64,000 nucleotides of DNA, from positions 64,001-128,000 of IMG/VR virus record IMGVR_UViG_3300029288_000067. The stretch is one strand, 5' to 3'. Below, one piece after another: positions 1-64,000 of this stretch (positions are counted from its first letter, which is position 1; each line of letters starts with the position of its first letter). A program made the position numbers and the translations under genes. This stretch comes from a virus. Its lineage: Duplodnaviria; Caudoviricetes. Under the pieces are notes generated by a model that searched no databases, was not told the origin of the DNA, and saw only the letters and a list, made by a program, of their open reading frames with translations.

Positions 1-53
1 AAATCCACGTTCCGCATATTTGTATCTCCTGTATATTTGTTTCTTCAAGAGAT

Positions 54-82
54 ATATTACCGCAAACAGCGTAAAACTTCAA
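54..82 (-). promoter_or_regulatory. repeated sigma70-type (early) promoter TTGAAG-N17-TAATAT
   Basis: Minus strand reads TTGAAG ttttacgctgtttgcgg TAATAT; the TGA in the -35 box is the stop of ORF 79..264. Confidence 0.85.
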
Positions 83-264
83 ATTCTTTCAAAAATAAAT
101 TTTCCGGAACTATCAGTCACCCACTCCAAAACCTCTCCGGGGCAACAAAATGCTTGTGCTTGTTTTATTGCATTCTTGGGGGAAATGGCATGTAGTTTTA
201 TTTTACGGGAATAGTCCTCGTGGGAATCTTTGATTTTTGCAAACCAAATCTGTATTTGTTCCAT
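79..264 (-). CDS. hypothetical protein
   Basis: 61-aa ORF abutting the upstream gene; ends in the promoter -35 box. Confidence 0.6.
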   Translation of the reverse strand: MEQIQIWFAKIKDSHEDYSRKIKLHAISPKNAIKQAQAFCCPGEVLEWVTDSSGKFIFERI

Positions 265-265
265 A

Positions 266-550
266 TTACTTCTTCTTTTTTGGTTTTACAACATCTTCCT
301 CTTCGGGGTCTTCATCCTCTCCCTCGGGCTCCATTTTAAACCCGATAGCTTCTGGAAGTTCTTCTTCTTCCCCCTGAGCTTGTTGCACTTGGGCATTGAA
401 TGCTTCGATCCCTAATTCAATAAAGAAGCGGATTTGTTGGGAGACTGACCGCAATTCATTTTTTGCAGAACTTTTTAAGGCAAAATATAGTTCTTCGGGC
501 AGAGTAATTTTAACACATTTGTTGTCGGATTTCTTTTTTCTACATGCCAT
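266..550 (-). CDS. Arc/ribbon-helix-helix-like DNA-binding protein with acidic tail
   Basis: VKITLPEELYFALKSSAKNELRSVSQQIRFFI matches the Arc/CopG RHH pattern. Confidence 0.65.
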   Translation of the reverse strand: MACRKKKSDNKCVKITLPEELYFALKSSAKNELRSVSQQIRFFIELGIEAFNAQVQQAQGEEEELPEAIGFKMEPEGEDEDPEEEDVVKPKKKK

Positions 551-583
551 AAAATATCCCGCCTTTCTATTTTTTCATCCTTG

Positions 584-612
584 TTGAAAGTAACAGCAAG
601 TTATCGTATACT
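584..612 (+). promoter_or_regulatory. sigma70-type promoter TTGAAA-N17-TATACT, probably giving a leaderless mRNA
   Basis: Exact 17-nt spacer; ATG at 619 lies 6 nt after the -10 box. Confidence 0.7.
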
Positions 613-618
613 GTGAAA

Positions 619-1080
619 ATGAAAAAAAATCCTTGGAAAAATTTTCGAAGTCTGGTAGGAAGATTATTCCCTCAACTTTTGGATATTCAACGGGCTTGTA
701 TTACTGCCTATCAAAGAGTTACCCGTGGGTGGGCAGATGAAGACGTGTGGAGCATCGATTATCATCTCTGTGAGGTTGTCCCAGAAATGTTGGAACAATT
801 GAAAAAAGATAAAAATGGTGTTCCACAAAAATACATAATGAAAATTTACGAGGAAAGAGGATTGGATGTCCGAGATTCCTTTTGTGATATTCCCGAGGAG
901 ATAATTGAAGAGGCAGATAAAAGATTCACGCAATCTATTGATAAAATGATTGCCGGGTTTAAAGCACACAAACAAATTTCAGACTGGGATTTTACGCCGG
1001 AAACTCACCTGGAATTAGATAGGATTTATCGAGAGGGTATGCAAAAATTTGTGGACGATTTCGAAAATCTTTGGTGGTGA
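619..1080 (+). CDS. hypothetical phage protein
   Basis: Long ORF behind a promoter, divergent from the RHH gene. Confidence 0.75.
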   Translation: MKKNPWKNFRSLVGRLFPQLLDIQRACITAYQRVTRGWADEDVWSIDYHLCEVVPEMLEQLKKDKNGVPQKYIMKIYEERGLDVRDSFCDIPEEIIEEADKRFTQSIDKMIAGFKAHKQISDWDFTPETHLELDRIYREGMQKFVDDFENLWW

Positions 1081-1082
1081 AA

Positions 1083-1418
1083 ATGAAAAAATATATTGCA
1101 ATAATTGAATACGCACCCAATTGCTATCGGTGTGACCATACAGAATTTTTTACTTTGAAATTCTTCAACACATTAGAGGAAATGTTCACCTATATCCTCG
1201 CAGAAACAAACAATGGGTTCTTTATTAAAGAGTTGTGGGATGCAGAAGCAAATAAGCGAATTGAAAATATTTCTGTGAAGTATTTTCACTCTCATCATCA
1301 CATCGATCATATCATTGTTTTAGAAAACCACCCGGGGGAGCAGGTTAAATTATTTGAGTGTTTCCGGGATCCTTACAATCATTTAGTTTGGAAGATTTGT
1401 GGGAAACCGGAAGAATAG
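1083..1418 (+). CDS. hypothetical protein
   Basis: GGTG SD then ATG just after the upstream stop; ends at a bidirectional terminator. Confidence 0.65.
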   Translation: MKKYIAIIEYAPNCYRCDHTEFFTLKFFNTLEEMFTYILAETNNGFFIKELWDAEANKRIENISVKYFHSHHHIDHIIVLENHPGEQVKLFECFRDPYNHLVWKICGKPEE

Positions 1419-1443
1419 GGGAGGCTTTTACCCCTCCCCTATT
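1414..1443. terminator. bidirectional intrinsic terminator between convergent genes
   Basis: AATAGGGGAGG...CCTCCCCTATT inverted repeat. Confidence 0.7.
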
Positions 1444-1446
1444 GGA

Positions 1447-1905
1447 TTATTCTGCAATACCAATCTCTATGAAAACCTTTTCGGTCTTCAATGTCTTTTC
1501 CAACAAAGGGAAGACAATTTCATCAAAAGCCTTCTTGGATTCCCCCACAAAATCTGCACTTTTTGTCTTACCACAAATTAAACAACCAGAGGAATCCTTG
1601 TCTGTGTTTCCGGAATGGATCAAAATTCCATCATAAAAAGGGACATTCAACAGACGAGGCATTAACTTTCCATACTTCGGGGACTTATTAACAACTACTT
1701 CGTAAGTTCCATAAGGAATTGCAGTCTGCCCGTAGACCTTTGTTGCCTGTGTAAAGGGCTCCCCAAATTTTTGTCGGCATTTATCCTCAAGGATATAGCA
1801 CAATTCCTCATATTCAAAGTTATCTCCTCCAAGAGGAATTTCCTTGTACAACCGCCCAATGGTTGATTTTTCTGTGAATTCATAACGCTCTAAAAAAAGT
1901 TTCAT
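1447..1905 (-). CDS. DUF5675-family protein (possible cell-wall/lysis enzyme)
   Basis: STIGRLY...ILED...TAIPYGTY...SPKYG..MPRLLNVP.YDGILIHSGNT.KDSSGCLICG motifs. Confidence 0.8.
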   Translation of the reverse strand: MKLFLERYEFTEKSTIGRLYKEIPLGGDNFEYEELCYILEDKCRQKFGEPFTQATKVYGQTAIPYGTYEVVVNKSPKYGKLMPRLLNVPFYDGILIHSGNTDKDSSGCLICGKTKSADFVGESKKAFDEIVFPLLEKTLKTEKVFIEIGIAE

Positions 1906-1942
1906 CGTGAAACCCCCTTTATTACAGGGATTTCACGATGAA
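1901..1942 (-). promoter_or_regulatory. hairpin occluding the SD and AUG of the DUF5675 gene
   Basis: TTCATCGTGAAATCCC pairs with GGGGTTTCACGATGAA, which contains the SD and ATG. Confidence 0.7.
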
Positions 1943-1956
1943 GTTATTGGGATCTG

Positions 1957-2238
1957 TTAAAAAGGACCACACCTCTCCGAGGAAGTGTGTACAAATCCAC
2001 AGCCACAAGAGTATGGTCTTTCTTCCTGATCTTGTTTTTCCCAACTCTCAAAGAGGAGCAAACTTTTATCTCCAATTGTTCCAGATCTGGAAGAATCAAT
2101 AATTTTCATAAGAGCATAAACAATATCTTCCCGGGAATGACTACCATTTAAATTATCCACCAATCTTCTTACCCCGAGAACAATTTTTGAAGCATCCTTC
2201 AACATCTGCATTCCCTCAGAAACCGTGATTTGTTCCAT
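1957..2238 (-). CDS. hypothetical protein
   Basis: ORF in operon; start overlaps the upstream stop. Confidence 0.6.
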   Translation of the reverse strand: MEQITVSEGMQMLKDASKIVLGVRRLVDNLNGSHSREDIVYALMKIIDSSRSGTIGDKSLLLFESWEKQDQEERPYSCGCGFVHTSSERCGPF

Positions 2239-2489
2239 TATTGTCCTCCCAGACTTTCAGACATAGTTGCAGCATTTTGCATCAACCAGTGAAATTCCAC
2301 TGTTCCGCTTGCATCTTTTACTGTCCATTTTGCAAGACCATCCCGGACAGCTTTAATTCGCATATTCTTTTCCACGTCCCGGACGATTTGCTGATATTGT
2401 GCATCTGTTTGATGACAACCAATAAGGGCACCCCCAAGAATACCCAAAAGGAACCCAATGATTAGCCCCGCAACAACGCCATCTTCCAT
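2238..2489 (-). CDS. small membrane-anchored protein (paralog of 2710..3021)
   Basis: N-terminal TM helix; AVRDGLAKW...VEFHW; AGGAG SD. Confidence 0.7.
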   Translation of the reverse strand: MEDGVVAGLIIGFLLGILGGALIGCHQTDAQYQQIVRDVEKNMRIKAVRDGLAKWTVKDASGTVEFHWLMQNAATMSESLGGQ

Positions 2490-2497
2490 ATATTCTC

Positions 2498-2710
2498 CTA
2501 AATTTCTTCTTCGTTACTTCCAACAGATTCTTTCCAAACAAACGATGTTGGATGCCCATCAGAGGTTTGTGTGTAATCTTTTTTACGAGTATCAATCTCT
2601 CGGTCGCAATTGAGGCAAACAATAACCCCAGGATCATTTATCTTTTCAGCAAGTTCTCTGCTGTGGCACGATTTGCAAATCTTTACCTTCATCGGGAAAA
2701 AATGAAACAT
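2498..2710 (-). CDS. small Zn-ribbon protein
   Basis: CKSC...CLNC; AGGAG SD. Confidence 0.55.
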   Translation of the reverse strand: MFHFFPMKVKICKSCHSRELAEKINDPGVIVCLNCDREIDTRKKDYTQTSDGHPTSFVWKESVGSNEEEI

Positions 2711-3021
2711 TATTTCTCTCCTACGTTTTCCAAGAGTTCTGCAACGGACCCAACTGGGGTAGAAACCCATGTAAAAGTAACTACAGAGCTTTTGGGGTTC
2801 TTCACAATATATTTTGCAAACCCTGCATCAATTGCAGATTGTTTCAAAGCTTGCAGGGAATTGTTGTAGTCTTGTTTCTGTTTTTCTAACCTACGCAATA
2901 GTTTATTCTCCCCGAGAAACAAACCAAAGATTAAACATAGGCCACATAAAGTGACACCAAGACAGACAAGCATAATTTTTTGTTTTACTTCCTCTTCTCG
3001 CCCTACATCATCCATTTTCAT
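2710..3021 (-). CDS. small membrane-anchored protein (paralog of 2238..2489)
   Basis: TM helix; AIDAGFAKY...VTFTW. Confidence 0.65.
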   Translation of the reverse strand: MKMDDVGREEEVKQKIMLVCLGVTLCGLCLIFGLFLGENKLLRRLEKQKQDYNNSLQALKQSAIDAGFAKYIVKNPKSSVVTFTWVSTPVGSVAELLENVGEK

Positions 3022-3136
3022 AATCCTTTCGCTTGCGTGTGTATTTCTTTTTGTCTTTCTTGGAATTCTTTTTATCGTAGATCTTATCCTCGTAAATACG
3101 ATCCTCGTGATAGCTCTTCGTTTCTTTCTTTTGCAT
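3008..3136 (-). CDS. small basic protein (42 aa, not in ORF track)
   Basis: GGAGG SD then MQKKETKSYHEDRIYEDKIYDKK...; fills the intergenic gap. Confidence 0.5.
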   Translation of the reverse strand: MQKKETKSYHEDRIYEDKIYDKKNSKKDKKKYTRKRKDYENG

Positions 3137-3147
3137 ATTGCCTCCGG

Positions 3148-3723
3148 TTAAGTCCACATGTATTTTCGAACATCCAGCAATGCCATCATATGTTTTTTGT
3201 CTTGATCATCAATGAATTTTTCTTGTCGGACAGAAAGGGCAACTAATTTTCTATCGCTTTTGGTGGTAAATGTCATAACCCTAAAATCAAAATTTTTAAC
3301 AGAGGCACTAACAGTTTTTTTGTAGTTCTTTACAAGAACAGGTCTTTCCTTTTTCCAATATGCGTATGCTTTTTTGAATGTGTCCGAGGCTTTTTTATGC
3401 CCTTCATCGGATTCCCAATTGATATAATTCCATGGCTTTTCTTTCTCCACAAAATCTACCAAAATCTGGAAGACGGAGTGCAGCATTACCTTGTAAGGGT
3501 TTTGGTAATCCGCTGAAAGAGATCGAAGTGTAAGAGTATATCGCTTACGATTTTTTCGGTAATTTTTTACCACAGTGTTCCCAGCATCCTTCTTCATTTT
3601 CTTCTCGATAGCCCCCGTTCCACAAACAGAAGCAGTCATTGCCCTTTTTCCAGGTCTCATCCCACCAACGACAATTTCCGCAACGTTTTTCCGGGGGTGG
3701 TTTCTTTTCCTCCGTGTGCCCAT
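3148..3723 (-). CDS. hypothetical phage protein
   Basis: Long ORF; true start uncertain. Confidence 0.6.
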   Translation of the reverse strand: MGTRRKRNHPRKNVAEIVVGGMRPGKRAMTASVCGTGAIEKKMKKDAGNTVVKNYRKNRKRYTLTLRSLSADYQNPYKVMLHSVFQILVDFVEKEKPWNYINWESDEGHKKASDTFKKAYAYWKKERPVLVKNYKKTVSASVKNFDFRVMTFTTKSDRKLVALSVRQEKFIDDQDKKHMMALLDVRKYMWT

Positions 3724-3753
3724 ATCCGTAGTTGTCGTAAAAATCGGTCATAT

Positions 3754-4167
3754 TTATCGAATTTTATCCAACATGCTTTCAAATTTCTGCAGTTCCACAA
3801 TTGCCTTGGAGATTTCATTTACCTTTGCTACAAGGTCCCCCTGTAGTTTCAAAAGATCCTTCTTGAATCCCGAAAAGGCAGTTTTGATTTCTTCTGCGGT
3901 AACCAACACCACGGTAGATTTTTCCTCGTGATACTGAATGACCTGCTGAGTACAAATCAATAGCCCCTTTTCCACCATTTTACGATTCACGAGATAATCC
4001 TTGAGATCCCGGGGGACTTCAATAACATCCACAAAAGGCTTTGCTTCCGGCAATCCCGAAATGCTCTTATATGTGTCAAACAGTGCCTTGAGGTTTGTTT
4101 CTCCCATAGGGGTATTTTTATCCCAATTTTCAGGAGTGATGAAAAGATAATTTCTGTAGTTCTTCAT
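3754..4167 (-). CDS. hypothetical protein
   Basis: First ORF after the promoter at 4205. Confidence 0.7.
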   Translation of the reverse strand: MKNYRNYLFITPENWDKNTPMGETNLKALFDTYKSISGLPEAKPFVDVIEVPRDLKDYLVNRKMVEKGLLICTQQVIQYHEEKSTVVLVTAEEIKTAFSGFKKDLLKLQGDLVAKVNEISKAIVELQKFESMLDKIR

Positions 4168-4204
4168 ATTCTTATGTCCTTGTTTTTATTTACCGGCAAG
4201 ATAG

Positions 4205-4233
4205 ATATTACCCTAAGACCCTTACTTATTCAA
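4205..4233 (-). promoter_or_regulatory. repeated early promoter TTGAAT-N17-TAATAT
   Basis: Motif match, 17-nt spacer. Confidence 0.75.
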
Positions 4234-5196
4234 AAGAATGGAAAGAGGAACGTGATACATCTCTTTCACATAGAACTCCCGGGGGGATACAAAGTGCCCC
4301 ACAACAAGAGGAATGCAAATAGGGGAGTTGTTGGGGGTTGTGCCTTCAAAGTAATTGTAGAACAGGGAAGATACCACGAAGTACAACTCATCAGATCCAT
4401 TTTTAGCTGTGTGATAATTCACGCACAATGCTTTAAAGGTGTTTGTAAAAACTCTATCAAATTCCTGTGGTGTGAAGTAACAAAAAGTTGACTTCAAAGA
4501 AACCATGGGGTCCTTCAGTAGTTCTCGAATAGCATTATCATTTGCAAAACTTCCAAAGAATCCCCAGTAATCATGATTTTGATTTTTTACTTTTAAAATC
4601 CGTTCTCCCTCGGTCAGTTCCTTGTCGTCACTGTGAAGCAAAGTGGGCTTTTCTTCAAGGATTTCTTTTCTCTCTGGGATAACTACTTTTGGAGGCTCTT
4701 GTGTTTTTGGTGTTTCCCCAGCAGGGGGAGTTTTTGGGGCAGACATTTTTGTGCTCCCCAGATATTCCAACTCCTCCAAAGAATTGTCTACCTCCGAAAC
4801 AACTTCTACCATTTTTCGAACGGGGGGCTTAACGACAATATTTTGTGATGGGCTTGTGGATGTTTTTGTAAAAACCTCTTTTGATACTGGTTTTACTTCT
4901 ACCACAGGAGTTTTCGGGGGCGCGGGTGGGGATTGTACAACGGGGTTTTTCGGAAGATCCTCCATGAATTCTTCATCCATGTCCAGGTCCCCCAATTCCT
5001 CTGCTTCATCTGTTTCCCGTAGATCCCCCGGCTCTTTTTCTTTTGCTGCCATTTTCGGGAAACTCACCTTTGTGGAAAGGGGCATATTCACAACCTTCAT
5101 CGGCCCGCCCGTGGATTTTTTGTTCGAGGGCTCCGAGCGGCTTATCGGAGAAATTTGCTTGTTTGTGATAATTTTTGTAACAGGTTTAGAGTCCAT
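4222..5196 (-). CDS. hypothetical protein with long Pro/Lys/Glu-rich disordered N-terminus
   Basis: GAGGA SD; low-complexity N-terminus and globular C-terminus. Confidence 0.7.
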   Translation of the reverse strand: MDSKPVTKIITNKQISPISRSEPSNKKSTGGPMKVVNMPLSTKVSFPKMAAKEKEPGDLRETDEAEELGDLDMDEEFMEDLPKNPVVQSPPAPPKTPVVEVKPVSKEVFTKTSTSPSQNIVVKPPVRKMVEVVSEVDNSLEELEYLGSTKMSAPKTPPAGETPKTQEPPKVVIPERKEILEEKPTLLHSDDKELTEGERILKVKNQNHDYWGFFGSFANDNAIRELLKDPMVSLKSTFCYFTPQEFDRVFTNTFKALCVNYHTAKNGSDELYFVVSSLFYNYFEGTTPNNSPICIPLVVGHFVSPREFYVKEMYHVPLSILLNK

Positions 5197-5203
5197 ATTT
5201 TCC

Positions 5204-6259
5204 TCAATTTTCAGTTTTTGCAAGGTACTCGGGACTTCGCTGCTTCAAGATGATTCGACCCAATTTTGTATCCCGAGGAAGTTCAATATACGGGCGAATA
5301 ACAATCCCTTCACGACGAAGGGCAGGATTCAACACAGATAATCCATTGCTTACTTCTGCAATGTTCCGACCTTTCAAATAATCTCGTAGTTTCCCAACAA
5401 ACAACACGGGAACTGTAAGAATACCGTATTCCTTCGTGATTTCTTCCTGCTTCGGATAATCAATGGGCTGTCCATTGAGCCAAACTTCAAAGGTATGAAT
5501 CTGTGCTTTCTTGAGTTTGTAATAATCCCCCTGTGCAGAAGAATGCCCAATCAATTCCCCACGGATCGTAGATGCTTCAACAGAGTAATCTGTAACAATC
5601 TTTTTGGCAATGACATCCAGCAATTGTTTCTTTGCGGTTTCATGGGTCACATTGAGGCAATTATTATCAATGAGAACAATTTCCCCGGAGCGTTGGCAAA
5701 AACGTGCTTCGGGCTCATCCTTCAAGTATGCAACAGATGAATTTCTGCCTTCCAACTTTTCTGTAACAACAACATCGAGATCCATCAAAATTGAAACAAT
5801 TTCGGGATTTCTCTCGCAACCTTCGATATCGTAGTAGGGAGAGACTTCTGGCAGTTTGTGCAAGTTATATCCCCCAGCATCAACAATCGGGGGATCGTAC
5901 TTTGTTACCCCGAGGAAAGCTGTGATTTCTTCCGTGGTGGGGTTTTCATTGTTGATCCCATCGAGGAGTGAAAGAGGAGCAACAATACCCTGAGAAATAA
6001 CCCCACGAAGACGAACAGTTTTTACCCTGTTTTTGTCGGAACCAGCAAGCTTGCCCACAAGATTCAATTTTTCCTGCAGAGGAAGGGGAAGCAAGGAATC
6101 AATGGGAATATACAAAACAGAATCCCCGGGCTGAAAAGTATCTTTCCCAATGACGAATGAGAAAGAGATACCTTCAAGAGAAGCCTTCACAATTTTATCG
6201 GCTTCCGGAATAGGATCCACGGTTCCAATCTTTTCTTTTGTTACACCAAAAAAAGCCAT
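5204..6259 (-). CDS. RNA ligase, DRB0094/Rnl5-like, with N-terminal OB domain
   Basis: IPEADKI...RVKTVRLRGVISQG N-domain; motif I TEKLEG; EGIVIR; KQRSPEYL. Confidence 0.85.
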   Translation of the reverse strand: MAFFGVTKEKIGTVDPIPEADKIVKASLEGISFSFVIGKDTFQPGDSVLYIPIDSLLPLPLQEKLNLVGKLAGSDKNRVKTVRLRGVISQGIVAPLSLLDGINNENPTTEEITAFLGVTKYDPPIVDAGGYNLHKLPEVSPYYDIEGCERNPEIVSILMDLDVVVTEKLEGRNSSVAYLKDEPEARFCQRSGEIVLIDNNCLNVTHETAKKQLLDVIAKKIVTDYSVEASTIRGELIGHSSAQGDYYKLKKAQIHTFEVWLNGQPIDYPKQEEITKEYGILTVPVLFVGKLRDYLKGRNIAEVSNGLSVLNPALRREGIVIRPYIELPRDTKLGRIILKQRSPEYLAKTEN

Positions 6260-6280
6260 TTCGATATTCTCCTATATTTA

Positions 6281-6616
6281 TTAGTAAGAACTAATATTTC
6301 CGCTTTGCAACTCAATGTACCAAGAGCCCCCGTCATGATCATGTTCGCTTATGTGCCTCTCAGCTTCACCATCGAACAACACCTTTATACGGTTTTCCAA
6401 ATAGTGAATAGATCCTCCAACATCATACCCCGAGGGGTTATCCCATGAATGTTGGTAAGCGAGATAATGAAATGGGATACCTACTCGAACAATTTCTTTT
6501 ACAGCGTTTTCGGATAAATCTTTTCTGTATTGAAGGACATTGTACAAACTTACCACAATGCTGTGTATTGTTTTTGAAAAGTCATTATCCCCGAAAACGA
6601 TTGCTATTGTTCGCAT
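6281..6616 (-). CDS. hypothetical protein
   Basis: ORF in the minus-strand array. Confidence 0.65.
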   Translation of the reverse strand: MRTIAIVFGDNDFSKTIHSIVVSLYNVLQYRKDLSENAVKEIVRVGIPFHYLAYQHSWDNPSGYDVGGSIHYLENRIKVLFDGEAERHISEHDHDGGSWYIELQSGNISSY

Positions 6617-6660
6617 ATTTAGCCCCATATTACAACATCTTTACCGTAAAAACAAGTCTT

Positions 6661-7008
6661 TTATTTCCGAAAAGGATTCGGGCGGCAGGCCAACAAACGT
6701 TTCTTTTCTTTTTTGTCCTCATTTGTGTTTGCAATATCGGTCAACTGTGCCAGATACTTCATGAGTCTTTTTCTTGCCTCGAAAATTTGATGTGCAGTGA
6801 ATCCCCTATATTTCTTGGCATACGCAACAAACGATGACATTGTTGAGATATCTGCATTATCGAATCCCTTTCCATCTGGGATAAGGCATCTACGTTCCTT
6901 CTTTTCTTCCTCTGTTTGTTGATTATACAACACAAGGATTGCCCGTTCAACCCAGTAATCGGACTTCAAGATATTTTCCCGGATTTCATCAATTGCCCAG
7001 ATTTTCAT
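6661..7008 (-). CDS. hypothetical phage protein
   Basis: GAGGA SD before MKIWAIDE; ERAILVLYNQQT...GKGFDNAD. Confidence 0.7.
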   Translation of the reverse strand: MKIWAIDEIRENILKSDYWVERAILVLYNQQTEEEKKERRCLIPDGKGFDNADISTMSSFVAYAKKYRGFTAHQIFEARKRLMKYLAQLTDIANTNEDKKEKKRLLACRPNPFRK

Positions 7009-7018
7009 ATCTGTTTCC

Positions 7019-7285
7019 TCAGAAGTAAAGAATAAAGACAGAAGACCAGAGCACAACAAAAGCAACAAATGCCTGCAGGAAATGAGTTGCAGTTGAATCC
7101 CCAATTTCCCCAATCAGATGGAGCATGGAATCTCTTACCTCGGTTGACATGTTCTCCCGGGCGCTTCGAATAGATAGTCCAAGGTAAGAGATCGTATTTA
7201 CAAGTATCTTCGCGAGAGGCAGGGGGAAGAAGATAACAGAAAGGAAAAGGGCAGTTTTTACAAGGTGTATTACTAGAGGTGTCAT
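7019..7285 (-). CDS. small two-TM membrane protein
   Basis: ACAGGAG SD behind the promoter at 7320; two hydrophobic segments. Confidence 0.6.
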   Translation of the reverse strand: MTPLVIHLVKTALFLSVIFFPLPLAKILVNTISYLGLSIRSARENMSTEVRDSMLHLIGEIGDSTATHFLQAFVAFVVLWSSVFILYF

Positions 7286-7319
7286 AGGTATTCTCCTGTA
7301 TTTTTATTTCATCCAAGAT

Positions 7320-7348
7320 ATATTACCGCAAGACCCTCAAAAATTCAA
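7320..7348 (-). promoter_or_regulatory. repeated early promoter TTGAAT-N17-TAATAT
   Basis: The -35 TGA is the stop of the Nudix gene. Confidence 0.8.
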
Positions 7349-7950
7349 ACAATTCCTTTATTTTTTGCATCCTGTAAAATCATTTTTGCCCGCCAACCGA
7401 TATCCGGATTGGACATAACATTCTCAAAGGTTGTCCAGATAGTATCCATGTTGGCTTCAAATAAATTTTCTGGATCTTTCTTCTCCGGGGGCATACGGTT
7501 GACATCAATCAAGAACCCATAGACTGTTTCATCTGTAGAAGTTCCCACTAAATATTCCCCCGTCTTTTTCAAACGATCTTTGTTTACTGTATATCCGGCC
7601 TCTTCTTTTACCTCTTCGATAACAATATCCTCTACGGACAATTCCGGCTTATCGAGGGACCCCGTGAAGGCATCAACAATAAATTTTTTGTAGGGAGAGG
7701 AATAAGATTTCAAGATCCCAAACTCATTGTTGTGGGAGGGATCATACAACACAAAAGCAACGGAGTTTTTTCCAAGTCTTTGTACATAATAAAACCACCC
7801 GTTTTCCTCGCTGCCATGCCGAAGAATTTCAAGGTATTTTTTCTTTTTCTTGAATGCCGGGGTTTTGTATATTGACTCTGTTTTGAAGGTCTGTATTAAT
7901 TTTTTGAATTCATCCGTTATTTTTGCCAGCTTGGAGTATCTTGAAATCAT
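7345..7950 (-). CDS. Nudix hydrolase carrying the shared N-terminal tag
   Basis: Nudix box GSLDKPELSVEDIVIEEVKEEAGY; N-terminus MISRYSKLA. Confidence 0.8.
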   Translation of the reverse strand: MISRYSKLAKITDEFKKLIQTFKTESIYKTPAFKKKKKYLEILRHGSEENGWFYYVQRLGKNSVAFVLYDPSHNNEFGILKSYSSPYKKFIVDAFTGSLDKPELSVEDIVIEEVKEEAGYTVNKDRLKKTGEYLVGTSTDETVYGFLIDVNRMPPEKKDPENLFEANMDTIWTTFENVMSNPDIGWRAKMILQDAKNKGIV

Positions 7951-7959
7951 TGGAGATCC

Positions 7960-8250
7960 TTACAAAGGTGTTTCTTCAGGAGATTCTTGTTCGAAGTTTT
8001 CCTTGTGATAATTCAATTCCCCAATAGCATCTTCAATTGCAGATACAGCAGCATTCAGTTTATGTGCAACCTGTTTCAAATGCCAAGCATAGTGAGGAGC
8101 GGGTTTCTTTGCTCCCAATGTCAACAATTCATTTTGTAAGTCTTCTACCGGCTTCTTCAATGCTTCCAACTTTTGATTGTATGCAGCAAAAGCGGAATCC
8201 AATTGAGGGTCAACTCCCGCCAAATAACTGATTTGTTTCTTAATACTCAT
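7960..8250 (-). CDS. coiled-coil hypothetical protein (possible virion protein)
   Basis: AGGAG SD; N-terminus MSIKKQISYLA. Confidence 0.7.
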   Translation of the reverse strand: MSIKKQISYLAGVDPQLDSAFAAYNQKLEALKKPVEDLQNELLTLGAKKPAPHYAWHLKQVAHKLNAAVSAIEDAIGELNYHKENFEQESPEETPL

Positions 8251-8268
8251 TTTAAAGCTCCTATGGAA

Positions 8269-8304
8269 AAGAGGTGATATACTTTGAAAAATATATCACC
8301 TCTT
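8269..8304 (-). terminator. intrinsic terminator
   Basis: AAGAGGTGATATA...TATATCACCTCTT followed by a T-run. Confidence 0.65.
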
Positions 8305-8321
8305 AAAAAGAATTTCATTTG

Positions 8322-8732
8322 TTAATTTTTTCCATTCCATACCCGGGTATACTCTGCCCTCAATCGTTCAAGATTTTCATGGGCATCTCGAAACATTTCC
8401 TCTTTCTCTTCCTGGGGGATATCAATGCCGGAAACTACAAAATCTTTCAATTTCTCCTCAGAAAATTTTCCGCATTGAACGAGTCGCAGAACTCCAATTA
8501 CTTTTTCAATAGATTCCCCACAAATATCTTTGTAAAGAATCCAAATGTTGGAGCCATAAAGTTCCATTGAATCCAGATGCAGAATAGCCCCCAGACCTAT
8601 GAAAGCACACATGGGATCAATCCGAGGCTCATCCCGAAACAACAGCATTAACACTGTAATAGCCCCAGGATTTCCTTCAGCCATCTTTGATAGCAATGTT
8701 ATAAGGTTATCTTTCATTTCCAGTTTTGGCAT
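8322..8732 (-). CDS. hypothetical phage protein
   Basis: GGAGAGG SD; MAEGNPGA motif. Confidence 0.7.
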   Translation of the reverse strand: MPKLEMKDNLITLLSKMAEGNPGAITVLMLLFRDEPRIDPMCAFIGLGAILHLDSMELYGSNIWILYKDICGESIEKVIGVLRLVQCGKFSEEKLKDFVVSGIDIPQEEKEEMFRDAHENLERLRAEYTRVWNGKN

Positions 8733-8741
8733 ATCCTCTCC

Positions 8742-9656
8742 TTAAAATTCCACACCGGTTCCAACATCGATAACAACCAGACCGCTATCCCGCCACATTC
8801 GCACAACACTAGGTCGATCATCCACAACAAACACAATCCTCTTCGGATCGAGATATTTGTCGAGAATTTCTTTCTTCACAAAATGGTCGGGCCGGAAATC
8901 TCCGGAACCTCGCATCAAAAGCTCAAAATTTTCAAACCCTTGTTGTTTCAACCAATGTTCTGTTTCAAACCTCTGATCTTCGGAACGAGCAGAAACAAAC
9001 ACTACCTTCAAGCCGGTTTTGAGATGACCTTTGAGAAGTTCTTTCACATCTTCTCTTACAGGATCATTTGGGATACCCAAGAAAAATTGTTTCCAATTTT
9101 TAGGCTTTTCTGCAACAAAATGCTGCCGATGTGTGCAATCCGCAATTGTCCCGTCCAAATCACAAAGAAAGTATCTTTCGAGAGAGATCCTGTGATTCTT
9201 TGTTGAAATGTAGTCTTCTCTGTTTTTGAATTCAATACCATATCGCTCTGCCATCTGTAGGATTACAACAGAACCTACCCGGGGATGCCGATAATAATCC
9301 CGAAGAAGACACTCTCCTACAGGAGTATCCACGGCTTGTATCCGGGCAAAGGTATTCATTTTACCGGCAAACTGTTTCCAATCCAAAACAGTCTGGGTTT
9401 TGAGATTGGTATCATCAACGATTACCGATTTACCCATCTTCAAGGCTTCCTCGGCAATCAAGAATTCCGCTTGTGTTACCAGCTTTTCCAAAGCACGATC
9501 AAAACGACCGGTTCCTTTCACATTCCCATAAATCATTTCCCGGAGAGAATCCCGAGAAACAATAATGGAATTTTCATCGAGGAGCTTTTTTGCTTCGAAA
9601 GATTTCCCGCTCCCCGGCAATCCCTGCATCAAAACAATCGAAGGAAATTTATTCAT
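8742..9656 (-). CDS. pseT: polynucleotide 5'-kinase/3'-phosphatase (T4 PseT/Pnk-like)
   Basis: P-loop GLPGSGKS, SRDSLR, DDTN; HAD domain DLDGT, SAR, K, DDR. Confidence 0.9.
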   Translation of the reverse strand: MNKFPSIVLMQGLPGSGKSFEAKKLLDENSIIVSRDSLREMIYGNVKGTGRFDRALEKLVTQAEFLIAEEALKMGKSVIVDDTNLKTQTVLDWKQFAGKMNTFARIQAVDTPVGECLLRDYYRHPRVGSVVILQMAERYGIEFKNREDYISTKNHRISLERYFLCDLDGTIADCTHRQHFVAEKPKNWKQFFLGIPNDPVREDVKELLKGHLKTGLKVVFVSARSEDQRFETEHWLKQQGFENFELLMRGSGDFRPDHFVKKEILDKYLDPKRIVFVVDDRPSVVRMWRDSGLVVIDVGTGVEF

Positions 9657-10108
9657 TTGCTTTCCCTTTCGGACATCCAGAATGAAAGAAGTTTCTCCGC
9701 GTCTTTCCGTTCAATTCCGAGACCATTAAGGGCAATTAAAGTTGCCAGCGGTGTTTCTTTTCCGGCCTGAAAAGCCATTCCAACTCTTGAAACCCCGGGG
9801 ATATTTTCAACTTTCAGAACAAGCTCTTTTGCAAGCCGATCCTTTTTTTCCTTAGCAGTTTCAAGACGAGAACTCCCAATAAAATTCTTAACCATCACCG
9901 GTTGATCCTTTTTCAATTTTGCAAGACTCTTTTCACCCCAGTACGTGGGGGGATTCCCATTACAAGAAGCCATTGCCCCCCGACGTTCCGGGAGAAGCTC
10001 AACAATTTTTACCGCATACACAATCACAGTTTTTACAAGGGTATTGCCCATACGGGTTTTAAAAGTCTGATACAGAACCATCCCATTTTGCAATTTTTCG
10101 TATTTCAT
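9653..10108 (-). CDS. hypothetical protein
   Basis: GGAGG SD after the promoter at 10138. Confidence 0.7.
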   Translation of the reverse strand: MKYEKLQNGMVLYQTFKTRMGNTLVKTVIVYAVKIVELLPERRGAMASCNGNPPTYWGEKSLAKLKKDQPVMVKNFIGSSRLETAKEKKDRLAKELVLKVENIPGVSRVGMAFQAGKETPLATLIALNGLGIERKDAEKLLSFWMSERESK

Positions 10109-10137
10109 ATTTCCTCCGGTTTTTTCTCGATAGTGGT

Positions 10138-10166
10138 ATATTACCCGGAGCCCCCTATTTATTCAA
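10138..10166 (-). promoter_or_regulatory. repeated early promoter TTGAAT-N17-TAATAT
   Basis: Motif match. Confidence 0.8.
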
Positions 10167-10170
10167 GCCA

Positions 10171-10704
10171 TTATCGATGTTTTTCAATCAGTCTTTCACG
10201 AAACCTTTGATAAAGTCTCGGAGGAGATTCCCAAACATCATTTTGTATCACCATAGGGCTCTTTGTATTCTCTACAACCCAATTTTGAAAACTCCCCGGG
10301 GTGTGATCGTTCATAATCTGCCGGATTAACCCAACAAAAGCTTTCAAGCCTTTCTCGGTATCAATATGGTATAGAGAAACCCCCATAGGGTTTGTTACAT
10401 TCTGCCCTCCGGCAAACCCATCTACCCTTACCTCAGATCCCCAAACACTGTTGAAGTCTTTTGCATACTGATAAGGAATTCCCCCATTCGTCGTGGATGC
10501 TACCCAATAGTACCAATTTCGGGTAAAAGACCAAAATTGTAATGCCCCTTGAATGCAATAGGGTACTTCCCCTTCATCAACAAAGGGGAACTGGAAGGGG
10601 ACAACCCCAGCGTCCCGCAATTCCTGCAAAATGGTAGCATTTACCTCTGTAAATTCTTCCGGGTGTTGTATCATCGTGGTATGGTGTTTTGCTAAATTTT
10701 TCAT
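10171..10704 (-). CDS. hypothetical phage protein
   Basis: WSFTRNWYYWVA...VRVDG...YHIDT.KGL; AAGGA SD. Confidence 0.7.
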   Translation of the reverse strand: MKNLAKHHTTMIQHPEEFTEVNATILQELRDAGVVPFQFPFVDEGEVPYCIQGALQFWSFTRNWYYWVASTTNGGIPYQYAKDFNSVWGSEVRVDGFAGGQNVTNPMGVSLYHIDTEKGLKAFVGLIRQIMNDHTPGSFQNWVVENTKSPMVIQNDVWESPPRLYQRFRERLIEKHR

Positions 10705-10713
10705 ATATTTCCT

Positions 10714-10965
10714 TTATTCTGGTAATCTTTCACATCTCCAACATTCCACAAAGGACCCATCCATCAAAACAAAACACAATCGATCTTTACCTCCCAGGTT
10801 TTGTTTCTGTATCGACACAGGAAATTCAATTTTTTCCTTCGATTTGAAAGGCTTCCCACTCTTCTTGATAATGGGCTGATTCAGAAATGATACAAAATCT
10901 TGTTCAGTTTCTGTGCTTTTCCACATATACCTTTGCCCTTTCATTTCCCGAGAATTCCCACCCAT
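10714..10965 (-). CDS. hypothetical protein
   Basis: AAGGAG SD. Confidence 0.55.
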   Translation of the reverse strand: MGGNSREMKGQRYMWKSTETEQDFVSFLNQPIIKKSGKPFKSKEKIEFPVSIQKQNLGGKDRLCFVLMDGSFVECWRCERLPE

Positions 10966-10970
10966 GATAC

Positions 10971-11093
10971 TCAACTCCTTCGAATAAAAATCTTATATTT
11001 ACGCCTCATCAGAAGAAAGAACAAGAGATTCACCCCAAAGACGTGATAAAATGGTTTCTTGTGGTTTTTGTATACAACTTGTTCTATGGGCAT
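10971..11093 (-). CDS. small protein (40 aa, not in ORF track)
   Basis: AAGGAG SD just after the promoter at 11123; MPIEQVVYKNHKKPF... Confidence 0.45.
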   Translation of the reverse strand: MPIEQVVYKNHKKPFYHVFGVNLLFFLLMRRKYKIFIRRS

Positions 11094-11122
11094 ACTCAAC
11101 TCCTTTTTGTAGTCTCCCCAGT

Positions 11123-11151
11123 ATATTACCCGGAAACCGGCGAAACTTCAA
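11123..11151 (-). promoter_or_regulatory. repeated early promoter TTGAAG-N17-TAATAT
   Basis: Motif match. Confidence 0.85.
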
Positions 11152-11153
11152 AA

Positions 11154-12248
11154 TCACTTAACCCAATCGTACAAACGGTCCAAGTTCATTTCCTGCAGAC
11201 CCTGCTTCACAGTTTTTACCAAACCTTTTCGAAGAGAGAAAAGAACACCGGAGAAAGGAAACTTCACTGCTTCCAGTGCAAAATCTTTCTGCCCGGAAAT
11301 ATCCTTGATCTTTTCATACTCTGCTTCAATCTTCTTTACAAGGGCAATGAAGCTTTGCGAGATTCTTTCAAATTCTGCACGGTATTCCGGGAAGTATGTC
11401 AAAAATTCAGTGCTTTCATTTGTTCGAATAATCTCTACCAATTTTTTAGCAGATATCCCCTCTTTGATGTGGTGAAGAGCTACGTACTGTGGATTCTTGA
11501 TCTTCACCCGCCCGAAACTTCCATTCCATTTCGTGAGATCCCGAACAACATACCCTTCCCCATTGTCGATTGCATTCAAATCCTTCGCCATTTCTGCAAC
11601 CTCTTCAAGAGATTGCATAGGATAAGATTTAACACAATCCCACTTGTTTTCTTTTGCAATACGTTCCGGTTCTTGCTCTTCCAATGTTTCCACATCCCGG
11701 GCAGAATGAAGAGCAATACGAGGTTTAGGATACACGCAAACAACTCGATTATACTGTGTAACCATTTCGAACCCATAGCAGAGTTTTTCATTTACCGGAA
11801 GAGAATACCCCAGTTGCTTCCACACGTCCCAGAACAGATCCGCGAAGGTTCCTGCATAGAATCCCCCGGAAATTTCTCCGGAAGCATCTGGTAACCCCGA
11901 GGAGGAAACCAACCACTCTCCATTGTAGAAAAAAACCTGCATAAGGCTTCCGTCAAGCTTCTCATATGCTTTTGCAGTGGACAAGTCTATTTTGTCTGCA
12001 TGTCCCTCCCCGTGGTTGAAGAATTTACGCATCGTATAACAAACAACAGCCCAATTGTTTGTCGAGTCGAGAATAATCCCCCGGGCTTCTTGCACAATTC
12101 TTTCCCCCATAGGAGAATCAATTTGATTGTACTTGAACAGTAGCAGGTTGGGGTATTTCCCGTGGGGTTTTACGGCAATAGCATACTTTTCGGTAAGCTC
12201 TGCGGGGGTTCCACCATTCCGAAGATATTTTTGAATTTCAAGTTCCAT
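11154..12248 (-). CDS. rnlA: T4 Rnl1-like RNA ligase
   Basis: FKYNQ, EARGII, KFFN, motif I EKLDGS, EGYVV, RVKIKNPQY. Confidence 0.85.
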   Translation of the reverse strand: MELEIQKYLRNGGTPAELTEKYAIAVKPHGKYPNLLLFKYNQIDSPMGERIVQEARGIILDSTNNWAVVCYTMRKFFNHGEGHADKIDLSTAKAYEKLDGSLMQVFFYNGEWLVSSSGLPDASGEISGGFYAGTFADLFWDVWKQLGYSLPVNEKLCYGFEMVTQYNRVVCVYPKPRIALHSARDVETLEEQEPERIAKENKWDCVKSYPMQSLEEVAEMAKDLNAIDNGEGYVVRDLTKWNGSFGRVKIKNPQYVALHHIKEGISAKKLVEIIRTNESTEFLTYFPEYRAEFERISQSFIALVKKIEAEYEKIKDISGQKDFALEAVKFPFSGVLFSLRKGLVKTVKQGLQEMNLDRLYDWVK

Positions 12249-12275
12249 ATGCTTCCTTTATCTTTGTGTTTTTAC

Positions 12276-12542
12276 TCAGTATCCAGCACAGGAGACAAGC
12301 ACGGTAATCTCTCTCCCAAAATAATCAATTACAACATCCTGCACCATAAAGGCATGTTTTGCATACTCCACTGCGTCTTTTTCCATTTGATGGTAGGGTC
12401 TTGCGCGAAGGTAAATAAGCTGCCCTTTTTGGGGCAAGGGAACTCCTCTTTCTTCATCTTCCCCGGGGAAATCCGCAAATTCACAACTAACTGCTGAAGA
12501 ACGGTGGGACACAAATTGAACATCAAATCCAAAATGTTTCAT
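12276..12542 (-). CDS. hypothetical protein
   Basis: AGGAG SD after the promoter at 12583; PLPQKG motif like 13978..14298. Confidence 0.65.
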   Translation of the reverse strand: MKHFGFDVQFVSHRSSAVSCEFADFPGEDEERGVPLPQKGQLIYLRARPYHQMEKDAVEYAKHAFMVQDVVIDYFGREITVLVSCAGY

Positions 12543-12582
12543 TTGCTTACTCCTAGAAACTATATTTGTATTCCTCGAAAAT

Positions 12583-12611
12583 ATATTACCCGAGCCCCAA
12601 CAAAACTTCAA
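12583..12611 (-). promoter_or_regulatory. repeated early promoter TTGAAG-N17-TAATAT
   Basis: Motif match. Confidence 0.85.
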
Positions 12612-12612
12612 A

Positions 12613-12816
12613 TTATTGCCCAACTTTTCCCACATTTTTGTATTTTACAGAATAGGCTCCGGCAGTATTTTGCAATCCTACAATATTTTCCGGCGGGGTA
12701 TTGGTATACACAATAATTGATTCATTGGTAGTTCCGATACCAACAAACCAATTCATGCCAGAGTATTTCTTTACCAAAATTTCAATTTCCTTATCCATTG
12801 ATTTTTGTAGAGTCAT
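12613..12816 (-). CDS. hypothetical protein
   Basis: AGGAGG SD. Confidence 0.6.
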   Translation of the reverse strand: MTLQKSMDKEIEILVKKYSGMNWFVGIGTTNESIIVYTNTPPENIVGLQNTAGAYSVKYKNVGKVGQ

Positions 12817-12825
12817 AATGACCTC

Positions 12826-13530
12826 CTACCAATAATGGAGAATCTTTCGAACAGCCCGCAATAGGACTGCCTGCAACCAACCACCCCAGCCTTCTTTTTC
12901 GAGTATTTGGACTTCTTTTCGAAATTCATTTCTTTTTTGCCGGGAGGGGGATTCCTTTTTCTTCTTGCACAGAATCTCTGGGGGAACATCTTCCGTTATT
13001 TTATTCTGCTTCTCTTCTGGATCTCCCGCGATTTTTACAGTGTAAGCAAATATGTCTTCCAGGATAATCTTTGGTTTTGTTGTATATACAGGGGTATATC
13101 CATCCACCCCACACCAAATGTGCGTTATTACCGGGGCAAGATCATAATGTTTCATTATTTCAATTAAATCGTGCATTATGCAAGACATTTTCTCTGTCCC
13201 ACCCGAGGTATTGACAAGAATTTCTTCAATAGTATTCCCGGATTTAGCACACTTTTTGAGAATAATCCGGACCTGTTTGAACAATTTTCGAAGAGTTGAA
13301 AGATAATCATCTGTGCCGTGAAAGGGGTTAGATATTGTGACAAGACTTGTATTGGGCTTCAATTGCAATGAAATTTCGTCTACAATATTTTCCCCACAAA
13401 ATACAATTGCTTCCTTGAAGCAGAATGTTTCTTCAGCATGTTGAAGAAAATTATGTCTTTTCGATGCTGTAATGCCCGTAGAAACAATGTAAAGTATTTC
13501 GGTTTGCATACTTTTCCTTTCTTTACTCAT
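12826..13530 (-). CDS. stand-alone CARF-like domain protein
   Basis: Strand 1 ILYIVSTG and ILVNTSGGTEKM, resembling CARF motif [DN]x[ST]GGxK. Confidence 0.55.
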   Translation of the reverse strand: MSKERKSMQTEILYIVSTGITASKRHNFLQHAEETFCFKEAIVFCGENIVDEISLQLKPNTSLVTISNPFHGTDDYLSTLRKLFKQVRIILKKCAKSGNTIEEILVNTSGGTEKMSCIMHDLIEIMKHYDLAPVITHIWCGVDGYTPVYTTKPKIILEDIFAYTVKIAGDPEEKQNKITEDVPPEILCKKKKESPSRQKRNEFRKEVQILEKEGWGGWLQAVLLRAVRKILHYW

Positions 13531-13548
13531 GGAGTCCTGAGAAAAGAT

Positions 13549-13839
13549 TCACTGGGGCTTAAGTTTTTTGAGATAGGCTTCCAGCTTTGCCCGGAATTTT
13601 TTGAGGGCGGCATATGTTGGTAGACTCACTTCAACATATGGGTTGGGTTGGGGTCCACGGTGAAACATTGTCTCAGTGTTTACTCCCCCTTTTTTCAAAA
13701 TCCAGTCTTCTATAATATTACAATCTTCATACTCAACCCCACCATCTACCATATGCTTTCTAACATACATAAATTGAGGGTCAAGGACCCATGAGGGGAG
13801 AAACAACTTCATTGTCATCCCTGCGTTTTGTGTCAACAT
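13549..13839 (-). CDS. hypothetical protein
   Basis: First ORF after the promoter at 13873. Confidence 0.6.
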   Translation of the reverse strand: MLTQNAGMTMKLFLPSWVLDPQFMYVRKHMVDGGVEYEDCNIIEDWILKKGGVNTETMFHRGPQPNPYVEVSLPTYAALKKFRAKLEAYLKKLKPQ

Positions 13840-13872
13840 TTTTGTATTTGCCCTTTATGTCTGTATGTTGGT

Positions 13873-13901
13873 ATATTACCACAACGGCAATAAAACTTCA
13901 A
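13873..13901 (-). promoter_or_regulatory. repeated early promoter TTGAAG-N17-TAATAT
   Basis: Motif match. Confidence 0.85.
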
Positions 13902-13906
13902 AAAAG

Positions 13907-13932
13907 AACCCCGGGAAAGGAGACCCGGGGTT
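13907..13932 (-). terminator. intrinsic terminator
   Basis: AACCCCGGG...CCCGGGGTT followed by CTTTTTT running into the -35 box. Confidence 0.75.
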
Positions 13933-13977
13933 AAAGGAGTGATTGTTTATGAGAGATTCGAGAGAACCAAAAGGAAG

Positions 13978-14298
13978 TTACTTCAATACAATATACACCT
14001 TCTGCACGTCGGAATGCAAGAGGGGAAGTGAATGCAAAATATTAATTACCGTGTAGGCATCTTTTTCTCCAACAAGAATCTGTTCTCCAATTTTTGGAAG
14101 AAAGGCCAGATGGTTCTTATATGGGGTCATCTCTTTTACAGATGCAATCTTGGTTTTATTCACAGACAAAGGTTTGAAAGTCTCATCCACAAAATAAATT
14201 TTGGAAATTTTTTGCATTGCTTGAAAGGATTCCTTTGTGGAATTGGAATAATCTGGGAATGATTTCAGGGGCTCCATAGGTCTAATTTCTTTTTTCAT
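13978..14298 (-). CDS. hypothetical protein
   Basis: ATGA overlap with the upstream gene. Confidence 0.6.
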   Translation of the reverse strand: MKKEIRPMEPLKSFPDYSNSTKESFQAMQKISKIYFVDETFKPLSVNKTKIASVKEMTPYKNHLAFLPKIGEQILVGEKDAYTVINILHSLPLLHSDVQKVYIVLK

Positions 14299-14660
14299 TC
14301 AATTATCCCCAATAAGAATAATTTGTATTCCATAAAACCATTTACTTCCACTTTACCTAAATCAGATGACGCTGTAAGGATTGCATTCTCGTGCTCGATA
14401 AAGCCTAATTCATCTACGTCCTTGGATTCTTTTCCGAGGGCAAGATAAAACACCATATCGTAACTGTCCGGAACAAGCCCCTCTTTTTGTGCTTCTTTTT
14501 TTATTTCGGAAGTCAAAGAAGGGAGGGAGGATTTTATCAAATCTTTGGGGGTTTCGAAATCCCCCGTTTTTTCATCCTCGGCAATATTGTACACCACAAG
14601 AGATTTGGTTTCTTTTAAAACCTCAAAATCTGGGGATTCCAGTTTTATTACTACAGCCAT
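14295..14660 (-). CDS. hypothetical acidic protein
   Basis: AAGGA SD; in operon. Confidence 0.65.
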   Translation of the reverse strand: MAVVIKLESPDFEVLKETKSLVVYNIAEDEKTGDFETPKDLIKSSLPSLTSEIKKEAQKEGLVPDSYDMVFYLALGKESKDVDELGFIEHENAILTASSDLGKVEVNGFMEYKLFLLGIIE

Positions 14661-14662
14661 AT

Positions 14663-14860
14663 TTATTCCTTTGGATTTTTCAATTCCCCAATTTTCTTAG
14701 AAAGAGTTGTGAATTCCTGTTCAATTTCTGTTTCTTGTGGAAATAATTCCATGAAAGATTCCCGGCAATTTTTCAAATCCTTCACAAACTTCTCAAGCAT
14801 GGATTCCCGGAAAGATTTTACAATTGCTTTTTTGCAATGCAGATAGTGTTTGTCTTCCAT
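14663..14860 (-). CDS. hypothetical protein
   Basis: Coupled to the upstream stop. Confidence 0.55.
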   Translation of the reverse strand: MEDKHYLHCKKAIVKSFRESMLEKFVKDLKNCRESFMELFPQETEIEQEFTTLSKKIGELKNPKE

Positions 14861-14861
14861 A

Positions 14862-15239
14862 TTACTTCCCCGCGAGGTAATCAATATCTTCTTTTGTTTC
14901 AGAAGCTTTCTTGCTGAAATCATTCTTTTTCAAATCTTCCACATTTTTACTGGGTTCCGGGTTTTTCTTTTTTCCGCCCATCATAGGATCAAAGGTGGTA
15001 GCAAGGTAGGCTTCATCTTCTTTATCTTCAACTCCCTCGGGCATTTCAGAACCAATAGCAGGAATCTTTCCCATACCCGAACCAGAGGGGGTTGGAGATT
15101 TTACTTCAGAAGGATTCTTTGTATTGATATCTTTCACAAACTTATCAATTTCCTCCGGTTTATATCCTTCTTCTAACAATTGAATGTAATTGTCTTTAAG
15201 ATCCGCAGCCAATTTTGCGGCACGGTACGTTTTCAACAT
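14862..15239 (-). CDS. hypothetical protein (possible virion protein)
   Basis: AAAGGA SD before MLKTYRAAKLAA. Confidence 0.65.
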   Translation of the reverse strand: MLKTYRAAKLAADLKDNYIQLLEEGYKPEEIDKFVKDINTKNPSEVKSPTPSGSGMGKIPAIGSEMPEGVEDKEDEAYLATTFDPMMGGKKKNPEPSKNVEDLKKNDFSKKASETKEDIDYLAGK

Positions 15240-15287
15240 ATAATATCCTTTCAGAGTAATTTCATTATTGCACAAATAATGCTGAGA

Positions 15288-15842
15288 TTATTTATACGGG
15301 TCAAGTAAATCTACAAGATCTGAGTGCTTATCCCGGATGTATCTGCGAAAATGAACGTCATAGACATGCTTTGAAATCCCGGCTGAGAGGGGGTAAAACA
15401 ATGGTCTTGCCGGTTGATTATGAGATGGGACACCCTTTTCCAACCATTTTACAATATCCTCGATAGGAGCCCCGGTTTCCGGGTGGATAATGCCGTGCTT
15501 AAATCCAATGGCATAATTATTGGTCTGAATTTTCCAAATCTCAATATGATTTTGGAGAAATCCGGTCATTTGCCAGAATCCATGTCTCCAACCTTTTCTC
15601 AACTTTCTTCGAGCATACGCAGGAGAGAGGGGGGCATATCTTACTGGGAATTTTTGCATTTTTATGGCGTTCAAAACAAGAGATTTCAAGAAATTCAGGA
15701 GGTACAAAGCAAACCCTTCTGTTACCTCTCGGACCCTATTAGAGTCCAATTCTCGCAGAAGGGTTTGTGCCCGAGAGTTTTTTGACAAAGGTTCCCACGT
15801 ATACAAATCCACAACCTCTATCAAAATAATTCCCGAGGGCAT
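15288..15842 (-). CDS. putative neck/tail-completion (virion morphogenesis) protein
   Basis: YAPLSPAYARRK...TGFL...WLEKG...PARPLF pattern of HK97 gp10/Mu gpG-like proteins. Confidence 0.65.
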   Translation of the reverse strand: MPSGIILIEVVDLYTWEPLSKNSRAQTLLRELDSNRVREVTEGFALYLLNFLKSLVLNAIKMQKFPVRYAPLSPAYARRKLRKGWRHGFWQMTGFLQNHIEIWKIQTNNYAIGFKHGIIHPETGAPIEDIVKWLEKGVPSHNQPARPLFYPLSAGISKHVYDVHFRRYIRDKHSDLVDLLDPYK

Positions 15843-15847
15843 TTATT

Positions 15848-16768
15848 TTACACCTTATTCTTAAATTCTTCTTCCAGATCCGAGTACATCATTGTGGCTA
15901 AATCCCCCTCTGATTCCAACTTGGAGTTTGGCCCAGGATGATAATCTGATGTGGACAGAATACTATACAACTCAGAGCTTTGTCCAGAGTGATAATCTGT
16001 AGCAAAATAATAAATAGCTACTTCCGCATCATCTTTCCAATCCCCAAATTTTTCATATTGGCTCTGCAAGAAAGACAACATTTGGTCCTTCAAAGAGGAT
16101 GATGGTTCTTCCTCTTCCACGGATTCATCCATTTCAGAATCATTTTCAGAAATCTCTTCAACCTTTACACATTTTACCATCTTATCTTGGGGGTGTTCAT
16201 CTGTATCCCCGAAGTTGAAAGATTGTCCCTCGAAATATTTCTTTGCTTCTTCCAAAGTACCATTAAATCCTGTAGTAATGGTGTTTCCATCTTCATAGGT
16301 ACATTTTACCGTAATTCTATTTACTGCAATTTTCTGCAATGGCTTATCATTTGCCCAAACAGCATCATTTTCTGGATCGATCCCCAAAGCTTTCAATCCC
16401 TTTTTCTGCAAAATCTTACCCGTATTGGGCTCATCTCTCTTGCAGTCTTTTGCATCTTCCACGAATTCCCATCCGGAGTGAATTCTTGTATTGTCAGCAT
16501 TCAAAACATAAAACTTGTAATCGGGGTTGTTAATTTTTGAGAAAAAGGTTCTTCCCGCCAGATATGTTACCGCTTCCTTCAGATCTTTCCCAATCAACTT
16601 TGCAGAAGTTTTTGTGATATGATGCTGTTGTTCTGGGGTAAGTGCCTGAATCTCTGTGGGGACCGTGGTATAGGCTTCTTTGCTTTCTTTCGAAGGATCA
16701 AATTCCGGTTCAGGAACTGCAGGATTAAAATCCTTTTTGTTTTTATCGGCAATGACCAATCTTTTCAT
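15848..16768 (-). CDS. multi-module hypothetical protein (possible internal virion protein)
   Basis: N-terminus MKRLVIAD; modules separated by KxxA-like linkers. Confidence 0.7.
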   Translation of the reverse strand: MKRLVIADKNKKDFNPAVPEPEFDPSKESKEAYTTVPTEIQALTPEQQHHITKTSAKLIGKDLKEAVTYLAGRTFFSKINNPDYKFYVLNADNTRIHSGWEFVEDAKDCKRDEPNTGKILQKKGLKALGIDPENDAVWANDKPLQKIAVNRITVKCTYEDGNTITTGFNGTLEEAKKYFEGQSFNFGDTDEHPQDKMVKCVKVEEISENDSEMDESVEEEEPSSSLKDQMLSFLQSQYEKFGDWKDDAEVAIYYFATDYHSGQSSELYSILSTSDYHPGPNSKLESEGDLATMMYSDLEEEFKNKV

Positions 16769-16790
16769 TTTTAGACCTCTTTTATGTGAT

Positions 16791-16820
16791 AAAGGGAGGA
16801 GGATTTCTCCCCCTCCCTTT
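16791..16820 (-). terminator. intrinsic terminator/hairpin
   Basis: AAAGGGAGG...CCTCCCTTT. Confidence 0.6.
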
Positions 16821-16837
16821 TATTTAATGTTCAGAAC

Positions 16838-17089
16838 TTAAGAAGCAGAAATTGCACTTCCAATAGGACCAGCAACTAACCATGCAGATCCGGTAGAAAT
16901 TGCCAAACAAGGAATTCCTCCGGCCCCATTACTTACATAAATCAAAGCCCCGGGCATAGAAGCTGCCGCAGGAACTGTTGCAACAGTGTAAGAGGGGAGA
17001 GTTACGGCCCCGGCCAAAGGCCCCACAAAAGCCTTAGAAGAGACTTTCTTTACCTTCAAATTACCTTTTGCATCCAAAAATACTGCCAT
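16838..17089 (-). CDS. small structural/decoration or fibre-like protein
   Basis: LPSYTVATVPAA...GALIYVSNG...LAISTGSAW, Ala/Gly-rich beta pattern of phage head appendages. Confidence 0.6.
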   Translation of the reverse strand: MAVFLDAKGNLKVKKVSSKAFVGPLAGAVTLPSYTVATVPAAASMPGALIYVSNGAGGIPCLAISTGSAWLVAGPIGSAISAS

Positions 17090-17229
17090 ACTGTTTTCCT
17101 TTCGTCTTTCGACTGGGAGATTCCACCAAAAATACTTTTGGCTATCCTATCGAAAGATATGAAAAGAATAACACTTTTAAACAGGTAGTAATTTCTTCCT
17201 GTTTGGAATTAACTTTTACGAGGGAAAAA

Positions 17230-17769
17230 ATGAAATATCTTTCTACGCTATATTGTGCAGACAACCCTGTGCCACCCAAAAAGCCAGATGTAAAAGACCC
17301 TACTAAAAATGAGGATAAGCCTTTACAAGAGGCATTAAATAGACACATGATTGAGCCCTTGAAATTAATTGGGGCTTTTCAAAAGAGATTTGTTACTTTC
17401 TTGTCAGGATTGTACTCTACCGGGATCCCTCAAGAAATAACGAATAAAATTCATACATCCGCTCTCAGTATAAATGACCAATTAAATTCGGTTATTACTG
17501 CAATGAAAGAATACAACCCCCAAAAAACTTCCAAGGTGTTGAATAATTTGTTTCGTAAAATAAAACAATCAAAACATATTGCTGCTGTTTCCCCAGAGCA
17601 TATTCAGGAAGTTAAATCTTGGCGAGATGCCCTTGTAACTATTTGGACCAAAACACTCTCTGCACGACAATATATCCCTCCTGAAAGATATGACCGGTTG
17701 AAAGCCAGTTTAACAAGATTGTTTGAGTTGACTGATAACTTGGGGATTCTTTTGCAATCGGTGAAATAA
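17230..17769 (+). CDS. hypothetical helical protein (rare plus-strand gene)
   Basis: GAGGG SD before MKYLSTLYCADNP. Confidence 0.65.
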   Translation: MKYLSTLYCADNPVPPKKPDVKDPTKNEDKPLQEALNRHMIEPLKLIGAFQKRFVTFLSGLYSTGIPQEITNKIHTSALSINDQLNSVITAMKEYNPQKTSKVLNNLFRKIKQSKHIAAVSPEHIQEVKSWRDALVTIWTKTLSARQYIPPERYDRLKASLTRLFELTDNLGILLQSVK

Positions 17770-17770
17770 C

Positions 17771-18163
17771 TTATAGGACATCACGAAGCAACACTTCCCC
17801 GGCATTGTAGACCAATTCATATTTCGCAAAACTCTTGAAAGCAAAATACTTTTCTTTCAAACTCTCCCCAATCCGGAGTATCTTCTCTTGTGTATCTTTG
17901 TCCAGTTTTGCGAAGGGGAGAATCTCATCCGGTTGAAATTCATAGGTGGGCATATTGATAAACAGATCCCACTCCTGTTGTGACTCCATCTGCCAGATTT
18001 GTTTCTGGAGCATATTTTCTGGGGGGGCTTCCAGATCTTCCCCCCGATTGTACATGTCCCAAGCCCTCTTCAAAATTTCGACACCATAAGGGGAGTCAAT
18101 GATATTCTTGAAAGATTCTCGGAGATTCATCCGGGGCACTTTTACAATGTAATCATTTTTCAT
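17771..18163 (-). CDS. hypothetical protein
   Basis: GAGGTG SD after the promoter at 18184. Confidence 0.7.
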   Translation of the reverse strand: MKNDYIVKVPRMNLRESFKNIIDSPYGVEILKRAWDMYNRGEDLEAPPENMLQKQIWQMESQQEWDLFINMPTYEFQPDEILPFAKLDKDTQEKILRIGESLKEKYFAFKSFAKYELVYNAGEVLLRDVL

Positions 18164-18183
18164 GTTTATCACCTCTTACTTAT

Positions 18184-18212
18184 ATATTACCCCGAGAGTG
18201 ACAAAACTTCAA
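18184..18212 (-). promoter_or_regulatory. repeated early promoter TTGAAG-N17-TAATAT
   Basis: Motif match. Confidence 0.85.
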
Positions 18213-18216
18213 ACTG

Positions 18217-18477
18217 TTAGGGCTCCCCAGTAAAAGTCCTACTACCCGGGGAAACCTTAAGCTCTTTTGCGTAAATGATTTGTGTGTCATTGAACCTTTT
18301 CACCAATTCTGCAATCTTTACACTCTGCAAAGCATTTTCCGCCCGGATCTCTTTCAACTCTGTTTTGATAATTTGCAGATCTTTGTAGGAGTCCTGGGTG
18401 GTTTGAATAGAAAAGGATATTGTCAATAACAGAGCGATGAAACAGCACATGGTCCAAATTTTATAGAAAGTATTCAT
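18217..18477 (-). CDS. membrane-anchored coiled-coil protein
   Basis: AAGGAG SD; N-terminal TM helix. Confidence 0.6.
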   Translation of the reverse strand: MNTFYKIWTMCCFIALLLTISFSIQTTQDSYKDLQIIKTELKEIRAENALQSVKIAELVKRFNDTQIIYAKELKVSPGSRTFTGEP

Positions 18478-18478
18478 A

Positions 18479-18772
18479 TTATTCTGTCTCCTTTTTGATT
18501 GCCTCATCCATCATACACCAACCTGTAATATACCCCGTCTCAAATTCATTGTCAAATTTCAAATTCTTCTCTGGATAAAATTTCCGATCTTCAACTCCCA
18601 AGGCCCATCCATGCATGAAGTGGGGTGTTAACCAAGACGCTTCCCGAAGTATGTTTCGGGAAGAGAGATGCAAGTCATATTCATCCATCCCAGATTTTGA
18701 TTGAAAGAAGGATGGCATAGCATTCCTTTCTATTTCAGCCCATCGATCTACAATATTTTTTGCGGTATTCAT
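18479..18772 (-). CDS. hypothetical protein
   Basis: GGGGTG SD. Confidence 0.6.
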   Translation of the reverse strand: MNTAKNIVDRWAEIERNAMPSFFQSKSGMDEYDLHLSSRNILREASWLTPHFMHGWALGVEDRKFYPEKNLKFDNEFETGYITGWCMMDEAIKKETE

Positions 18773-18776
18773 TGTA

Positions 18777-19013
18777 TCACCCCGGAAAAGCATCATAATC
18801 TTTTACAAAGGACTCTCCAAGACATTTTGGGCAGGAAAAAGATTGACTCCTACGCATTGTTGTAGATGGTTTAAAAACTTCATCACAATGGGGACAAGTA
18901 ATAGCCCACACATTTGTCCGTTGATCCCAAGATAACCCGATCCATTTTACCTGAGTAGCTTCTTTAGGATCGAGATGCGAATTCAATTGTCTTTTTGTCA
19001 TATGTTTCCCCAT
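18777..19013 (-). CDS. Zn-ribbon protein
   Basis: CPHC...CPKC. Confidence 0.6.
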   Translation of the reverse strand: MGKHMTKRQLNSHLDPKEATQVKWIGLSWDQRTNVWAITCPHCDEVFKPSTTMRRSQSFSCPKCLGESFVKDYDAFPG

Positions 19014-19026
19014 TATTCAACATATA

Positions 19027-19290
19027 TTATTCCATTTGATCGATTTGTGCAGAGGTGAATCGGGAGGTCAAAGGCAAAGTCCGAACAATTTTATTTTCGG
19101 TGTAAGAATGAGATATACTGGATTGATTGTCCCCGGTATAAAAGCAAACAAACCACTCCCCCTCAACATTCTGCCCTCTTCCATAGATTTCAATAATATC
19201 TTCCCACACCCCATATGGGTTGAGTGCTTTGTCCCCAACCTTCAAATTTTGGATTTGTTCCGCAGTAGGTTTAAAAATTTCAAGGTTCAT
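19027..19290 (-). CDS. hypothetical protein
   Basis: First ORF after the promoter at 19321. Confidence 0.65.
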   Translation of the reverse strand: MNLEIFKPTAEQIQNLKVGDKALNPYGVWEDIIEIYGRGQNVEGEWFVCFYTGDNQSSISHSYTENKIVRTLPLTSRFTSAQIDQME

Positions 19291-19320
19291 TGTCGCCCCC
19301 GGTATTTAAATTTCAAAGAT

Positions 19321-19349
19321 ATATTACCGGGAGACAAACAAAACTTCAA
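19321..19349 (-). promoter_or_regulatory. repeated early promoter TTGAAG-N17-TAATAT
   Basis: Motif match. Confidence 0.85.
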
Positions 19350-19352
19350 GAA

Positions 19353-20465
19353 TTAAATTTGTACACCCACTTGCCGAAGTGTAGTATTTACCTCTTCGGT
19401 AAAATTCCCTTGTGTCATCTCATTGAACAAATCCTTCAAGGATTCATCGGGAGACACGGCTTCTTCTACGTATTGGAGCATAGACCCTGATTGGTGAGAT
19501 GTATTGATTGCAACATTTACTGCCGCAAAAATATCCCCAAGGGATTCTGCAGCAATCAATCCATTGTAAGCATTTTGTACATTTTCTCGGGTTTGCTCAA
19601 TACCCCTCGGCCTCCAATATCCGAACCACAGAGGAAATACAACAGTAGCCCCAATGGATACTAAGAGGGACTGCTTTGCATCTTCGTCATATGTATTTTC
19701 AAAGAAACTCATCAACTCTTCGTATTTCATATTTTCTGCATAATCTCTCCAAAAATTAGGGGTATCAAACTTTTCTTGGAGCATCCGTTCAATTTCTACA
19801 TCAATTTCTTCTTCTGATAACTCTGGTTGAAGGCTGTTTTCTTCTTCAAAACTTTCCGGGTTGGACTTCCAATCACTTTTCAGCATTTCCCTGTCCACTT
19901 CTTTCAAGGAATCAATATCTTCCCCCATGACATCCTTGAAAGCATTTATTGCCCGGGGGTCTTCAAATAATCTTTGAAGAAAATCATTTTGCCAGTTTCG
20001 GCGCATTTGTTGAACATTATATGCTGTGGGGTAAATTCCATTATTCTTGTAACGAACAAACTCATCAAAGAACCCATTCACAACATTTTCAAAAGACCCA
20101 TCTGCAGCATATGCATCATAGATTCTTGCTTGTGCCCATTGTTGGGGATTCATAATAGCATGTCCTCGTAGCCATTTGGAAAAAACCCCTTCAAAAATTT
20201 CCTTCATCTCCAAAGAAACTTCTTGGAAAGTCTCTTGAACTCTTTCCAAAATAACATCTTTTCTTCGTTCCATTCCCGAAAATGGCTTATTTTTTAACAT
20301 CGAATAGGTATATTCCAACCGATAGAAATCTCCCACAAGCATTACAAAATCTCCGGAATACCCAATCCCATAATCCCCATCATGAATATTACCTTGTTCG
20401 GAATTCCGGGTCCAAAGAGTTTCATTGCCTGCGGCAAGAAAACTGTAAGCCATAATCATTCGCAT
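19353..20465 (-). CDS. acidic hypothetical protein with tag-like N-terminus (putative internal virion protein)
   Basis: AAAGGA SD; MRMIMAYSFLAA; C-terminal AINTSHQSGSML. Confidence 0.75.
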   Translation of the reverse strand: MRMIMAYSFLAAGNETLWTRNSEQGNIHDGDYGIGYSGDFVMLVGDFYRLEYTYSMLKNKPFSGMERRKDVILERVQETFQEVSLEMKEIFEGVFSKWLRGHAIMNPQQWAQARIYDAYAADGSFENVVNGFFDEFVRYKNNGIYPTAYNVQQMRRNWQNDFLQRLFEDPRAINAFKDVMGEDIDSLKEVDREMLKSDWKSNPESFEEENSLQPELSEEEIDVEIERMLQEKFDTPNFWRDYAENMKYEELMSFFENTYDEDAKQSLLVSIGATVVFPLWFGYWRPRGIEQTRENVQNAYNGLIAAESLGDIFAAVNVAINTSHQSGSMLQYVEEAVSPDESLKDLFNEMTQGNFTEEVNTTLRQVGVQI

Positions 20466-20517
20466 ATGTGAAAAATCCTTTTTGGAATATACGAAGAAGA
20501 AAATTTTATCACATAAA

Positions 20518-20557
20518 TAAAAATCTCCCCAACACAAGAATGCTGGGGAGATTTTTT
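20518..20557 (-). terminator. intrinsic terminator
   Basis: AAAAATCTCCCCA...TGGGGAGATTTTT. Confidence 0.7.
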
Positions 20558-20562
20558 ACTGT

Positions 20563-21159
20563 TTACAGATCTGCAATTTTTTCGGAAGTTTCCCGCATCA
20601 ACTGCAATGCTTTTTTCACATTGGCCTTGATATTGTGCTTTTCGAGAAAGTCACAAAGAACAACGGAGAAATCCTTGAAAATCTCCGAGGGTCGTAACCG
20701 TGTTGCCGCAATCTGGGGCTGTGCAATTGTTTCCGGGGGAAGAGTTTTTAAACGGGGGATGTTTCGGGAAGAATCCGATTTTACCACCCTCTGAATCACA
20801 ACCTTCTTCTCTTTCTTCGGGAAGTACTTTGTGCTGTAGCACTTTTTGCAAACATTCATGAAGCCATCCGAACTAGCGGATCTCCTGAAAAAATTAGCAC
20901 TTGTGAGAGCCTTTGTGTCTTCGCATTTCGGGCAGAATTTCAACGGGATTTCATGAAAATCCACCGAACCTACATCTTTGAAGTCTGTTTTACTGGGAAC
21001 ACAATCTCGTGTTGAGAGCCACAAATGTTCCATCTTCTTTCTTACTGCGGCAACAGTCCTCCGAAGATTTGTGGACAAAAGAGGGAGGGTCATTGTTGTG
21101 TAGTTTTTCTTCAGAAAAGAAATATCCCTTTCCGTCCACTTTTTACAATGCTTGGTCAT
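20563..21159 (-). CDS. HTH/Myb-like plus Zn-finger DNA-binding protein
   Basis: WTERDISFLKKNY...LRRT..AVRKK; CPKC...CKKC. Confidence 0.6.
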   Translation of the reverse strand: MTKHCKKWTERDISFLKKNYTTMTLPLLSTNLRRTVAAVRKKMEHLWLSTRDCVPSKTDFKDVGSVDFHEIPLKFCPKCEDTKALTSANFFRRSASSDGFMNVCKKCYSTKYFPKKEKKVVIQRVVKSDSSRNIPRLKTLPPETIAQPQIAATRLRPSEIFKDFSVVLCDFLEKHNIKANVKKALQLMRETSEKIADL

Positions 21160-21222
21160 AAATTCTCCTGTATTTTAATTATTTTACGGGCAACAAATGA
21201 TATCACTTCTCAAACGAAATTG

Positions 21223-21666
21223 TCAAATCTGGTAGTGAAAATCCTCAAAATAAAATTCTACATGCCCTTCCGGTAAGTTGTATACCCCTTTTATTGCCTC
21301 CTGTACCTCCATATTTTTCTTCAATTTCTTCGGTAAATAAACCCGAAATATATTTTTGTTGGGATCAGCAAAGAAAACAATACGTCCTCGGGGAATTTCT
21401 TCATACTCGAAATGTTTCCACTTTGGGTTTTCTCTTTTTATTTCTTTCCATTCAGAATAATGGTCCCCGGAATAAATCTTATTTCCATCCCACGTTTCTG
21501 CCTTGTTGAGCGGAATACTCTTTCCCCAAATCTTTTTTGTAGGGTTATTCACATCCACCCAAAAAATACCCACCTCTGGGATAGATGCGGTTTTGCTCTT
21601 ATCCTGGAAAAAAGCACACATGTTTCTAATATGCACTTCTCTTGTTAAAGCAGAATACTTTTTCAT
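21223..21666 (-). CDS. tagged hypothetical protein (leaderless start)
   Basis: MKKYSAL; VGIFW, H..W, YEEIPRGRIV, DFHY. Confidence 0.75.
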   Translation of the reverse strand: MKKYSALTREVHIRNMCAFFQDKSKTASIPEVGIFWVDVNNPTKKIWGKSIPLNKAETWDGNKIYSGDHYSEWKEIKRENPKWKHFEYEEIPRGRIVFFADPNKNIFRVYLPKKLKKNMEVQEAIKGVYNLPEGHVEFYFEDFHYQI

Positions 21667-21672
21667 ACTCAT

Positions 21673-21701
21673 ATATTACCCTTTAGGGGGTAAAACTTCA
21701 A
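21673..21701 (-). promoter_or_regulatory. repeated early promoter TTGAAG-N17-TAATAT
   Basis: The -35 TGA is the stop of 21698..22312; ATG lies 6 nt downstream of the -10 box. Confidence 0.85.
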
Positions 21702-22312
21702 TATGCTTGTTCATATTCCCTTAAAGCCCCAGGATTCCCAGATTCAATTACACTGTAGGGGACTTCAGTATAATATTTTCCCGTAGAAGAAACTTCAATG
21801 TTAAATGTTTCGGTGTCTGCTTCCTCATTGTAAGCATCCCCCAAACCTCGGGCAATATCCCGCAACTGTTCCGGAGTAAGAGTCCAAGTTTGTACATACT
21901 CTTGTTTTACTCTTACCCACCCCAAATTCTTCAAGCCATACTCCCGTGCATCTACATTTCCAAGGACCAATTCAAACTTGTCTTTATCAAATCCAATTGT
22001 TTCAAGGATGAATTTGTGGATTTGTTCTCTCGTGGGATGCGGGGTCTCAGTATCATTTTTATCCACTTCGCTATCCAAATATTTTTCAATTTCAAACTCA
22101 ATCTTGGTAAAATCGGGATATTCCTCATTTATTCGAGAACCAATCTCCGCATTAACCTCTTCCACAAGCTCTTGCATTACTTGTTGTTGTACCATTGCCT
22201 CATGGTTCATATCCCCGATATCTCCATCGGCGAATACAGCCTGCCCACCCATCAACCAAAACTCCCCTTGCAATTCCGCTTGTCTTTTTAAAGTAGAATA
22301 TCTTTTAATCAT
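21698..22312 (-). CDS. tagged acidic hypothetical protein
   Basis: MIKRYSTLKRQA; GEFW, NHE, GWVRV motifs. Confidence 0.75.
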   Translation of the reverse strand: MIKRYSTLKRQAELQGEFWLMGGQAVFADGDIGDMNHEAMVQQQVMQELVEEVNAEIGSRINEEYPDFTKIEFEIEKYLDSEVDKNDTETPHPTREQIHKFILETIGFDKDKFELVLGNVDAREYGLKNLGWVRVKQEYVQTWTLTPEQLRDIARGLGDAYNEEADTETFNIEVSSTGKYYTEVPYSVIESGNPGALREYEQAY

Positions 22313-23337
22313 TTCATTAAAACCGTAGAATTAATTTTCTTTTTTGTGGGGTCGAATGTCTTGTTGAACACTGATTTTATTTGTGTGGAATAAAAGGGGA
22401 TCCATACCTCATGTCGGGTGGGGTTATATTTTCCACCCACATCTTTTATCCCATCATACCCAAAAGATTTTAAAACATCTGTAACCCAGTCTGGGATACG
22501 TGTCCAGACATAGTTGGTACCATTCTTAATATCTTCTTCCAAAGTTTGGAGCCAATCTTTCCCACTTATTGTATTCTTATCCCAAAAGTCTGGGTTTCCA
22601 CCTTTGGGTGGTTTAGAACGTTGTTTCATCCCCTTTTTATGTAAAGCTTCTAAGATTATTTTTGGTATATTTGATGTATCCAAAGGATTTTGAATGCTTA
22701 GATAAACAGAGTAAACTGCCGGATAATTTGCATTGGGGTCATCATATCTTACCTTTGACATGTTTATACCCGTTGCTTTTAAAACATCTAAAAAAGTTCT
22801 CTCATCATTAAAAAGAGCCCCGGAAGACAACCAAATCTCCACAAGGGCATGAAGAGCATTTCCCCCACTTTCTTGTAGATGATGATCAATAGAATCTTTT
22901 CCAAAAATACTTGTTGAATTTGGGATAATATTTCCGGAGCCTTCCTCCGGATTTTCATATCCAACCGTATATAAAAGATTTACAACAGAGTTTTTTTCTT
23001 GTGGGGACAAAAAATACCATGCTCTATCTATAGGAACTTCTGAACGTCCTACTATATATTTAAACCATCCGGCATATCCCTCGGGATGATCCAAACTTGT
23101 ATCTTTTTTACCTTGTGCATATCCACTAGCAATTTCAGGATTATCAGTAAAAAAAGCCATCGGACCAGAAGTAGCTCTATTTGGATTAAAATAATCCTTA
23201 ATTCTATCCGGACGACCTGCGCCATGGTAAACCACTTTAGGTCTCCCTTGTGCATCCACCACTTTAGAGTTACCAAACCAAGCATTAAAAGAAGGGTTAT
23301 TAAAAATATTGGCTAACTCAGAGTATCTCTTGATCAT
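22309..23337 (-). CDS. tagged ADP-ribosyltransferase-like (ART-PolyVal-type) protein
   Basis: FNAWFGNSKVVDAQGRPKVVYHG, FFTDNPEIASGYA, VYLSIQNPLD, GYDGI, QIKS. Confidence 0.7.
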   Translation of the reverse strand: MIKRYSELANIFNNPSFNAWFGNSKVVDAQGRPKVVYHGAGRPDRIKDYFNPNRATSGPMAFFTDNPEIASGYAQGKKDTSLDHPEGYAGWFKYIVGRSEVPIDRAWYFLSPQEKNSVVNLLYTVGYENPEEGSGNIIPNSTSIFGKDSIDHHLQESGGNALHALVEIWLSSGALFNDERTFLDVLKATGINMSKVRYDDPNANYPAVYSVYLSIQNPLDTSNIPKIILEALHKKGMKQRSKPPKGGNPDFWDKNTISGKDWLQTLEEDIKNGTNYVWTRIPDWVTDVLKSFGYDGIKDVGGKYNPTRHEVWIPFYSTQIKSVFNKTFDPTKKKINSTVLMK

Positions 23338-25283
23338 TTCATCTTGATCCTTTTAATTCTGGATTGGCGATTTTCGTAAGCATCCTTTGCAGCATCTATC
23401 AACATCTCATCGGTAAGTTGTTCCCGAGGCTTCGGCTTGTCCGTATGCCAATCTCCCTCGTTGTGTAAAAAGTAATAAATATGATCTGCGAAAACCTTGG
23501 AGGAATGCCAAAGTTCACTTTCATCTGGCGGGATCTTTCCATTATTTTGTCTTTGATACTCTTCTATCGCTCGTGAATCTTCATATTGAAGTTCTTCACC
23601 CGCCCCTACCGGATGCGCCCACCTTCTCCACATTTCAGCAAGTTCCCCTTCGAGGGAATAAAAAGCCCCGGAGTCATCAACATCCATAGGACTATGGAAT
23701 AAATCTTTCACACCGTAGGTATCTTCGGCATCGTCCACCTCGGTCTCCAACTCTTCTTCTCGGGTGTCTGTTTTTTCAAGAATTTGTTCAAGTAGTGCGT
23801 CTAACCGTTCTGCCTCGGTATAATTTTTCCGTTTGTATTCCAGATCAATTTTCCGCATCAAAGCATCGATCTTTGTTTTTTCCTCGGGAGAAATCTTTGC
23901 CTTTTTGCTTGCCATCCGAATATTGTTGATGGAGATGAATTCCCGCATAATATCTTCGGGCATCTCCAAATTGTGGATGTAAGATTTAAAAGCTTCTGCA
24001 TAATCTTCGGAAGGATTGTTTTTTCCGTATTCTGTTGTAGAGTGCGGTGGTTCAATCACCTTATTTTCCCAATTTCTAATAATCCGTTCTTCAAACTCTG
24101 AAACTGTTTCAAAAGATTCCTGATATCTGTCTACTGCAACCTCTTTTCGTCTTTCGGAAATAGAAGGATCATCTTTTAATTCTACGGGGATTCTTAAATT
24201 CTTTGCTGCCCAAGACAAGCCCCCAAAAGAATCTTTTTCAAGCAGATAATCGTTCACAAAGGCTTTCCCAACCTCCTCCATAGTAACAAGATCTAATTTC
24301 ATCAGATCTACCCAGTATCGAGCCATGAATTCAAGGGTTTTGTAACGATTTGATTCAGAGTGATAAACTCGATAATCAAATTTTTTGTAATCAAACAAAT
24401 CCCAAGCAACAAATTTGTTTCCATTCATGTCTATCTTTTCCGGGGCGCAAGAAGCCATCAAATCCAACAAACCTGAGATTTCCTTCCGAGTTAAAAATTT
24501 TCCCCGGTCTTTGAAATGAGATTGCCACCGCTGCCTTTGTGAAATAGACAGGATTTTGTAGTAATGCCGATGTGCCAATTCATGGGTAAGGATTTTAAAG
24601 TTGCGTAAATTCTCTGCGGTAATAACTACCCGGTCATTCTGAATATCAAAGTGTGCCGCAGCTTCCACATTTTTGTATTGATCCTGCCGCATATCCAAAA
24701 CGGTCCCAGACATTTTTGAACCAACCATTACGAGAGGCCCGTACAAAACACTCCCAAATCCCATTTTTCGGATTTTATCCATAACAGGATTTAATCTTTT
24801 CAAAAGGTCTTGTAGGATCTCTTCATCCACTCCGGCATTTACAATTGAAAATCCATTCCATTCAAAAGTTTCTCTCTTTATGCCTCGTCCTTCCCCAGGG
24901 GTTTCAACCAATCCATGTTTTCTCAACAATTCCAATGCTTCCGGAGATTTTTGTGCAAGATCCCAGAATTTTTCCCCAGGAGTATTAAAAGGATATTTGA
25001 AAACAATGTCTTGCAGGCCGCGTTTGCTGATGTTCTTGAAAATCCAGTCCAATTTGGAAAATTTATGAGTTCCCACATTTAAAAGCACATTCAACAAAGG
25101 GGGATCTGTTTCGAGGAGGTTTACAAGCTTAACTTCAATCCCATGGGTGAACTTTGTCATCTCTTTGATGAATGTGGAAATGTTGCACCGAATAAGAAAG
25201 TCCATCCTATTTTGATAGGAGTTTACCGAGGAATAATCAACTTCTGCAATTTTTTTAATATTTGAAAATTTAAGAATGGACAT
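23334..25283 (-). CDS. tagged zincin metallopeptidase-domain protein (MPTase/lethal-factor-like)
   Basis: LTHELAH (HEXXH) and TEYGKNNPSEDYAEAF. Confidence 0.7.
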   Translation of the reverse strand: MSILKFSNIKKIAEVDYSSVNSYQNRMDFLIRCNISTFIKEMTKFTHGIEVKLVNLLETDPPLLNVLLNVGTHKFSKLDWIFKNISKRGLQDIVFKYPFNTPGEKFWDLAQKSPEALELLRKHGLVETPGEGRGIKRETFEWNGFSIVNAGVDEEILQDLLKRLNPVMDKIRKMGFGSVLYGPLVMVGSKMSGTVLDMRQDQYKNVEAAAHFDIQNDRVVITAENLRNFKILTHELAHRHYYKILSISQRQRWQSHFKDRGKFLTRKEISGLLDLMASCAPEKIDMNGNKFVAWDLFDYKKFDYRVYHSESNRYKTLEFMARYWVDLMKLDLVTMEEVGKAFVNDYLLEKDSFGGLSWAAKNLRIPVELKDDPSISERRKEVAVDRYQESFETVSEFEERIIRNWENKVIEPPHSTTEYGKNNPSEDYAEAFKSYIHNLEMPEDIMREFISINNIRMASKKAKISPEEKTKIDALMRKIDLEYKRKNYTEAERLDALLEQILEKTDTREEELETEVDDAEDTYGVKDLFHSPMDVDDSGAFYSLEGELAEMWRRWAHPVGAGEELQYEDSRAIEEYQRQNNGKIPPDESELWHSSKVFADHIYYFLHNEGDWHTDKPKPREQLTDEMLIDAAKDAYENRQSRIKRIKMK

Positions 25284-25332
25284 AAGAATACTCCAGAGGG
25301 TTTCTCCTTATGCCCATTCTATCATCAACTAA

Positions 25333-26718
25333 TTATTTACGCTGCAACCAATTCTGCTTTTCCACCCAATTAAAAGCTTCTTCGAGATTTCCGAATTCCC
25401 CGTCAAGTTGTGCCTGCATTGCCTTCTTGAGTAGCATCCCCATATCCTTCCCGGGAGTCATTTTGAATACTTCAATGAGATGCCGACCCATAAGGATTGG
25501 GGTTGGAGGCCCGGAAACAATTTGCATATCCTTGGACATCTCAACAATCTTCTTTGCGATATCTGGGAGCCCCCCGGGGAGTGGTGGTCTGCCGGAATGA
25601 TCTGCCTCCACAACACGAGCCCATTCCTGCACATTCGTAACATTTCCAAGCTTGGATGCAAACCGGCGAACAACCTTATCCGCAATATTGTCCTGCACAA
25701 AGACATGGAACATATGCGTTGTGACCAGCATTACAATCCGGTCAACAAACTTTTGAGGACACCCGATTCGAGCCAAAAAACTACGAGTAGGGGCTTCACC
25801 CTCAACATCATGCCCATACGTTGTAATTTTCCCATCCCGAACCTTTGTTGTTGTTGCCTTCCCAAAGTCGTGGCAAAGAGTAGCGAGAACCAGCACAAGA
25901 CGCTCTTCAGTATCAAGGTTATCCCGGTTGGCAATCGCAACAGCCGCATCAACACAATGCATCGTATGGAATAGGGCTTCCCCCTCGGGGTGGTGCCGAT
26001 GTTCTTGTTCCAGTCCTTGAAGAACACTCAGTTCCGGGAACAATTCCAGCCAACCACTTTCAATAAGTGCAATGATTCCCTTGGAAGGTCTCTCAGATTT
26101 TGTTGCCCACTTTTCCCATTCTACCCAAACTCTTTCCACAGGGAGGGTATGAAATTCATTCTTGAGGGTTTTACAAAATTCGGCGGTTTCTTTTGCAAGA
26201 ACCATATCGAAACGACCTGCAAATTGCATTGACCGGAGAACTCTAAGAGGATCTTCGGCAAAATGCACGGAGGTATGCCGAAGAATTCCGGCAATTGCAT
26301 CCTCTTTCCCCCCGAAGAAGTCAACAACTTCCCCCGTGAAGGGATTCATCAACATTGTATTGATTGTAAAATCCCGGCGAGAAGCAGCTTCTTCTGGGGT
26401 CATGTTTGCATCGGGTGTGACAATAAAACCCTTGTGCCCTTGCCCTTCTTTACTTTCCCGACGTGGAAGAGAGAAATCAATATCATCCCCACGATATCGG
26501 AGCTTAAGAACCCCGAAAGATTTTCCTACCTCCTCCACAGAACCAAAGGGAGAAAGGACTTCCTTCAATTCTTCCACGGGCATGTTGTAAACTTCAATAT
26601 CAAAATCTTTGCTATCTTTTCCAAGAAAAGAATCCCGAACAAAACCACCAACAACCCGGGGCATTCCCCCCTTATTGCAGATAGCAGATAGAATGTTTTG
26701 GATATCAAAAATTTTCAT
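25333..26718 (-). CDS. cca: tRNA nucleotidyltransferase (CCA-adding) with HD domain
   Basis: VGGFVRD, DFDIE, RRDFTIN, EDPLRVLR, ERVW.E, HHPEG, LCHDFGK. Confidence 0.9.
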   Translation of the reverse strand: MKIFDIQNILSAICNKGGMPRVVGGFVRDSFLGKDSKDFDIEVYNMPVEELKEVLSPFGSVEEVGKSFGVLKLRYRGDDIDFSLPRRESKEGQGHKGFIVTPDANMTPEEAASRRDFTINTMLMNPFTGEVVDFFGGKEDAIAGILRHTSVHFAEDPLRVLRSMQFAGRFDMVLAKETAEFCKTLKNEFHTLPVERVWVEWEKWATKSERPSKGIIALIESGWLELFPELSVLQGLEQEHRHHPEGEALFHTMHCVDAAVAIANRDNLDTEERLVLVLATLCHDFGKATTTKVRDGKITTYGHDVEGEAPTRSFLARIGCPQKFVDRIVMLVTTHMFHVFVQDNIADKVVRRFASKLGNVTNVQEWARVVEADHSGRPPLPGGLPDIAKKIVEMSKDMQIVSGPPTPILMGRHLIEVFKMTPGKDMGMLLKKAMQAQLDGEFGNLEEAFNWVEKQNWLQRK

Positions 26719-26726
26719 ATTTCCTC

Positions 26727-26990
26727 CTATTTCCTCATTTCGGCCCGAATCTCATCGAGGGTGAGAACCGGGATATTGTTGAACAACTCAAAAGCTTTGG
26801 TGGCATCATAGGTGTATCCAAGGTACTGCCAAAGGGTGTAGAGGAGGAAAGCTTTCTTATCATTCCCACCCACCACAACCTTCATCTTAACACCCTGATC
26901 ATCAATAGACTGAGTAGCAAAAGTATCAACAACTTCCCGGGCAAACTGATGCTTCATACCATGGATCCGGAAAATCTTGGAAGTTTTCAT
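26727..26990 (-). CDS. hypothetical protein
   Basis: First ORF after the promoter at 27023. Confidence 0.65.
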   Translation of the reverse strand: MKTSKIFRIHGMKHQFAREVVDTFATQSIDDQGVKMKVVVGGNDKKAFLLYTLWQYLGYTYDATKAFELFNNIPVLTLDEIRAEMRK

Positions 26991-27022
26991 ATTTACCCCC
27001 GTTTTGTTTTTCTTACAAGGGT

Positions 27023-27051
27023 ATATTACCGCAAGGGGGGCAAAACTTCAA
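27023..27051 (-). promoter_or_regulatory. repeated early promoter TTGAAG-N17-TAATAT
   Basis: The -35 TGA is the stop of 27048..27539. Confidence 0.85.
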
Positions 27052-27539
27052 ACAGAATACACATTATGTAAGTCTATTTTCAATTTTCCGGAGTTGCATA
27101 GGATTGTTTTCGTGGGCACAGTATCATCGATCAAAATAAAATGCCCCACCAAACGCTTATTTCGAGCGAACCATTCAAAAACTCTTTCTTTTGTTGCCAA
27201 CATGTTGAAATTAAATAGCTCCTCCGGGGTAACCTCCCCTAAAACACTCTTCAAAAATTCCAATCTTTGCTCCCGAACATCGAAGGCTTGTAATTTTAAT
27301 TCCCTCCCGAATCTTTTCTTGAACCAGTTTGCAATCATTGGAAATCTCTGTAAATCCCCCGGGGTCCAAAAAGCCCAACTGAAGGTAATAATATGATCTG
27401 GGTATTCACGTAGGATAAATTTCTCAATTCGTGCAACATTCTCCTCCAAAACAATTCCAGTTTCGATGTCATCAATGATCGTTCCTTCAAGATCCAAAAA
27501 CAACCATTTATCCCCAGTATTCATATTATCCTCCATCAA
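27048..27539 (-). CDS. HAD-like hydrolase
   Basis: LFLDLEGT, TFSW, K, ILIDD. Confidence 0.65.
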   Translation of the reverse strand: MMEDNMNTGDKWLFLDLEGTIIDDIETGIVLEENVARIEKFILREYPDHIITFSWAFWTPGDLQRFPMIANWFKKRFGRELKLQAFDVREQRLEFLKSVLGEVTPEELFNFNMLATKERVFEWFARNKRLVGHFILIDDTVPTKTILCNSGKLKIDLHNVYSV

Positions 27540-27919
27540 AGTTTTTCCGCACCCTCGTATATGTCAATCCCACACAAGTATTCCATACCGGAAGAACCCC
27601 CAATTGTATAATTGCACACAATTTGTTGGGAAACTGAATATTTGCCGAAAGCCCAAGAACCAACATCGATCCTATCGGATTTCCCATCATTTCTGTGAAA
27701 ATACACAAAATGGTAAGTGGTAGTGCTATAATGTGTGTATCCATCTTCATCCGTGGTTGTACTTGTTTCTACTTTCACAACCTTATCGGACACCACAGCA
27801 AGGATAAGTTTTGTGGTCCCCGTGCAGCGGTCGTATACGGTATAGACCACAAGACCAATAACAAGAATGACAAAAATCACAACAAGGATATTGGGTTCAT
27901 TACTTTTGTGATAATACAT
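27536..27919 (-). CDS. membrane-anchored protein
   Basis: GGAGG SD; N-terminal TM helix. Confidence 0.7.
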   Translation of the reverse strand: MYYHKSNEPNILVVIFVILVIGLVVYTVYDRCTGTTKLILAVVSDKVVKVETSTTTDEDGYTHYSTTTYHFVYFHRNDGKSDRIDVGSWAFGKYSVSQQIVCNYTIGGSSGMEYLCGIDIYEGAEKL

Positions 27920-27951
27920 ATTTGCCCTCCGATATTTATTTCCGCAAAGAT

Positions 27952-27980
27952 ATATTACCCGAAGATATTTAAAAATTCAA
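27952..27980 (-). promoter_or_regulatory. repeated early promoter TTGAAT-N17-TAATAT
   Basis: Motif match. Confidence 0.8.
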
Positions 27981-28099
27981 GGGTGGCACATGAAATGCAA
28001 ACAAGGGAGTAATTAAAAAAGGATGTGCAAGAATGTCACAAAATAACTTAATTGTTCTGTGGTTTGTTCGAGATTGCTTGAAAAGTATTCAAAGCCTGT

Positions 28100-28291
28100 T
28101 TAAGATTTGAACCCCTTCTTTTGCAGGTATTTACTGAGGCACATCATGTTGCAGGTAAAAACACAGTCATATTTTTCAATATTCCCCGGGAACACTTCTA
28201 ATTTCCAAGATACGCGGGGAGCACCACAAATTTGACAGGAAATCTCTTTACTATCATGTGTTTCAAAGGCATAATCCCAAGGTTCTTCCAT
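28100..28291 (-). CDS. small Zn-finger protein
   Basis: CQIC...CNMMC; SD buried in a hairpin. Confidence 0.6.
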   Translation of the reverse strand: MEEPWDYAFETHDSKEISCQICGAPRVSWKLEVFPGNIEKYDCVFTCNMMCLSKYLQKKGFKS

Positions 28292-28344
28292 ATTCCTTTC
28301 CCCTTTCTAAGAAGAGAGGAAAGGAATATTAAATTATTTCGAGA

Positions 28345-29103
28345 TTATACTTCCACCACCAATTGCTTGTTGAATTTCCCATTTACTTCTTTCCCAAAGT
28401 ACCCATAAGGATTACAAATCACATGGGTTTTTTCAACCGTGTAATCAAAAGAGGAATGGGTGTGCCCATGGATCCATAACTCCGGGGCATAGTCTGCAAT
28501 CATTTCTTCCAGATTGGACATATAGGCCCAATTATTCGGCTCCCCGACAAAAGTATAATTCAGGCTTCGAAAAGAAGGGGCATGGTGTGTTACGACGACT
28601 TGTTTTTTTCCGGAGGATTCTTTTGCAAACAAGTTTTTTTTCATCTCATAGACAGAGTGCTTAAACTCCATCTCAAGGATATTGGTATTTACGGTCATCC
28701 CCTCAAAACCAACCTCCTTGAAATCATGCAGAGTCATTTCCATCAACTCTCTATCAGGGCAATTGGAATAATCACTCCACAAAGTTGCCCCATGTACAAT
28801 TATTTCAGGCAATTCAACAAAGGTATCCTGCAGCAAATAGATCTGCTTCTCAGGACAATGCACAACATCTTTATAATCGATTTGTGCCTGATAAAGATCT
28901 TTGCCGTAGTATTCATGATTCCCGAGAATAACAATTATGGGGACCTTATTGAGGGTGTCCAGAAATTCACGAAGAAGTGGTGGAGTTACATGCGTATCCC
29001 CTGCAATCACAAGGATATCCCCACAGATATCTTCTCGTGAAAAAATATCTGTGGGGGATTTCGCCCACTCCAGGTGAAGGTCCGAAATAATTTGGAGTTT
29101 CAT
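28345..29103 (-). CDS. calcineurin-like metallophosphoesterase (leaderless)
   Basis: SDLH, AGD, GNHE, THHAP, HGHTH. Confidence 0.9.
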   Translation of the reverse strand: MKLQIISDLHLEWAKSPTDIFSREDICGDILVIAGDTHVTPPLLREFLDTLNKVPIIVILGNHEYYGKDLYQAQIDYKDVVHCPEKQIYLLQDTFVELPEIIVHGATLWSDYSNCPDRELMEMTLHDFKEVGFEGMTVNTNILEMEFKHSVYEMKKNLFAKESSGKKQVVVTHHAPSFRSLNYTFVGEPNNWAYMSNLEEMIADYAPELWIHGHTHSSFDYTVEKTHVICNPYGYFGKEVNGKFNKQLVVEV

Positions 29104-29109
29104 ACAAAT

Positions 29110-29138
29110 ATATTACTAGGAGGGTCCCAAAACTTCAA
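29110..29138 (-). promoter_or_regulatory. repeated early promoter TTGAAG-N17-TAATAT
   Basis: ATG at 29103 lies 6 nt downstream of the -10 box. Confidence 0.85.
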
Positions 29139-29141
29139 GGG

Positions 29142-29315
29142 TTATTTCTTCTTCCCCGGTTTAATAGAGTCATTGTATTCAAAAACGGCCAAAAGAAGAA
29201 AAAACATAGCAACTCCCAAATGTTGTTCTGGGGTTTTCATACCATGACCAAAAAAGCCCAAGGCAAAATTGGTAAAGCCCATAATCGCCATCCCAGTAGA
29301 AACAGAATAATTCAT
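29142..29315 (-). CDS. small two-TM protein (57 aa, not in ORF track)
   Basis: AAGGA SD; MNYSVSTGMAIMGFTNFALG... Confidence 0.5.
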   Translation of the reverse strand: MNYSVSTGMAIMGFTNFALGFFGHGMKTPEQHLGVAMFFLLLAVFEYNDSIKPGKKK

Positions 29316-29330
29316 ATTCCAATCCTTTCC

Positions 29331-29543
29331 TTAAAAATAATGCCGGGACATTTTTGCTGTTACCCTTTCGGAATAATCCTCTGCAATTTGCCGGGTATTG
29401 GGGGAACTCTTAAAATCCTCCAACAAGTTTTGTAAAAGATGTAAGTCCGAAGTGCTCAACTGCACCCCCTTATCAACCTTTTCCATCATACTCACAACCA
29501 AATGACCCTTGTGCATATTGATTTTTCGTTCCATTATTTCCAC
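29331..29543 (-). CDS. hypothetical protein
   Basis: Coupled to the upstream stop. Confidence 0.55.
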   Translation of the reverse strand: MEIMERKINMHKGHLVVSMMEKVDKGVQLSTSDLHLLQNLLEDFKSSPNTRQIAEDYSERVTAKMSRHYF

Positions 29544-30616
29544 CTCAATTGAAAATATTCTTCAAGAATTTGTAGGTATAACCGATCCACAAAAGCTTTC
29601 TCCACTTCCCGGGGGATTTTTGTTGTTTTATATAAATCTTCCAAACCAGCATCAAGCTCCTCGGAAAGTTTCATTACATCCTCATAAGTCCATTTCCCTT
29701 GTTTCACATCCATTGCAATCTTTCTCTGTTCCTCCGGCAACACAATAGGAACAAAACCCTCCTTCAAGATTGTATGCACAGAAAACAACAAGCGGATGGT
29801 GTGAGATGCATGTTTGCAGTCGTATCCCGTATTCGCTTCAAGAGCGGCTCGTTTCTCATTCCTGTTCTTTTTCCACTCCCAATATTGGCCCCACTTCTTC
29901 AATTTATCTTGATAAGATTCAAGATCAATAATAGCAGTTCCAACAAACTTCACAGCCCAATCATTCAACTTCTTCAATTCAATGTCCACATACGAGGGGT
30001 TCGTTTGATCTGCCCGAGTGAGCATCCCTTTCGGGAATCTGCCTTCATCATCATGCCACAATTTGTAGACATGCTCATTTACTTTCGTGGCAGTATATTG
30101 CTGAATTGTTTGTTTTACGAATTGTTTCTCTGCTTCTCCCGATTGTTCAATTCCATCCGCTGGGATAAATCGGATATAATCCCACAATGCTGGGGGTTCT
30201 TTTGGTTGAGGGTTGGTAATCCACTTCTGATGCCCCCGCAACCTCTTCATCTGAGACATTGCATATCCTGCATAGGAATGCCTTACTTTTGTGCTCAAAA
30301 GCTTTTCTCGGTTCTTCAATAGAAGATCCATAATGGGGTGTTTGTACAAAATACAATCAGGGGGCATCCAAAGCAATTCAATGATATTTGGGTTTTGTGC
30401 CTGCAACAAATTCAGATATTTCTGCAGCTCGTAAAACTGAATATCGTTTGTTTTGTCTTGTTCTTGCTCCAAATTTCGAAAGATAGACATGGTTAATTCC
30501 ATGGGGGCAATAAACAAGCCCCGGATATCTCGGTCACTTTCGGGAGTATTCAACCCATATGCATGTGATCCGGACAATACTTCAAAAATCTTATTTGTAT
30601 TCGTGTATTCGAACAT
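29534..30616 (-). CDS. RlaP-like (Pol-beta superfamily) nucleotidyltransferase
   Basis: GSHAYGLNTPESDRDIRG, NPNIIELL, GYA.SQ, GYDCKHASH.IRL. Confidence 0.85.
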   Translation of the reverse strand: MFEYTNTNKIFEVLSGSHAYGLNTPESDRDIRGLFIAPMELTMSIFRNLEQEQDKTNDIQFYELQKYLNLLQAQNPNIIELLWMPPDCILYKHPIMDLLLKNREKLLSTKVRHSYAGYAMSQMKRLRGHQKWITNPQPKEPPALWDYIRFIPADGIEQSGEAEKQFVKQTIQQYTATKVNEHVYKLWHDDEGRFPKGMLTRADQTNPSYVDIELKKLNDWAVKFVGTAIIDLESYQDKLKKWGQYWEWKKNRNEKRAALEANTGYDCKHASHTIRLLFSVHTILKEGFVPIVLPEEQRKIAMDVKQGKWTYEDVMKLSEELDAGLEDLYKTTKIPREVEKAFVDRLYLQILEEYFQLRWK

Positions 30617-30629
30617 TTTTCTTCCTTTC

Positions 30630-30980
30630 TTACCCAATGTAATCTGAATCCGAGAAAGTATAACACTTCGGCCATTGACTTTCAAGGTTTTCAACCCACC
30701 GGTCTATTGCTTTACTCCGGTTTACCTGTGTATCACATATTAAATCGGTCAAAGCCTTGTCCAAGACCTTCAATTTTTCTTTCATACCTTTTTTCAAAAA
30801 AGGAAATTTTTTGAAGATAACTTTTCGACAATGCGGGGCAACAACAACACACCCCAAATCACAAATATATCCATCCCGGGTAAGAAACCCCAGAAGATCC
30901 CGGACATCGAGCATATTTGTCAACAAACGTCCAGTAGTGACATTCAAAACTTGTGCAAGAGTGTATGTTTTTGTAGGCAT
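30630..30980 (-). CDS. hypothetical phage protein
   Basis: VLNVTTGRLL motif; SD. Confidence 0.65.
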   Translation of the reverse strand: MPTKTYTLAQVLNVTTGRLLTNMLDVRDLLGFLTRDGYICDLGCVVVAPHCRKVIFKKFPFLKKGMKEKLKVLDKALTDLICDTQVNRSKAIDRWVENLESQWPKCYTFSDSDYIG

Positions 30981-30992
30981 ATCAAGCCCCTT

Positions 30993-31367
30993 TCACGTAC
31001 TTTTTGTTTTTTCCCAAATCGTCCAAAATTCCCTCATAGCGTCAGCCGGGAGTTTTTCATTCACAAACTCCCGGACTTTATTAAAGGGAGCCTCCCATTC
31101 ACACTTCAAAACATCTGTTAATCGAAGAATTTCCCGACTCAAAATCTTAATTTGCTCCGATTCAACAAACTTTGCATATTCCTTGAAAATATCCCAAAAT
31201 TCCTTTGTTTCGAAGAAAAGACACCCTTCTCCATCCCCATCAATAAAATCTTTGTATGCATCCCGAAGTTTATTGATTGTGTGTTTATTTTCTTCGTATC
31301 GCAAACACTGCTCTTTGTTGCTGAAAGGAGTTCCGTCATTTGCAATATATGTTTGCACAATTTTCAT
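30993..31367 (-). CDS. hypothetical phage protein
   Basis: YIANDGTPF...CLRYE. Confidence 0.65.
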   Translation of the reverse strand: MKIVQTYIANDGTPFSNKEQCLRYEENKHTINKLRDAYKDFIDGDGEGCLFFETKEFWDIFKEYAKFVESEQIKILSREILRLTDVLKCEWEAPFNKVREFVNEKLPADAMREFWTIWEKTKST

Positions 31368-31370
31368 ATT

Positions 31371-32018
31371 CTATTCCTTTTCCTCCGTCTTATTTTCCAA
31401 TAGGGATACAATATTCTTTTTATCGGAAAGTGCCTGAAACCCAAGACGAGAAATAATCCCAGTCCAGAAGGAATCAATTGCACCCTTTGCCTCTGTAATT
31501 GCTTTATCGACACATTCTTTCGCCTGCGAGACAACAAAAGGCATGTTGTGAAAAACCTCGTTCTCCACCTTGCAGAAAGCAGATTTCACTCTTGCTTGAT
31601 CTGCCTTTGTCATTTTTATCTCAGAAAGAAGTTGTTTCAATTCCAAAACGGCTTCTTTTGCTTCAACCCCTTGTTCTTCAATCTCCCGTTTGTATGTGTC
31701 CATTTCGGACTCTACCGGAGGATCTTCCACCCGTTCCCGGTTGATATGTTCAATTGTCGCGGGAACCCCTACACCCGCATTCATAGATGTCAGCAATTCC
31801 GCGAACTGGTTGGGGGTCAACCGAAGCTCAATCAACTCCTCTTTGTTCAGGTATCGATTCTCGGACAATCTTCGATATTCATATGCCCGGGAGATTGTCA
31901 AACCAATGTAGGAGTCACATTTGATCTTTGACCCAAAGAAAGATTGCCCTCCTCCATGTCGATGTGACAATCTCACAACTGCATAGGAAGGGTGGTGTTT
32001 TTCAATTTCTTTTTCCAT
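31371..32018 (-). CDS. hypothetical phage protein
   Basis: ACAGGAG SD after the promoter at 32051; HPSY, FFGS, QFAELLTSMNAG.GVPATI. Confidence 0.75.
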   Translation of the reverse strand: MEKEIEKHHPSYAVVRLSHRHGGGQSFFGSKIKCDSYIGLTISRAYEYRRLSENRYLNKEELIELRLTPNQFAELLTSMNAGVGVPATIEHINRERVEDPPVESEMDTYKREIEEQGVEAKEAVLELKQLLSEIKMTKADQARVKSAFCKVENEVFHNMPFVVSQAKECVDKAITEAKGAIDSFWTGIISRLGFQALSDKKNIVSLLENKTEEKE

Positions 32019-32050
32019 ATGTATCTCCTGTATTTTATTCCTACAAAGAG

Positions 32051-32079
32051 ATATTACCACTACAAGGGTGAAACTTCAA
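32051..32079 (-). promoter_or_regulatory. repeated early promoter TTGAAG-N17-TAATAT
   Basis: Overlaps the 3' end of the HD gene. Confidence 0.85.
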
Positions 32080-32578
32080 GACAACCCCATAAAATATATG
32101 CTTCAATATCCCGAATAATCGCCCGGTGTGTTTTTGACAACTTCCGATTTCTTTTCAAGAAATTCAACAACTCTACAGTATCTTTCTTGTATTCATCCGT
32201 GGGATTGTCCATACAATTGGAGAGTCTATCTGAAAGTTTTATCACAAGGGCATACGAGGAAATTCCCACCATCTTTCTCTTCAGATATTCATTTTTCCCC
32301 AAACGAGCAATCTCTTCCGGGCAGGAGGTTAATTCGGAAACAAGGCTTACAACATCTGCCCCGAATTTTGACAAGATCTCCGAATACTTTGTTTTTGTGT
32401 CCTCGATTGTATCGTGAAGAATTGCTGCAGTGAGGAGGGTTTCAAGGTTTTTGGATCTCTTGTATTTTGCAATCAAATAACTGACCATCAAAGGATGTGT
32501 GAAATATTCCTTCCCGGAAACTTTCCGACGTTGCCCCTTATGTTTTCTATCTGCAAACCGAATTGCCTCCAGTAACAT
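32060..32578 (-). CDS. Mesh1/SpoT-type HD hydrolase (small alarmone hydrolase-like)
   Basis: AIRFA..KH.GQRRK, YFTHP, AAILHDTIEDT, IKLSDRLSN. Confidence 0.85.
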   Translation of the reverse strand: MLLEAIRFADRKHKGQRRKVSGKEYFTHPLMVSYLIAKYKRSKNLETLLTAAILHDTIEDTKTKYSEILSKFGADVVSLVSELTSCPEEIARLGKNEYLKRKMVGISSYALVIKLSDRLSNCMDNPTDEYKKDTVELLNFLKRNRKLSKTHRAIIRDIEAYILWGCLEVSPL

Positions 32579-32587
32579 ACTTGCCCC

Positions 32588-32773
32588 CTATTCTACCACG
32601 ATAATTTTTGGGTAATCACAATCCTTGTCCAGGTAAGAGCATTTCCCATTATTCCACTCCACGGTAACAAAACGATCTGCCACATCTACAATTTCCCCGG
32701 GAGTTCCCATTGCACCCACCAACTTGCGCCCAACAACAATTTCTTCCTCCATTAGTTCCGCGTAAGTCTTCAT
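32588..32773 (-). CDS. small hypothetical protein
   Basis: GGGG SD; fills the gap. Confidence 0.5.
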   Translation of the reverse strand: MKTYAELMEEEIVVGRKLVGAMGTPGEIVDVADRFVTVEWNNGKCSYLDKDCDYPKIIVVE

Positions 32774-32775
32774 TT

Positions 32776-33285
32776 TTACAATTCCCCCTTTTGTTTGAAT
32801 TCCTGCAAGATTTCTGGAAAAGATATCGGGGTGTATTTCCAACAATCAACCCCAACATCCATTGACCTCGGTTGATATTTCACGGATCCATGATGAGAAG
32901 CCCCGTGTTGGTGACCGAAAAAATGAAGTGAGCCGTGATGAGAACGATCCCATGCAAGGTGAGGATAATGAGACATAAAGATTACATGCCCTGCTTCTCG
33001 AATCGTCATTACATCCCGGGGTTTACAAACCTCATACAGGCTTCTATCATGATTCCCCTTGATAAACACAATGTTTCCATTGAGCCTGCTCAGAAGCCGT
33101 TTTATTTCCGCTGCATCCCCGAAAGCGAAGTCCCCAAGGTGATACACAACATCCTGTGGGGTTACTACCTTATTCCAGTTGGAGATAATGGTTTCATTCA
33201 TTTCCCGAACATCCCGGAAGGGACGATTACAGTACTTGATGATGTTTGCATGTGAAAAGTGCGTGTCCGATGTGAAAAATAACAT
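32776..33285 (-). CDS. metallophosphoesterase
   Basis: SDTHF.H.NII.YC.RPF, LGD, GNHD, SHYP, GHQH. Confidence 0.9.
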   Translation of the reverse strand: MLFFTSDTHFSHANIIKYCNRPFRDVREMNETIISNWNKVVTPQDVVYHLGDFAFGDAAEIKRLLSRLNGNIVFIKGNHDRSLYEVCKPRDVMTIREAGHVIFMSHYPHLAWDRSHHGSLHFFGHQHGASHHGSVKYQPRSMDVGVDCWKYTPISFPEILQEFKQKGEL

Positions 33286-33288
33286 TTT

Positions 33289-33798
33289 TTATTCCTTTAC
33301 TGCATATTCTGGGTCAGGATTCGGTATTTCCTTATACTGCCCACCATTAATACAAGAATACCAATCACGGAATTCTTGATACGTTGAAATTTGTTTATTC
33401 CCTGAATCTAATGTAACCACGAAGGGGAGTGTTTGAGAGCAAGGCACCCATTTTGGCCCCCACCCAAGATTTTGTCCATGGGATGTGGAGAAAAACCATT
33501 CGTCAGTATCCACATTTTGAAATATCGTAATCTCTTTCAATTGTAATTTTTCTCCGGGAGCCCATGCAAACAGATCTTCTTTTAATTCTTGCCGAAGTTT
33601 TTTCCGGAATCCCAAAACAGCGGATAAGTCCTCGTTCTCGTAAAAATCGTCCCTCAGCAGTTGTTCTAAGCCACCAAGAGAGCGCACAACCCGTGTATAA
33701 TTTTTGAGGATTTGATCTTTTCTGAATTTGTTTAAATCGTGCTTAAAGGACTCAAAAGCAATTTCCAAGGATTTTCGACAAGTTTTAACAACATTCAT
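33289..33798 (-). CDS. hypothetical protein
   Basis: Long ORF with SD. Confidence 0.65.
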   Translation of the reverse strand: MNVVKTCRKSLEIAFESFKHDLNKFRKDQILKNYTRVVRSLGGLEQLLRDDFYENEDLSAVLGFRKKLRQELKEDLFAWAPGEKLQLKEITIFQNVDTDEWFFSTSHGQNLGWGPKWVPCSQTLPFVVTLDSGNKQISTYQEFRDWYSCINGGQYKEIPNPDPEYAVKE

Positions 33799-33807
33799 AG
33801 TTATCCC

Positions 33808-34212
33808 CTATGATATTTTGAGATATGTACCACAGAAGGGGCAATGGGTGATACTTTCCCCAAGAATTTTGTAATCTTTCCGAATATAGATCTTATTCTT
33901 TTCGCAGAAGAGGTTCATCTTCCCACAACAATGCACTCCCCGAGCACGTCGAGCAAACACCCGTTGTTTTACATTTTCACGGATTCTTGTTTGAATTCTC
34001 GAAACTACATCACTTCCCTTTTCCTCCCCCAAAGATTCCAAAGGTTTTCCAGAAGAGTATTCTTTTTCCATCTGTGTTTTACACCCACTGCACAAGAAAG
34101 TTTTATAGTAATCTCTCTCGGTTCTGTGCCCATCGAAATAAGAATCCGTCAAAATTTCAACAGATTGTGGATTACTTTTACTGCACACAGCACAATAATT
34201 TTTTTCTTTCAT
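33808..34212 (-). CDS. Cys-rich hypothetical protein
   Basis: CAVC, CSGC, HCC, HCPFCG. Confidence 0.65.
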   Translation of the reverse strand: MKEKNYCAVCSKSNPQSVEILTDSYFDGHRTERDYYKTFLCSGCKTQMEKEYSSGKPLESLGEEKGSDVVSRIQTRIRENVKQRVFARRARGVHCCGKMNLFCEKNKIYIRKDYKILGESITHCPFCGTYLKIS

Positions 34213-34230
34213 TGTATTTCCCTTTTCAAT

Positions 34231-34259
34231 ATATTACCGGATAGGCAACAAAACTTCAA
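34231..34259 (-). promoter_or_regulatory. repeated early promoter TTGAAG-N17-TAATAT
   Basis: The -35 TGA is the stop of 34256..34684. Confidence 0.85.
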
Positions 34260-34684
34260 AACCGTGTTACAGGCTCATAACCTCCCGGGCACTTAACAAA
34301 CAATTTACCACCCTTAGATTTTAAAGTCCCCACGAGGGCTTTATCGTCAATTGGTTTGGTTTTGAGGTCCGGTTCATCTAACCAATCATCTATGTCCAGA
34401 ACTTTTTCTTCCGGGGGAGTTTCGATAAGATCCACAAGAGGGGGAGTTTCTTTCACAACTCCACCCCTCTTTTCCAAATACACGAGAGTAAATGAAATAA
34501 TGCATGGGATAATATCAAAAAATAATGCCACCGGCCAAAGGAATACAATAGCCGATGCAAAGGATTCATGGGCTTTTCTATTCTTTCCAACAGTTTCAAA
34601 CTCACTGTGATAAATCCACCGATAGACCCCGGAACAGATGGCACCAATGAAAAGGTAACATACAAGGGAAGTCAAATAACTCAT
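34256..34684 (-). CDS. membrane protein
   Basis: Two hydrophobic segments, FLWP. Confidence 0.65.
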   Translation of the reverse strand: MSYLTSLVCYLFIGAICSGVYRWIYHSEFETVGKNRKAHESFASAIVFLWPVALFFDIIPCIISFTLVYLEKRGGVVKETPPLVDLIETPPEEKVLDIDDWLDEPDLKTKPIDDKALVGTLKSKGGKLFVKCPGGYEPVTRF

Positions 34685-35088
34685 ACATCCTCCTCGTCAA
34701 AGATTTCTTCCTTAAGCAGTCGGATTTTATCAAGCTCCCGATCAAGAACACGGGTCACCCTGCTTACAAATCTAAATTTTCGAGTATTGAGATATTCTTT
34801 TGCCCGCTTATTAATAAGCATATCCAGTTGTTTTTCCCACTCCTCGCAAACCTCCTTGATGGGAAGCTCAAAACCCTCAATAGACAATTTCACCTCGAAT
34901 CCATTTGCACTCTTCGGTAATTCGGAGAGGATTTTTGAAAGTCCTAGACCTTTAAATTTTGTTTTGGTAATAGCTGTGAGAAACAGGTGCTCGAACCAAT
35001 TTCCACGCTCTTTTAGAAAGTTGAGATATTGTTTCGGCATTTCCTCATTGTGCTTTTCTTTGTCGGACATTTTGATATCTTTTGACAT
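34681..35088 (-). CDS. hypothetical protein
   Basis: Operon ORF. Confidence 0.65.
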   Translation of the reverse strand: MSKDIKMSDKEKHNEEMPKQYLNFLKERGNWFEHLFLTAITKTKFKGLGLSKILSELPKSANGFEVKLSIEGFELPIKEVCEEWEKQLDMLINKRAKEYLNTRKFRFVSRVTRVLDRELDKIRLLKEEIFDEEDV

Positions 35089-35091
35089 GTT

Positions 35092-35562
35092 TCATTCCTT
35101 TTTTATGCATTTACTTAATGAATAACGGGTATTTCCGATACAAGTATTCATTTTTCGAGATATCTTAGACAAACGATTTGCAACAGACTCAAGCCCTACT
35201 TCTCGCATCGATTCAATCACTTTTTCAAATTCCTCAATAGTCCCACCGAACTCTTCCAGATTATGAATCACAGAGTACCAATCGTAAGAGGTCTTTTCTT
35301 CCTCGGGGGATTTCAGCTCTTTTCCCGAATTCTCTTGAAAGTAAACACAGGAAGTAGGCCCCTCCATGTGTTTTAAAAGACAAGTCTTACGAAAATAACA
35401 TTCCCCACACTCTTCATGAGAATTTTTCCCGGGACTTTCTGCAATATGCTTATAAAAGTTGCCGAAAACGCTCTCAACCTTCTTTGTTTTAGAGCATTCA
35501 CAACATACCGTAAACGGTGTTCGAATATCATCCACTTTTCCACAGAGAATACATTGTGACAT
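35092..35562 (-). CDS. Cys-rich hypothetical protein
   Basis: CILC, CCEC, CGEC. Confidence 0.6.
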   Translation of the reverse strand: MSQCILCGKVDDIRTPFTVCCECSKTKKVESVFGNFYKHIAESPGKNSHEECGECYFRKTCLLKHMEGPTSCVYFQENSGKELKSPEEEKTSYDWYSVIHNLEEFGGTIEEFEKVIESMREVGLESVANRLSKISRKMNTCIGNTRYSLSKCIKKE

Positions 35563-35565
35563 ACT

Positions 35566-35829
35566 TTACCCCTTTTTCTTCTTTTTATCACACACCCGAA
35601 GTGCCGTGGACAATACTTTACCAAGACCTTCCTGTGCTTCTTTCAATTGCTGATTCAAAGTTTGGGAGTCCTCTTGCTGAACAATATTTACATCCTGCCT
35701 CAAAGCTTCTGCCATTTCATAAAAAGCTCTCCACAGCTTTTCATTTCCAAGGTGCTGAAAACTACCTGCATACATCATCAATTTGTTGGAAATCTCTTCA
35801 ATATCTTCCAGAGCGTCTTTTTTACTCAT
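35566..35829 (-). CDS. hypothetical helical protein
   Basis: GGAGG SD after the promoter at 35849. Confidence 0.65.
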   Translation of the reverse strand: MSKKDALEDIEEISNKLMMYAGSFQHLGNEKLWRAFYEMAEALRQDVNIVQQEDSQTLNQQLKEAQEGLGKVLSTALRVCDKKKKKG

Positions 35830-35848
35830 ATTTGTTTCCTCCACAGGT

Positions 35849-35877
35849 ATATTACCGGATGCCTTCGGAAACTTCAA
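35849..35877 (-). promoter_or_regulatory. repeated early promoter TTGAAG-N17-TAATAT
   Basis: The TAA of the -10 box is the stop of 35852..36337. Confidence 0.85.
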
Positions 35878-36337
35878 AAATTTCTTCTATTCTTTTTGCC
35901 CAATGTTTACTGAAGATTTCACTACCCCAAGGATATTTATCCCCCGGGCAATCTTTATTGTCTGTGATATCGGAGATTCCAGAAATGGTTGAAAAATCAT
36001 CCCCCAGCACATTTAACTCTGCAATTTTCAACAATTTACTCACCCTTTTTCGCTCTTTCCTATCCAAGGTATGAAGCAATATTGGGCATATTGGTTTTAC
36101 CAACAAGAGAAAATTAACAAAAGGACAGACACAGGTTTTTCCCTTTCTCCCACAATGATTTTCAAATTCTTCCATCCCATGAGTCATGGATATCAGCCCA
36201 ATGTCTTTTATTGTCAAAAGAAGAAGTATTGCCTCATAGGTATTCCATGCAACATACAGGGTGATATCCTTTGATAAATACTTTTGGAGAGTATTTAAAC
36301 GGAATGGATTACTTTCAACGATAAGAATTTTTTTCAT
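35852..36337 (-). CDS. degenerate receiver-fold protein (cyclic-phosphate-processing REC-like)
   Basis: KILIVES, N.YEAI.LL, ISM.HG, ILLHT. Confidence 0.5.
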   Translation of the reverse strand: MKKILIVESNPFRLNTLQKYLSKDITLYVAWNTYEAILLLLTIKDIGLISMTHGMEEFENHCGRKGKTCVCPFVNFLLLVKPICPILLHTLDRKERKRVSKLLKIAELNVLGDDFSTISGISDITDNKDCPGDKYPWGSEIFSKHWAKRIEEIFEVSEGIR

Positions 36338-36909
36338 ACATCGAACCCAATCTGTTTTTTCAGATACTTTTTTGCATCAATCCATTTTCCCGTTGATATA
36401 TCCAAAACTTCACCCACAAGAGACATAAACAAAGGATTATGAATAGACACAATGAATTGATACCCCTTGAGTGACAGATCTTGGTATGTTCCTACAAGCT
36501 TCACAATGGATTTAGGAGATAATGCAGTATCTGGTTCGTCCACCAGTATCAAAGCGGGGGTTTTTTTCGGCAAATGGGAGAGTACAATATTATTAACCTC
36601 CCCATGAGACATCCACATCATTTGTATTCCGGCCAAATATGCCTCAGATGTTCCATTTGGATTTGGCCCCCGCAATCGAGGATTATGTTTCTCTGTATCG
36701 AAATATGCAGTGGACATCTTTTCGGAAGTTTTTATTTTCAAAAATTCCTTACGGTCTTCTTTTTTACAGGGCTCCCCCAATAATTGTAACAAAGAAGATT
36801 TGCCCGTGCCTTGATCCCCAACAAGAACATTTATTCCCTTCCGAAAAGAAAGAGAGAAGCCTTCTTTGAAACAACGGTAATCTTTAAGGAATGTTGCAGA
36901 TTCTAACAT
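36334..36909 (-). CDS. ABC/AAA-type ATPase
   Basis: GDQGTGKS, SHGE signature, LVDEPDTAL, H-loop. Confidence 0.8.
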   Translation of the reverse strand: MLESATFLKDYRCFKEGFSLSFRKGINVLVGDQGTGKSSLLQLLGEPCKKEDRKEFLKIKTSEKMSTAYFDTEKHNPRLRGPNPNGTSEAYLAGIQMMWMSHGEVNNIVLSHLPKKTPALILVDEPDTALSPKSIVKLVGTYQDLSLKGYQFIVSIHNPLFMSLVGEVLDISTGKWIDAKKYLKKQIGFDV

Positions 36910-37097
36910 AGGCCGGAAACCTCCACCTTAACAAGACGGTCTCCACGGGCATATGCTTCTTTCCAAGAGTAGAATCCAAAAGAATCAAGATGAATCTGGA
37001 TTGCCACTCTTTTTGTTTCCGCATTGGAAGCAGAATAAAGGAAGGTGTTACCCTCCGCATTAATGCCCGTCACAACCCATATTATCATTTTCTTCAT
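36903..37097 (-). CDS. hypothetical protein
   Basis: Operon ORF. Confidence 0.55.
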   Translation of the reverse strand: MKKMIIWVVTGINAEGNTFLYSASNAETKRVAIQIHLDSFGFYSWKEAYARGDRLVKVEVSGLC

Positions 37098-37105
37098 ATA
37101 TCACT

Positions 37106-37738
37106 CTACTTTTTTAAAGAATTCACTTTTGTATTATCCCACCGTTGCCGCCAATTTTCGGTATCGGCCCCTACATGCCCAATCCGCACATATTTTGCGA
37201 TATTCTCCGAGAAGGAATTGAAATGAAATCCCTCTTCTGTCCGGATTACATACCCTTCACTCCCAGGACGATAAGAAGCCTTTATTTTCTCTTCATCGTA
37301 GACGCCCCGATACAAAACGGGGACAACCTTTAAACCCCATTCCTTGCAAAATAGTTCCATTTCATCCCAGGAGAGACATTCATTCTTTTCAGTCCAAATA
37401 GAGAACACCTCGAAAAAAGTATCGAGATCCGAATATTCAATTGCATGGGTTGCATAGAGATTTTCCCCACAAACCCGCCATCCCCCGGGGAGTTGGTAAA
37501 ACCACTTTGCAAAATTACCTTTCAACCATCCTTGGGAAGGATGTACATTTCCATCCAAAGACCGGGCATGGAAATACCCCGAGGAGTAAATTGTGGAATT
37601 CTCTCCGTCTCTTTTTTCAGTTACGACCACATTCTTCCCAACAAAATGCTCCATACTGTGGAGAATCTTATCATCCCCATCTTTTTCCCGGCTCCAGGGG
37701 ACATGAAAAGTCCTGGGGTATTTGTAGAGGTCTGTCAT
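37106..37738 (-). CDS. minimal RNA ligase (Rnl2-like adenylation domain)
   Basis: KYPRTFH, TEKRDGEN, GENLYA.H, EGYVIR, AKYVR. Confidence 0.85.
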   Translation of the reverse strand: MTDLYKYPRTFHVPWSREKDGDDKILHSMEHFVGKNVVVTEKRDGENSTIYSSGYFHARSLDGNVHPSQGWLKGNFAKWFYQLPGGWRVCGENLYATHAIEYSDLDTFFEVFSIWTEKNECLSWDEMELFCKEWGLKVVPVLYRGVYDEEKIKASYRPGSEGYVIRTEEGFHFNSFSENIAKYVRIGHVGADTENWRQRWDNTKVNSLKK

Positions 37739-37739
37739 T

Positions 37740-37940
37740 TTATTTCTCGAATTCCGGGGTAACCCGATACTGCCCACAAGCACACTGTTCGGGGCTGTGA
37801 ATTCCTTGGGGGTCCTTCGAGCAACCTGCAGGACTATCCTGCACTTTTACGCTTTTCTCTACATGATTGTATTCACGATCCCCAAACCACTTGGCACAAA
37901 CACCACAACGCTTGATATCCGCAGAATGATAAGTAGGCAT
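37740..37940 (-). CDS. small Cys-rich protein
   Basis: AAGGAG SD after the promoter at 37974; CGVC..W. Confidence 0.6.
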   Translation of the reverse strand: MPTYHSADIKRCGVCAKWFGDREYNHVEKSVKVQDSPAGCSKDPQGIHSPEQCACGQYRVTPEFEK

Positions 37941-37973
37941 ATTTTTGTATCTCCTTTTGTATTCTTCTTCTAT

Positions 37974-38002
37974 ATATTACCGCGAGAGCAACAAAACTTC
38001 AA
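37974..38002 (-). promoter_or_regulatory. repeated early promoter TTGAAG-N17-TAATAT
   Basis: Motif match. Confidence 0.85.
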
Positions 38003-38006
38003 GGCA

Positions 38007-38264
38007 CTACCATAAATCCTCCGAGGTAAGAATACTCCCGATAAGATTTTTTGAGAGTTGCCCATTTTTCTTTGCCAAAACAAAGGCTTGCCGTCGAGAA
38101 AGAAACTTTCCCGATTCAGTTACAAATCCCTGCTTACCTTTTATTGGGGGAGGAAGGAGGAAGTCTTTCACCATCATATATATTACATTGGGGTGTCTCC
38201 CCGGCCTAAGACAATAGAAAATTATCCCATCTTGTTTTATTGCAGATCCAATTATTTTTTCCAT
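38007..38264 (-). CDS. hypothetical phage protein
   Basis: RH...QGFVT..GKFLSR.QA...LTSEDLW. Confidence 0.7.
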   Translation of the reverse strand: MEKIIGSAIKQDGIIFYCLRPGRHPNVIYMMVKDFLLPPPIKGKQGFVTESGKFLSRRQAFVLAKKNGQLSKNLIGSILTSEDLW

Positions 38265-38446
38265 ACGAAAACCATATTACCACAATCTTGCAATTTTTTG
38301 TATCCATTGCGTTGCATATTTTCTTTTTCCGAAAGATTAGGGTCAAAGTCAATGAGCTTTTTTGCCAGCTTGTGTTTTTGAAATTGTAGGCGAGAATGTA
38401 CTTGCCCGTCTTTCAAATACCAATAATTGGGTCTAGCAAAATTCAC
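38252..38446 (-). pseudogene. C-terminal remnant of an endonuclease gene paralogous to 59584..61347
   Basis: PNYWY...QKHKL...FDPNLSEKENM..NGY.K..DCGN.VFVW aligns with the C-terminus of 59584..61347. Confidence 0.75.
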
Positions 38447-38478
38447 AAGTCCTTGGGTCTAGCAAAATTCACAAGTCC
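38427..38478. repeat. perfect 26-bp tandem duplication
   Basis: TTGGGTCTAGCAAAATTCACAAGTCC twice (38427-38452, 38453-38478). Confidence 0.95.
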
Positions 38479-39010
38479 ATTGTTTTTGATCAAATTTATG
38501 CAGGGTTAGAAATAGATCCTGTAGTTTTTCTTTATAAATCAATGGGATTTTGATCCCCCTTTTTCCAATACGGCATAAAACATCTGCAATGAGGCTATTT
38601 TCAAATTTACCCCAAAACGATAGAATAAAATCGACATCTGATGGCTCTGCGTAACTACCGAAAAGCAATAAGCCCTGTTTCATTGCTTCGTTGTTTTTTA
38701 AGAAATAAAGTCTGTTTCTCAAAAATTCTTTCAAGGATTTTTCGTTATCCCCATGTGCTCCAACCAATCGTAAATTATTTAGACATCCAAGTAAGAAATC
38801 GTCTTCAGATGGATTGGTTACAATATGGCGCATAATAGCGTCTTCAACTTTGTTATTTAATCCGCGACAAATGCCTATTTCTAATGCCGCCCACTTTTCT
38901 CGATCTGAAAAATGAAGGTTTTGCAAATCTATCAAAATAGCAGTAAGTTCATTTTCTGGGCAGGTATTGAAACGCTCTATGGTTTTTTCTAAGATTTCAC
39001 AGTTATCCAT
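38459..39010 (-). CDS. hypothetical helical protein
   Basis: AGAGGAG SD inside the sheath terminator. Confidence 0.6.
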   Translation of the reverse strand: MDNCEILEKTIERFNTCPENELTAILIDLQNLHFSDREKWAALEIGICRGLNNKVEDAIMRHIVTNPSEDDFLLGCLNNLRLVGAHGDNEKSLKEFLRNRLYFLKNNEAMKQGLLLFGSYAEPSDVDFILSFWGKFENSLIADVLCRIGKRGIKIPLIYKEKLQDLFLTLHKFDQKQWTCEFC

Positions 39011-39012
39011 TA

Positions 39013-39049
39013 AAAAACTCCTCTGGTATAAGAGCATACCAGAGGAGTT
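39013..39049 (-). terminator. sheath-gene terminator that also contains the next gene's SD
   Basis: AACTCCTCTGGTAT...ATACCAGAGGAGTT followed by TTTT. Confidence 0.75.
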
Positions 39050-39080
39050 ATCCTTACGTCAACAGGAACTATCTCAAACC

Positions 39081-41279
39081 TTATACTGATCCAACTACTG
39101 CCTCTTGAGCGTCTGTGAATGATGCACCTGTGCGGGTAATCACAACTCGGAAATTTACATACTCCACGTCTTGGGTGGGCTTAATATACAAATCCACATT
39201 CATTCGATATTGATCAATGTCTGTCGCGGAATTGTTAGAGTCATTGCAAACCACTAAGAAATCGTATACCCCTCTTCGGGCCTTAATGTCATTCATATAG
39301 TCAATTAGCAGGTCTTCTACTTGACTACGTGTTGCTTCATCATTAAGCTCGAACAAGAAATCTTCGAGGGTTTTTGCAATAGCTGGTTCAATAACACAGA
39401 GCAACAAGCGAACATGCAAACGAGAAAGGGTAGAAGGTCTTCCGAGAAGAGTTTTGTTACCCCAAATCAAGATACCACGTCCAGGAGCGAAACGAAGTGG
39501 ATTGATACCACCACCACCGGAAACAGCACCATCATAGAGGTAATCCATTTCACCCTTGCTGAAACGTCTGCGAAGATCGAGAACATTCACTTGCCCACGT
39601 CGGAAACCTGCGGGCGGGAACCACATTTCAAAGTTCAATGCGGAGTAGCTGATTGCGGCACCGGCATACCCTTCTGGGGAAACGAACAAGTTTCTGTCAT
39701 TGAACTTATCGTAGATCTTTACGTGTGGCGTGTACAATGCACTGAAAGAGCTTGACAGATTCAGAACATTCATCCAATAGTCTGTGATTTCGTTCAAATA
39801 GTTTTCAGAAGCTTCTCTTTCGTAAGGAACAGACAACAAACAGACGCAATCATGTCTCTTTTGTGCGATTGCATCAATATGTTTCTGATACGCAGGAGTT
39901 GCCCAACCACCATCCATGAAGCAGGTTACAGGATAGGTGTCTGCATTTTCGAACTTATCCGCCGCCAACATCATTTTTCCATCGGTTACCGGGTCCCCAT
40001 CATTTCCACCGTTGTGATACAAAGGAGTAACTTGTGGAAGAGGATTTCCAAGGGTAAGAGGGTTCACCATTGCGCGAATAAGGTTTGAGCCTTCCAATAC
40101 ATCTTCGATGTAGAGGTTTTGTCCAAAACCATCTTTTGAACCGATTTCCAAAGAAACCGGCCAACTTTCCACGGGGATATTCAGGTTGGAGCGGTGGAAC
40201 ACTTCAATCAAGAATGAGTTAACTTCAGAAACAACCTTCATAGGAATGATCTGTGCCGTTCCTTGTCCAACAGAAGAAAGAACAAGAGTTACACCGGCAA
40301 GAGCATTATCAAGAGAATTTGCCAACTTGAAGGATGTTGCAGTATCTCTTACAGTGTAATAGGTGGAAGTTAAATCTAATCCTGTGGGCAATACATCTCC
40401 CGTTGCAGAAGAAAGCATTGTGAATCGGATAGGTTCTCCGGAAACAAATTCTTGTGCAGAGAGGATTTTTGTAGAGGCATCTGTCCCACCAGAAAGAGTT
40501 GCGGTGTTTGTTCCAGCAGACAAATCCCAAGCTGTGGCCCCGGAAGCAACCGTAACGGTCAAGATATCTGCAACAAGTGTGAGGAGGGCAGTTCTGATTT
40601 GATTCTGTGTTGAAACAGTATCTTCGATGGTTACTGTAATAACATTCCCGACTTTTACAGCCGTTTCAGCCCCTGCAGTTCCACCATCTACGATATTGAT
40701 TACAATACCATTCTTGGTAGAGCCCGCAACAGCATTTACAGTAATTTTTGCATCAATGACAGCCGTTGCAGAAGTTGCAACAGCATTTACGATGTTTGTT
40801 GAATTCAGAGTTAAAGATTCACGATCTCTCTTCAACCAGATTTTCAAACAAATATCATCGGACCAATCACCGGGATCAGCTTGATAGATAGTGAATCTAT
40901 CGTTTGTGTCAAAGGTGTAGGCAGTAGGATCAGTTTCCCCGGCCACCCAAGCAATGTTGGTGGTTTGGTTCAACTTGCGAATTGCAAGTCCACCGTACTT
41001 GTAATTGTCCCCAATAACACGCTGTACCCACATTTTGTCGGATTTCTGCATAAATGCCAAACCGGAGAAAAATCCGAGAGAATCTCCAACTTCCACTTTT
41101 CCCAATGGGGTGAAAGTTTGCAAGAATTGTGTTTCAGAGGTTGTCAAACGAGGTTGATCGATAGGGCCTTTGCTACATGGAAGAAGCAAACAACCATAAA
41201 CCCCTGGGAAACCCGGGACACGAGTAGAAAGATCAATTTCTTGAATATTTACAGCAGCAGATCCACCTGAAAGTGTCAT
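39081..41279 (-). CDS. contractile tail sheath protein
   Basis: EIDLS, GPIDQP, WFPPAGFRRG, INPLR, ILIWGNKT, VRLL, LFELND, YDFLVVC..SNN, YIKP. Confidence 0.95.
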   Translation of the reverse strand: MTLSGGSAAVNIQEIDLSTRVPGFPGVYGCLLLPCSKGPIDQPRLTTSETQFLQTFTPLGKVEVGDSLGFFSGLAFMQKSDKMWVQRVIGDNYKYGGLAIRKLNQTTNIAWVAGETDPTAYTFDTNDRFTIYQADPGDWSDDICLKIWLKRDRESLTLNSTNIVNAVATSATAVIDAKITVNAVAGSTKNGIVINIVDGGTAGAETAVKVGNVITVTIEDTVSTQNQIRTALLTLVADILTVTVASGATAWDLSAGTNTATLSGGTDASTKILSAQEFVSGEPIRFTMLSSATGDVLPTGLDLTSTYYTVRDTATSFKLANSLDNALAGVTLVLSSVGQGTAQIIPMKVVSEVNSFLIEVFHRSNLNIPVESWPVSLEIGSKDGFGQNLYIEDVLEGSNLIRAMVNPLTLGNPLPQVTPLYHNGGNDGDPVTDGKMMLAADKFENADTYPVTCFMDGGWATPAYQKHIDAIAQKRHDCVCLLSVPYEREASENYLNEITDYWMNVLNLSSSFSALYTPHVKIYDKFNDRNLFVSPEGYAGAAISYSALNFEMWFPPAGFRRGQVNVLDLRRRFSKGEMDYLYDGAVSGGGGINPLRFAPGRGILIWGNKTLLGRPSTLSRLHVRLLLCVIEPAIAKTLEDFLFELNDEATRSQVEDLLIDYMNDIKARRGVYDFLVVCNDSNNSATDIDQYRMNVDLYIKPTQDVEYVNFRVVITRTGASFTDAQEAVVGSV

Positions 41280-41291
41280 ATCCTAGCCCCC

Positions 41292-41456
41292 TTATTTCTC
41301 GTACGCGACGAAAGAAACACCCTTGGGAAGAGCACCGATTTTCTCTTTTTCGACATTTTTTACAACCTGTCGAGGAGAAAGAACAAGTGCTTCACCAAGG
41401 TAAGAAATGGTTACAGGGTGGTTTAGGACATTGATGAGACTACCCACTTTAGCCAT
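41292..41456 (-). CDS. small protein preceding the sheath (54 aa, not in ORF track)
   Basis: GGAGGG SD; MAKVGSLINVLNHPVTISYLGEALVLSPRQ... Confidence 0.7.
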   Translation of the reverse strand: MAKVGSLINVLNHPVTISYLGEALVLSPRQVVKNVEKEKIGALPKGVSFVAYEK

Positions 41457-41479
41457 ACAAACCCTCCGGGATAAAATAA

Positions 41480-41513
41480 AATAGGTGCCTGGGTATTAAC
41501 CCAGACACCTATT
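41480..41513 (-). terminator. intrinsic terminator nested in an SD-occluding stem
   Basis: AATAGGTGTCTGGGT...ACCCAGGCACCTATT followed by TT. Confidence 0.7.
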
Positions 41514-41538
41514 CGGAGGATATTATGAAATTAAGAGG

Positions 41539-41856
41539 TTATTCTTTGTAGTCAAACAACTTTATCGGGTGGTCTTCGGGGAAACGACTATCGGAGGTAT
41601 ATATGAAACTCCCACCGAAACAGAACCAGACATCTTCTGACCCGGGAAACAGTGGTTCACCCCGAGGGATCTGCTTTCCGAATTGTTCCACTGTGATCAA
41701 CTTTACAGCAGGACAATCCTTTGTCGGCTCCGAGATCTCAGGAATGCCTGCGCCAATCAGTGTAATTTCTTTTTTGTCATGAAGAATGCAACTTTTGGAA
41801 TGGTATGTCCCTCGGTAAATATCACAGCGAAGTCCCTTTTGAATTTTATTTTCCAT
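41539..41856 (-). CDS. hypothetical phage protein
   Basis: AAGGAG SD after the promoter at 41893; FGGSFIYTSDSRF. Confidence 0.7.
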   Translation of the reverse strand: MENKIQKGLRCDIYRGTYHSKSCILHDKKEITLIGAGIPEISEPTKDCPAVKLITVEQFGKQIPRGEPLFPGSEDVWFCFGGSFIYTSDSRFPEDHPIKLFDYKE

Positions 41857-41892
41857 ATATCCACTCCTTGGGGTTTTTGTTCTTACAGGAAG

Positions 41893-41921
41893 ATATTACC
41901 GTGAGACCCATAAAACTTCAA
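41893..41921 (-). promoter_or_regulatory. repeated early promoter TTGAAG-N17-TAATAT
   Basis: The -35 TGA is the stop of 41918..42289. Confidence 0.85.
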
Positions 41922-42289
41922 ATGTTGAAGATGATGGCAAGATCTTCAAGAAAATTCAAGGTTTCCTCGTGGCTACCCTTCAATGTTAGAGCATTTTCAA
42001 TGATTCTCTCCATAGGCAATTTTCGAATTGCTTCCCGCAGATTTTTCACGGTAATCCCTGTCTCTTCCATGGCGTCTCGTTTGAACTTAAGATTCAAATT
42101 TCTTTGGGCGTCTGCTTTTGTTTTTTGATATTGTTTCCAGACCTCCATTTGTTTTTCATAATCGACCAAAGCAACCAAATGATTCTTTACCGCTTCGGCA
42201 TTCAGCATTCCCTTTTCAGTGAGGAAAGGAGCTTTTGGTTTTGCCATGTAAGGCATATCATTTTCTGCAGAATAATTTTCAAGATTCAT
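41918..42289 (-). CDS. hypothetical protein
   Basis: AAGGA SD. Confidence 0.7.
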   Translation of the reverse strand: MNLENYSAENDMPYMAKPKAPFLTEKGMLNAEAVKNHLVALVDYEKQMEVWKQYQKTKADAQRNLNLKFKRDAMEETGITVKNLREAIRKLPMERIIENALTLKGSHEETLNFLEDLAIIFNI

Positions 42290-42313
42290 AAATTTTTCCT
42301 TTCTGTATTTAAA

Positions 42314-42475
42314 TTACCAACCATTCTTGCGAAGAAGAAAAGTTTCAATACTCACCACAACAACCGACAACAGGATTACTGGGAGATACACCGTGGGATT
42401 GCAGAAGTAACAGACACCAACAGAGAGAGTTGTCCAGAGAAAGGCATCCAATTTGTAAGCATCTCGGGGGGTCAT
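42314..42475 (-). CDS. small membrane protein (53 aa, not in ORF track)
   Basis: ACAGGAG SD after the promoter at 42510. Confidence 0.55.
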   Translation of the reverse strand: MTPRDAYKLDAFLWTTLSVGVCYFCNPTVYLPVILLSVVVVSIETFLLRKNGW

Positions 42476-42509
42476 GTATTTTCTCCTGTATGTTTTTTCT
42501 TACAAGGAT

Positions 42510-42538
42510 ATATTACCGCGAGGGGTATAAAACTTCAA
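42510..42538 (-). promoter_or_regulatory. repeated early promoter TTGAAG-N17-TAATAT
   Basis: Motif match. Confidence 0.85.
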
Positions 42539-42545
42539 ATCTTTT

Positions 42546-43211
42546 TTACGACCAAACCGTAACCGTTGGAGTAATTTGTGCCTGCTCGATTACATGGGTT
42601 CTATTAACAAAATCTCGGAGACGAAAATCAATCTCCCCAATTAATTTTGCACTCACATCGGACATACAAATAAATTCCCCGGTGATTTGCACAACACCAT
42701 CCACAAAATTGTAAAGGTTATCCTGTTTGTTGTATCCCGCAGAGGTTAATCCTTCGAAAGGCCAAATAACCTGATAATCAAAAGTTCCAACCTCTTGCCA
42801 AGAAAGAGTAACATTCTTGATATCATTTATTGCAGCTTGCGCCAAGAACATTACTTCAAATGTCTTGGAAGCAACGATATCTGTTGTATACCATCTCCAA
42901 TTAACTTCAAAACTACAATATCTTGTCTTAAATTGGCTTGCGGCTAAATTTGGAATATCTTTTTGAATTGCCGGTTGGAATCTTACCATCTCAAAAGGCT
43001 TCAAAACACCCATATTAAATGTAAACAGGGGGAACACAGATTGTTTTGTTATATCAAAAGCAGAACGAACAGATCTAACTCCCCGAATAGATTCCTCGTA
43101 CGTGAGCGTTGGATCAAATTTGAAGTTTGCTTTTGGATACATTACTTGTATCTTATTCAAGACTTCATTCATGATCAAAGGAATAGGAGTTAAAACAGTC
43201 CAGTTTGCCAT
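42546..43211 (-). CDS. putative tail terminator/completion protein
   Basis: Size, FPLFTF and beta-rich pattern, position upstream of the sheath; function inferred. Confidence 0.45.
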   Translation of the reverse strand: MANWTVLTPIPLIMNEVLNKIQVMYPKANFKFDPTLTYEESIRGVRSVRSAFDITKQSVFPLFTFNMGVLKPFEMVRFQPAIQKDIPNLAASQFKTRYCSFEVNWRWYTTDIVASKTFEVMFLAQAAINDIKNVTLSWQEVGTFDYQVIWPFEGLTSAGYNKQDNLYNFVDGVVQITGEFICMSDVSAKLIGEIDFRLRDFVNRTHVIEQAQITPTVTVWS

Positions 43212-43255
43212 ATTATCCCTCTTGTCAATTGCTTATTCCATCACTTGATAACAAC

Positions 43256-43546
43256 CTAGAAAAATCCATTCTGATCCACCCGTAGATTTATCTTCTTTTC
43301 CAACAAAGGTTCAATCCATTGGTGAATATAATCGGCACTCCAAACATAATAATTATCCAATTCATCTCGTGTGCTTCTTGTGTTGGGTGTTCCCGGGGGC
43401 GCAAAGGGATATTCTTCCCGAAAAGCTTTCTTCAATTCCCAATAATCTTCCGGGGTGGGGTTCTTGAAAACTTTTACTCGTCGCCCATTCCCCAGAACTA
43501 ATTCAAAGACACTATTTTCTTTCAGAGAAGAATATTTTTTAACCAT
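43256..43546 (-). CDS. tagged hypothetical protein
   Basis: MVKKYSSL; VFKNPT, YVW...IH. Confidence 0.65.
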   Translation of the reverse strand: MVKKYSSLKENSVFELVLGNGRRVKVFKNPTPEDYWELKKAFREEYPFAPPGTPNTRSTRDELDNYYVWSADYIHQWIEPLLEKKINLRVDQNGFF

Positions 43547-44129
43547 ATATGAATTCATCGTTTTCAACCAATTTCATTTTGTGGAAAGCAAACCATATTT
43601 TCACTTCTTTCAAACATTCTTCTCTGTGACCACCAACTAATTCCGCCCCTTGGAAACGATGCAAAACTTCTTCGGAAATATCCGGAACAATCAAGGGGTC
43701 TCCGTCAATAAATCCATGTGAATTTAACTCATCTATCTCCTCTTCGGAAAGGAATGTTCCCCAATCTTCTTCAGGAATATCCCGGGAATCCGTTAAATCA
43801 TTATCCACCATATGTCGGAGGGTTTTAAGGATAACGCTATCATCGATTCCCGTATCCATCCATGCTCTGAAAAAAGCATAGCCCTTATCAATAAACTCTA
43901 TTTGATTTAGATTTTCCTCTTCTAACCCATTCTCCAACAGCCAATAGGTTAATTCGGTCTCCGAAGACATTCCCAAGGATTCCCCATTATATAGATATAA
44001 AACATTGTTTTTGGTCTTCAAATACTCTACAAAATCCTCTATGCTGAAATCGATGTTTTTTTGATACTCGGGTTGAATATCCACAACAATCAATTTACCC
44101 TTCGATAAAGCAGAATATTTTTTAATCAT
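43539..44129 (-). CDS. tagged isochorismatase/cysteine-hydrolase-like protein
   Basis: MIKKYSAL; LIVVDIQPEY, DKGY, LVGG...ECL. Confidence 0.6.
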   Translation of the reverse strand: MIKKYSALSKGKLIVVDIQPEYQKNIDFSIEDFVEYLKTKNNVLYLYNGESLGMSSETELTYWLLENGLEEENLNQIEFIDKGYAFFRAWMDTGIDDSVILKTLRHMVDNDLTDSRDIPEEDWGTFLSEEEIDELNSHGFIDGDPLIVPDISEEVLHRFQGAELVGGHREECLKEVKIWFAFHKMKLVENDEFIYG

Positions 44130-45022
44130 GCGGCAGATCCTTTTGTTACCAATTCTAATTTTTTCTGCATCTTTTTGATTCTACCCTCTAGTTTTTGTTG
44201 GATATACTGTGATGGGATTTTATCCGAATTCCAGCCCATTTTTCTTACTTCTTCTTGTTTCCAGAATCTTTTTGCTTTTTCTTGAATATCGTTCGGGAAA
44301 AAAGACAAAGGATATTGTTGCGCGGGGCTCGGTAATTCCGGCAATCGTTTATCCACTTTATGTTGTTCCCGGAATTTTACTCCGGAATAATCAAATTCGG
44401 TAAATTTAAACTCGGGATCATATACAACGGAAATTCTTTCCGGGAAGGAGAGTTGATTCACCTTTTCCACATCCGCCTTATATTTTCCCAAGATGGTATC
44501 CATCTTCAGTTTTTCCACAAGAAGTCTTGCAAGGGATTTAGAAGTATTTCCAACACTCTTCACAAGATCTTTTTCATCTTTTGTTACGAGACCTAAGAGA
44601 ATAGGGATGGTTTCTGCAGATACTGCTTTTGTTGCCCCATCGGGGAGTTGCACAACAAACTCATGAACAATCAATCTCCCCGTTTCATCATTCAAAGATG
44701 GATTATCCCAATCCGATACCCGCTTTTCAATTGTTCCTTCAAGATCATCCTCTGCCAATTCCCACTTGTATTGCCATTTATACGAGAGTAATTTTGCTCC
44801 GGAGGGTCCTGTAATTGGTGGGTTGAAAACAATAGTTTCCACAGGTCTTCCCCGGCCCACTTCCAAATTGGAGTATTTTTGTATTTCCATAGAAGAGATA
44901 TTACCCTCTGCCCCCAAGAAGTTCAAAGTAGATTCCTTTTTTGAGCTTTCTTCCGGAGTAGGCTTAGGAATAAAATTTGGATTAGAGAACCATTCGGCGA
45001 GGTTTGAAAATTTTCGGATCAT
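44126..45022 (-). CDS. tagged hypothetical protein
   Basis: MIRKFSNLA; GPSGAKL..Y.W, RVSDW. Confidence 0.7.
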   Translation of the reverse strand: MIRKFSNLAEWFSNPNFIPKPTPEESSKKESTLNFLGAEGNISSMEIQKYSNLEVGRGRPVETIVFNPPITGPSGAKLLSYKWQYKWELAEDDLEGTIEKRVSDWDNPSLNDETGRLIVHEFVVQLPDGATKAVSAETIPILLGLVTKDEKDLVKSVGNTSKSLARLLVEKLKMDTILGKYKADVEKVNQLSFPERISVVYDPEFKFTEFDYSGVKFREQHKVDKRLPELPSPAQQYPLSFFPNDIQEKAKRFWKQEEVRKMGWNSDKIPSQYIQQKLEGRIKKMQKKLELVTKGSAA

Positions 45023-45765
45023 TTATTAAAAACCTGCCCATCGATCAAAGATGCTTTAAACTTCTCGTATTCTTCCAGGGTAATCTTGAACATCTTCAGC
45101 CCTTTTGTTGTTCTTACTTTTGGGTAGGGGGCAAGATCGGGATGCGTGGAATACCCAATGTTCAATTCAATCCAATCTTCTGCAAAAAGAAATGTTTTTG
45201 CAAAATATCTCAAATCGGGAAATTGAGATCCATAATTTTTATCCAACACAACAATGGAGCAAGTATTATCCATTCTCTTACGCAGGAAAACAAGCCTCTC
45301 GGATACTTTTTTTAAATTATGCTCCAATGCTTCTGTATTTAATTCTTCCGACAAGGGGACATTTAATCCCAGTCCTTTTATCCTTTGTATTTCAGCTTTG
45401 AAATTAGAACCATGCCCACCCCTATCTCCGGTATCCTTCCATATTTCCCGAGAAAACAAAAGAATATGGATCATTTCATGAACCATGATGCGGGTCAAAA
45501 GCTCAAGATCAAATTTGTAATTTTTACTGATCTCAATTTCTTTTGGGGTCATTTTCTCTATTGAAACATTTCGGATCTTCCACCAAACAGAAGCTCTTGC
45601 AATTCCCAATTGTTTACTACTTCGGGCAATACCTACAGGGACCTTCGGCACAGTATTATTGAAATATTTTGCATTCATTTCATCGAAAAAAACATTCAAA
45701 TCAAATGTTTGAATATTTATCAAATCCCCGTATTCTTTTGCAAGATGTGAGTATCGTAGGATCAT
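45019..45765 (-). CDS. tagged SprT-like zinc metalloprotease
   Basis: MILRYSHLA; FDEMNAKYF, VHEMIH, HGSNFK. Confidence 0.8.
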   Translation of the reverse strand: MILRYSHLAKEYGDLINIQTFDLNVFFDEMNAKYFNNTVPKVPVGIARSSKQLGIARASVWWKIRNVSIEKMTPKEIEISKNYKFDLELLTRIMVHEMIHILLFSREIWKDTGDRGGHGSNFKAEIQRIKGLGLNVPLSEELNTEALEHNLKKVSERLVFLRKRMDNTCSIVVLDKNYGSQFPDLRYFAKTFLFAEDWIELNIGYSTHPDLAPYPKVRTTKGLKMFKITLEEYEKFKASLIDGQVFNK

Positions 45766-45769
45766 ATCG

Positions 45770-46075
45770 TCAATTCTTTGACACCTTAAACTTTACGATC
45801 TTTCCAGAAGAATCTGTAATTGCAACGATAAGACCCTCGCTCAGAGCATCTTTTCCCACAAATCCATTGAGGAGGCCCAAGACACCCAATCTATCTTTTT
45901 CATTAACTGTTACTGTAGGGTGGTGTATAATTCCACTATTGCAAGAAACATGATATGCAAATAAGCGTTGGATTGCTTGAGAATCAATGGAAAGTAACTT
46001 ATTCAACTCATTGACAATAAATGTTGCAAGGGTTACATTTTTTGCTGCAATATTTAATTTAGAAATCTTATTCAT
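45770..46075 (-). CDS. hypothetical protein with tag-like N-terminus
   Basis: MNKISKLNIAA; HPT...LGVLGLLNG. Confidence 0.65.
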   Translation of the reverse strand: MNKISKLNIAAKNVTLATFIVNELNKLLSIDSQAIQRLFAYHVSCNSGIIHHPTVTVNEKDRLGVLGLLNGFVGKDALSEGLIVAITDSSGKIVKFKVSKN

Positions 46076-46583
46076 CTAAGCTATCTCCAAGGTTATTGTA
46101 TTCAAATGTTTTATAAACGGAGTCCGTTAGGCCCCACTGCATGATTTGCCCAACGACTCCCCGTTTAATTGTCCCATCGTCTGATTTTATCTCAATCAAG
46201 TCTTGTGGCACCAAATCATCCATTGTATACAGGATCTGTTTTTCGAGCATTCCAGTAGAAGCAGCATCGAAAGGAGAATTGGGGATTTTTGTGATAACAA
46301 TTCTTGCACAAAATGAGATGTTGCCTTCTACATCAATCAATTCTTTTATTGGCTCATGCTTCCCCGGGGAAACACCGCTGAAATCCCCGAAGACAGAAAG
46401 AGCCGCATCAGATAGATCTTGTGCGTCTGTTGTCGGGTTATTTTCCGAGGCAGATGGAATCAATTTCTTTCGAAAGACTGTAACAGAAATCCCCCGATGT
46501 TTCAATTGTGCCTTTATTACTTTATTGGCAAATTTTTCTCGGAAGAGTCTTTCGTACTGTTGCAGTCTACTAATTTTTTCCAT
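46068..46583 (-). CDS. putative head-closure/neck protein
   Basis: Position next to the connector-like gene; beta-rich; inferred. Confidence 0.45.
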   Translation of the reverse strand: MEKISRLQQYERLFREKFANKVIKAQLKHRGISVTVFRKKLIPSASENNPTTDAQDLSDAALSVFGDFSGVSPGKHEPIKELIDVEGNISFCARIVITKIPNSPFDAASTGMLEKQILYTMDDLVPQDLIEIKSDDGTIKRGVVGQIMQWGLTDSVYKTFEYNNLGDSLDE

Positions 46584-46585
46584 TA

Positions 46586-46846
46586 TTACAACTTAAATCC
46601 AATATAAACAGAATCAGGAGTTGCTTCCTTAATCTTTTTCCCAAGTATAATTTTTGCAGGACCTTTTATTGAAATCTTTTGTGCAATTGCAAATTCTTTG
46701 CCTTCTTTTTCAAACTCCAAGATAGATTGCAAAGATAAAATATCTCCAATTTCTCTGCAATAATATTCAGAGACTTTTGTTGCAAGATCATTCACAAACA
46801 TTTTATTCCAGGGATTTGAAATTGCTATCACATGAAGTTTACGCAT
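46586..46846 (-). CDS. hypothetical protein
   Basis: GAGG SD; operon ORF. Confidence 0.6.
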   Translation of the reverse strand: MRKLHVIAISNPWNKMFVNDLATKVSEYYCREIGDILSLQSILEFEKEGKEFAIAQKISIKGPAKIILGKKIKEATPDSVYIGFKL

Positions 46847-46848
46847 AA

Positions 46849-47352
46849 TTACCTCAATCGAATTCTGGAGTTGAAAACTTGAATAAATGGACTATTCCCG
46901 TAAAGAAAATTGAGTGTCCCAGTGTTGGGAATACCAATAATAAACTTTTGAGATGTTTTCTTCAATCGTTCTGCTTTTGCATCGAACTCTTCCAATAGAG
47001 CCCGGTACAAATCTTTGTAGTCCCCTAATTTAGAGGGGAGATTTAATTCTCCGATTGTTGCATCAAATCCATTTTGTGTCCACAGATGTACAAGCATACG
47101 GATAACATTTTTTGCGGCTCCAAGATACAGGAGAGATTTCCAACGAGTATCCGGGGTGTCGTAGATGGTAACAACCGAAAGAAATGTTTGTGGGGCAAAA
47201 GAATTGATATCATCGGCAGCATCGTAAATAGCTGCAGCAATATCATCCTTATCTGGGATATAATCCAAAATATTATCTGCAAGGGTGAAATGCCAGCGAC
47301 TCTCAACACCCTCTACTATTTTTTGGATTGCCACATTCGGAGGTGTGGACAT
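46849..47352 (-). CDS. putative head-tail connector (neck) protein
   Basis: Helical AIYDAADDIN..AP.T pattern and C-terminal helix typical of neck adaptors; inferred. Confidence 0.55.
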   Translation of the reverse strand: MSTPPNVAIQKIVEGVESRWHFTLADNILDYIPDKDDIAAAIYDAADDINSFAPQTFLSVVTIYDTPDTRWKSLLYLGAAKNVIRMLVHLWTQNGFDATIGELNLPSKLGDYKDLYRALLEEFDAKAERLKKTSQKFIIGIPNTGTLNFLYGNSPFIQVFNSRIRLR

Positions 47353-47413
47353 TGTTTTCTCCCTTACGAAAGTTTTTCAATATCTGTCTATTTCAATACA
47401 TTCGTAAAAGAAA

Positions 47414-47435
47414 CCCCGGGCATTTCTACCCGGGG
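47414..47435 (-). terminator. intrinsic terminator
   Basis: CCCCGGG...CCCGGGG followed by TTTCTTTT. Confidence 0.7.
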
Positions 47436-47445
47436 CTGGTTTATC

Positions 47446-47853
47446 TCAAATCTTTCTCTTAGGGGGTCTTCCTCTTGGATCTGTTCCAGGAAGATTGGGG
47501 GTCATATCGTATTCTGCCCGCTCTTTTGCAATTGCTTCATCCACAACTTTCATGGGGGTTTCCAAACGCATATCCTTCAAGTCTTCCATCTTTTGTTCCA
47601 TTGGGATTTTCCCGGGGTTTGTATAAATAGAGTCAACAAAAGTCATCATGAGGTGTTTTTTGCCCGAGGTAAGGGGTCTATATTGATTACCTTTAATTGT
47701 TTCCCAATAGGTCTCCCCAAACAAATCCCAGCTTCCAGTCAAATCATCATCATTGGCATCCATAGCATAAAAATCAATGTTATGCCTATTCTTAAATTCT
47801 TCCCATGTCTTGGAGAAAATAGCAGTTTTCTTTATACTAAGTTTCTTAATCAT
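47446..47853 (-). CDS. hypothetical protein with tag-like N-terminus
   Basis: MIKKLSIKKTA; AAGGA SD. Confidence 0.7.
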   Translation of the reverse strand: MIKKLSIKKTAIFSKTWEEFKNRHNIDFYAMDANDDDLTGSWDLFGETYWETIKGNQYRPLTSGKKHLMMTFVDSIYTNPGKIPMEQKMEDLKDMRLETPMKVVDEAIAKERAEYDMTPNLPGTDPRGRPPKRKI

Positions 47854-47870
47854 ACTTTTACTGTTCCTTT

Positions 47871-49307
47871 TCAGATGTTTTCGAGAGCAGCTTTGAGGTG
47901 TTCATTAAAATTATCATCCTCAACAGTTGCATTATTATACGCAGAATTTGTTAGGTGCTTAATCTCTCTCTCGGAAATCTTTTGGTCCTCGGATTGAATT
48001 AACTCTTCCCCGCTTTGCATAATTCTTTTCATCTCTCTATCATCGATGCGGATAAAGTTGTACCATTTTGTTGTTAATTCCTTTGGGAAAATATAAAAAT
48101 ACCCTGAAGGATACCACTGGGAAAAATCAAAGCCATAGTGGGATTGAAAAGCATCTCTTACATTACTCAACAAATCAACACTAATTGCATCGTTATTTGC
48201 CCATGAATATGCTTGTTCTATTACATTCTCAAAATTAAAAACATCCACGGAATCACTGAGGGCATCAAGAACGTCAATAACTTCCGAAGTATCATCAAGT
48301 GCTGCCCATTCTTCCGGAAATTGTTTTTGAAGAGCATCAAAAATTATCTTTTTATTCTGCTCAGAAATAAAAATATATCTTTTAACAATATCTTTGATAT
48401 CACTGTAAGACGGACTACTACTTAGTTCTTCGGTCCCATCCAAGAACTCATCCAGTCTATCCCCTTCAATAGATTTCTGGAATAAATAAGATGCTTTATC
48501 CAATTGAAAAGCAAAACGACCATTTTCATCCCCAAACTTTGCCAACAATTCCGAAATCTTTTGTGGAGGAAGATATTTGTTGGAAAAAAATGTGTTTATC
48601 TCCGGATATAATTTCAAAAAGGACTCAAAATCAATCGGGTCATCATCTTCATTCATAAATTGTTGTGCTTCGAAATGAAATTGAAACTGTATAACGATAC
48701 GTTCATGTTTTTTCAACAAAATCCACAATGTCCCCGATTTAGTATATTGTGCGAAATTATCGGGATATTGAGTACACCATCGAGTCCCTCTTGCATAAAA
48801 TTGGGATGCTTCCAAAGTCTTCGGGGAAACAATCTTCCACTTTTCATCCTCGTATTCAAGAGTAGCCTGTTTTGTTTGTATGTAATAATCATTGGTCAAC
48901 AAAACCATAGGATCTTCGTCCACATCTTCCACCTTCGGGGCAACAAGGGTCTTCTGTTGTTGTACAAAGTGAAATAGCTCCGAGGGGTTTTTAAATTGAT
49001 TGATGTCTGCAGATTTGTTACTATTACGAAGGCTTGGGATAATTTGGTTGAATGTGGATAAATCTTCTGTGATTTTGTACAAATCTTCCAGCTTCAATTT
49101 TCCCTGTTGATACATCCGTAAAATCCATTGACCATATCGCCCTATTTTTCTCGGTGCTTCTGTGTTCTGTTTTTGTATCTCTGGATCAGCAGAAACCAAT
49201 CGATTGAAAATATCCCGGGGAATATCCGAATAGTATTTTGTGTATGCTTCTTCAATCCCGGCAGTCACCAGAAAGGATTCCACTTTTAAAACAGAGAAAT
49301 GCTTCAT
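47871..49307 (-). CDS. PcfJ-like domain protein with tag-like N-terminus
   Basis: MKHFSVL; DINQFK, EDEKWKIVSPKTLEASQFYARGTRWCT, QFHF..QFMNEDD. Confidence 0.6.
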   Translation of the reverse strand: MKHFSVLKVESFLVTAGIEEAYTKYYSDIPRDIFNRLVSADPEIQKQNTEAPRKIGRYGQWILRMYQQGKLKLEDLYKITEDLSTFNQIIPSLRNSNKSADINQFKNPSELFHFVQQQKTLVAPKVEDVDEDPMVLLTNDYYIQTKQATLEYEDEKWKIVSPKTLEASQFYARGTRWCTQYPDNFAQYTKSGTLWILLKKHERIVIQFQFHFEAQQFMNEDDDPIDFESFLKLYPEINTFFSNKYLPPQKISELLAKFGDENGRFAFQLDKASYLFQKSIEGDRLDEFLDGTEELSSSPSYSDIKDIVKRYIFISEQNKKIIFDALQKQFPEEWAALDDTSEVIDVLDALSDSVDVFNFENVIEQAYSWANNDAISVDLLSNVRDAFQSHYGFDFSQWYPSGYFYIFPKELTTKWYNFIRIDDREMKRIMQSGEELIQSEDQKISEREIKHLTNSAYNNATVEDDNFNEHLKAALENI

Positions 49308-49990
49308 ACCCGCAAAATTTCCTTTGTAATAATAGAATCTACCGGGTGTATATCTATTTTATCGTATGCAGAGGGGAGTTCTGAAATAATAACCCCGTAT
49401 TTTTCCAAAACCTCTTCACAATTATTAAGAGACAATGAGGAAATTATATCCTTTATTTCTTCTTCGGAGACACCAACACGAGAAAGATAATCTGCAATTG
49501 CAGGGGCAATATCTTCCTCAACAGACGCCATTTTCAATTGTGTTGAAGCCAACTTGAACCGTTGCAATAGTTTCTCGAAAGATGTCTTATCGAGGTATTT
49601 GTATACTCGGATCAAATGTTTGCAAAGATACCTATTACTATCCGGATCCCGAATTACCGGGGGCCTATTTTCCACATTCCCGTCAATATGGTAACCAAAC
49701 TGAGAGGCATAAAAAGCGGAGCCATAATACAAAAATGCAGGGCAGCTACATTTCAACAACACTTCTTCTTTTACGGGGACATGCCAATTTTGATCAATAA
49801 GCTTAAAAGTGACATCCGGAAAAATTACAGAAGCAATGTGGCCTTTGGGGTTAGAATAAGACTCCAAACATCGAACAACAAAAGAAAAACGACGAAGATT
49901 TTTCCGTGATTTAATCCCAAGGATATTTCCATTTTCGGCTTTGTCCTTGGGCTTTTTTGAAGTCAGACGGTAAAGGGTTTCAAAATTCAT
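49304..49990 (-). CDS. SWIM-type Zn-finger protein
   Basis: CSCPAF...CKHL. Confidence 0.65.
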   Translation of the reverse strand: MNFETLYRLTSKKPKDKAENGNILGIKSRKNLRRFSFVVRCLESYSNPKGHIASVIFPDVTFKLIDQNWHVPVKEEVLLKCSCPAFLYYGSAFYASQFGYHIDGNVENRPPVIRDPDSNRYLCKHLIRVYKYLDKTSFEKLLQRFKLASTQLKMASVEEDIAPAIADYLSRVGVSEEEIKDIISSLSLNNCEEVLEKYGVIISELPSAYDKIDIHPVDSIITKEILRV

Positions 49991-50007
49991 TACCAATCCA
50001 TTTATTT

Positions 50008-50040
50008 GAAACCTCCCCGCTTTTAACACAGGGAGGTTTC
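50008..50040 (-). terminator. hairpin (terminator-like or SD-occluding)
   Basis: GAAACCTCCC...GGGAGGTTTC. Confidence 0.55.
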
Positions 50041-50048
50041 AAAATTAC

Positions 50049-50372
50049 TTACATTTTAGATGCTCTTCCACGCTTTGGTGCTGGTTGTTCAATCTTTGTT
50101 TCTACGAGGGGGATAACTTCCATATCCTTTTTATCTTCGCCCTCAATTGCTTTCTTCAACTCTTCCTGCGTGTTAACTTCCACTGCTTTTGGGGGCTGTG
50201 GAGTTTCATCTTTCTTTACTTCATTTTTGACATTCTTCTTTGTTTCAAGAATAAAACCTTTTTCGATCAATCCCTTTTTAAGGGTTGGGTTATCTACAAA
50301 AAGGGAATCGGGGATATCCTGCCCGGGCAAATAGGTCTTATTATTGATGCTCAAGGGATTTACAACCTTCAT
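50049..50372 (-). CDS. hypothetical protein, Lys/Glu/Pro-rich tail (possible head-associated)
   Basis: AGGAG SD; NNKTYLPGQDI. Confidence 0.6.
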   Translation of the reverse strand: MKVVNPLSINNKTYLPGQDIPDSLFVDNPTLKKGLIEKGFILETKKNVKNEVKKDETPQPPKAVEVNTQEELKKAIEGEDKKDMEVIPLVETKIEQPAPKRGRASKM

Positions 50373-50433
50373 ACGTACTGGCTCCTACATAATAAAAATA
50401 TTATTCTCTTCACAAAAAGAAAGAGAATATCAC

Positions 50434-51027
50434 TTACTTACTAATAGAGATCTCACATTCCAGGCAATTCCAATGTTCTTTGTCTTCTTCCAGGGGTTTA
50501 TAGCAATTTGGGCAAATTGGAACTTTTCCGAAATATTGCAATTTCTCTTCCCGGGCGACTCGTCTTGTGATTGAAGCAATAAACCCCCAGTTGGGGTTAT
50601 GTTCCTCTCTCCACGGGGCCGGGACCTTTACTTTTGCAACACCCCATTTCCTCAATCCATTTTCTTTTACATCAATCTCCATCAAACCACATTCAATAGG
50701 AATTTCTTCCGGCTTTATCAATCCTACAGGGGCAGCAAAATAAAATTGATTGCTGAAAATTAAGGCTTGTCTTCTTTTCAGAGGATTTTTCATCTCTTTC
50801 AAGAAATCCCCTCTGTTTACTTTTATCTCAAAGGCAATCTTTGCATAATGGTCACATGGGAATAAAGAAAAAACAAAGAAATCTATTCTTTGTTCTGTTG
50901 CTCCTTTTCCTTCCCCGGGGAGATTGTATCCCGTACCAATCCTCAATTCAGGAAAACATGCATATCGTTCCCGTCTGCTATTGATGTACTTGCACCGTAA
51001 AACCTCTGTTATCTCTTTACTGGTCAT
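50434..51027 (-). CDS. MmcB-family PD-(D/E)XK nuclease-like protein
   Basis: RID, FEIKVNRGDFLKE...K, FYFAAP.GLI..EEIP..CGL. Confidence 0.75.
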   Translation of the reverse strand: MTSKEITEVLRCKYINSRRERYACFPELRIGTGYNLPGEGKGATEQRIDFFVFSLFPCDHYAKIAFEIKVNRGDFLKEMKNPLKRRQALIFSNQFYFAAPVGLIKPEEIPIECGLMEIDVKENGLRKWGVAKVKVPAPWREEHNPNWGFIASITRRVAREEKLQYFGKVPICPNCYKPLEEDKEHWNCLECEISISK

Positions 51028-51268
51028 GTTTGCCCCTATCCAAAAGAAATTGTTTGTAGGAGTATATCTTAGCCCCTTGTTGGATTGCAAGTAAATATTT
51101 GGATTTTCGCAAATCATAATGGGGATGAATTGGATGATCTTGGAACCATGCTAATTTCATCCCTATTTTTTCTGCAAAAACATGAAGCTCACATGTAGTA
51201 TCTGCCCACATGTGAGCCCAATATCCTTCACTTTTTCCGTAAAATGTTAATTTATCAACGTACACCAT
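51017..51268 (-). CDS. DUF4031-family protein
   Basis: MVYVD, HM.AD...ELH.FA.KIG...WFQ, HYDL. Confidence 0.8.
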   Translation of the reverse strand: MVYVDKLTFYGKSEGYWAHMWADTTCELHVFAEKIGMKLAWFQDHPIHPHYDLRKSKYLLAIQQGAKIYSYKQFLLDRGKHDQ

Positions 51269-51560
51269 ATGAGGTTGTCACACAAAATGAGCAATTACCC
51301 ATGCTTAATTCTTTTCTCAGAACATCTAAAACAATCTCAGCTTCTTCTTGGGTGATTTGATATTTATTCAAAACCCCCAGAGAGATTTCTTCATCTGCAA
51401 TAAATTGCCTATTCCCACAACCTTTTATCGGGGTGTCATCCAGATCCGTTGTTACCCCGAAATCCAAATACGAAGCTGGGACCCCATTGATGAGGAATTC
51501 TTCCAAATCACACATATCTTTACAACGACGACAAGTGAGGATCATTTTTTTCTCGCTCAT
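51255..51560 (-). CDS. Cys-containing hypothetical protein
   Basis: CDL..F.ING, GCGN.QF, C.FC. Confidence 0.6.
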   Translation of the reverse strand: MSEKKMILTCRRCKDMCDLEEFLINGVPASYLDFGVTTDLDDTPIKGCGNRQFIADEEISLGVLNKYQITQEEAEIVLDVLRKELSMGNCSFCVTTSYGVR

Positions 51561-51993
51561 AAGGGAAATTCATCCTTCCTAAATTGTATAATCTTTCCTG
51601 TTTATTTCTGTTTTCATTTCTCAAGAAAGAATTGTTGAAATACCGAATAATACGGGGGAATAATTTGTATTCAATGATATCCGACAAAGAGGCAATCTTA
51701 CAGGGTCTTTCTAACCTGCCCCACAAAACCCCGGAATCATAGGGAAACTCAACCCTTTTCACCCCTCCCGGGGCAGCAGAGTGCCCAAGATAAAGAGCCG
51801 GATTCCATTCCACCTCAACAATAAACCCACGACCATTGGTTTTCCGTTTTTCTCGGGTATTTGTCTTTTCGCTGTCCATACCGGAGATTTTCAAAGCAAG
51901 CATTTTTCTGTGCAAAAACTTTATCAGCCGGAGTCTCTCAGTTTTCTTTGTAAGCGGGGGAAAACCCCGCAACGTTGCAAAATTATATTTCAT
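51520..51993 (-). CDS. hypothetical protein
   Basis: ORF fills the gap; start uncertain. Confidence 0.45.
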   Translation of the reverse strand: MKYNFATLRGFPPLTKKTERLRLIKFLHRKMLALKISGMDSEKTNTREKRKTNGRGFIVEVEWNPALYLGHSAAPGGVKRVEFPYDSGVLWGRLERPCKIASLSDIIEYKLFPRIIRYFNNSFLRNENRNKQERLYNLGRMNFPYEREKNDPHLSSL

Positions 51994-51999
51994 TTTTAC

Positions 52000-52031
52000 A
52001 AAGGGAGGGGATTTTTATGTCCCCTCCCTTT
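52000..52031 (-). terminator. intrinsic terminator
   Basis: AAAGGGAGGGGA...TCCCCTCCCTTT. Confidence 0.7.
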
Positions 52032-52039
52032 TCCCATTC

Positions 52040-54318
52040 TTAGAAGTATTCTTTTACTCGCTCCATCTTCATATACAGGGTTTTATCCCCTGCTTCATAG
52101 GCATAGTTCTTCTTGGGGTCAAGAACAAAGCCTTCGAAGTTTCCACCGGTCAACAGTTTTGCCATCTTCAGACCGGCCAATTTTCCCCGGATAGAAAACA
52201 ACTTGGATTTCGTCTGTCGGAGTTGATCCTGCAGCCAATCACGAGTTTTCACAACAGGAGCATTCAAATCGATCTTATCCTGGGGGGCATTTCGCTCAAT
52301 CCTTGATTTTGCCTCTGACATAACTTCGAAAGCAACTGTCAGATTCTTCTTTGCCTTCAAAGCAACATCAACATCATCCACTTTCGGAAGACTGGAAATA
52401 CCCTTGAAAACAAACTCAAAGGCCCGGGTCTCGTAACTGTCACACTCATCGTTCTTTGGAGTCTTATTTTCCACCCCGGCATACGAGCCTGATTTTTCAA
52501 TCCCACTGGCTTCAAGGACCGCAATCTGTGCCGCTGTTTTGCCCTCAAAAATACCAACCTTCTTCTGTGCCGCAGTGGAGTTTGATTCGAACTGCTTCCA
52601 GTAATAGTTGAGGTATTTCTGATAGGCTTCTTCCTTCACCAATTCGGAAGCAAGAGAGAACACCGTAGAAGCAGAGATATTCTCATCGTACATTGCATTG
52701 ATGACAGGGAGCTTGTTCAATTTCACCACAGCACAAACAAACTTCTTCCCATGAGCATTCTCGATATCTTTTTGTGCCGTTTTGTCCCCGAGGATTGTTT
52801 CTTCCAGAATCTTCTTTTTCTTCTGGATCTTTTCAAAAGTTTCCTGGGGCATCAATGCAACCAACTTGTTCATGTTGAGATTGCCATCTTTGATGATCGT
52901 GTGGTTTCGATACACGAAAGCATCCAGAGTTGAAGGTAGACCCACAGAGCTTGCTTCATTTTCATCCAAAGCAACCGTTCCAAAAATTGTCATTCGGAGA
53001 GAGAGATTGCAACGTTCTTTGTTGAAAACAAAGTTCTCGAAGGGGGCAAGCACCGTGTCTTTCCCAAACTTGAACCGGTTCTGTGCATCCACGGTTTTCT
53101 TCCCAATACGCTTATACTCCACAGACTCATTGTGGAATGGGACATAGTAGGATTCTTCCGCAAGGATATTCAACAGGTCATATGCACAGAAAGCATCTTT
53201 TGCCGGGAGATAATTCCCTTTTGCCTGCCCATCAACATATCGATCCCCCGTGTTGAATGCTGCCTTTTCCAGCAACAATTGATGATTTGCACATTCATCA
53301 AAAGTATAAGAAGACATATGGGAGTCAATGAGTGCTTTATCCCCAAGAGTTGCAAGAACTTCCAGAGATTCTTTCCGGCGATTGCATAGTACAGAGAATA
53401 TGCATAGGCATACAGGAAATTCCGCACCGTGGGCTCCGCAACCTCTTCTTTCAGATCTTTTGTCTCATACGGGGCATCATTGTAATGGAACCGGAAATCA
53501 CCCTTATCTGAAACAATAAAGAACTGATTCTTTTTCTTATCCAACTTGGAGAGATACAATTCCAGATTGGACATTTTTGCAAATTTCCGGTTGAGGTAAA
53601 TGCCATCAACACCCATAGGATATTCCAGATGAACCTGTTCCACCCGGGAATCTGAAATACGCTCGAAATTTCTCTGCCAGATCGAGAGATACTCCGAGAT
53701 TTGCGAAGAATGCGTGAAAATACCGAACTCCGTTGCGGCAGAAAGCTTCTTCAGGAAGTCCACATTGTAGTAGTTTCCGTAACCAATGGTATTGAATGAA
53801 AGGATGTCCTTATTGAGACTCTTCACCAATTCCAAGCTTCTCCGCTCTTCTTCAACATTACCCCAAGGAACCCCACAAGGAATGCCATCGGTAAACAAGG
53901 TAGCAGAAATATTGGGGCACATGTCCCTCAAATCATTTACAATGTCTGCAACTTCCTTGATAGGCTCCGAGAAACAAGTTGTTCCAAGAGAAATCCGAAG
54001 ATCATCCAATTTTCGAATCAATTCAGGGGATTTCACAGCACCCTTCACAAGAGTTTTGTATTGCCCGGGAGAACTGAACCAAACAACAGAAATAAGGTCT
54101 TCTTTACCCATCAACTCCACAACACTCTTCAACTGATCCACCAGATTATCCAACAAGGAGTACATTGACCCCGAACGGTCGATAATAACGATCTGATGGA
54201 TTTTCGGGACAACAACGGACTTCACTTCAGTAATGACTTCATCATCATCCTGATTTACCGTGGTCAAAACAAGGTCTCGGCCACTAAGCAACTTCACTAC
54301 ATTCCGATAAAAATTCAT
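52040..54318 (-). pseudogene. vWA-domain protein split by a 1-nt frameshift near 53383
   Basis: MIDAS DRSGS, TTCF, FTDG in the 5' part; reading continues naturally in another frame (NRRKESLEVLATLGDKALIDSHMSSY) into ORF 52040..53317. Confidence 0.7.
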
Positions 54319-54370
54319 GTTTCCTCCATGTATATTTGTGCAGGACACTCAGACATTTTACTGCTTTTTC

Positions 54371-54399
54371 AGAATACAATAATTGCCTTGAAATTTCAA
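54371..54399 (-). promoter_or_regulatory. sigma70-type promoter TTGAAA-N17-TATTCT
   Basis: 17-nt spacer, upstream of the vWA gene. Confidence 0.55.
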
Positions 54400-54404
54400 A
54401 TGAT

Positions 54405-55283
54405 TTATCGTTCCCCATATTCCTTTTGTGTCAGACACTTGAAAGAAATTTCCGTGGGAGTGACCGGGATAACCATTGTGTGCTCATCCAGTTGAACACA
54501 CTTGTTAAGGCATGTATCAAAATAGATCGGAAAATGATTATCCGCCCCATGGATCTTCAAACGCACAATTGGGCATTCCATCTTAACGATAAAAAATCCG
54601 GGTTTCAGATCTTTCAAAAGAACGGTCTGATACTGTTCGCACTTGAAAACCATACCATTTGACTCAAACTTGTTTTCCATGCCGTTTTTCTCTCCTGATA
54701 AATATTTTTCAAACTGGTTTTTCAAAGATTTTAACAAATCCTCGGACCACAAATACCGGGCATACTGATCATGCGACCCGGCTTTTTCTATAATTGCATA
54801 TTTGGAATCAATTGCAAACACTGTGGGGGAATAAGGATGTTCGGAATTTTTCAATCCCAACCTCATCAAAAGTTTTCCCACAACCTTTGCATCAGTTCCC
54901 AACTTTTTTCCCAGATCGGTTTGGGTTTTGTATGTCTGCTTTTTCTTCGGATTTTTTTGAGTTTCATTCCAGAAAGTATCCGCTCTTTTCATTACATTGG
55001 ATATCCTATCATTTCCATCAAAAAACTCAGAATGAATCTCCCAAATAATTTTTGGGATTAAATTATTTTTTGCAGCTTCCTCAATCCATTTTGCCACATC
55101 ATAACCCGTTTTACCTTTTCCCAAGTCATAATCAAAAGATATGTGGGTAACATTCTTACTTTGCAGATAATTGACACACTCTTGATAGCTTGTGACATGG
55201 ACTACGGCTCTTTCACTATTGGAAATAACCCGCAACCAATTTGGAACCGGGCGAACATCATCGAGCCAAACAAAATATTTCAT
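54405..55283 (-). CDS. cyclic-phosphate-processing receiver domain fused to HTH-like and a third module
   Basis: WLDDVR, ISFDYDLG..KTGYDVAKWI; QTDLGKKLG...VGKLL. Confidence 0.65.
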   Translation of the reverse strand: MKYFVWLDDVRPVPNWLRVISNSERAVVHVTSYQECVNYLQSKNVTHISFDYDLGKGKTGYDVAKWIEEAAKNNLIPKIIWEIHSEFFDGNDRISNVMKRADTFWNETQKNPKKKQTYKTQTDLGKKLGTDAKVVGKLLMRLGLKNSEHPYSPTVFAIDSKYAIIEKAGSHDQYARYLWSEDLLKSLKNQFEKYLSGEKNGMENKFESNGMVFKCEQYQTVLLKDLKPGFFIVKMECPIVRLKIHGADNHFPIYFDTCLNKCVQLDEHTMVIPVTPTEISFKCLTQKEYGER

Positions 55284-55325
55284 ATATGTTTCCTTCACAT
55301 CCTATTACAGGAGTATGCAGACATT

Positions 55326-55667
55326 TTACCACTCTTTTTGATCAAAATCAACACTTTCCCAATATTTTTCAGCTTTTTGCATTGCTCGAACAATATTTCT
55401 TGCCCCTGTTGGATTTTGAGAATGAACCGACCACTCCAATTTTTGAATTCTTTTTTCGAATGCTGCTTTTTCAATCCAACAAGCGACATCGTAACCGGAA
55501 AGCCCCTCTCCAAGATCATGATCAAAATCAAGATAGACAACATCTCCTGTTTCCAGAAGGGAGATTGCCTCCTCGTAGTTCTTGCAGATATGGGTAAACC
55601 CTATTGCGGTGTATGTGGGGTGGGTTGGAATAGACCTCACATCATCCAGCCAAATCCGTATTTTCAT
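55326..55667 (-). CDS. cyclic-phosphate-processing receiver domain protein
   Basis: IWLDDVR, LDFDHDLG..SGYDVA.WI, VHSQNP.G. Confidence 0.8.
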   Translation of the reverse strand: MKIRIWLDDVRSIPTHPTYTAIGFTHICKNYEEAISLLETGDVVYLDFDHDLGEGLSGYDVACWIEKAAFEKRIQKLEWSVHSQNPTGARNIVRAMQKAEKYWESVDFDQKEW

Positions 55668-55685
55668 ATTTTCTCCCGGGGAATA

Positions 55686-55910
55686 TTACCAATACCGCAG
55701 GGTAAACCCCTCTTCTTTGTTGAAGGACAAAACCCGAGATTCTTCATGCACTTCAGCGCACACCCTTGAGGTTTCTTCTTGTACGGGGACAAAATTCTGC
55801 CCTTCCCAAATCTTGTAGGGGATCTTCAACTCTTCCAACTTTTGGACAGTCATCTTTGTCTCCATGTATGTTCTGCTCCCTTGATAAATTACCAACATAT
55901 TTCCCTCCAA
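55686..55910 (-). CDS. hypothetical protein
   Basis: GGAGG SD after the promoter at 55928. Confidence 0.55.
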   Translation of the reverse strand: MEGNMLVIYQGSRTYMETKMTVQKLEELKIPYKIWEGQNFVPVQEETSRVCAEVHEESRVLSFNKEEGFTLRYW

Positions 55911-55927
55911 AGAATTCTTATATCGAG

Positions 55928-55956
55928 ATATTACCCGGACCCCTCGGAAACTTCAA
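55928..55956 (-). promoter_or_regulatory. repeated early promoter TTGAAG-N17-TAATAT
   Basis: The -35 TGA is the stop of the helicase gene. Confidence 0.85.
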
Positions 55957-57680
55957 ATTTTCCAATCTGAATGAGCCTCAAAAACTTTCTCAGCAATCTC
56001 AGGATCATAAAATTCATTATTTGGACTACAATACTTTACCCAAAAAAAATAATCTTTTCTTTCTTCCGGGTCTTCTGAAGAGCATATGGGCTTCTTTTTT
56101 CGTGCAATCAATCGCTCTGTCATTATTTCCTTTGTAGTTTCTTCATGAGCTTCCCGAAGAACCCAGCCCTCCATATCCCCATGGGTGATAGCCCCTTTTT
56201 TGGCAAGAATGGCTTGAATAATGTCTTCTTTTGAAAAATTATCCTGTAAATTGTTTTCAACAACCTCCAACAACTCTTTGTGCGCCTTCCGGGGCGCATT
56301 GTTTCGAGTGTACAAGGGGGCAGTCAAAGGGATGTCTTTAAATTTGGTGGGGTCTGTTCCATCACTCCCCATTTCGTACAAATCTGCTAGACCTTTTGCA
56401 CAGCGAAGGATACTTTCTTTTTGATAGAGGTAATCAACACAGGCCACCCATTCTTTTCCTGGGAAAGGTCTACAAATACGTCCGGATCTCTGCCCAATTC
56501 TTGTACCACTCCGGGTTTTTGACATCAAATGGCAATACTTCAACCGGGGGATATTAATTGATTCACTTCCAACATCAACCGTAACAAAACCAATATACTT
56601 CCCGGCATTCAATTTATCAATCAAGATCTTCCTGCTTGCAATTGTGCCCGATTTGGAAGTCATAACCACCATGCCTTCCCACCCGAGTTGTTTGTTTATC
56701 TCTCTACAGATATCTTCGGCAACTTCACAATTATATGCAAAAACCACATGACTTGCAGTAGGATCTTTCTTCTGAACATCCATGAACAATCCCGCCAACC
56801 TCACATAATGTCGCATCAAAGCTTCTATAACTAGGGGATCTTTTGAGTCAATTCGTATATCTTTTCCATTAAGATTTACTTTCAAACCCTCTTCCAGTTT
56901 TCCAACAATAAGGACAGATCCCCTTAATTCCGGAATATACCCCAAGCGAATCAATTCCTGCATAGAGATCCGGAAATCCACTTTCTCAACACCAAACGGA
57001 TTCTGCTCATCCATACGGAAATGGGTGCCCGTCATCATCATCAATTTTACCCCGTAGGATTTAACACAGCCTTTGATAATCCCCGGCAACTTTCCAATAT
57101 ACACAGTTTGTTTCTTGTTTTCATCTTCTTCCGGAAATCGGTGAACCTCATCGACAACAATAATTGAGGTGTTTTCCATCATTGTGTGAAAATCTTGTGT
57201 ATTATTCCGAAATTCCCGGACAACCTCGAAATGAGTCTTGATATGGATTTTCTTGGAGTAATCAAAAACACCCCCAACGTCATACTCACAATCAAAGCCC
57301 CAAGTGTTGTGCAAAACTTTCCGGGCATCGTTTTCGAAATGATCGAAAGCAGTTTTGTTGGGAGAAATAAACAAAACATGCTTGTTTGGATTGTGGTGGA
57401 GAAAATATGCAATAACCATGAAGCCAATAATTGTTTTCCCAGCACTACAAAAGGCTTCGATAGCCGCAACACCCTTTTTCTTCAAGAGTTCCAAAGTATT
57501 CTTCAAAATATCTGCTTGATATGGGCGCAATTCAATTTTTTTATTGCCTTCCTCGGGGGGATATTTCTGGGAAGCAATCTTTACAAAATCCCGGATGAGG
57601 TTTGTGAAGGTTCTTTCCTCCGCAACAACCTTTGTATCAAGAGGGTGTTCTTCCATTTGCTCAATTTGTTCTTGTGTCAT
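55953..57680 (-). CDS. SF2 DExH helicase-like protein
   Basis: LRPYQ, SAGKT, VVDEVHR, MTGT, QRSGRICR. Confidence 0.8.
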   Translation of the reverse strand: MTQEQIEQMEEHPLDTKVVAEERTFTNLIRDFVKIASQKYPPEEGNKKIELRPYQADILKNTLELLKKKGVAAIEAFCSAGKTIIGFMVIAYFLHHNPNKHVLFISPNKTAFDHFENDARKVLHNTWGFDCEYDVGGVFDYSKKIHIKTHFEVVREFRNNTQDFHTMMENTSIIVVDEVHRFPEEDENKKQTVYIGKLPGIIKGCVKSYGVKLMMMTGTHFRMDEQNPFGVEKVDFRISMQELIRLGYIPELRGSVLIVGKLEEGLKVNLNGKDIRIDSKDPLVIEALMRHYVRLAGLFMDVQKKDPTASHVVFAYNCEVAEDICREINKQLGWEGMVVMTSKSGTIASRKILIDKLNAGKYIGFVTVDVGSESINIPRLKYCHLMSKTRSGTRIGQRSGRICRPFPGKEWVACVDYLYQKESILRCAKGLADLYEMGSDGTDPTKFKDIPLTAPLYTRNNAPRKAHKELLEVVENNLQDNFSKEDIIQAILAKKGAITHGDMEGWVLREAHEETTKEIMTERLIARKKKPICSSEDPEERKDYFFWVKYCSPNNEFYDPEIAEKVFEAHSDWKI

Positions 57681-57704
57681 TTTCTATATGCCTTTTATTG
57701 TATT

Positions 57705-58088
57705 TCAAGGAAATTCAACAGATTCCCCGGACCATTTTTCCAGCTTCTTGTGCAGGCTGTTCATAACCCGGATGAATCCTCGATGCTTGTTTTCAGTATA
57801 TCCTTCGATCTCAAATCGAGCTTGTTCTTCTGATCTCTCTAGGATTGTTCCCCCGGAGAATGAGTCAAGGACGAGATACTTCTCTTCTACAGACAAATCT
57901 TTGGACTCGGGAAGCTCCCCGGATTCAACCATCTTTTCCAATTTTTTACAAGCATCGTACGTTTGTTCTTCGGTAAGATTCCCGAAAGGAAGATCTGGCT
58001 CTGCATCCATGAACAATGCTTGGTAAAGGCAGTCTGGCAATTCCAACCGGTCGAGAAGAATTTCCTGCTCCCGTTTTGTGAGTTTCAC
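57705..58088 (-). CDS. hypothetical protein
   Basis: GTGA overlap with the upstream gene. Confidence 0.65.
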   Translation of the reverse strand: MKLTKREQEILLDRLELPDCLYQALFMDAEPDLPFGNLTEEQTYDACKKLEKMVESGELPESKDLSVEEKYLVLDSFSGGTILERSEEQARFEIEGYTENKHRGFIRVMNSLHKKLEKWSGESVEFP

Positions 58089-58387
58089 AGGTGAGTATCC
58101 AATCCGGTGTTTTTCGTGAAGGACACTTGCAACATATCCCAGTAGATGTCATTTTCTTCCACAGCAACTGTTACTTTCACCCCACGGATTTTCAAATACT
58201 GCACATCGTACAGATCTTTCCCGTTGAGGGTGATTCTCACTCCCGAGATATTCTTTGCATTCCGACCCACCCGAAAGGAGAGGGTATTGTCCGAGTAAGC
58301 AAAGTTTTTGGAACCGGTCATTGCAATGAACTTGTTCCCGCCCAACTGTGCGAGGATTGTATTTGCCATTTCTTTACCGGTAGTCAT
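58085..58387 (-). CDS. hypothetical phage early protein
   Basis: ANTILAQLGGNKFIAMTG...DLY...TGL.T.L; follows the promoter at 58422. Confidence 0.75.
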   Translation of the reverse strand: MTTGKEMANTILAQLGGNKFIAMTGSKNFAYSDNTLSFRVGRNAKNISGVRITLNGKDLYDVQYLKIRGVKVTVAVEENDIYWDMLQVSFTKNTGLDTHL

Positions 58388-58421
58388 TTGTTTTCCCCTT
58401 GGGTTTTGTTCTTACGAAGAT

Positions 58422-58450
58422 ATATTACCGCGAGGAGGACAAAACTTCAA
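58422..58450 (-). promoter_or_regulatory. repeated early promoter TTGAAG-N17-TAATAT
   Basis: The -35 TGA is the stop of 58447..59277. Confidence 0.85.
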
Positions 58451-59277
58451 ATCAGTGAGGAGATTTCTTTTACCCGCCCATCACTCTTCAAAAAGTCATG
58501 AATATCTTTTTCTGACTTCCATCCATCAATATTTGTGTTTCGCCCGGTATTTATCCAGAAAAACCATTTACCCTTACCATCCTTACGGGGAAAGCAACAC
58601 ATAGCATTTTCAAAGGACCTATTTTCTTTGTTGGATGAAATGTGCTTGTTGATCAATTCCAGATATTCGTGCCCCTTTGTATCGTACATGAGGGCTTCTT
58701 CTGCACTCTTTGGGTCTTCCTCAAAAATCTCCGTTCGAATATAAAACTCGTATTCCTGAGAAACTACCCGGGAAGTATCAAATGGATTCCGGCGAAAAAA
58801 GTCTGATAAGGAATTTCCCCCGAAAGGTCCATCTCTCTGGGACAACACCTCTTCCAACTCTTCCTTGGACACCTTTGCAATTTCCGAGGCTTTGTCACAG
58901 AGAGATTGTAACGGATTCATAGGATCGAATGCAAGAACAAGATCCGTAATAATTCCGGCAAGAATATCTGTTACCTGTTCTTCATTCTCTTTTAGCATCT
59001 TTCCCCAAAACCCATCGAAATAACAACATTGCCCGGATAATACCAGACTTCCTACACCGGGAATATTACAACCACCCTCACACTTGTAGATACCAACCTC
59101 CTGAGTGTGGAAAGATCCTGTGAGAACTTTTGTTCCAACCTGCGAAACTAGCCTCTGAAATACGCGACCAAACATAATTAGACCATAAGGCAGCTTATCA
59201 AACATATACTGCCCAGAAGACCGAAGATACTTTTCCTTTTCCAACAACCGCTTGCTCTCATTAACAATCTTTTCCAT
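58447..59277 (-). CDS. hypothetical protein
   Basis: ACAGGAG SD after the promoter at 59321. Confidence 0.7.
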   Translation of the reverse strand: MEKIVNESKRLLEKEKYLRSSGQYMFDKLPYGLIMFGRVFQRLVSQVGTKVLTGSFHTQEVGIYKCEGGCNIPGVGSLVLSGQCCYFDGFWGKMLKENEEQVTDILAGIITDLVLAFDPMNPLQSLCDKASEIAKVSKEELEEVLSQRDGPFGGNSLSDFFRRNPFDTSRVVSQEYEFYIRTEIFEEDPKSAEEALMYDTKGHEYLELINKHISSNKENRSFENAMCCFPRKDGKGKWFFWINTGRNTNIDGWKSEKDIHDFLKSDGRVKEISSLI

Positions 59278-59320
59278 ATATATGTCTCCTGTATTTTATT
59301 TCTGGATAAACAACATCAAG

Positions 59321-59349
59321 ATATTACCACGAGGGCAACAAAACTTCAA
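59321..59349 (-). promoter_or_regulatory. repeated early promoter TTGAAG-N17-TAATAT
   Basis: Motif match. Confidence 0.85.
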
Positions 59350-59350
59350 A

Positions 59351-59581
59351 CTAATCGATGTCCGGTGTTTGCAATTTGTTGATGTATTTATCGAAAATAT
59401 TTTTCCCGAGTAAATCAGTCATGGCAGCTTCAAAAATGTAATGACAGAAATCATTATCATCGTGATACTTGTCGGACTGAGTATAATCAATATACTCCTG
59501 CACAACTTTTTTCAATTGTGTAAAATCCGGGTTTTCAAGCATTTTGGGGACAGTCAATTTCTTATTGGGGTTTTGTGACAT
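59351..59581 (-). CDS. hypothetical phage protein
   Basis: AAGGA SD; HYIFEAAM...G. Confidence 0.65.
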   Translation of the reverse strand: MSQNPNKKLTVPKMLENPDFTQLKKVVQEYIDYTQSDKYHDDNDFCHYIFEAAMTDLLGKNIFDKYINKLQTPDID

Positions 59582-59583
59582 AT

Positions 59584-61347
59584 TTATTCCTTTCTCCAAA
59601 CAAAAACATGGTTTCCACAATCTAACACTTTTCGATATCCGTTTGCAAACATATTTTCAGATTCTGAAAGCAGAGGATCAAATTTTTCCAACAAATCATG
59701 GAGTTTGTGTTTTTGGAATTTCATGCGGTTTTCAAAAATGGATCCTTCTTTTGTATACCAATAGTTGGGGGGAGATCGATGCAAATGCTTAAACCCTAAA
59801 GTATGATAAATAGTTTTTTCAGGGGTCCACGAGGAAAATCTCAAATCAGCATATGAAATAATAGAAGACGGATTGAAGGTTTTGAGAAAATATGAGAACA
59901 ATTTTTGCGCGGCCCCATTCACCACGGCATCTTTTAAAGAACAGAAGCGAAGTAGCTCATACTGATACTCTTTATTAAATCGTGGGCTTCCAAAAGTCAT
60001 CAGAGATACTATATCCGCCTGTTCATTTATCAATGCAATGCTAATCGTGGAAGGGGTGTGTCCTTGCCTATGATTATTATTTAAGAATTCTACAATTTTA
60101 CCCGAAGGAGGTAAAGAACATACGGACATTTCCCGTGCATTCATTTTTTTGTTAAGGAGTCCAAATCTTTGTTTGATCATACTGGTAATGATGCCCTTAT
60201 TTGAAAAAACATCATTAATGAAAACAGGGACATAGTGGATGCCTTTTTCGGACATATCCCGTTTCTTGTCCAAAAGTAATAAATTACTGTAATCTGAAAT
60301 TAATTCAATATAAACTCCTTGAGGAATCACTAAGTCTTTCCCAGACTTCTCTTTGTAAAAAGATAGGAATTGTTGAGAAGTGTCCTCCTTTCTTTTCCCG
60401 TAGATATCGTGAAATTCCTTATGAAGAGATCGTAAAATAACAATCCCATTCGTGAAAGAAAATCTTTCTTCTGGATGCGTGGACCACGGAAGAATATGAT
60501 GAACGGAAAGCTCTCTCGAATTCTCCCCTGTTATCTGACATTTCCAATCATACACTCGCAGCATCATTTCTTCCCAAAGGGGTAACACAGACCCTCGACC
60601 ATATTCTGATTTTCTTCGATCTTCCTCGGAAAGAGTTGAATCATAACACCCATGAGTTTCTCCCCGAGGACGATCTTTATTTTGACACTCTTTACATTTT
60701 GGTTTTGATTTATTTGCGTGAAATCCCCCCCAATTATACTCATAATGATTTCCACATTTACAGATAAAGGGGAGCCTCTGCCGATTTGTTAGGGGGTCTG
60801 AAAACAATGGTTGCGCCCCATTTTCCACAAACCACGGGATAATTGTTTTCTCCATATAAATGGCTGTAGAATCTGATTTTCCTTCTTTTACTGCACAAGA
60901 TTGACACCGTATCAAGTAACCGGCATCTTTATTGATTCTTGTGATAAGAGTATCTAAAATTGTCCAATCATCTTTTCCACAAACACAGGTATATTGAAGC
61001 CTTACTTTTTTTCTAAATACCATAGGAGAATTATTTTTTAATTCCTCATTCAAAATAGGTTCCGAATGAGTGAAAGTTGCCCCATGCTTTGAGAATAAAT
61101 CCTTTAAGTATTCGAAATTAAATTTCGACCCTCTTCCAGAATCATTACAGGGTGTGCAAAACATTTGATAGTTGGGATCAGCTTTCAACCTTCTCCCGAT
61201 AGTGGAAAAAATTAATTCAAAAACCTCCCCACAAGAACATTTCACCAAATGCTTTTGCGCCGAACCTTTATAAGTATCAAACATGGGAAACAGACCTACT
61301 TTAAGTATGATCTGTTTTGCTTCTTCTGTGTTAATAGCTTTAGGCAT
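59584..61347 (-). CDS. free-standing homing-endonuclease-like protein (Zn ribbons + HNH + C-terminal GNAT/Mom-like domain)
   Basis: CxCG repeats; VHHILPW...TNG...HKEFH; NHRQG, ELLRFC, ISYADLR, LGF. Confidence 0.75.
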   Translation of the reverse strand: MPKAINTEEAKQIILKVGLFPMFDTYKGSAQKHLVKCSCGEVFELIFSTIGRRLKADPNYQMFCTPCNDSGRGSKFNFEYLKDLFSKHGATFTHSEPILNEELKNNSPMVFRKKVRLQYTCVCGKDDWTILDTLITRINKDAGYLIRCQSCAVKEGKSDSTAIYMEKTIIPWFVENGAQPLFSDPLTNRQRLPFICKCGNHYEYNWGGFHANKSKPKCKECQNKDRPRGETHGCYDSTLSEEDRRKSEYGRGSVLPLWEEMMLRVYDWKCQITGENSRELSVHHILPWSTHPEERFSFTNGIVILRSLHKEFHDIYGKRKEDTSQQFLSFYKEKSGKDLVIPQGVYIELISDYSNLLLLDKKRDMSEKGIHYVPVFINDVFSNKGIITSMIKQRFGLLNKKMNAREMSVCSLPPSGKIVEFLNNNHRQGHTPSTISIALINEQADIVSLMTFGSPRFNKEYQYELLRFCSLKDAVVNGAAQKLFSYFLKTFNPSSIISYADLRFSSWTPEKTIYHTLGFKHLHRSPPNYWYTKEGSIFENRMKFQKHKLHDLLEKFDPLLSESENMFANGYRKVLDCGNHVFVWRKE

Positions 61348-61369
61348 TTTTATATTCTCCTTTATGAAC

Positions 61370-61398
61370 AGTATATCCAAAGGTTTGAAAAAATGCAA
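61370..61398 (-). promoter_or_regulatory. sigma70-type promoter TTGCAT-N17-TATACT for the endonuclease gene
   Basis: 17-nt spacer; AAGGAG SD downstream. Confidence 0.7.
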
Positions 61399-61400
61399 GA

Positions 61401-61432
61401 AAAAGCCCCCGAGATTTCTCCCGGGGGCTTTT
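61401..61432 (-). terminator. terminator after the major capsid gene
   Basis: AAAAGCCCCCG...CGGGGGCTTTT. Confidence 0.8.
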
Positions 61433-61444
61433 AAGCTACGTTAC

Positions 61445-62308
61445 TTAGCTTACAACGACCTGTTGAATACCATAGCTGTTGTGAACAGTCATCCCAATAT
61501 TTTCGAAAATTGACCATCCAAACATTCGGTCTCCCGGTACATCAGCGGGAATGACAGTGAGATCAATTCGAACAGGCATTACACCAAGATATTCGGGTTC
61601 AGCAACAAAGAACAAGGTTCCGCGAGGAACTTGCATAGACATGTAGATGCCAGCCCCGTAAACTTGTCCCATGAAACCGGTGCGGAGCAATTCTCGTTGA
61701 GTTTCGAAATCAACATAATCACGTCCAGCATTGCGGAATACTTTGAATTCTTGAGGATTCATGAACACTTTGTCAACACGGAGGCCCCATTTTTCGATAC
61801 CCGCGAAGGCATCAACAATGGTGGACATGTTGAAATCAGCAGCGGCAACCGCGATGGAAGGATTGTCAATGTTGGAGGTACCAGCGACTTTCAACATTTC
61901 GAAGATGATGGTATCTTCTTTGCGGAAGAGTTCATCCTTCGCTTTCTGCTTGATTCTGCGGATAACATCAAATCTGCGTTCTTTTACGTGTGCGAACGGG
62001 ATTTTTGGGTAAGCTGCCAATTCGAACAAAGGAACCATAATTCTTGGTCCTTCGGTTGGCAATGCTTGAATCGTGTCACCTTCGTCTCCTACCACATAGG
62101 CAGGAGTAGCAACGTCACGATCATAAATAGGAAGTGCGCCATCAGGAAGTTCATCGATCCAGAGGGCTTTGCGACCGATAGAAACATAGTCCCGGAGCTT
62201 TCGCAACGGTTCCTGAATAGAAGCAGCAATCTTCTTGCGACCTTGAGTTGAGCCAAGAAGCTTGGTCATCAACTGATTCTTTTGAGCGGCTGTAATGGTT
62301 CGTGGCAT
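61445..62308 (-). CDS. major capsid protein (HK97 fold)
   Basis: IQEPLR..RDY..IGRK, LPDGALPIYD, VPLFELAAYP.I, FMNP, G.VYGA.I, GWSIFE.IG; follows decoration and scaffold genes; strong terminator. Confidence 0.85.
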   Translation of the reverse strand: MPRTITAAQKNQLMTKLLGSTQGRKKIAASIQEPLRKLRDYVSIGRKALWIDELPDGALPIYDRDVATPAYVVGDEGDTIQALPTEGPRIMVPLFELAAYPKIPFAHVKERRFDVIRRIKQKAKDELFRKEDTIIFEMLKVAGTSNIDNPSIAVAAADFNMSTIVDAFAGIEKWGLRVDKVFMNPQEFKVFRNAGRDYVDFETQRELLRTGFMGQVYGAGIYMSMQVPRGTLFFVAEPEYLGVMPVRIDLTVIPADVPGDRMFGWSIFENIGMTVHNSYGIQQVVVS

Positions 62309-62343
62309 ATAATTTCTTTTCTCCTTGAAGTTTATAAACTTAC

Positions 62344-62859
62344 TTAGTCAAGATTAAGTCCGGTAGCAATCTTGAGCATCATTACGCCAGGAGCAATGCT
62401 CAAAGAACCAGATTCAACACCTGAGCCAGCAGCAGCAGCACCCAATGAGATACCAATAGCTTTGGCACCTACAGGAGCAACATTTGTTACCAAACCAACA
62501 TTTGCGCCGGTATCAACATACAATTTCTGTCCTGCAGTGTAGGTCTTGGTAGCATCGAATTCAGTGGTGCTAATAACACATGGGGAGAAGGTTACAGGGC
62601 TGATCTTGGAAGCAATAGCCGGTTTGTTCATCATGAAATAGCCTGCAGCATCATTCACGATAAAACCGATTGGGGCCTTTGCAGAAGCTGCAAGACCATC
62701 GGCAAGAACAACTTTACCATTAGCATCAAGAGCGGCTACACGACCAGCCTTTAAGCCTTGAACATAGGTAAGCTGAGAATCATGATCCAAATCACCATTG
62801 AAGTCAGTGGTGTCGAGATCCAAATTGATATGAATTCCCTTGTGATGAATCAAAAGCAT
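62344..62859 (-). CDS. capsid decoration/cement protein
   Basis: AG...LADG...PIG, Y.AGQKLYV...GLVT; position between scaffold and MCP. Confidence 0.65.
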   Translation of the reverse strand: MLLIHHKGIHINLDLDTTDFNGDLDHDSQLTYVQGLKAGRVAALDANGKVVLADGLAASAKAPIGFIVNDAAGYFMMNKPAIASKISPVTFSPCVISTTEFDATKTYTAGQKLYVDTGANVGLVTNVAPVGAKAIGISLGAAAAGSGVESGSLSIAPGVMMLKIATGLNLD

Positions 62860-62893
62860 TTGTTATTCTCCTAAAGAATTTTAAATTTCGAGA

Positions 62894-63991
62894 TTAGAAC
62901 ATGCTGTCAGAAATCAAATTGGAAAGAACATCTTCTTCTGTTGCCGGGGTGTTTCCGGAAGATTTCTTTGCTGTAGCCAATTTCTTATCTCTCAAAGTAG
63001 CAGTAGAAGCTTTAACAACTTCATCTTCGAGGGTTTCAGAATCACCTTCAGAAAGAATTTCCAAGTTAACGGCATCATCAATCATGCTGTCTTCCATTTC
63101 CAGATTTTCAGGATCAGAAGGAGATTTGGTATAATCGTCAACCAATTCTTCCAATGATTCTTCAGTCATTTCTGGATTTTCTTTTGGCATATCAGGATTG
63201 TCTTCCGCCACTACTTCATCATCAGCTTTTTTATCGTCTGATTTTTTTTTTGCATTCTTATTCGTAGGGGCTTTTTCATACTGGTCTTGAAGTTTGAGAA
63301 CATCTTTTGGCTCATCTGCTTTTGGATTTTCTTTTGGAAGATTTGGGTTTACTTCATCCGCAGGAGCTTTCTTTTCTTTTGCAGCAGCAGGCTTTGCAGC
63401 AACAGTTTTAGCAGTTTTAGAAGCTTCAATTTCTTCACCCATTTCAGGAGCTTCTTCTTCTGCAGGAACTTCCCCACTCAATTCTTGAACCAAAAGATCC
63501 AAATCGGTATGGATATCTTGCTGCAATTCTTCGGGGGTTTTTTCTTCCTCAGAAACTTCTTCGTCCAACATTTCATCCCCAGCATCTTCCATTGGGGTTT
63601 CTTCAACAAGCTGTCCAGATTCATCCATTTGGATATCATCGTCGGCAGCAATAGAAGCAATTGCCTGTGCCTTCAAAATGGCAATCTTGGAAAGAAGGGT
63701 ATGAGCATCTTCCACATGAGCCACAATACGAGTAGTAGGCAATTCAGTAGCAATAGCAACACGAAGATTTACAAAACTCTGCTTGGTTTGTTTTGCAATA
63801 TGATTTGCAACTGTTTCCAAGTTGGCGCAGACTTTCTTTACTTCTTCTGTAGAAAATTTGGTTGCGGGATTGTCAAAAGCCTTGTAAATCTTGTTGGCAA
63901 GACCTTCGGCTCTTTCCAAAAGAGCAGCAAACTTCTTCTGAGAAGCAGAGATTGCCTTCACCTTTTGAACCTTACTTAAAACTTTTCGCAT
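62894..63991 (-). CDS. prohead scaffold-like protein
   Basis: Highly acidic, low-complexity, directly upstream of decoration and MCP; many xxA(S) sites. Confidence 0.65.
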   Translation of the reverse strand: MRKVLSKVQKVKAISASQKKFAALLERAEGLANKIYKAFDNPATKFSTEEVKKVCANLETVANHIAKQTKQSFVNLRVAIATELPTTRIVAHVEDAHTLLSKIAILKAQAIASIAADDDIQMDESGQLVEETPMEDAGDEMLDEEVSEEEKTPEELQQDIHTDLDLLVQELSGEVPAEEEAPEMGEEIEASKTAKTVAAKPAAAKEKKAPADEVNPNLPKENPKADEPKDVLKLQDQYEKAPTNKNAKKKSDDKKADDEVVAEDNPDMPKENPEMTEESLEELVDDYTKSPSDPENLEMEDSMIDDAVNLEILSEGDSETLEDEVVKASTATLRDKKLATAKKSSGNTPATEEDVLSNLISDSMF

Positions 63992-64000
63992 ATTTTCTCC

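Follow-up and report, generated by a model that had tools for sequence, protein, structure and literature searches.

Repeated promoter elements at gene junctions of an uncultured 224-kb phage and their comparison with the promoter early stem-loops of T4-type phages

Repeated promoters of T4-type phages and the element in this genome

The closest described counterparts of the element analysed here are the promoter early stem-loops (PeSLs) of the T4-type phages RB49/phi1, T4/PST, and KVP40/nt-1 (Arbiol et al., 2010, PMC2839356; Comeau et al., 2014, PMC4122927). Also comparable are the early promoters of T4, which have been termed 'uber' UP/-35/TGn/-10 promoters and have a consensus that extends beyond the sigma-70 elements (Hinton, 2010, PMC2988021). 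The DNA under study, hereafter the window, is a stretch of 64,000 nt from the 224-kb genome of an uncultured phage that derives from a landfill metagenome. It was found to contain 22 exact matches to TTGAA[G/T]-N17-TAATAT (TTGAAK at the -35 box), all on the minus strand and extending from 54-82 to 59321-59349 (Table 1); shuffled sequences contained 0.08 matches on average and never more than 1. The -10 box is preceded by GG in 21 of the 22 copies, and the prevailing copy reads TTGAAGTTT. An earlier sequence-only reading of the window had listed the same copies at the same positions. It had also called for a position-weight-matrix scan of the whole genome, and this resulted in a bimodal distribution, with 31 sites scoring at least 25 bits and the runner-up approximately 15 bits; 29 of the sites occupy the minus strand between 31 and 123 kb, and the other two lie on the plus strand at 203-205 kb. 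Variants with one mismatch or with spacers of 16 or 18 nt occurred at background level in the genome scan, which revealed neither half nor degraded copies, and the promoter class is thus all-or-none across the genome. A search by k-mer enrichment for a second repeated promoter class in the phage found none. A weak look-alike (TTGAAC...GGTAATAT; 15.7 bits) is located within a coding region at 44898..44926 (-).

Table 1. Positions of the promoter copies and associated features in the window
Position	Strand	Feature	Upstream gene end	Downstream genes and remarks
54..82	-	Promoter copy	-35 TGA is stop of 61-aa ORF 79-264	ATG 37 nt past -10 box
4205..4233	-	Promoter copy, variant TTGAATAAGTAA with stops in all three frames	333-aa ORF ends 12 nt in	Homologous gene pair in G001 lacks an intervening promoter (homology weak, 21-27%)
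7320..7348	-	Promoter copy	-35 TGA is stop of Nudix-like 201-aa ORF 7345-7950	
10138..10166	-	Promoter copy, variant TTGAATAAATAG	Stop ~4 nt before -35 box	
11123..11151	-	Promoter copy	Stop ~2 nt before -35 box	
12583..12611	-	Promoter copy	Stop abuts -35 box	
13873..13901	-	Promoter copy	Terminator hairpin directly upstream (13907-13932)	Sole window copy with a terminator
18184..18212	-	Promoter copy	Stop ~4 nt before -35 box	Tentative positional orthologue in G001, P9233
19321..19349	-	Promoter copy	368-aa ORF ends ~3 nt before -35 box	Homologue of the upstream ORF elsewhere in G001
21673..21701	-	Promoter copy	-35 TGA is stop	Leaderless gene (MKKYSAL...)
27023..27051	-	Promoter copy, leader subfamily CCTTGTAAGAAAA	-35 TGA is stop	orf87 and CCA-adding enzyme; positional orthologue in G001, P118053
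27952..27980	-	Promoter copy	~120 nt off	
29110..29138	-	Promoter copy, AG before -10 box		Leaderless phosphoesterase-like gene (MKLQIISDLHLEW)
32051..32079	-	Promoter copy	Stop (TAG) inside spacer, 20 nt in	
34231..34259	-	Promoter copy	-35 TGA is stop	
35849..35877	-	Promoter copy	Stop is TAA of -10 box	
37974..38002	-	Promoter copy, top score	Stop ~4 nt before -35 box	
41470..41514	-	Hairpin with T-rich tail		Upstream of orf54 and tail sheath gene; present in G001 with changed stem letters
41539..42545	-	Insertion		Phage-specific; two promoter-led cassettes between conserved genes
41893..41921	-	Promoter copy	-35 TGA is stop of orf123	orf105; second cassette of the derived insertion
42510..42538	-	Promoter copy		orf53 and orf123; start of the derived 1-kb insertion
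55928..55956	-	Promoter copy	-35 TGA is stop of 575-aa helicase	Positional orthologue in G001, P44273
58422..58450	-	Promoter copy		orf100, orf127, helicase; G001 orthologue P42232 leads directly into helicase
59321..59349	-	Promoter copy	HNH-domain gene and orf76 upstream	G001 orthologue, P41257

The conserved unit comprises TTGAAGTTTT, followed by CTCGCGGTAATAT, a semi-conserved leader, and a ribosome-binding site, for a total of approximately 65-75 nt. Its left edge is sharp, the information content being close to zero in the 30 nt of coding sequence upstream of the -35 box, and its conserved columns form a T-tract, a CTCGCGG block, and the bases immediately following the -10 box. Direct repeats with 60-80% identity, the longest of 71 nt, begin at the -35 box and extend as far as the start codon, and the repeat families of 60-71 nt reach the ATG with a conserved Shine-Dalgarno sequence and start codon at their 3' ends. 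The leader and ribosome-binding sequences that had been proposed to be shared by several copies are real (families D4-D6); however, ATACAGGAGA is also present in intergenic regions with no promoter, and it is therefore the general ribosome-binding consensus of the genome.

The likeness to PeSLs suggested earlier is partial. As in PeSLs, a promoter with a 17-nt spacer between its -35 and -10 boxes recurs together with a leader, a Shine-Dalgarno sequence, and a start codon that are likewise conserved. The -10 box, TAATAT, agrees with the TAWWAT consensus of nt-1/KVP40; the copies are interspersed among small genes, mostly orphans, of the variable portion of a large myovirus genome; and one insertion and one replacement were found in association with the copies. 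Unlike PeSLs, the copies show no degraded half-elements and lack AT-rich sequence in front, where the preceding gene runs up to or into the -35 box instead, and the stem-loop is absent before 29 of the 31. A convincing terminator hairpin directly precedes only the copies at genome positions 35060 and 77901 (window 13901), which bears out the earlier statement that a single copy in the window has a terminator directly in front. Folds predicted within the promoter spacer were weak and inconsistent, and no hidden stem-loop was found there. An association of the copies with indel breakpoints, assessed against a relative of 40-70% identity, is not statistically established.

Promoter behavior and the polymerase that may read it

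All copies are co-oriented with the genes and are situated 19-44 nt before start codons. At the two copies that precede leaderless genes (window 21701 and 29138), the ATG starts at the 7th base past the -10 box, and the tRNA-Met that follows the copy at genome position 59949 likewise has its first base there. Given the fixed strand and start-codon distance coupled with these three 5' ends at the 7th base, the copies behave as promoters, and all 31 are likely to represent a single class of strong promoters, with -35 and -10 boxes 17 nt apart, that head units of one to six genes. That the repeats instead have a different role in the DNA, for example in replication, packaging, or the binding of a protein, would accord with the limitation of the motif to one part of the genome, and start sites were predicted from sequence only; nevertheless, the constant strand and spacing, the coincidence of both ATGs and the tRNA 5' end with the predicted start, and the presence of an analogous element at the same junctions of a relative make this highly improbable. 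As promoters, the copies would head short operons, mostly of lineage-specific small genes and tRNAs, within the early/accessory half of a myovirus distant from T4. For this rare and uncultured lineage of 224-kb phage, they would represent the principal promoter of early type and provide a ready map of the transcription units, including leaderless messages and a tRNA with no 5' leader.

The host polymerase, carrying its primary sigma factor, probably transcribes from the copies. Their hexamers match the E. coli consensus (TTGACA/TATAAT) at 8 of 12 positions, the consensus of the actual host may differ from it, and a generic sigma-70 scan gave no match to the copies (scores below threshold). A resemblance to T4 early promoters is evident in the number of near-identical strong promoters, a consensus that extends beyond the hexamers, short early units, and a compact genome. 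The hexamers differ, being TTGAAG/TAATAT compared to GTTTAC/TATAAT, GG replaces TGn before the -10 box, and there is no UP element because coding sequence fills that space. An ADP-ribosyltransferase with a virion tag, encoded at window positions 22309-23337, could play the part of Alt.

It has also been considered that the promoters are specified by the phage, in the manner of the T4 middle promoter, with the 10-nt box of TTGAAGTTTT and the CTCGCGG block being bound by a phage factor or by a modified polymerase. This would explain both the all-or-none conservation and a concerted change of consensus, and it is consistent with the bimodal scores and their lack of weak copies, with the limited match to the sigma-70 consensus, and with the switch of all the orthologous sites in the relative G001 to another consensus, although separate hosts for the two phages would explain the latter equally well. 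Candidates for the factor are the ADP-ribosyltransferase, as an Alt-like polymerase modifier, and a conserved helix-turn-helix protein resembling sigma-70 region 4 (genome 221474-222115; 69% identical in G001), the match of which to region 4 is, however, below the Pfam cut-off. Homologues of a canonical phage sigma factor, MotA, AsiA, and sigma region 2 were not found in the genome, nor were matches to PF09158 or PF09010, and hence the phage-encoded MotA and AsiA that mark a T4 middle promoter are missing. With a 17-nt spacing and TTGA.../TA...T hexamers being what a primary sigma factor reads, recognition by a phage-specified factor appears unlikely, and reading by the host enzyme is preferred. 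The ADP-ribosyltransferase bears an N-terminal tag that is common to other proteins of this phage.

Gene ends within promoters and conservation of the junctions

Independent gene calls reproduced the earlier tallies of gene ends at the window copies. In eight, the upstream gene takes its stop codon from the TGA of the -35 box (ORF ends 79, 7345, 21698, 27048, 34256, 41918, 55953, and 58447); the stop lies inside the promoter in three (4233, 32079, and 35877) and at most 8 nt before it in nine, and the upstream gene ends farther away in two (13901 and 27980). Throughout the genome, upstream genes end in the -35 TGA at 12 of the 31 copies. The sequence-only reading had explained these ends by insertion of cassettes at the promoter and had proposed that the C-termini of the eight overlapping proteins be compared with homologues for truncation. 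TTGAAG offers a TGA in only one of three frames, and the frames of the 27 upstream genes ending at or beside a promoter are divided 14/9/4, which is close to chance; the TGA is used by 12 of the 14 genes in its frame. In two of these proteins, no truncation was apparent: the Nudix-like protein (ORF 7345-7950) has a complete domain, and the C-termini of the helicases from this phage and G001 are homologous to within 6 residues. Since the split among frames approximates chance and the overlap at the helicase gene is conserved, genes that end in the -35 box provide no evidence of insertion, and gene ends inside promoters should not be taken as recombination scars.

Compact phage genomes contain overlapping stop and start signals, such as ATGA and TAATG. 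The 4-nt overlap seen here (T-TGA-AG) is likewise one signal with two functions that arises by the loss of spacer DNA; it differs in that a promoter hexamer takes the place of the start codon as the second signal and in having outlasted a change of that hexamer at the helicase junction. Probably, the overlap of stop and promoter needs no recombination and is mostly a matter of ordinary genome compaction, the median intergenic gap being 15 nt. With such tight packing, each promoter would start where the preceding gene stops. Selection on the promoter would keep the TGA of TTGAAG as a permanent stop, and therefore a gene reaching it in that frame may lose its own stop codon with hardly any penalty, its end then falling within the -35 box; genes in the other two frames would keep their own stops 1-7 nt upstream.

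Few relatives were available for comparison. Megablast with 20 kb of the phage found no match among cultured phages, and the helicase had no homologue of greater than 33% identity among 5.8 billion proteins. The promoter pattern gave only six single chance matches in IMG/VR and more than 115 single matches in metagenome contigs, approximately the number expected by chance for 17 fixed bases, and no contig with two copies was present among those fetched. The sheath protein as a single IMG/VR query gave no match, and a 90%-conserved protein retrieved G001 and one 60% relative only; a close relative is thus absent from the IMG/VR searches. Sheath homologues do exist at 79% (P0009, on a 37-kb contig) and approximately 70% identity. 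Comparison of 30 window proteins with PHROGs and Pfam assigned mostly no function.

The sole usable relative was therefore G001, a phage of 197 kb with 40-70% protein identity. It carries 13 copies of T[TG]AAA[TA]-N17-TATATA, followed by TAAATAAGA, and its consensus (TTAAAT-N17-TATATA) differs from that of the present phage but is equally crisp. The upstream stop codon lies inside the -35 box in 4 of the 13 copies, and terminator hairpins accompany approximately six, so that G001 resembles the PeSL layout more closely. Promoters of the two phages occupy orthologous positions in at least six cases. At the helicase junction, the stop codon lies inside the -35 box of both phages, as TGA in TTGAAG and as TAA in the TTAAAT of G001, and so by this comparison the orthologous junctions are old and stable and not insertion scars. 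A promoter network located at the same gene junctions in a relative with another consensus would itself be old. A whole promoter set can thus, as far as these sister phages indicate, switch its consensus while holding the same gene junctions, and a stop codon embedded in the -35 box can survive the change.

Gene gain behind promoters and recombination between copies

The promoters are concentrated in the lineage-specific, gene-variable part of the genome. Only 17% of the genes in promoter territory are shared with G001, compared to 49% elsewhere, and the collinear late block has no copies; 13.4 kb free of promoters (window 42538-55956) falls within a block collinear with G001, which likewise has no promoter there. 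According to the sequence-only reading, the promoters head gene cassettes and serve as recombination junctions where one to six genes are inserted. The copies do head such units, and one two-cassette insertion and one replacement were found. The derived insertion, 1 kb in length, is made up of exactly two promoter-led cassettes and begins 7 nt after the stop codon of a conserved 221-aa gene; the genes that flank it are adjacent in four relatives (G001, G002, G003, and L138). In none of the four does the target site have a promoter copy, and hence the promoter was not the site of homologous crossover there, contrary to the second part of the proposal. The replacement is non-homologous and lies between orthologous promoters, with orf276 (after 59321..59349) in the place of orf123 of G001. 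Genes have further been gained or lost directly behind promoters, namely before the CCA enzyme, the helicase, and a phrog_2426 gene. Promoter-led cassette gain thus has partial support from comparison with a distant relative: one case shows new genes entering as promoter-led cassettes, and in several the position immediately behind a promoter is variable. The insertion adds one clean case of the gain of small genes by large phages as promoter-led cassettes.

These observations may also be read as recombination of the PeSL type, as documented in T4-type phages (PMC2839356, PMC4122927), in which the copies would act as direct repeats of 29-70 bp for homologous recombination, and the units between them would leave the genome as circles and integrate again elsewhere in the set of copies, shaping gene order. 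Such a process can coexist with compaction. The length and identity of the direct repeats, the location of the promoters in gene-variable territory, and the replacement and gene turnover behind promoters would all be expected from it, yet most of the extra genes are not followed by the second copy that integration of a circle would leave. In the collinear block, moreover, three of approximately ten variable intervals involve promoters relative to the distant G001 and 7 of ~10 do not, and the frequency of promoters at boundaries between shared and unique genes, again relative to this distant phage, is not significantly raised (10/36 vs 18/120). Of all neighboring pairs, the promoters of the derived insertion resemble each other most closely, but neighboring copies in general are no more alike than distant ones (p = 0.77). 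With half or degraded copies absent, six junctions unmoved since the split from G001, and no copy at the target site of the insertion, recombination between copies is possible but somewhat doubtful as the source of this arrangement, and compaction remains the preferred explanation of the overlaps.

Compaction alone does not explain the subfamily of copies with CCTTGTAAGAAAA leaders (genome 91051, 106538, 33066, 122450, and 105921), which also favors exchange of the PeSL type. Its members share more of their spacer and leader than column composition predicts, a level reached by approximately 0.1-0.2% of shuffles, and this resemblance points to the copying of promoter-leader modules. More speculatively, and with rather little likelihood, the ~70-nt promoter and leader may be a copy-and-paste module placed before new genes and sometimes between old ones, with the set kept uniform, and its consensus switched between sister phages, through recombination between copies or co-evolution with a recognition factor specified by the phage; such a module would be able to follow any reading frame safely by virtue of its embedded stop codon and of the three-frame-stop variant TTGAATAAxTrA.

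An all-against-all protein comparison identified no paralogous genes paired with promoter copies. The sole domain duplicate, between 38252-38446 and the C-terminus of 59584-61347 in the window, was rejected as a duplicated cassette; it stops short of the neighboring promoter. A putative promoter remnant at the insertion site (TAATAT/GTAATAC upstream of the hairpin in three phages) was likewise dismissed, there being no matching -35 box. The hairpin at this site is itself probably a terminator that insulates the late sheath operon, and it is possibly followed by a late-type promoter.

Sequence and predicted start point of the promoter class

All 22 minus-strand copies of TTGAAK-N17-TAATAT that the sequence-only reading had located in the window were recovered at the same coordinates, with shuffled sequences giving an expectation of 0.08. 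In the whole IMG/VR virus record, which comprises 224,066 bases and of which the window represents bases 64001-128000, there are 31 copies. All share the orientation of the surrounding genes: 29 lie on the minus strand at 31-123 kb, and the other two, at 203-205 kb, are on the plus strand. A weight matrix made from the copies themselves scored them at 25-43 bits over the 448 kb of both strands; the best other sites reached only about 15 bits. Permitting one mismatch in either hexamer, or a spacer of 16 or 18 nt, added matches at the background level that did not lie ahead of genes, and no degraded half-copies were found in this relaxed-pattern search; the class is all-or-none. Its conservation begins sharply at the first T of the -35 box, with zero information in the 30 nt upstream, and comprises TTGAAGTTTT, a CTCGCGG block before TAATAT and the two bases after it, while the leader up to the ribosome-binding site is more weakly conserved. 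Early promoters of T4 provide a precedent for extra consensus around the hexamers (PMC2988021).

A same-strand gene follows every copy, with 19-44 nt between the -10 box and the start codon, and two genes apparently have no room for a leader (Table). Their N-termini, MKKYSAL at copy 21701, which is a tag shared across the genome, and MKLQIISDLHLEW at copy 29138, a phosphoesterase-type start, look genuine. Together with a tRNA-Met, these provide three functional 5' ends that are independent of one another and lie at the canonical distance, which argue strongly that the copies are promoters with transcription starting at the seventh base after the -10 box. The predicted tRNA-Met transcript would thus have its mature 5' end from the outset, and cleavage by RNase P would be unnecessary. 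The hexamers match 8 of 12 positions of the E. coli consensus, which may not be that of the host, and were missed by a generic scan. No homologues of sigma region 2, MotA or AsiA were found in the genome, only a 213-aa protein with a sub-threshold sigma-70 region-4-like helix-turn-helix, and hence the reader of these promoters is likely the host polymerase with its primary sigma factor. The 213-aa protein could be a transcription factor in this group of phages.

Coordinates of the features discussed (window, genome or G001 positions as marked)
Feature	Position	Detail
Copies with TTGAATAAxT in place of TTGAAGTTTT	window 4205-4233, 10138-10166; genome 61410-61438, 203845-203873	four copies
Leaderless gene 1	window 21666-21701	ATG at 7th base after TAATAT of copy 21701
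Leaderless gene 2	window 29103-29138	ATG at 7th base after TAATAT of copy 29138
tRNA-Met	genome 59915-59949 (L006)	first base is 7th after -10 box of copy 59949
213-aa region-4-like protein	genome 221474-222115 (L131 1375-2016)	69% identical in G001
G001 promoters (loci L146-L155)	G001, e.g. 41257-41300, 42232-42275, 125934	TTAAAT-N17-TATATA, then TAAATAAGA
Derived insertion	window 41539-42545 (-)	specific to this phage
Sheath hairpin	window 41470-41514	followed by ATTTTATTTTATC and Shine-Dalgarno; upstream of orf54 and tail sheath gene
G001 counterpart of sheath hairpin	G001 61850-61900 (L134 about 9740-9790)	
Tandem PHROG 1479 paralogues	window 54405-55667	292 and 113 aa, 36% identical
Split PHROG 2426 homologue	window 52040-54348	VWA domain at N-terminus; ORFs 53170-54348 and 52040-53317 overlap in different frames
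64-aa ORF	window 38252-38478	60%-identical copy of last 62 residues of 587-aa HNH-domain protein (59584-61347)
M-I-x-K/R-Y/F-S-x-L proteins	window 7345-7950, 19353-20459, 21223-21666, 22309-25283, 43256-49307	shared N-terminal motif

Gene ends within the promoter

No close relative was found in the cultured-phage set, in IMG/VR or among the metagenome-contig matches listed, and no homologue of the helicase exceeded 33% identity. Unannotated assemblies contain tail sheath homologues with 79% and about 70% identity, and an alignment-based IMG/VR scan identified a 197-kb record, G001 (sheath 70% identical), as well as several shorter or more distant contigs. Between G001 and the phage, 119 of 362 genes are reciprocal best hits, typically at 40-70% identity. 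The TTGAAK-N17-TAATAT motif was not found in G001, which has an equally crisp class of 13 copies: T[TG]AAA[TA], a 17-nt spacer ending TTTTTTAC, and TATATA, in the same layout as that of the phage, T-run after the -35 box included. At least six of these occupy gene junctions shared with copies of the phage: two flank the helicase, one follows the HNH-domain gene and another the homologue of genome 35131-36483, where both phages have a terminator hairpin, and two more precede the CCA-adding enzyme and the homologue of genome 205106-205573, respectively. A further two pairs are tentative.

Our own gene calls reproduced the overlap of upstream genes with the promoter: in the window, eight stop at the TGA of the -35 box, three inside the promoter, nine at most 8 nt upstream and two further away, the corresponding numbers for the whole genome being 12, 4, 11 and 4. 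Terminators are indeed rare in front of the copies (a hairpin at only two genome-wide). Upstream genes ending at or next to a promoter number 27, and their frames relative to it are distributed 14/9/4 (chi-square about 5.6, 2 df, p about 0.06); the number of TGA overlaps is as reading frame alone predicts. Of the 14 genes in the TGA frame, 12 extend to this stop, whereas only one gene reaches the TAA of the -10 box in the frame leading to it, the others ending 1-7 nt ahead of the -35 box. With the TTGAATAAxT sub-class, three of the four copies present stops in all three frames within their first 12 nt, and the third-frame stop of this variant serves two upstream genes. The simplest account would be that spacer DNA is lost in a tightly packed genome (median intergenic gap, 15 nt) and that, because the TGA within the promoter cannot mutate, a gene's own stop one or two codons upstream becomes redundant and decays.

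The overlap had been attributed to insertion of cassettes by recombination at the promoter, a mechanism which the frame counts render unneeded and which the conserved helicase junction contradicts. The helicase stop is the TGA of TTGAAG in the phage and the TAA of TTAAAT in G001, and the C-termini are homologous (...HSDWKI and ...HPDWFKKSPKKN, respectively); the junction is therefore old and stable, its overlap having outlived a change of hexamer rather than being the scar of a recent insertion. A stop within the -35 box occurs at 4 of the 13 G001 copies. Nor was the anticipated truncation of C-termini seen in the two proteins checked, the second being a Nudix-like protein with its stop in the -35 box and a complete domain. 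The helicase is encoded by one ORF in the phage and by two in G001.

Gene gain behind promoters

The promoters occupy the variable portion of the genome, in which only 17% of genes have a G001 homologue, compared to 49% elsewhere; a 13.4-kb promoter-free stretch of the window belongs to a block collinear with G001, where promoters are likewise absent. A conserved gene of 221 aa (window 42546-43211) is separated from orf54 and sheath, also conserved, by 1.0 kb of sequence that G001 and three further relatives (G002, G003 and L138) lack; in all four the gap is 108-168 nt. The insert consists exactly of promoter-orf53-orf123-promoter-orf105, starting 7 nt past the upstream stop and ending just ahead of a conserved hairpin. 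Its two promoters have the highest likeness among all neighbouring pairs, and, like the ancient promoter of the CCA operon, they belong to a subfamily with the leader CCTTGTAAGAAAA, whose likeness exceeds what column composition allows; neighbouring copies in general are no more alike than distant ones.

Elsewhere, unrelated genes lie between the orthologous promoter pairs 59349/58450 of the phage and 41257/42232 of G001. Phage-only genes follow promoters before the CCA enzyme (orf87), the helicase (orf100 and orf127) and the phrog_2426 gene (four), and G001 has extra small ORFs directly behind promoters at two sites. These comparisons indicate that small genes are gained and lost directly behind promoters. 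The four genes behind promoter 55956 include two tandem paralogues.

The proposed cassette insertion thus stands in part: the acquisition of genes led by a promoter is demonstrated in one case and suggested in several others. Evidence against crossover at the promoter is that no copy lies at the target of the insertion in any of the four relatives. No second promoter copy was found after the extra genes, 7 of about 10 variable intervals of the collinear block are promoter-free, and one breakpoint in this block falls within a gene. Promoters occur at 10/36 boundaries between shared and unique genes and at 18/120 between unique genes, a difference that is not significant. In this comparison with G001, at typically 40-70% identity, the promoter is a possible recombination junction.

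The model had been built on the promoter-early stem-loops (PeSLs) of T4-type phages, which are composed of an AT-rich stretch, a stem-loop, an early promoter, a Shine-Dalgarno sequence and a start codon, mark indels between close relatives, and give mini-circles (PMC2839356, PMC4122927). The phage set resembles PeSLs in having a promoter and a leader, in lying among variable small genes and in being associated with at least one insertion, but it lacks both stem-loop and AT-rich part, and its link to indel breakpoints is a putative one; it acts partly like PeSLs without being classed as such. The G001 layout, with terminator hairpins preceding or overlapping about 6 of 13 copies, is more PeSL-like.

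Neighbouring features

The sheath hairpin, kept in both phages despite different stem letters, is probably a terminator that keeps early read-through out of the late sheath operon; in G003 this position carries TTTTATAAATC, which hints at a late-type promoter. The PHROG 2426 homologue, a single 755-aa ORF in G001 (44345-46612), is split in the phage, which could reflect a frameshift, a pseudogene or programmed frameshifting. The 64-aa ORF, with a perfect 26-nt tandem duplication (38427-38478) at its 5' end, appears to be what is left of a gene that was mostly replaced, since it corresponds to the C-terminal end of a 630-aa gene located after the sheath gene in G001. An N-terminal M-I-x-K/R-Y/F-S-x-L is common to many unrelated proteins, some encoded directly behind promoter copies and most in the promoter-free block; for some of them, homologues lie elsewhere in G001.

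Follow-up and report, generated by a model that had tools for sequence, protein, structure and literature searches.

The closest described system is the capsid-targeting sequence (CTS) of phage T4, MKTYQEFIAE, which loads diverse internal proteins (PMC8442874, PMC3012670). The internal proteins of T-even phages are diverse defence proteins with only the conserved CTS in common (PMC3012670). IPI-III and Alt carry it (Mullaney and Black 1996, as cited in PMC8442874, PMC3012670 and PMC5694885). In phage P1, the N-terminus of the anti-restriction enzyme DarB bears a capsid signal whose critical residues lie near positions 6-10; this signal suffices to bring a foreign protein into a myophage head (PMC9024508). 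Encapsulins use short, portable cargo-loading (targeting) peptides to bring diverse enzymes into an HK97-fold shell (PMC11866011, PMC10960027). Packaging is predicted for the polyvalent proteins of phages and conjugative elements (Iyer, Burroughs, Anand, de Souza and Aravind 2017, PMC5512222), and the ADP-ribosyltransferase (ART) Alt of T4 is packaged and injected (PMC5512222).

The phage described here is uncultivated and is a relative of Bacillus phage G. The window is a 64-kb stretch of its 224-kb genome (G000), which was compared with that of a 197-kb relative (G001) whose major capsid protein (MCP) is 90% identical.

About 22 otherwise unrelated proteins of this phage share the eight N-terminal residues M-I-K-K-Y-S-x-L, with Tyr5 and Ser6 nearly invariant. 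The strict form of the motif, M[IVL]x[KR][YF]Sx[LI], was searched in all six reading frames of the complete genome (224,066 bp). It has 19 matches (against 0.3 per mononucleotide shuffle) and every one is the N-terminus of an ORF of 96-444 aa. With a position-specific matrix (PSSM), 23 positions of G000 score at least 14 (0.2 expected) and 19 N-termini score at least 10 (0.28 expected); the scan also finds two or three internal copies within ORFs. The majority of tagged genes are found beyond the window, between 129.5 and 138.5 kb of the genome and at 173 kb. Those in the window, and their relevant neighbours, are as follows.

7345..7950, minus strand: tagged gene, 201 aa, MISRYSKLA; strict motif, PSSM 18.3; body weakly Nudix-like.
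19353..20459, minus strand: borderline candidate, 368 aa, MIMAYSFLA; PSSM 8.1; no homolog found among tagged proteins.
21223..21672, minus strand: tagged gene, 147-149 aa, M(S)MKKYSAL; core score 14.3, p = 0.0004; no Pfam family found in the body.
21698..22312, minus strand: tagged gene, 204 aa, MIKRYSTL; strict motif; ATGA overlap with the upstream gene.
22309..23337, minus strand: tagged gene, 342 aa, MIKRYSELA; polyvalent-type ART (Pfam ART-PolyVal, 5.7e-16), YHGA motif at residue 37; ATGA overlap with the upstream gene.
23334..25283, minus strand: gene with degenerate tag, 649 aa, MSILKFSNIKKIA; PSSM 11.1; HELAH (HExxH) at residue 234; no Pfam family found.
39081..41279, minus strand: tail sheath gene; phrog_23 at 2.2e-71; synteny in G001.
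43256..43546, minus strand: tagged gene, 96 aa, MVKKYSSL; strict motif; 47% identity to part of a tagged G001 protein.
43539..44129, minus strand: tagged gene, 196 aa, MIKKYSAL; strict motif.
44126..45022, minus strand: tagged gene, 298 aa, MIRKFSNLA; strict motif.
44861..44890, minus strand: second, in-frame tag-like copy, M-EIQKYSNLE, residues 45-54 of the 298-aa protein; PSSM 20.4.
45019..45765, minus strand: tagged gene, 248 aa, MILRYSHLA; SprT-like metalloprotease (Pfam SprT-like, 1.5e-9), HEMIH at residue 96; 34% identity to a tagged G001 protein.
47871..49307, minus strand: probable decayed tag, 478 aa, MKHFSVL; motif alone non-significant (p = 0.06); body homologous to G001 tagged proteins and to a multi-paralog tagged family.
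61445..62308, minus strand: major head protein, HK97-type, of the phage G lineage; phrog_2522 at 2.9e-50; 39% identity to the phage G major head protein.
62894..63991, minus strand: presumed scaffold, 365 aa, placed between the protease homolog and MCP genes; 58% identity to the G001 protein in the equivalent position; no family match and no similarity to phage G gp21; it may be the receptor for the tag.

The pattern is real and more pronounced than the first-pass annotation claimed, and all its coordinates were verified, on the minus strand except for the weak match MKYLSTLYCA (plus strand). Seven of its ten 'strong' matches fit the strict motif (starts 7950, 22312, 23337, 43546, 44129, 45022 and 45765). 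MKKYSAL (21666) keeps the whole core but has no Ile; the start MSILKFSNI (25283) is degenerate, although its protein is 33% identical to a G001 homolog that begins MIKSFSQL; and MIMAYSFLA (20459) is borderline, with p about 0.001-0.004 per gene and an uncertain start codon. The five 'weak' matches each have p = 0.003-0.06, which is non-significant over 356 genes. Four cannot be distinguished from chance, MKYLSTLYCA and MSIKKQISYLA among them, and only MKHFSVL (49307) is backed, by its homology to tagged proteins.

The tag is a short portable N-terminal peptide, not a domain. As proposed at first pass, its codons differ from gene to gene: Ser is TCT, TCA, TCC or TCG, Leu is TTG, CTG, CTC, TTA or CTT, and Lys/Arg is AAA, AAG, AGA, CGA or CGT. 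Selection therefore acts on the peptide. Among homologs, identity is 0.68-0.79 in the tag and 0.43-0.62 in the next 22 residues; conservation stops at residue 10 and information content is at background by residue 12. The core, M-I-[KR]-K-Y-S-x-L, continues weakly into [KHA]-[K/I/N], with an Ala close by. AlphaFold models of two cargoes have no disordered N-terminal stretch other than the tag: residues 1-9 have pLDDT below 50 in the first (mean 92.7), as do residues 1-10 in a second cargo, where residues 11-100 are at 77-91.

An Ala often follows the tag, as had been noticed: it occurs within residues 9-13 of 59% of tagged and 23% of untagged proteins (p = 5e-6). The proposal that the tag is removed after this Ala found no support. 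Neither T4-type (hydrophobic-x-E) nor phiKZ-type ([SAG]-x-E) cleavage motifs are enriched downstream, and processing by the protease is therefore unsupported.

The bodies of the tagged proteins are of the kind found in polyvalent proteins. Every ART-PolyVal gene in the two phages (four between G000 and G001) bears the tag. Pfam bears out the ART-like and SprT assignments made at first pass; the 'zincin' body (25283) is identified as such only by its HExxH motif, and the 'Nudix' body (7950) is weak, since the Pfam NUDIX match (E = 0.004) misses the cut-off and a Nudix box is absent. None of the RNA-repair enzymes (three RNA ligases, PNKP, a CCA-adding enzyme and RlaP) is tagged, in agreement with the earlier reading. 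Among the 150 best homologs of a small tagged ART, 90 are proteins of at least 1000 aa with the ART at an internal position, and the closest are mostly domains within proteins of 2,000-5,800 aa. At another locus (L127) the domain of a 206-aa cargo family is the C-terminal part of a larger protein (946 aa), whose gene lies between those for the portal and for scaffold/MCP. Only two ORFs have two modules, each module preceded by its own tag. No MuF domain was found in the G000 genome.

Tagged arrays occupy the same three slots in both phages: upstream of protease-scaffold-MCP, downstream of the portal (two tagged genes in G000, nine in G001) and upstream of the sheath, at a distance of about 2 kb. 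The 11-gene array of G000 is translationally coupled to late structural genes; where it ends lies a homolog of gp19, the prohead protease of phage G (E = 2e-14), and after that come the scaffold-like gene and then the MCP gene. The prohead protease is the only enzyme gene that adjoins an array in both phages. The tagged genes at 7.9 kb and 21-25 kb of the window have RNA-repair, not structural, genes as neighbours. The description of the cargo set as 'swappable' proved apt: G001 has about 21 tagged genes with bodies mostly different from those of G000, and tagged orthologs are only 33-63% identical or absent despite the 90% MCP identity.

The tag itself is replaced in other clades. Homologs of the 206-aa cargo that are at least 55% identical keep it, whereas more distant ones have the same body with starts MNWYK, MRxW[IM]xLCE, MxFKxWLxE or MRLFEI. 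Among solo ART homologs, some have a tag of MIKKYSxL type and others MNWYK. In cultured phage G, nine enzymes bear a tag particular to that phage, MKRLIKK (M[KR][KR]L[IVL][KR][KRA]: 9 ORFs against 0.2 expected). These phages share the head-gene lineage, the cargo families (ART, 206-aa) and the arrangement of a short tag followed by an enzyme, but the peptide sequence differs from clade to clade.

Compared with the known systems, the tag is most like the T4 CTS. Both consist of about 10 extreme N-terminal residues on unrelated, fast-evolving proteins including an ART, both have a short basic/aromatic/hydrophobic pattern, in neither is anything else conserved across the diverse anti-host proteins concerned, and in both cases the genes lie near late structural genes. 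The two have no significant sequence similarity, however, and the hydrophobic-x-E site of T4 was not found after the present tag. The head genes are of phage G type rather than T4 gp21/gp22/gp23 type, and more than 20 cargoes, mostly enzymes as long as 649 aa and without a marked basic character, replace the handful of small basic proteins of T4. The function of the present tag is putative. The P1 Dar proteins have no common consensus, whereas here one consensus is found on more than 20 proteins. Duda, Oh and Hendrix reportedly described, in 2013, a C-terminal capsid-targeting tail on the HK97 prohead protease. Peptides of this and the encapsulin kind are usually C-terminal with another consensus, and shell binding of the present tag is putative. 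Polyvalent proteins share with this phage ART-PolyVal and SprT/zincin-type peptidase domains, genes near portal/head genes and a predicted early action after injection (PMC5512222); here the domains are separate genes, each with a short tag, instead of one polypeptide.

We consider it somewhat probable (about 0.55) that the tag is a virion-loading address, probably for the head, which would work like the T4 CTS without being a member of it. This rests on its enrichment, strict N-terminal position, selection at the protein level and separation from the fold; on a cargo class that matches packaged polyvalent proteins; on the cargo domain within the 946-aa protein; on arrays that stay beside protease-scaffold-MCP and portal in both phages; on cargo that turns over fast under a fixed tag, with addresses swapped on the same bodies; and on the precedents of T4 CTS and P1 DarB. 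The 8-10 residues would form a free, flexible address peptide on more than 20 unrelated enzymes and, during late gene expression, would dock each onto one common component of the assembling particle, most likely in the prohead interior (scaffold, prohead protease, portal or the inward surface of the shell with its HK97 fold). We infer that this binding is followed by encapsidation, possibly by tag removal by the prohead protease, and by injection. The enclosed enzymes would enter the next host with the DNA and act ahead of any phage gene expression, for example by ADP-ribosylation, proteolysis and other host-takeover or counter-defence chemistry. The capsid-targeting reading given at first pass therefore retains its portable tag, injectable-type bodies, head-gene adjacency and swappable set, while removal after the Ala is unsupported.

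Counted against this reading are the RNA-repair neighbours at 7.9 and 21-25 kb, the tagged proteins not being unusually basic as T4 internal proteins are, the lack of a cleavage motif, and the invariant Tyr5-Ser6 pair, which could equally be a modification or enzyme-recognition site. The internal tag copies fit a docking or cleavage site and are awkward for a free N-terminal signal unless internal starts are used.

It is unlikely, in our estimate, that the tag is recognised by a shared enzyme, chaperone or protease unrelated to the particle. Such recognition could mean modification of Tyr5/Ser6, timed degradation through an N-degron, or silencing of toxic enzymes in the producing cell by a common inhibitor or chaperone. 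The near-invariance of these two residues and the many potentially toxic bodies would suit this, and phage G encodes ClpP, but ClpP is absent from both G000 and G001. No enzyme gene other than that of the prohead protease is kept beside an array in both phages, which points to the head, and in its repertoire and homologs the cargo matches packaged polyvalent proteins.

Rather more doubtful is an address that would direct the proteins to the baseplate or tail tip (PAAR spike, hub or tube lumen), in the way that contractile injection systems load effectors. In G000 the large array shows ATGA coupling to a baseplate wedge gene and adjoins PAAR and hub genes, and in two 170-kb phages (L128 and L129) an untagged homolog of the 206-aa cargo directly follows the PAAR gene. 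In G001, however, the baseplate genes have been relocated about 120 kb from the array, which still adjoins protease and portal. A phage tail tube is, moreover, occupied by the tape-measure protein. ART genes of T4-like phages also adjoin baseplate genes, yet Alt is packaged in the head (PMC5512222).

The tag is very unlikely to be without function as a peptide, that is, to be a translation (re-)initiation element of coupled genes or a scar of cassette duplication or recombination at gene boundaries. The upstream stop codon is overlapped by 62% of tagged genes (mostly ATGA) and 13% of untagged genes, the first codons are A-rich, and the tag Ser is encoded by TCN throughout, AGY being absent, which suggests that the tag DNA has a common origin. 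Nevertheless, codons vary freely at synonymous positions and the amino acids, Tyr-Ser-x-Leu among them, are fixed; the tag is kept among homologs only 30-55% identical; highly expressed structural genes lack it; and other clades put unrelated peptides on the same bodies. A single paralogous family with a common N-terminal domain was tested, is unsupported and has a negligible probability: some families exist (2 + 4 paralogs with a common N-domain of ~220 aa, three ARTs, and two proteins with a common 130-aa domain), but without their first 12 residues most tagged proteins have no detectable mutual similarity, conservation ends at residue 10, and the predicted folds do not include the tag.

The principle of a virion-loading address is already known from T-even phages and P1 DarB, which qualifies the earlier suggestion of novelty. 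No description of the MIKKYSxL, MKRLIKK or MNWYK-type tags of phage-G-like phages was found in the literature, and the phage G literature searched has no per-protein information on its tagged proteins. The present peptide, its use on as many as 20 enzymes and more, and the replacement of one tag by another from clade to clade among phage-G-like phages look undescribed. If the tag is a virion-loading address, the phage would in effect have an 'unbundled polyvalent protein', with domains encoded as separate genes under one address where others inject one giant protein; single cargoes could therefore be gained, lost or swapped.

The pattern M-[IVL]-x-[KR]-[YF]-S-x-[LI] occurs 19 times in a six-frame translation of the whole 224,066-bp genome, compared with 0.3 times per shuffle, and all 19 copies are the start of an ORF (96-444 aa). 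When these copies are used to build a position matrix, 23 positions score at least 14 (0.2 expected). When shifted and alternative starts are counted (MSMKKYSAL, the GTG-start MILKYSLL and MSILKFSNI), about 22 proteins bear the tag. The window, where nearly all genes are on the minus strand, holds nine or ten; eleven form a single array just beyond its end (genome 129.5-138.5 kb) and two follow the portal gene (genome 173 kb). The ten 'strong' matches of the first-pass annotation include seven that obey the strict pattern and two supported variants, leaving MIMAYSFLA as only borderline. Its five 'weak' matches have p values of 0.003-0.06 each, short of significance over 356 genes. Related-phage homologs of one of these (MKHFSVL) and of the supported variant MSILKFSNI carry better tags.

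As the source of the shared start, a peptide tag was weighed against a common domain and a nucleotide signal. It is a short N-terminal peptide (~10 aa) carried by otherwise unrelated proteins. Information content is high for residues 1-8, weak for residues 9-10 and at background from residue 12, and most tagged proteins have no mutual similarity once the first 12 residues are removed. In the AlphaFold model of a 206-aa tagged ('cargo') protein encoded next to the portal gene (mean pLDDT 92.7), only residues 1-9 fall below 50 and the fold begins near residue 18; in that of a second cargo protein, residues 1-10 are below 50 and residues 11-100 reach 77-91. Body dissimilarity, the drop in information at residue 12 and these models led us to reject a common N-terminal domain or a single paralog family. 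Among homologs, identity is 0.68-0.79 over the tag and 0.43-0.62 over the next 22 residues. The earlier observation that the DNA codons differ is borne out by synonymous variation at every conserved tag residue and, because synonymous sites vary, an RNA- or DNA-level signal is ruled out as the main cause. A Sec or YSIRK-type (Gram-positive) signal peptide was also rejected, since no hydrophobic core (~15 residues) follows the basic N-region. Residues 9-30 are less hydrophobic in tagged (0.325) than in untagged proteins (0.365), and this stretch of tagged proteins is rich in charged residues. Alanine, said to follow the tag often, is indeed enriched at residues 9-13 (59% of tagged and 23% of untagged proteins).

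The best-supported reading is that the tag would be a virion-loading address, with the prohead as the favoured destination; it would be analogous to two known systems. The T4 capsid targeting sequence (CTS), MKTYQEFIAE, loads diverse internal proteins with nothing else in common (PMC8442874, PMC3012670), and P1 DarB has an N-terminal capsid signal (PMC9024508). The principle is already known from these two phages. Like the CTS, the tag is short (~10 aa), N-terminal and found on unrelated proteins. Unlike the CTS, which ends in a gp21 site (Leu/Ile-x-Glu) and is cut off in the prohead, it is followed by no enriched site of this kind, and the phage is without the T4-type head machinery (gp21 S77 protease, gp22 core and gp23 major head protein (MCP)). 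A search for T4-type or phiKZ-type cleavage motifs behind the tag gave no enrichment: tagged and untagged proteins have [LIVMF]-x-E within residues 9-30 in 30% and 36% of cases, respectively, and [LI]-x-E in 11% and 23%. A basic 'internal protein' character was also sought in the tagged proteins and not found. The missing cleavage motif, the non-basic cargo and the position of some tagged genes away from structural genes all count against the reading of the tag as a virion address.

The genomic context was compared with that of the 197-kb relative IMGVR_UViG_3300042258_000341 (G001). The minus-strand order is baseplate wedge, PAAR and hub, then the 11-gene tagged array, a 128-aa ORF, a protease, a 365-aa scaffold-like protein, a cement-like protein and the MCP. 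The first gene of the array overlaps the wedge gene by ATGA; overall, coupling is tight, in that 62% of tagged genes overlap the upstream stop codon, compared with 13% of untagged genes. The protease has no Pfam match (Peptidase_S77 included) but is homologous to the annotated head maturation protease gp19 of phage G (E = 2e-14). The MCP is of the phage G type (phrog_2522) and 39% identical to that of Bacillus phage G; judged by this sequence, it places the phage in the Bacillus phage G lineage. For the putative scaffold and cement proteins, no similarity to gp21 and gp26 of phage G was detected. One further gene borders the MCP gene:

Window 59584-61398, minus strand: HNH/homing-endonuclease-matching gene (~590-600 aa, C-terminal matches), directly downstream of the MCP gene

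The same position in G001 is occupied by a 588-aa gene (G001 locus L003, 11042-12808).

The two phages are 90% identical in the MCP, 76% in the protease, 70% in the portal and 58% in the scaffold-like protein. G001 has 21 tag matches and none to a reversed control pattern. Its tagged bodies are mostly other than those described here, the few orthologs being 33-63% identical. The array sites are kept: directly upstream of protease-scaffold-MCP, downstream of the portal (nine genes) and upstream of the sheath. Arrays adjoin the portal and protease-MCP genes in both phages, and other tagged genes lie among RNA-repair genes. Loading into the tail tip instead of the head is kept as an alternative. 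In its favour is the array next to the wedge, PAAR and hub genes; against it, T4-like ADP-ribosyltransferase (ART) genes also adjoin baseplate genes although T4 Alt is packaged in the head (PMC5512222). In G001, the baseplate genes are elsewhere, away from the arrays; because the arrays keep their positions while the baseplate genes have moved, linkage to head genes is conserved and linkage to baseplate genes is not. MuF-anchored delivery was rejected, as the genome has no MuF domain.

Among the tagged proteins, Pfam identifies ART-PolyVal domains in three and a SprT-like domain in one; a 649-aa protein has an HExxH motif, and the 'Nudix' label given earlier to another body proved to be a weak call only. 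All ART-PolyVal matches of both phages fall in tagged genes. The 166-aa tagged ART, used as the query of an exhaustive search, gave 1,465 relatives. Among the best 150 of these, 90 have a length of 1,000 aa or more and an internal ART, and such long relatives are classical polyvalent proteins. Of the short solo ART homologs, six begin with a MIKKYSxL-type tag and two with MNWYK or (L)NWYR. Polyvalent proteins carry 2-15 effector domains per polypeptide (Iyer et al. 2017, PMC5512222). The cargo resembles them in its ART-PolyVal and zincin/SprT-type peptidase domains and differs in that tagged proteins are single-body genes, with only two ORFs having two modules. If the tag is a virion address, the tagged set would be delivered as an 'unbundled' polyvalent protein. 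In T4, the ART Alt is both packaged and injected (PMC5512222).

As the first-pass annotation noted, the tag is absent from the RNA-repair enzymes; those encoded between the arrays are three RNA ligases, PNKP, a CCA-adding enzyme and RlaP. The helicase and the structural proteins are also without it. The RNA-repair set is located as follows:

Window 4222-12248, 25333-30694 and 37106-37783, minus strand: RNA-repair genes, interleaved with tagged effector genes

This dense set includes three RNA ligases (of the Rnl1, OB-fold and phrog_24030 types), PNKP, RlaP, a metallophosphatase and an enzyme of the CCA-adding/poly(A) polymerase family.

Two cargo families were examined further:

Genome 130387-131721 and 134370-135857 (L001:2387-3721 and L001:6370-7857), minus strand: most expanded tagged family (alignment A2)
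G001 33494-35134, 55839-57260, 59027-60382 and 184821-186431: members of the same family
Genome 173574-174194 (L002:3574-4194), plus strand: portal-adjacent 206-aa cargo (alignment A1)

Members of the most expanded family have a conserved N-domain of ~220 aa (tag, AGATKQQID...GTKWCT...) and divergent C-terminal parts, a layout that resembles, by analogy, that of polymorphic toxins. No Pfam family covers this 444-aa family, and a PDB fold search for it gave no match.

The 206-aa family is widespread (43 database clusters, 66 viral loci, L124-L189), all-helical and well conserved, with 18 invariant residues and the consensus ...LPxxVxxAFxxLGDxQRGxPExAML...GGGVLSPVVEHxGDLIHRM... It has no Pfam family and, despite its high-confidence model, no PDB fold match. 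Homologs at 55% identity or more have the tag. In remoter homologs the body is conserved and the start is another short one, sometimes recurrent (MNWYK, MRxW[IM]xLCE, MxFKxWLxE, MRLFEI). The family is found solo, fused within a 946-aa protein by the portal gene, or adjoining a PAAR gene: in locus L127 it is the C-terminus of the 946-aa protein, whose gene lies between the portal and scaffold/MCP genes, and in L128 and L129 an untagged copy directly follows the PAAR gene.

In smaller phages with this family, other short N-terminal peptides are common to neighbours of very different length:

L134, 835-1191, minus strand: short-peptide gene
L134, 8473-8952 and 16022-18466, plus strand: short-peptide genes
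L136, 3847-6284 and 12466-14412, plus strand: short-peptide genes
L188, 4329-6801, plus strand: short-peptide gene

These genes are close to replication-type genes, not head genes. In the smaller phages MN[ED]MRKLME is carried by proteins of 105-814 aa and MRL[FY]E[IV] by proteins of 63-278 aa, the 206-aa cargo homolog included.

In a few cases the tag is also found inside an ORF:

Genome 132777-133907, beyond the window: two-module ORF (tag, ~130-aa domain, second tag, second body)
Genome 137359-138480, beyond the window: two-module ORF of the same architecture
Window 44861-44890: second in-frame tag, M-EIQKYSNLE, at residue 45 of a 298-aa protein

The ~130-aa domain is homologous between the two-module ORFs and ends in ...WTG. 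The second tag is in frame and is preceded by GTG, not ATG, in one of them. There are two readings of these copies: translation also starts internally, or the tag works in mid-chain too, for instance where the protein docks or is cut. We further keep the reading that the tag would be recognised by a shared enzyme or chaperone or be a degron; the invariant Tyr5-Ser6 is in its favour and, for a degron, the lack of a phage ClpP is against it. A degron for a phage-encoded Clp protease was rejected: PF00574 is absent from both phages, although present in phage G. A translation or recombination signal is a weak alternative that fits the codon data poorly.

A scan of 2.9 million viral contigs with back-translated MIKKYSxL gave clusters in just one close relative, G001. 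Other hits are single, in a number compatible with chance. Many of the single hits are ORF-initial MIKKYSxF[IL]xE peptides in unrelated AT-rich phage contigs (L005, L010, L046, L053, L056, L058, L062, L077, L091 and L099), with variants such as MIKRYLEFIKEN, MNINKYIEFINEN and MIKGYRQFIKES. In these peptides the opening residues of the tag are joined to the Y-x-x-F-I-x-E pattern known from the T4 CTS. In three of five such contigs, ORFs of ~700 aa match the T4 gp21 protease family weakly, below the cut-off.

Cultured Bacillus phage G (NC_023719) has an N-terminal peptide of its own, M[KR][KR]L[IVL][KR][KRA] (for example, MKRLIKKS), in nine ORFs, where shuffles give 0.2. If the Met is left out of the motif, 14 copies lie near N-termini and one is internal.

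Phage G 16055, 28218, 35181, 73330, 178671 (minus strand), 244460, 245985, 388147 and 446709: starts of tagged ORFs

The bodies are PARP-like (weak match), nucleoside 2-deoxyribosyltransferase-like, GNAT and unknowns. Several of these ORFs run on into ...[FY]HGT[SD], with which ART domains begin. Near the head genes there are looser relatives of the tag (MKKFSRLQKKAAG in gp56 and MSKKISRLKKTAL in gp20). The text of a 2025 paper includes no per-protein proteomics for phage G, and our literature search found no paper on the tag described here, the phage G tag or clade-specific tag swapping.

The codes differ by lineage: MIKKYSxL here, MKRLIKK in phage G and MNWYK in others. We propose, with a probability of roughly 0.4, that in phage-G-like huge phages lineage-specific, interchangeable 8-residue N-terminal codes take the place of covalent linkage in polyvalent proteins and bring a large, fast-changing library of separate enzymes into the particle. 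Phage G, a cultured phage with a tag of its own, makes the idea open to ordinary virion proteomics and tag-reporter fusions. If the proposal is correct, one could read an uncultivated phage's injected proteome off its sequence, and the tag and its receptor would be a portable cargo-loading system. A tag that loads the particle would mark the full set of ready-made enzymes delivered with huge-phage DNA. More than 20 such proteins, most with unknown bodies, would be identifiable in this phage by sequence alone, providing a direct list of candidates for host takeover and counter-defence. Such loading would also account for the one-by-one exchange of domains that elsewhere are fused into giant polyvalent proteins, and the T4 capsid-targeting principle would be in wider use, with clade-specific codes.
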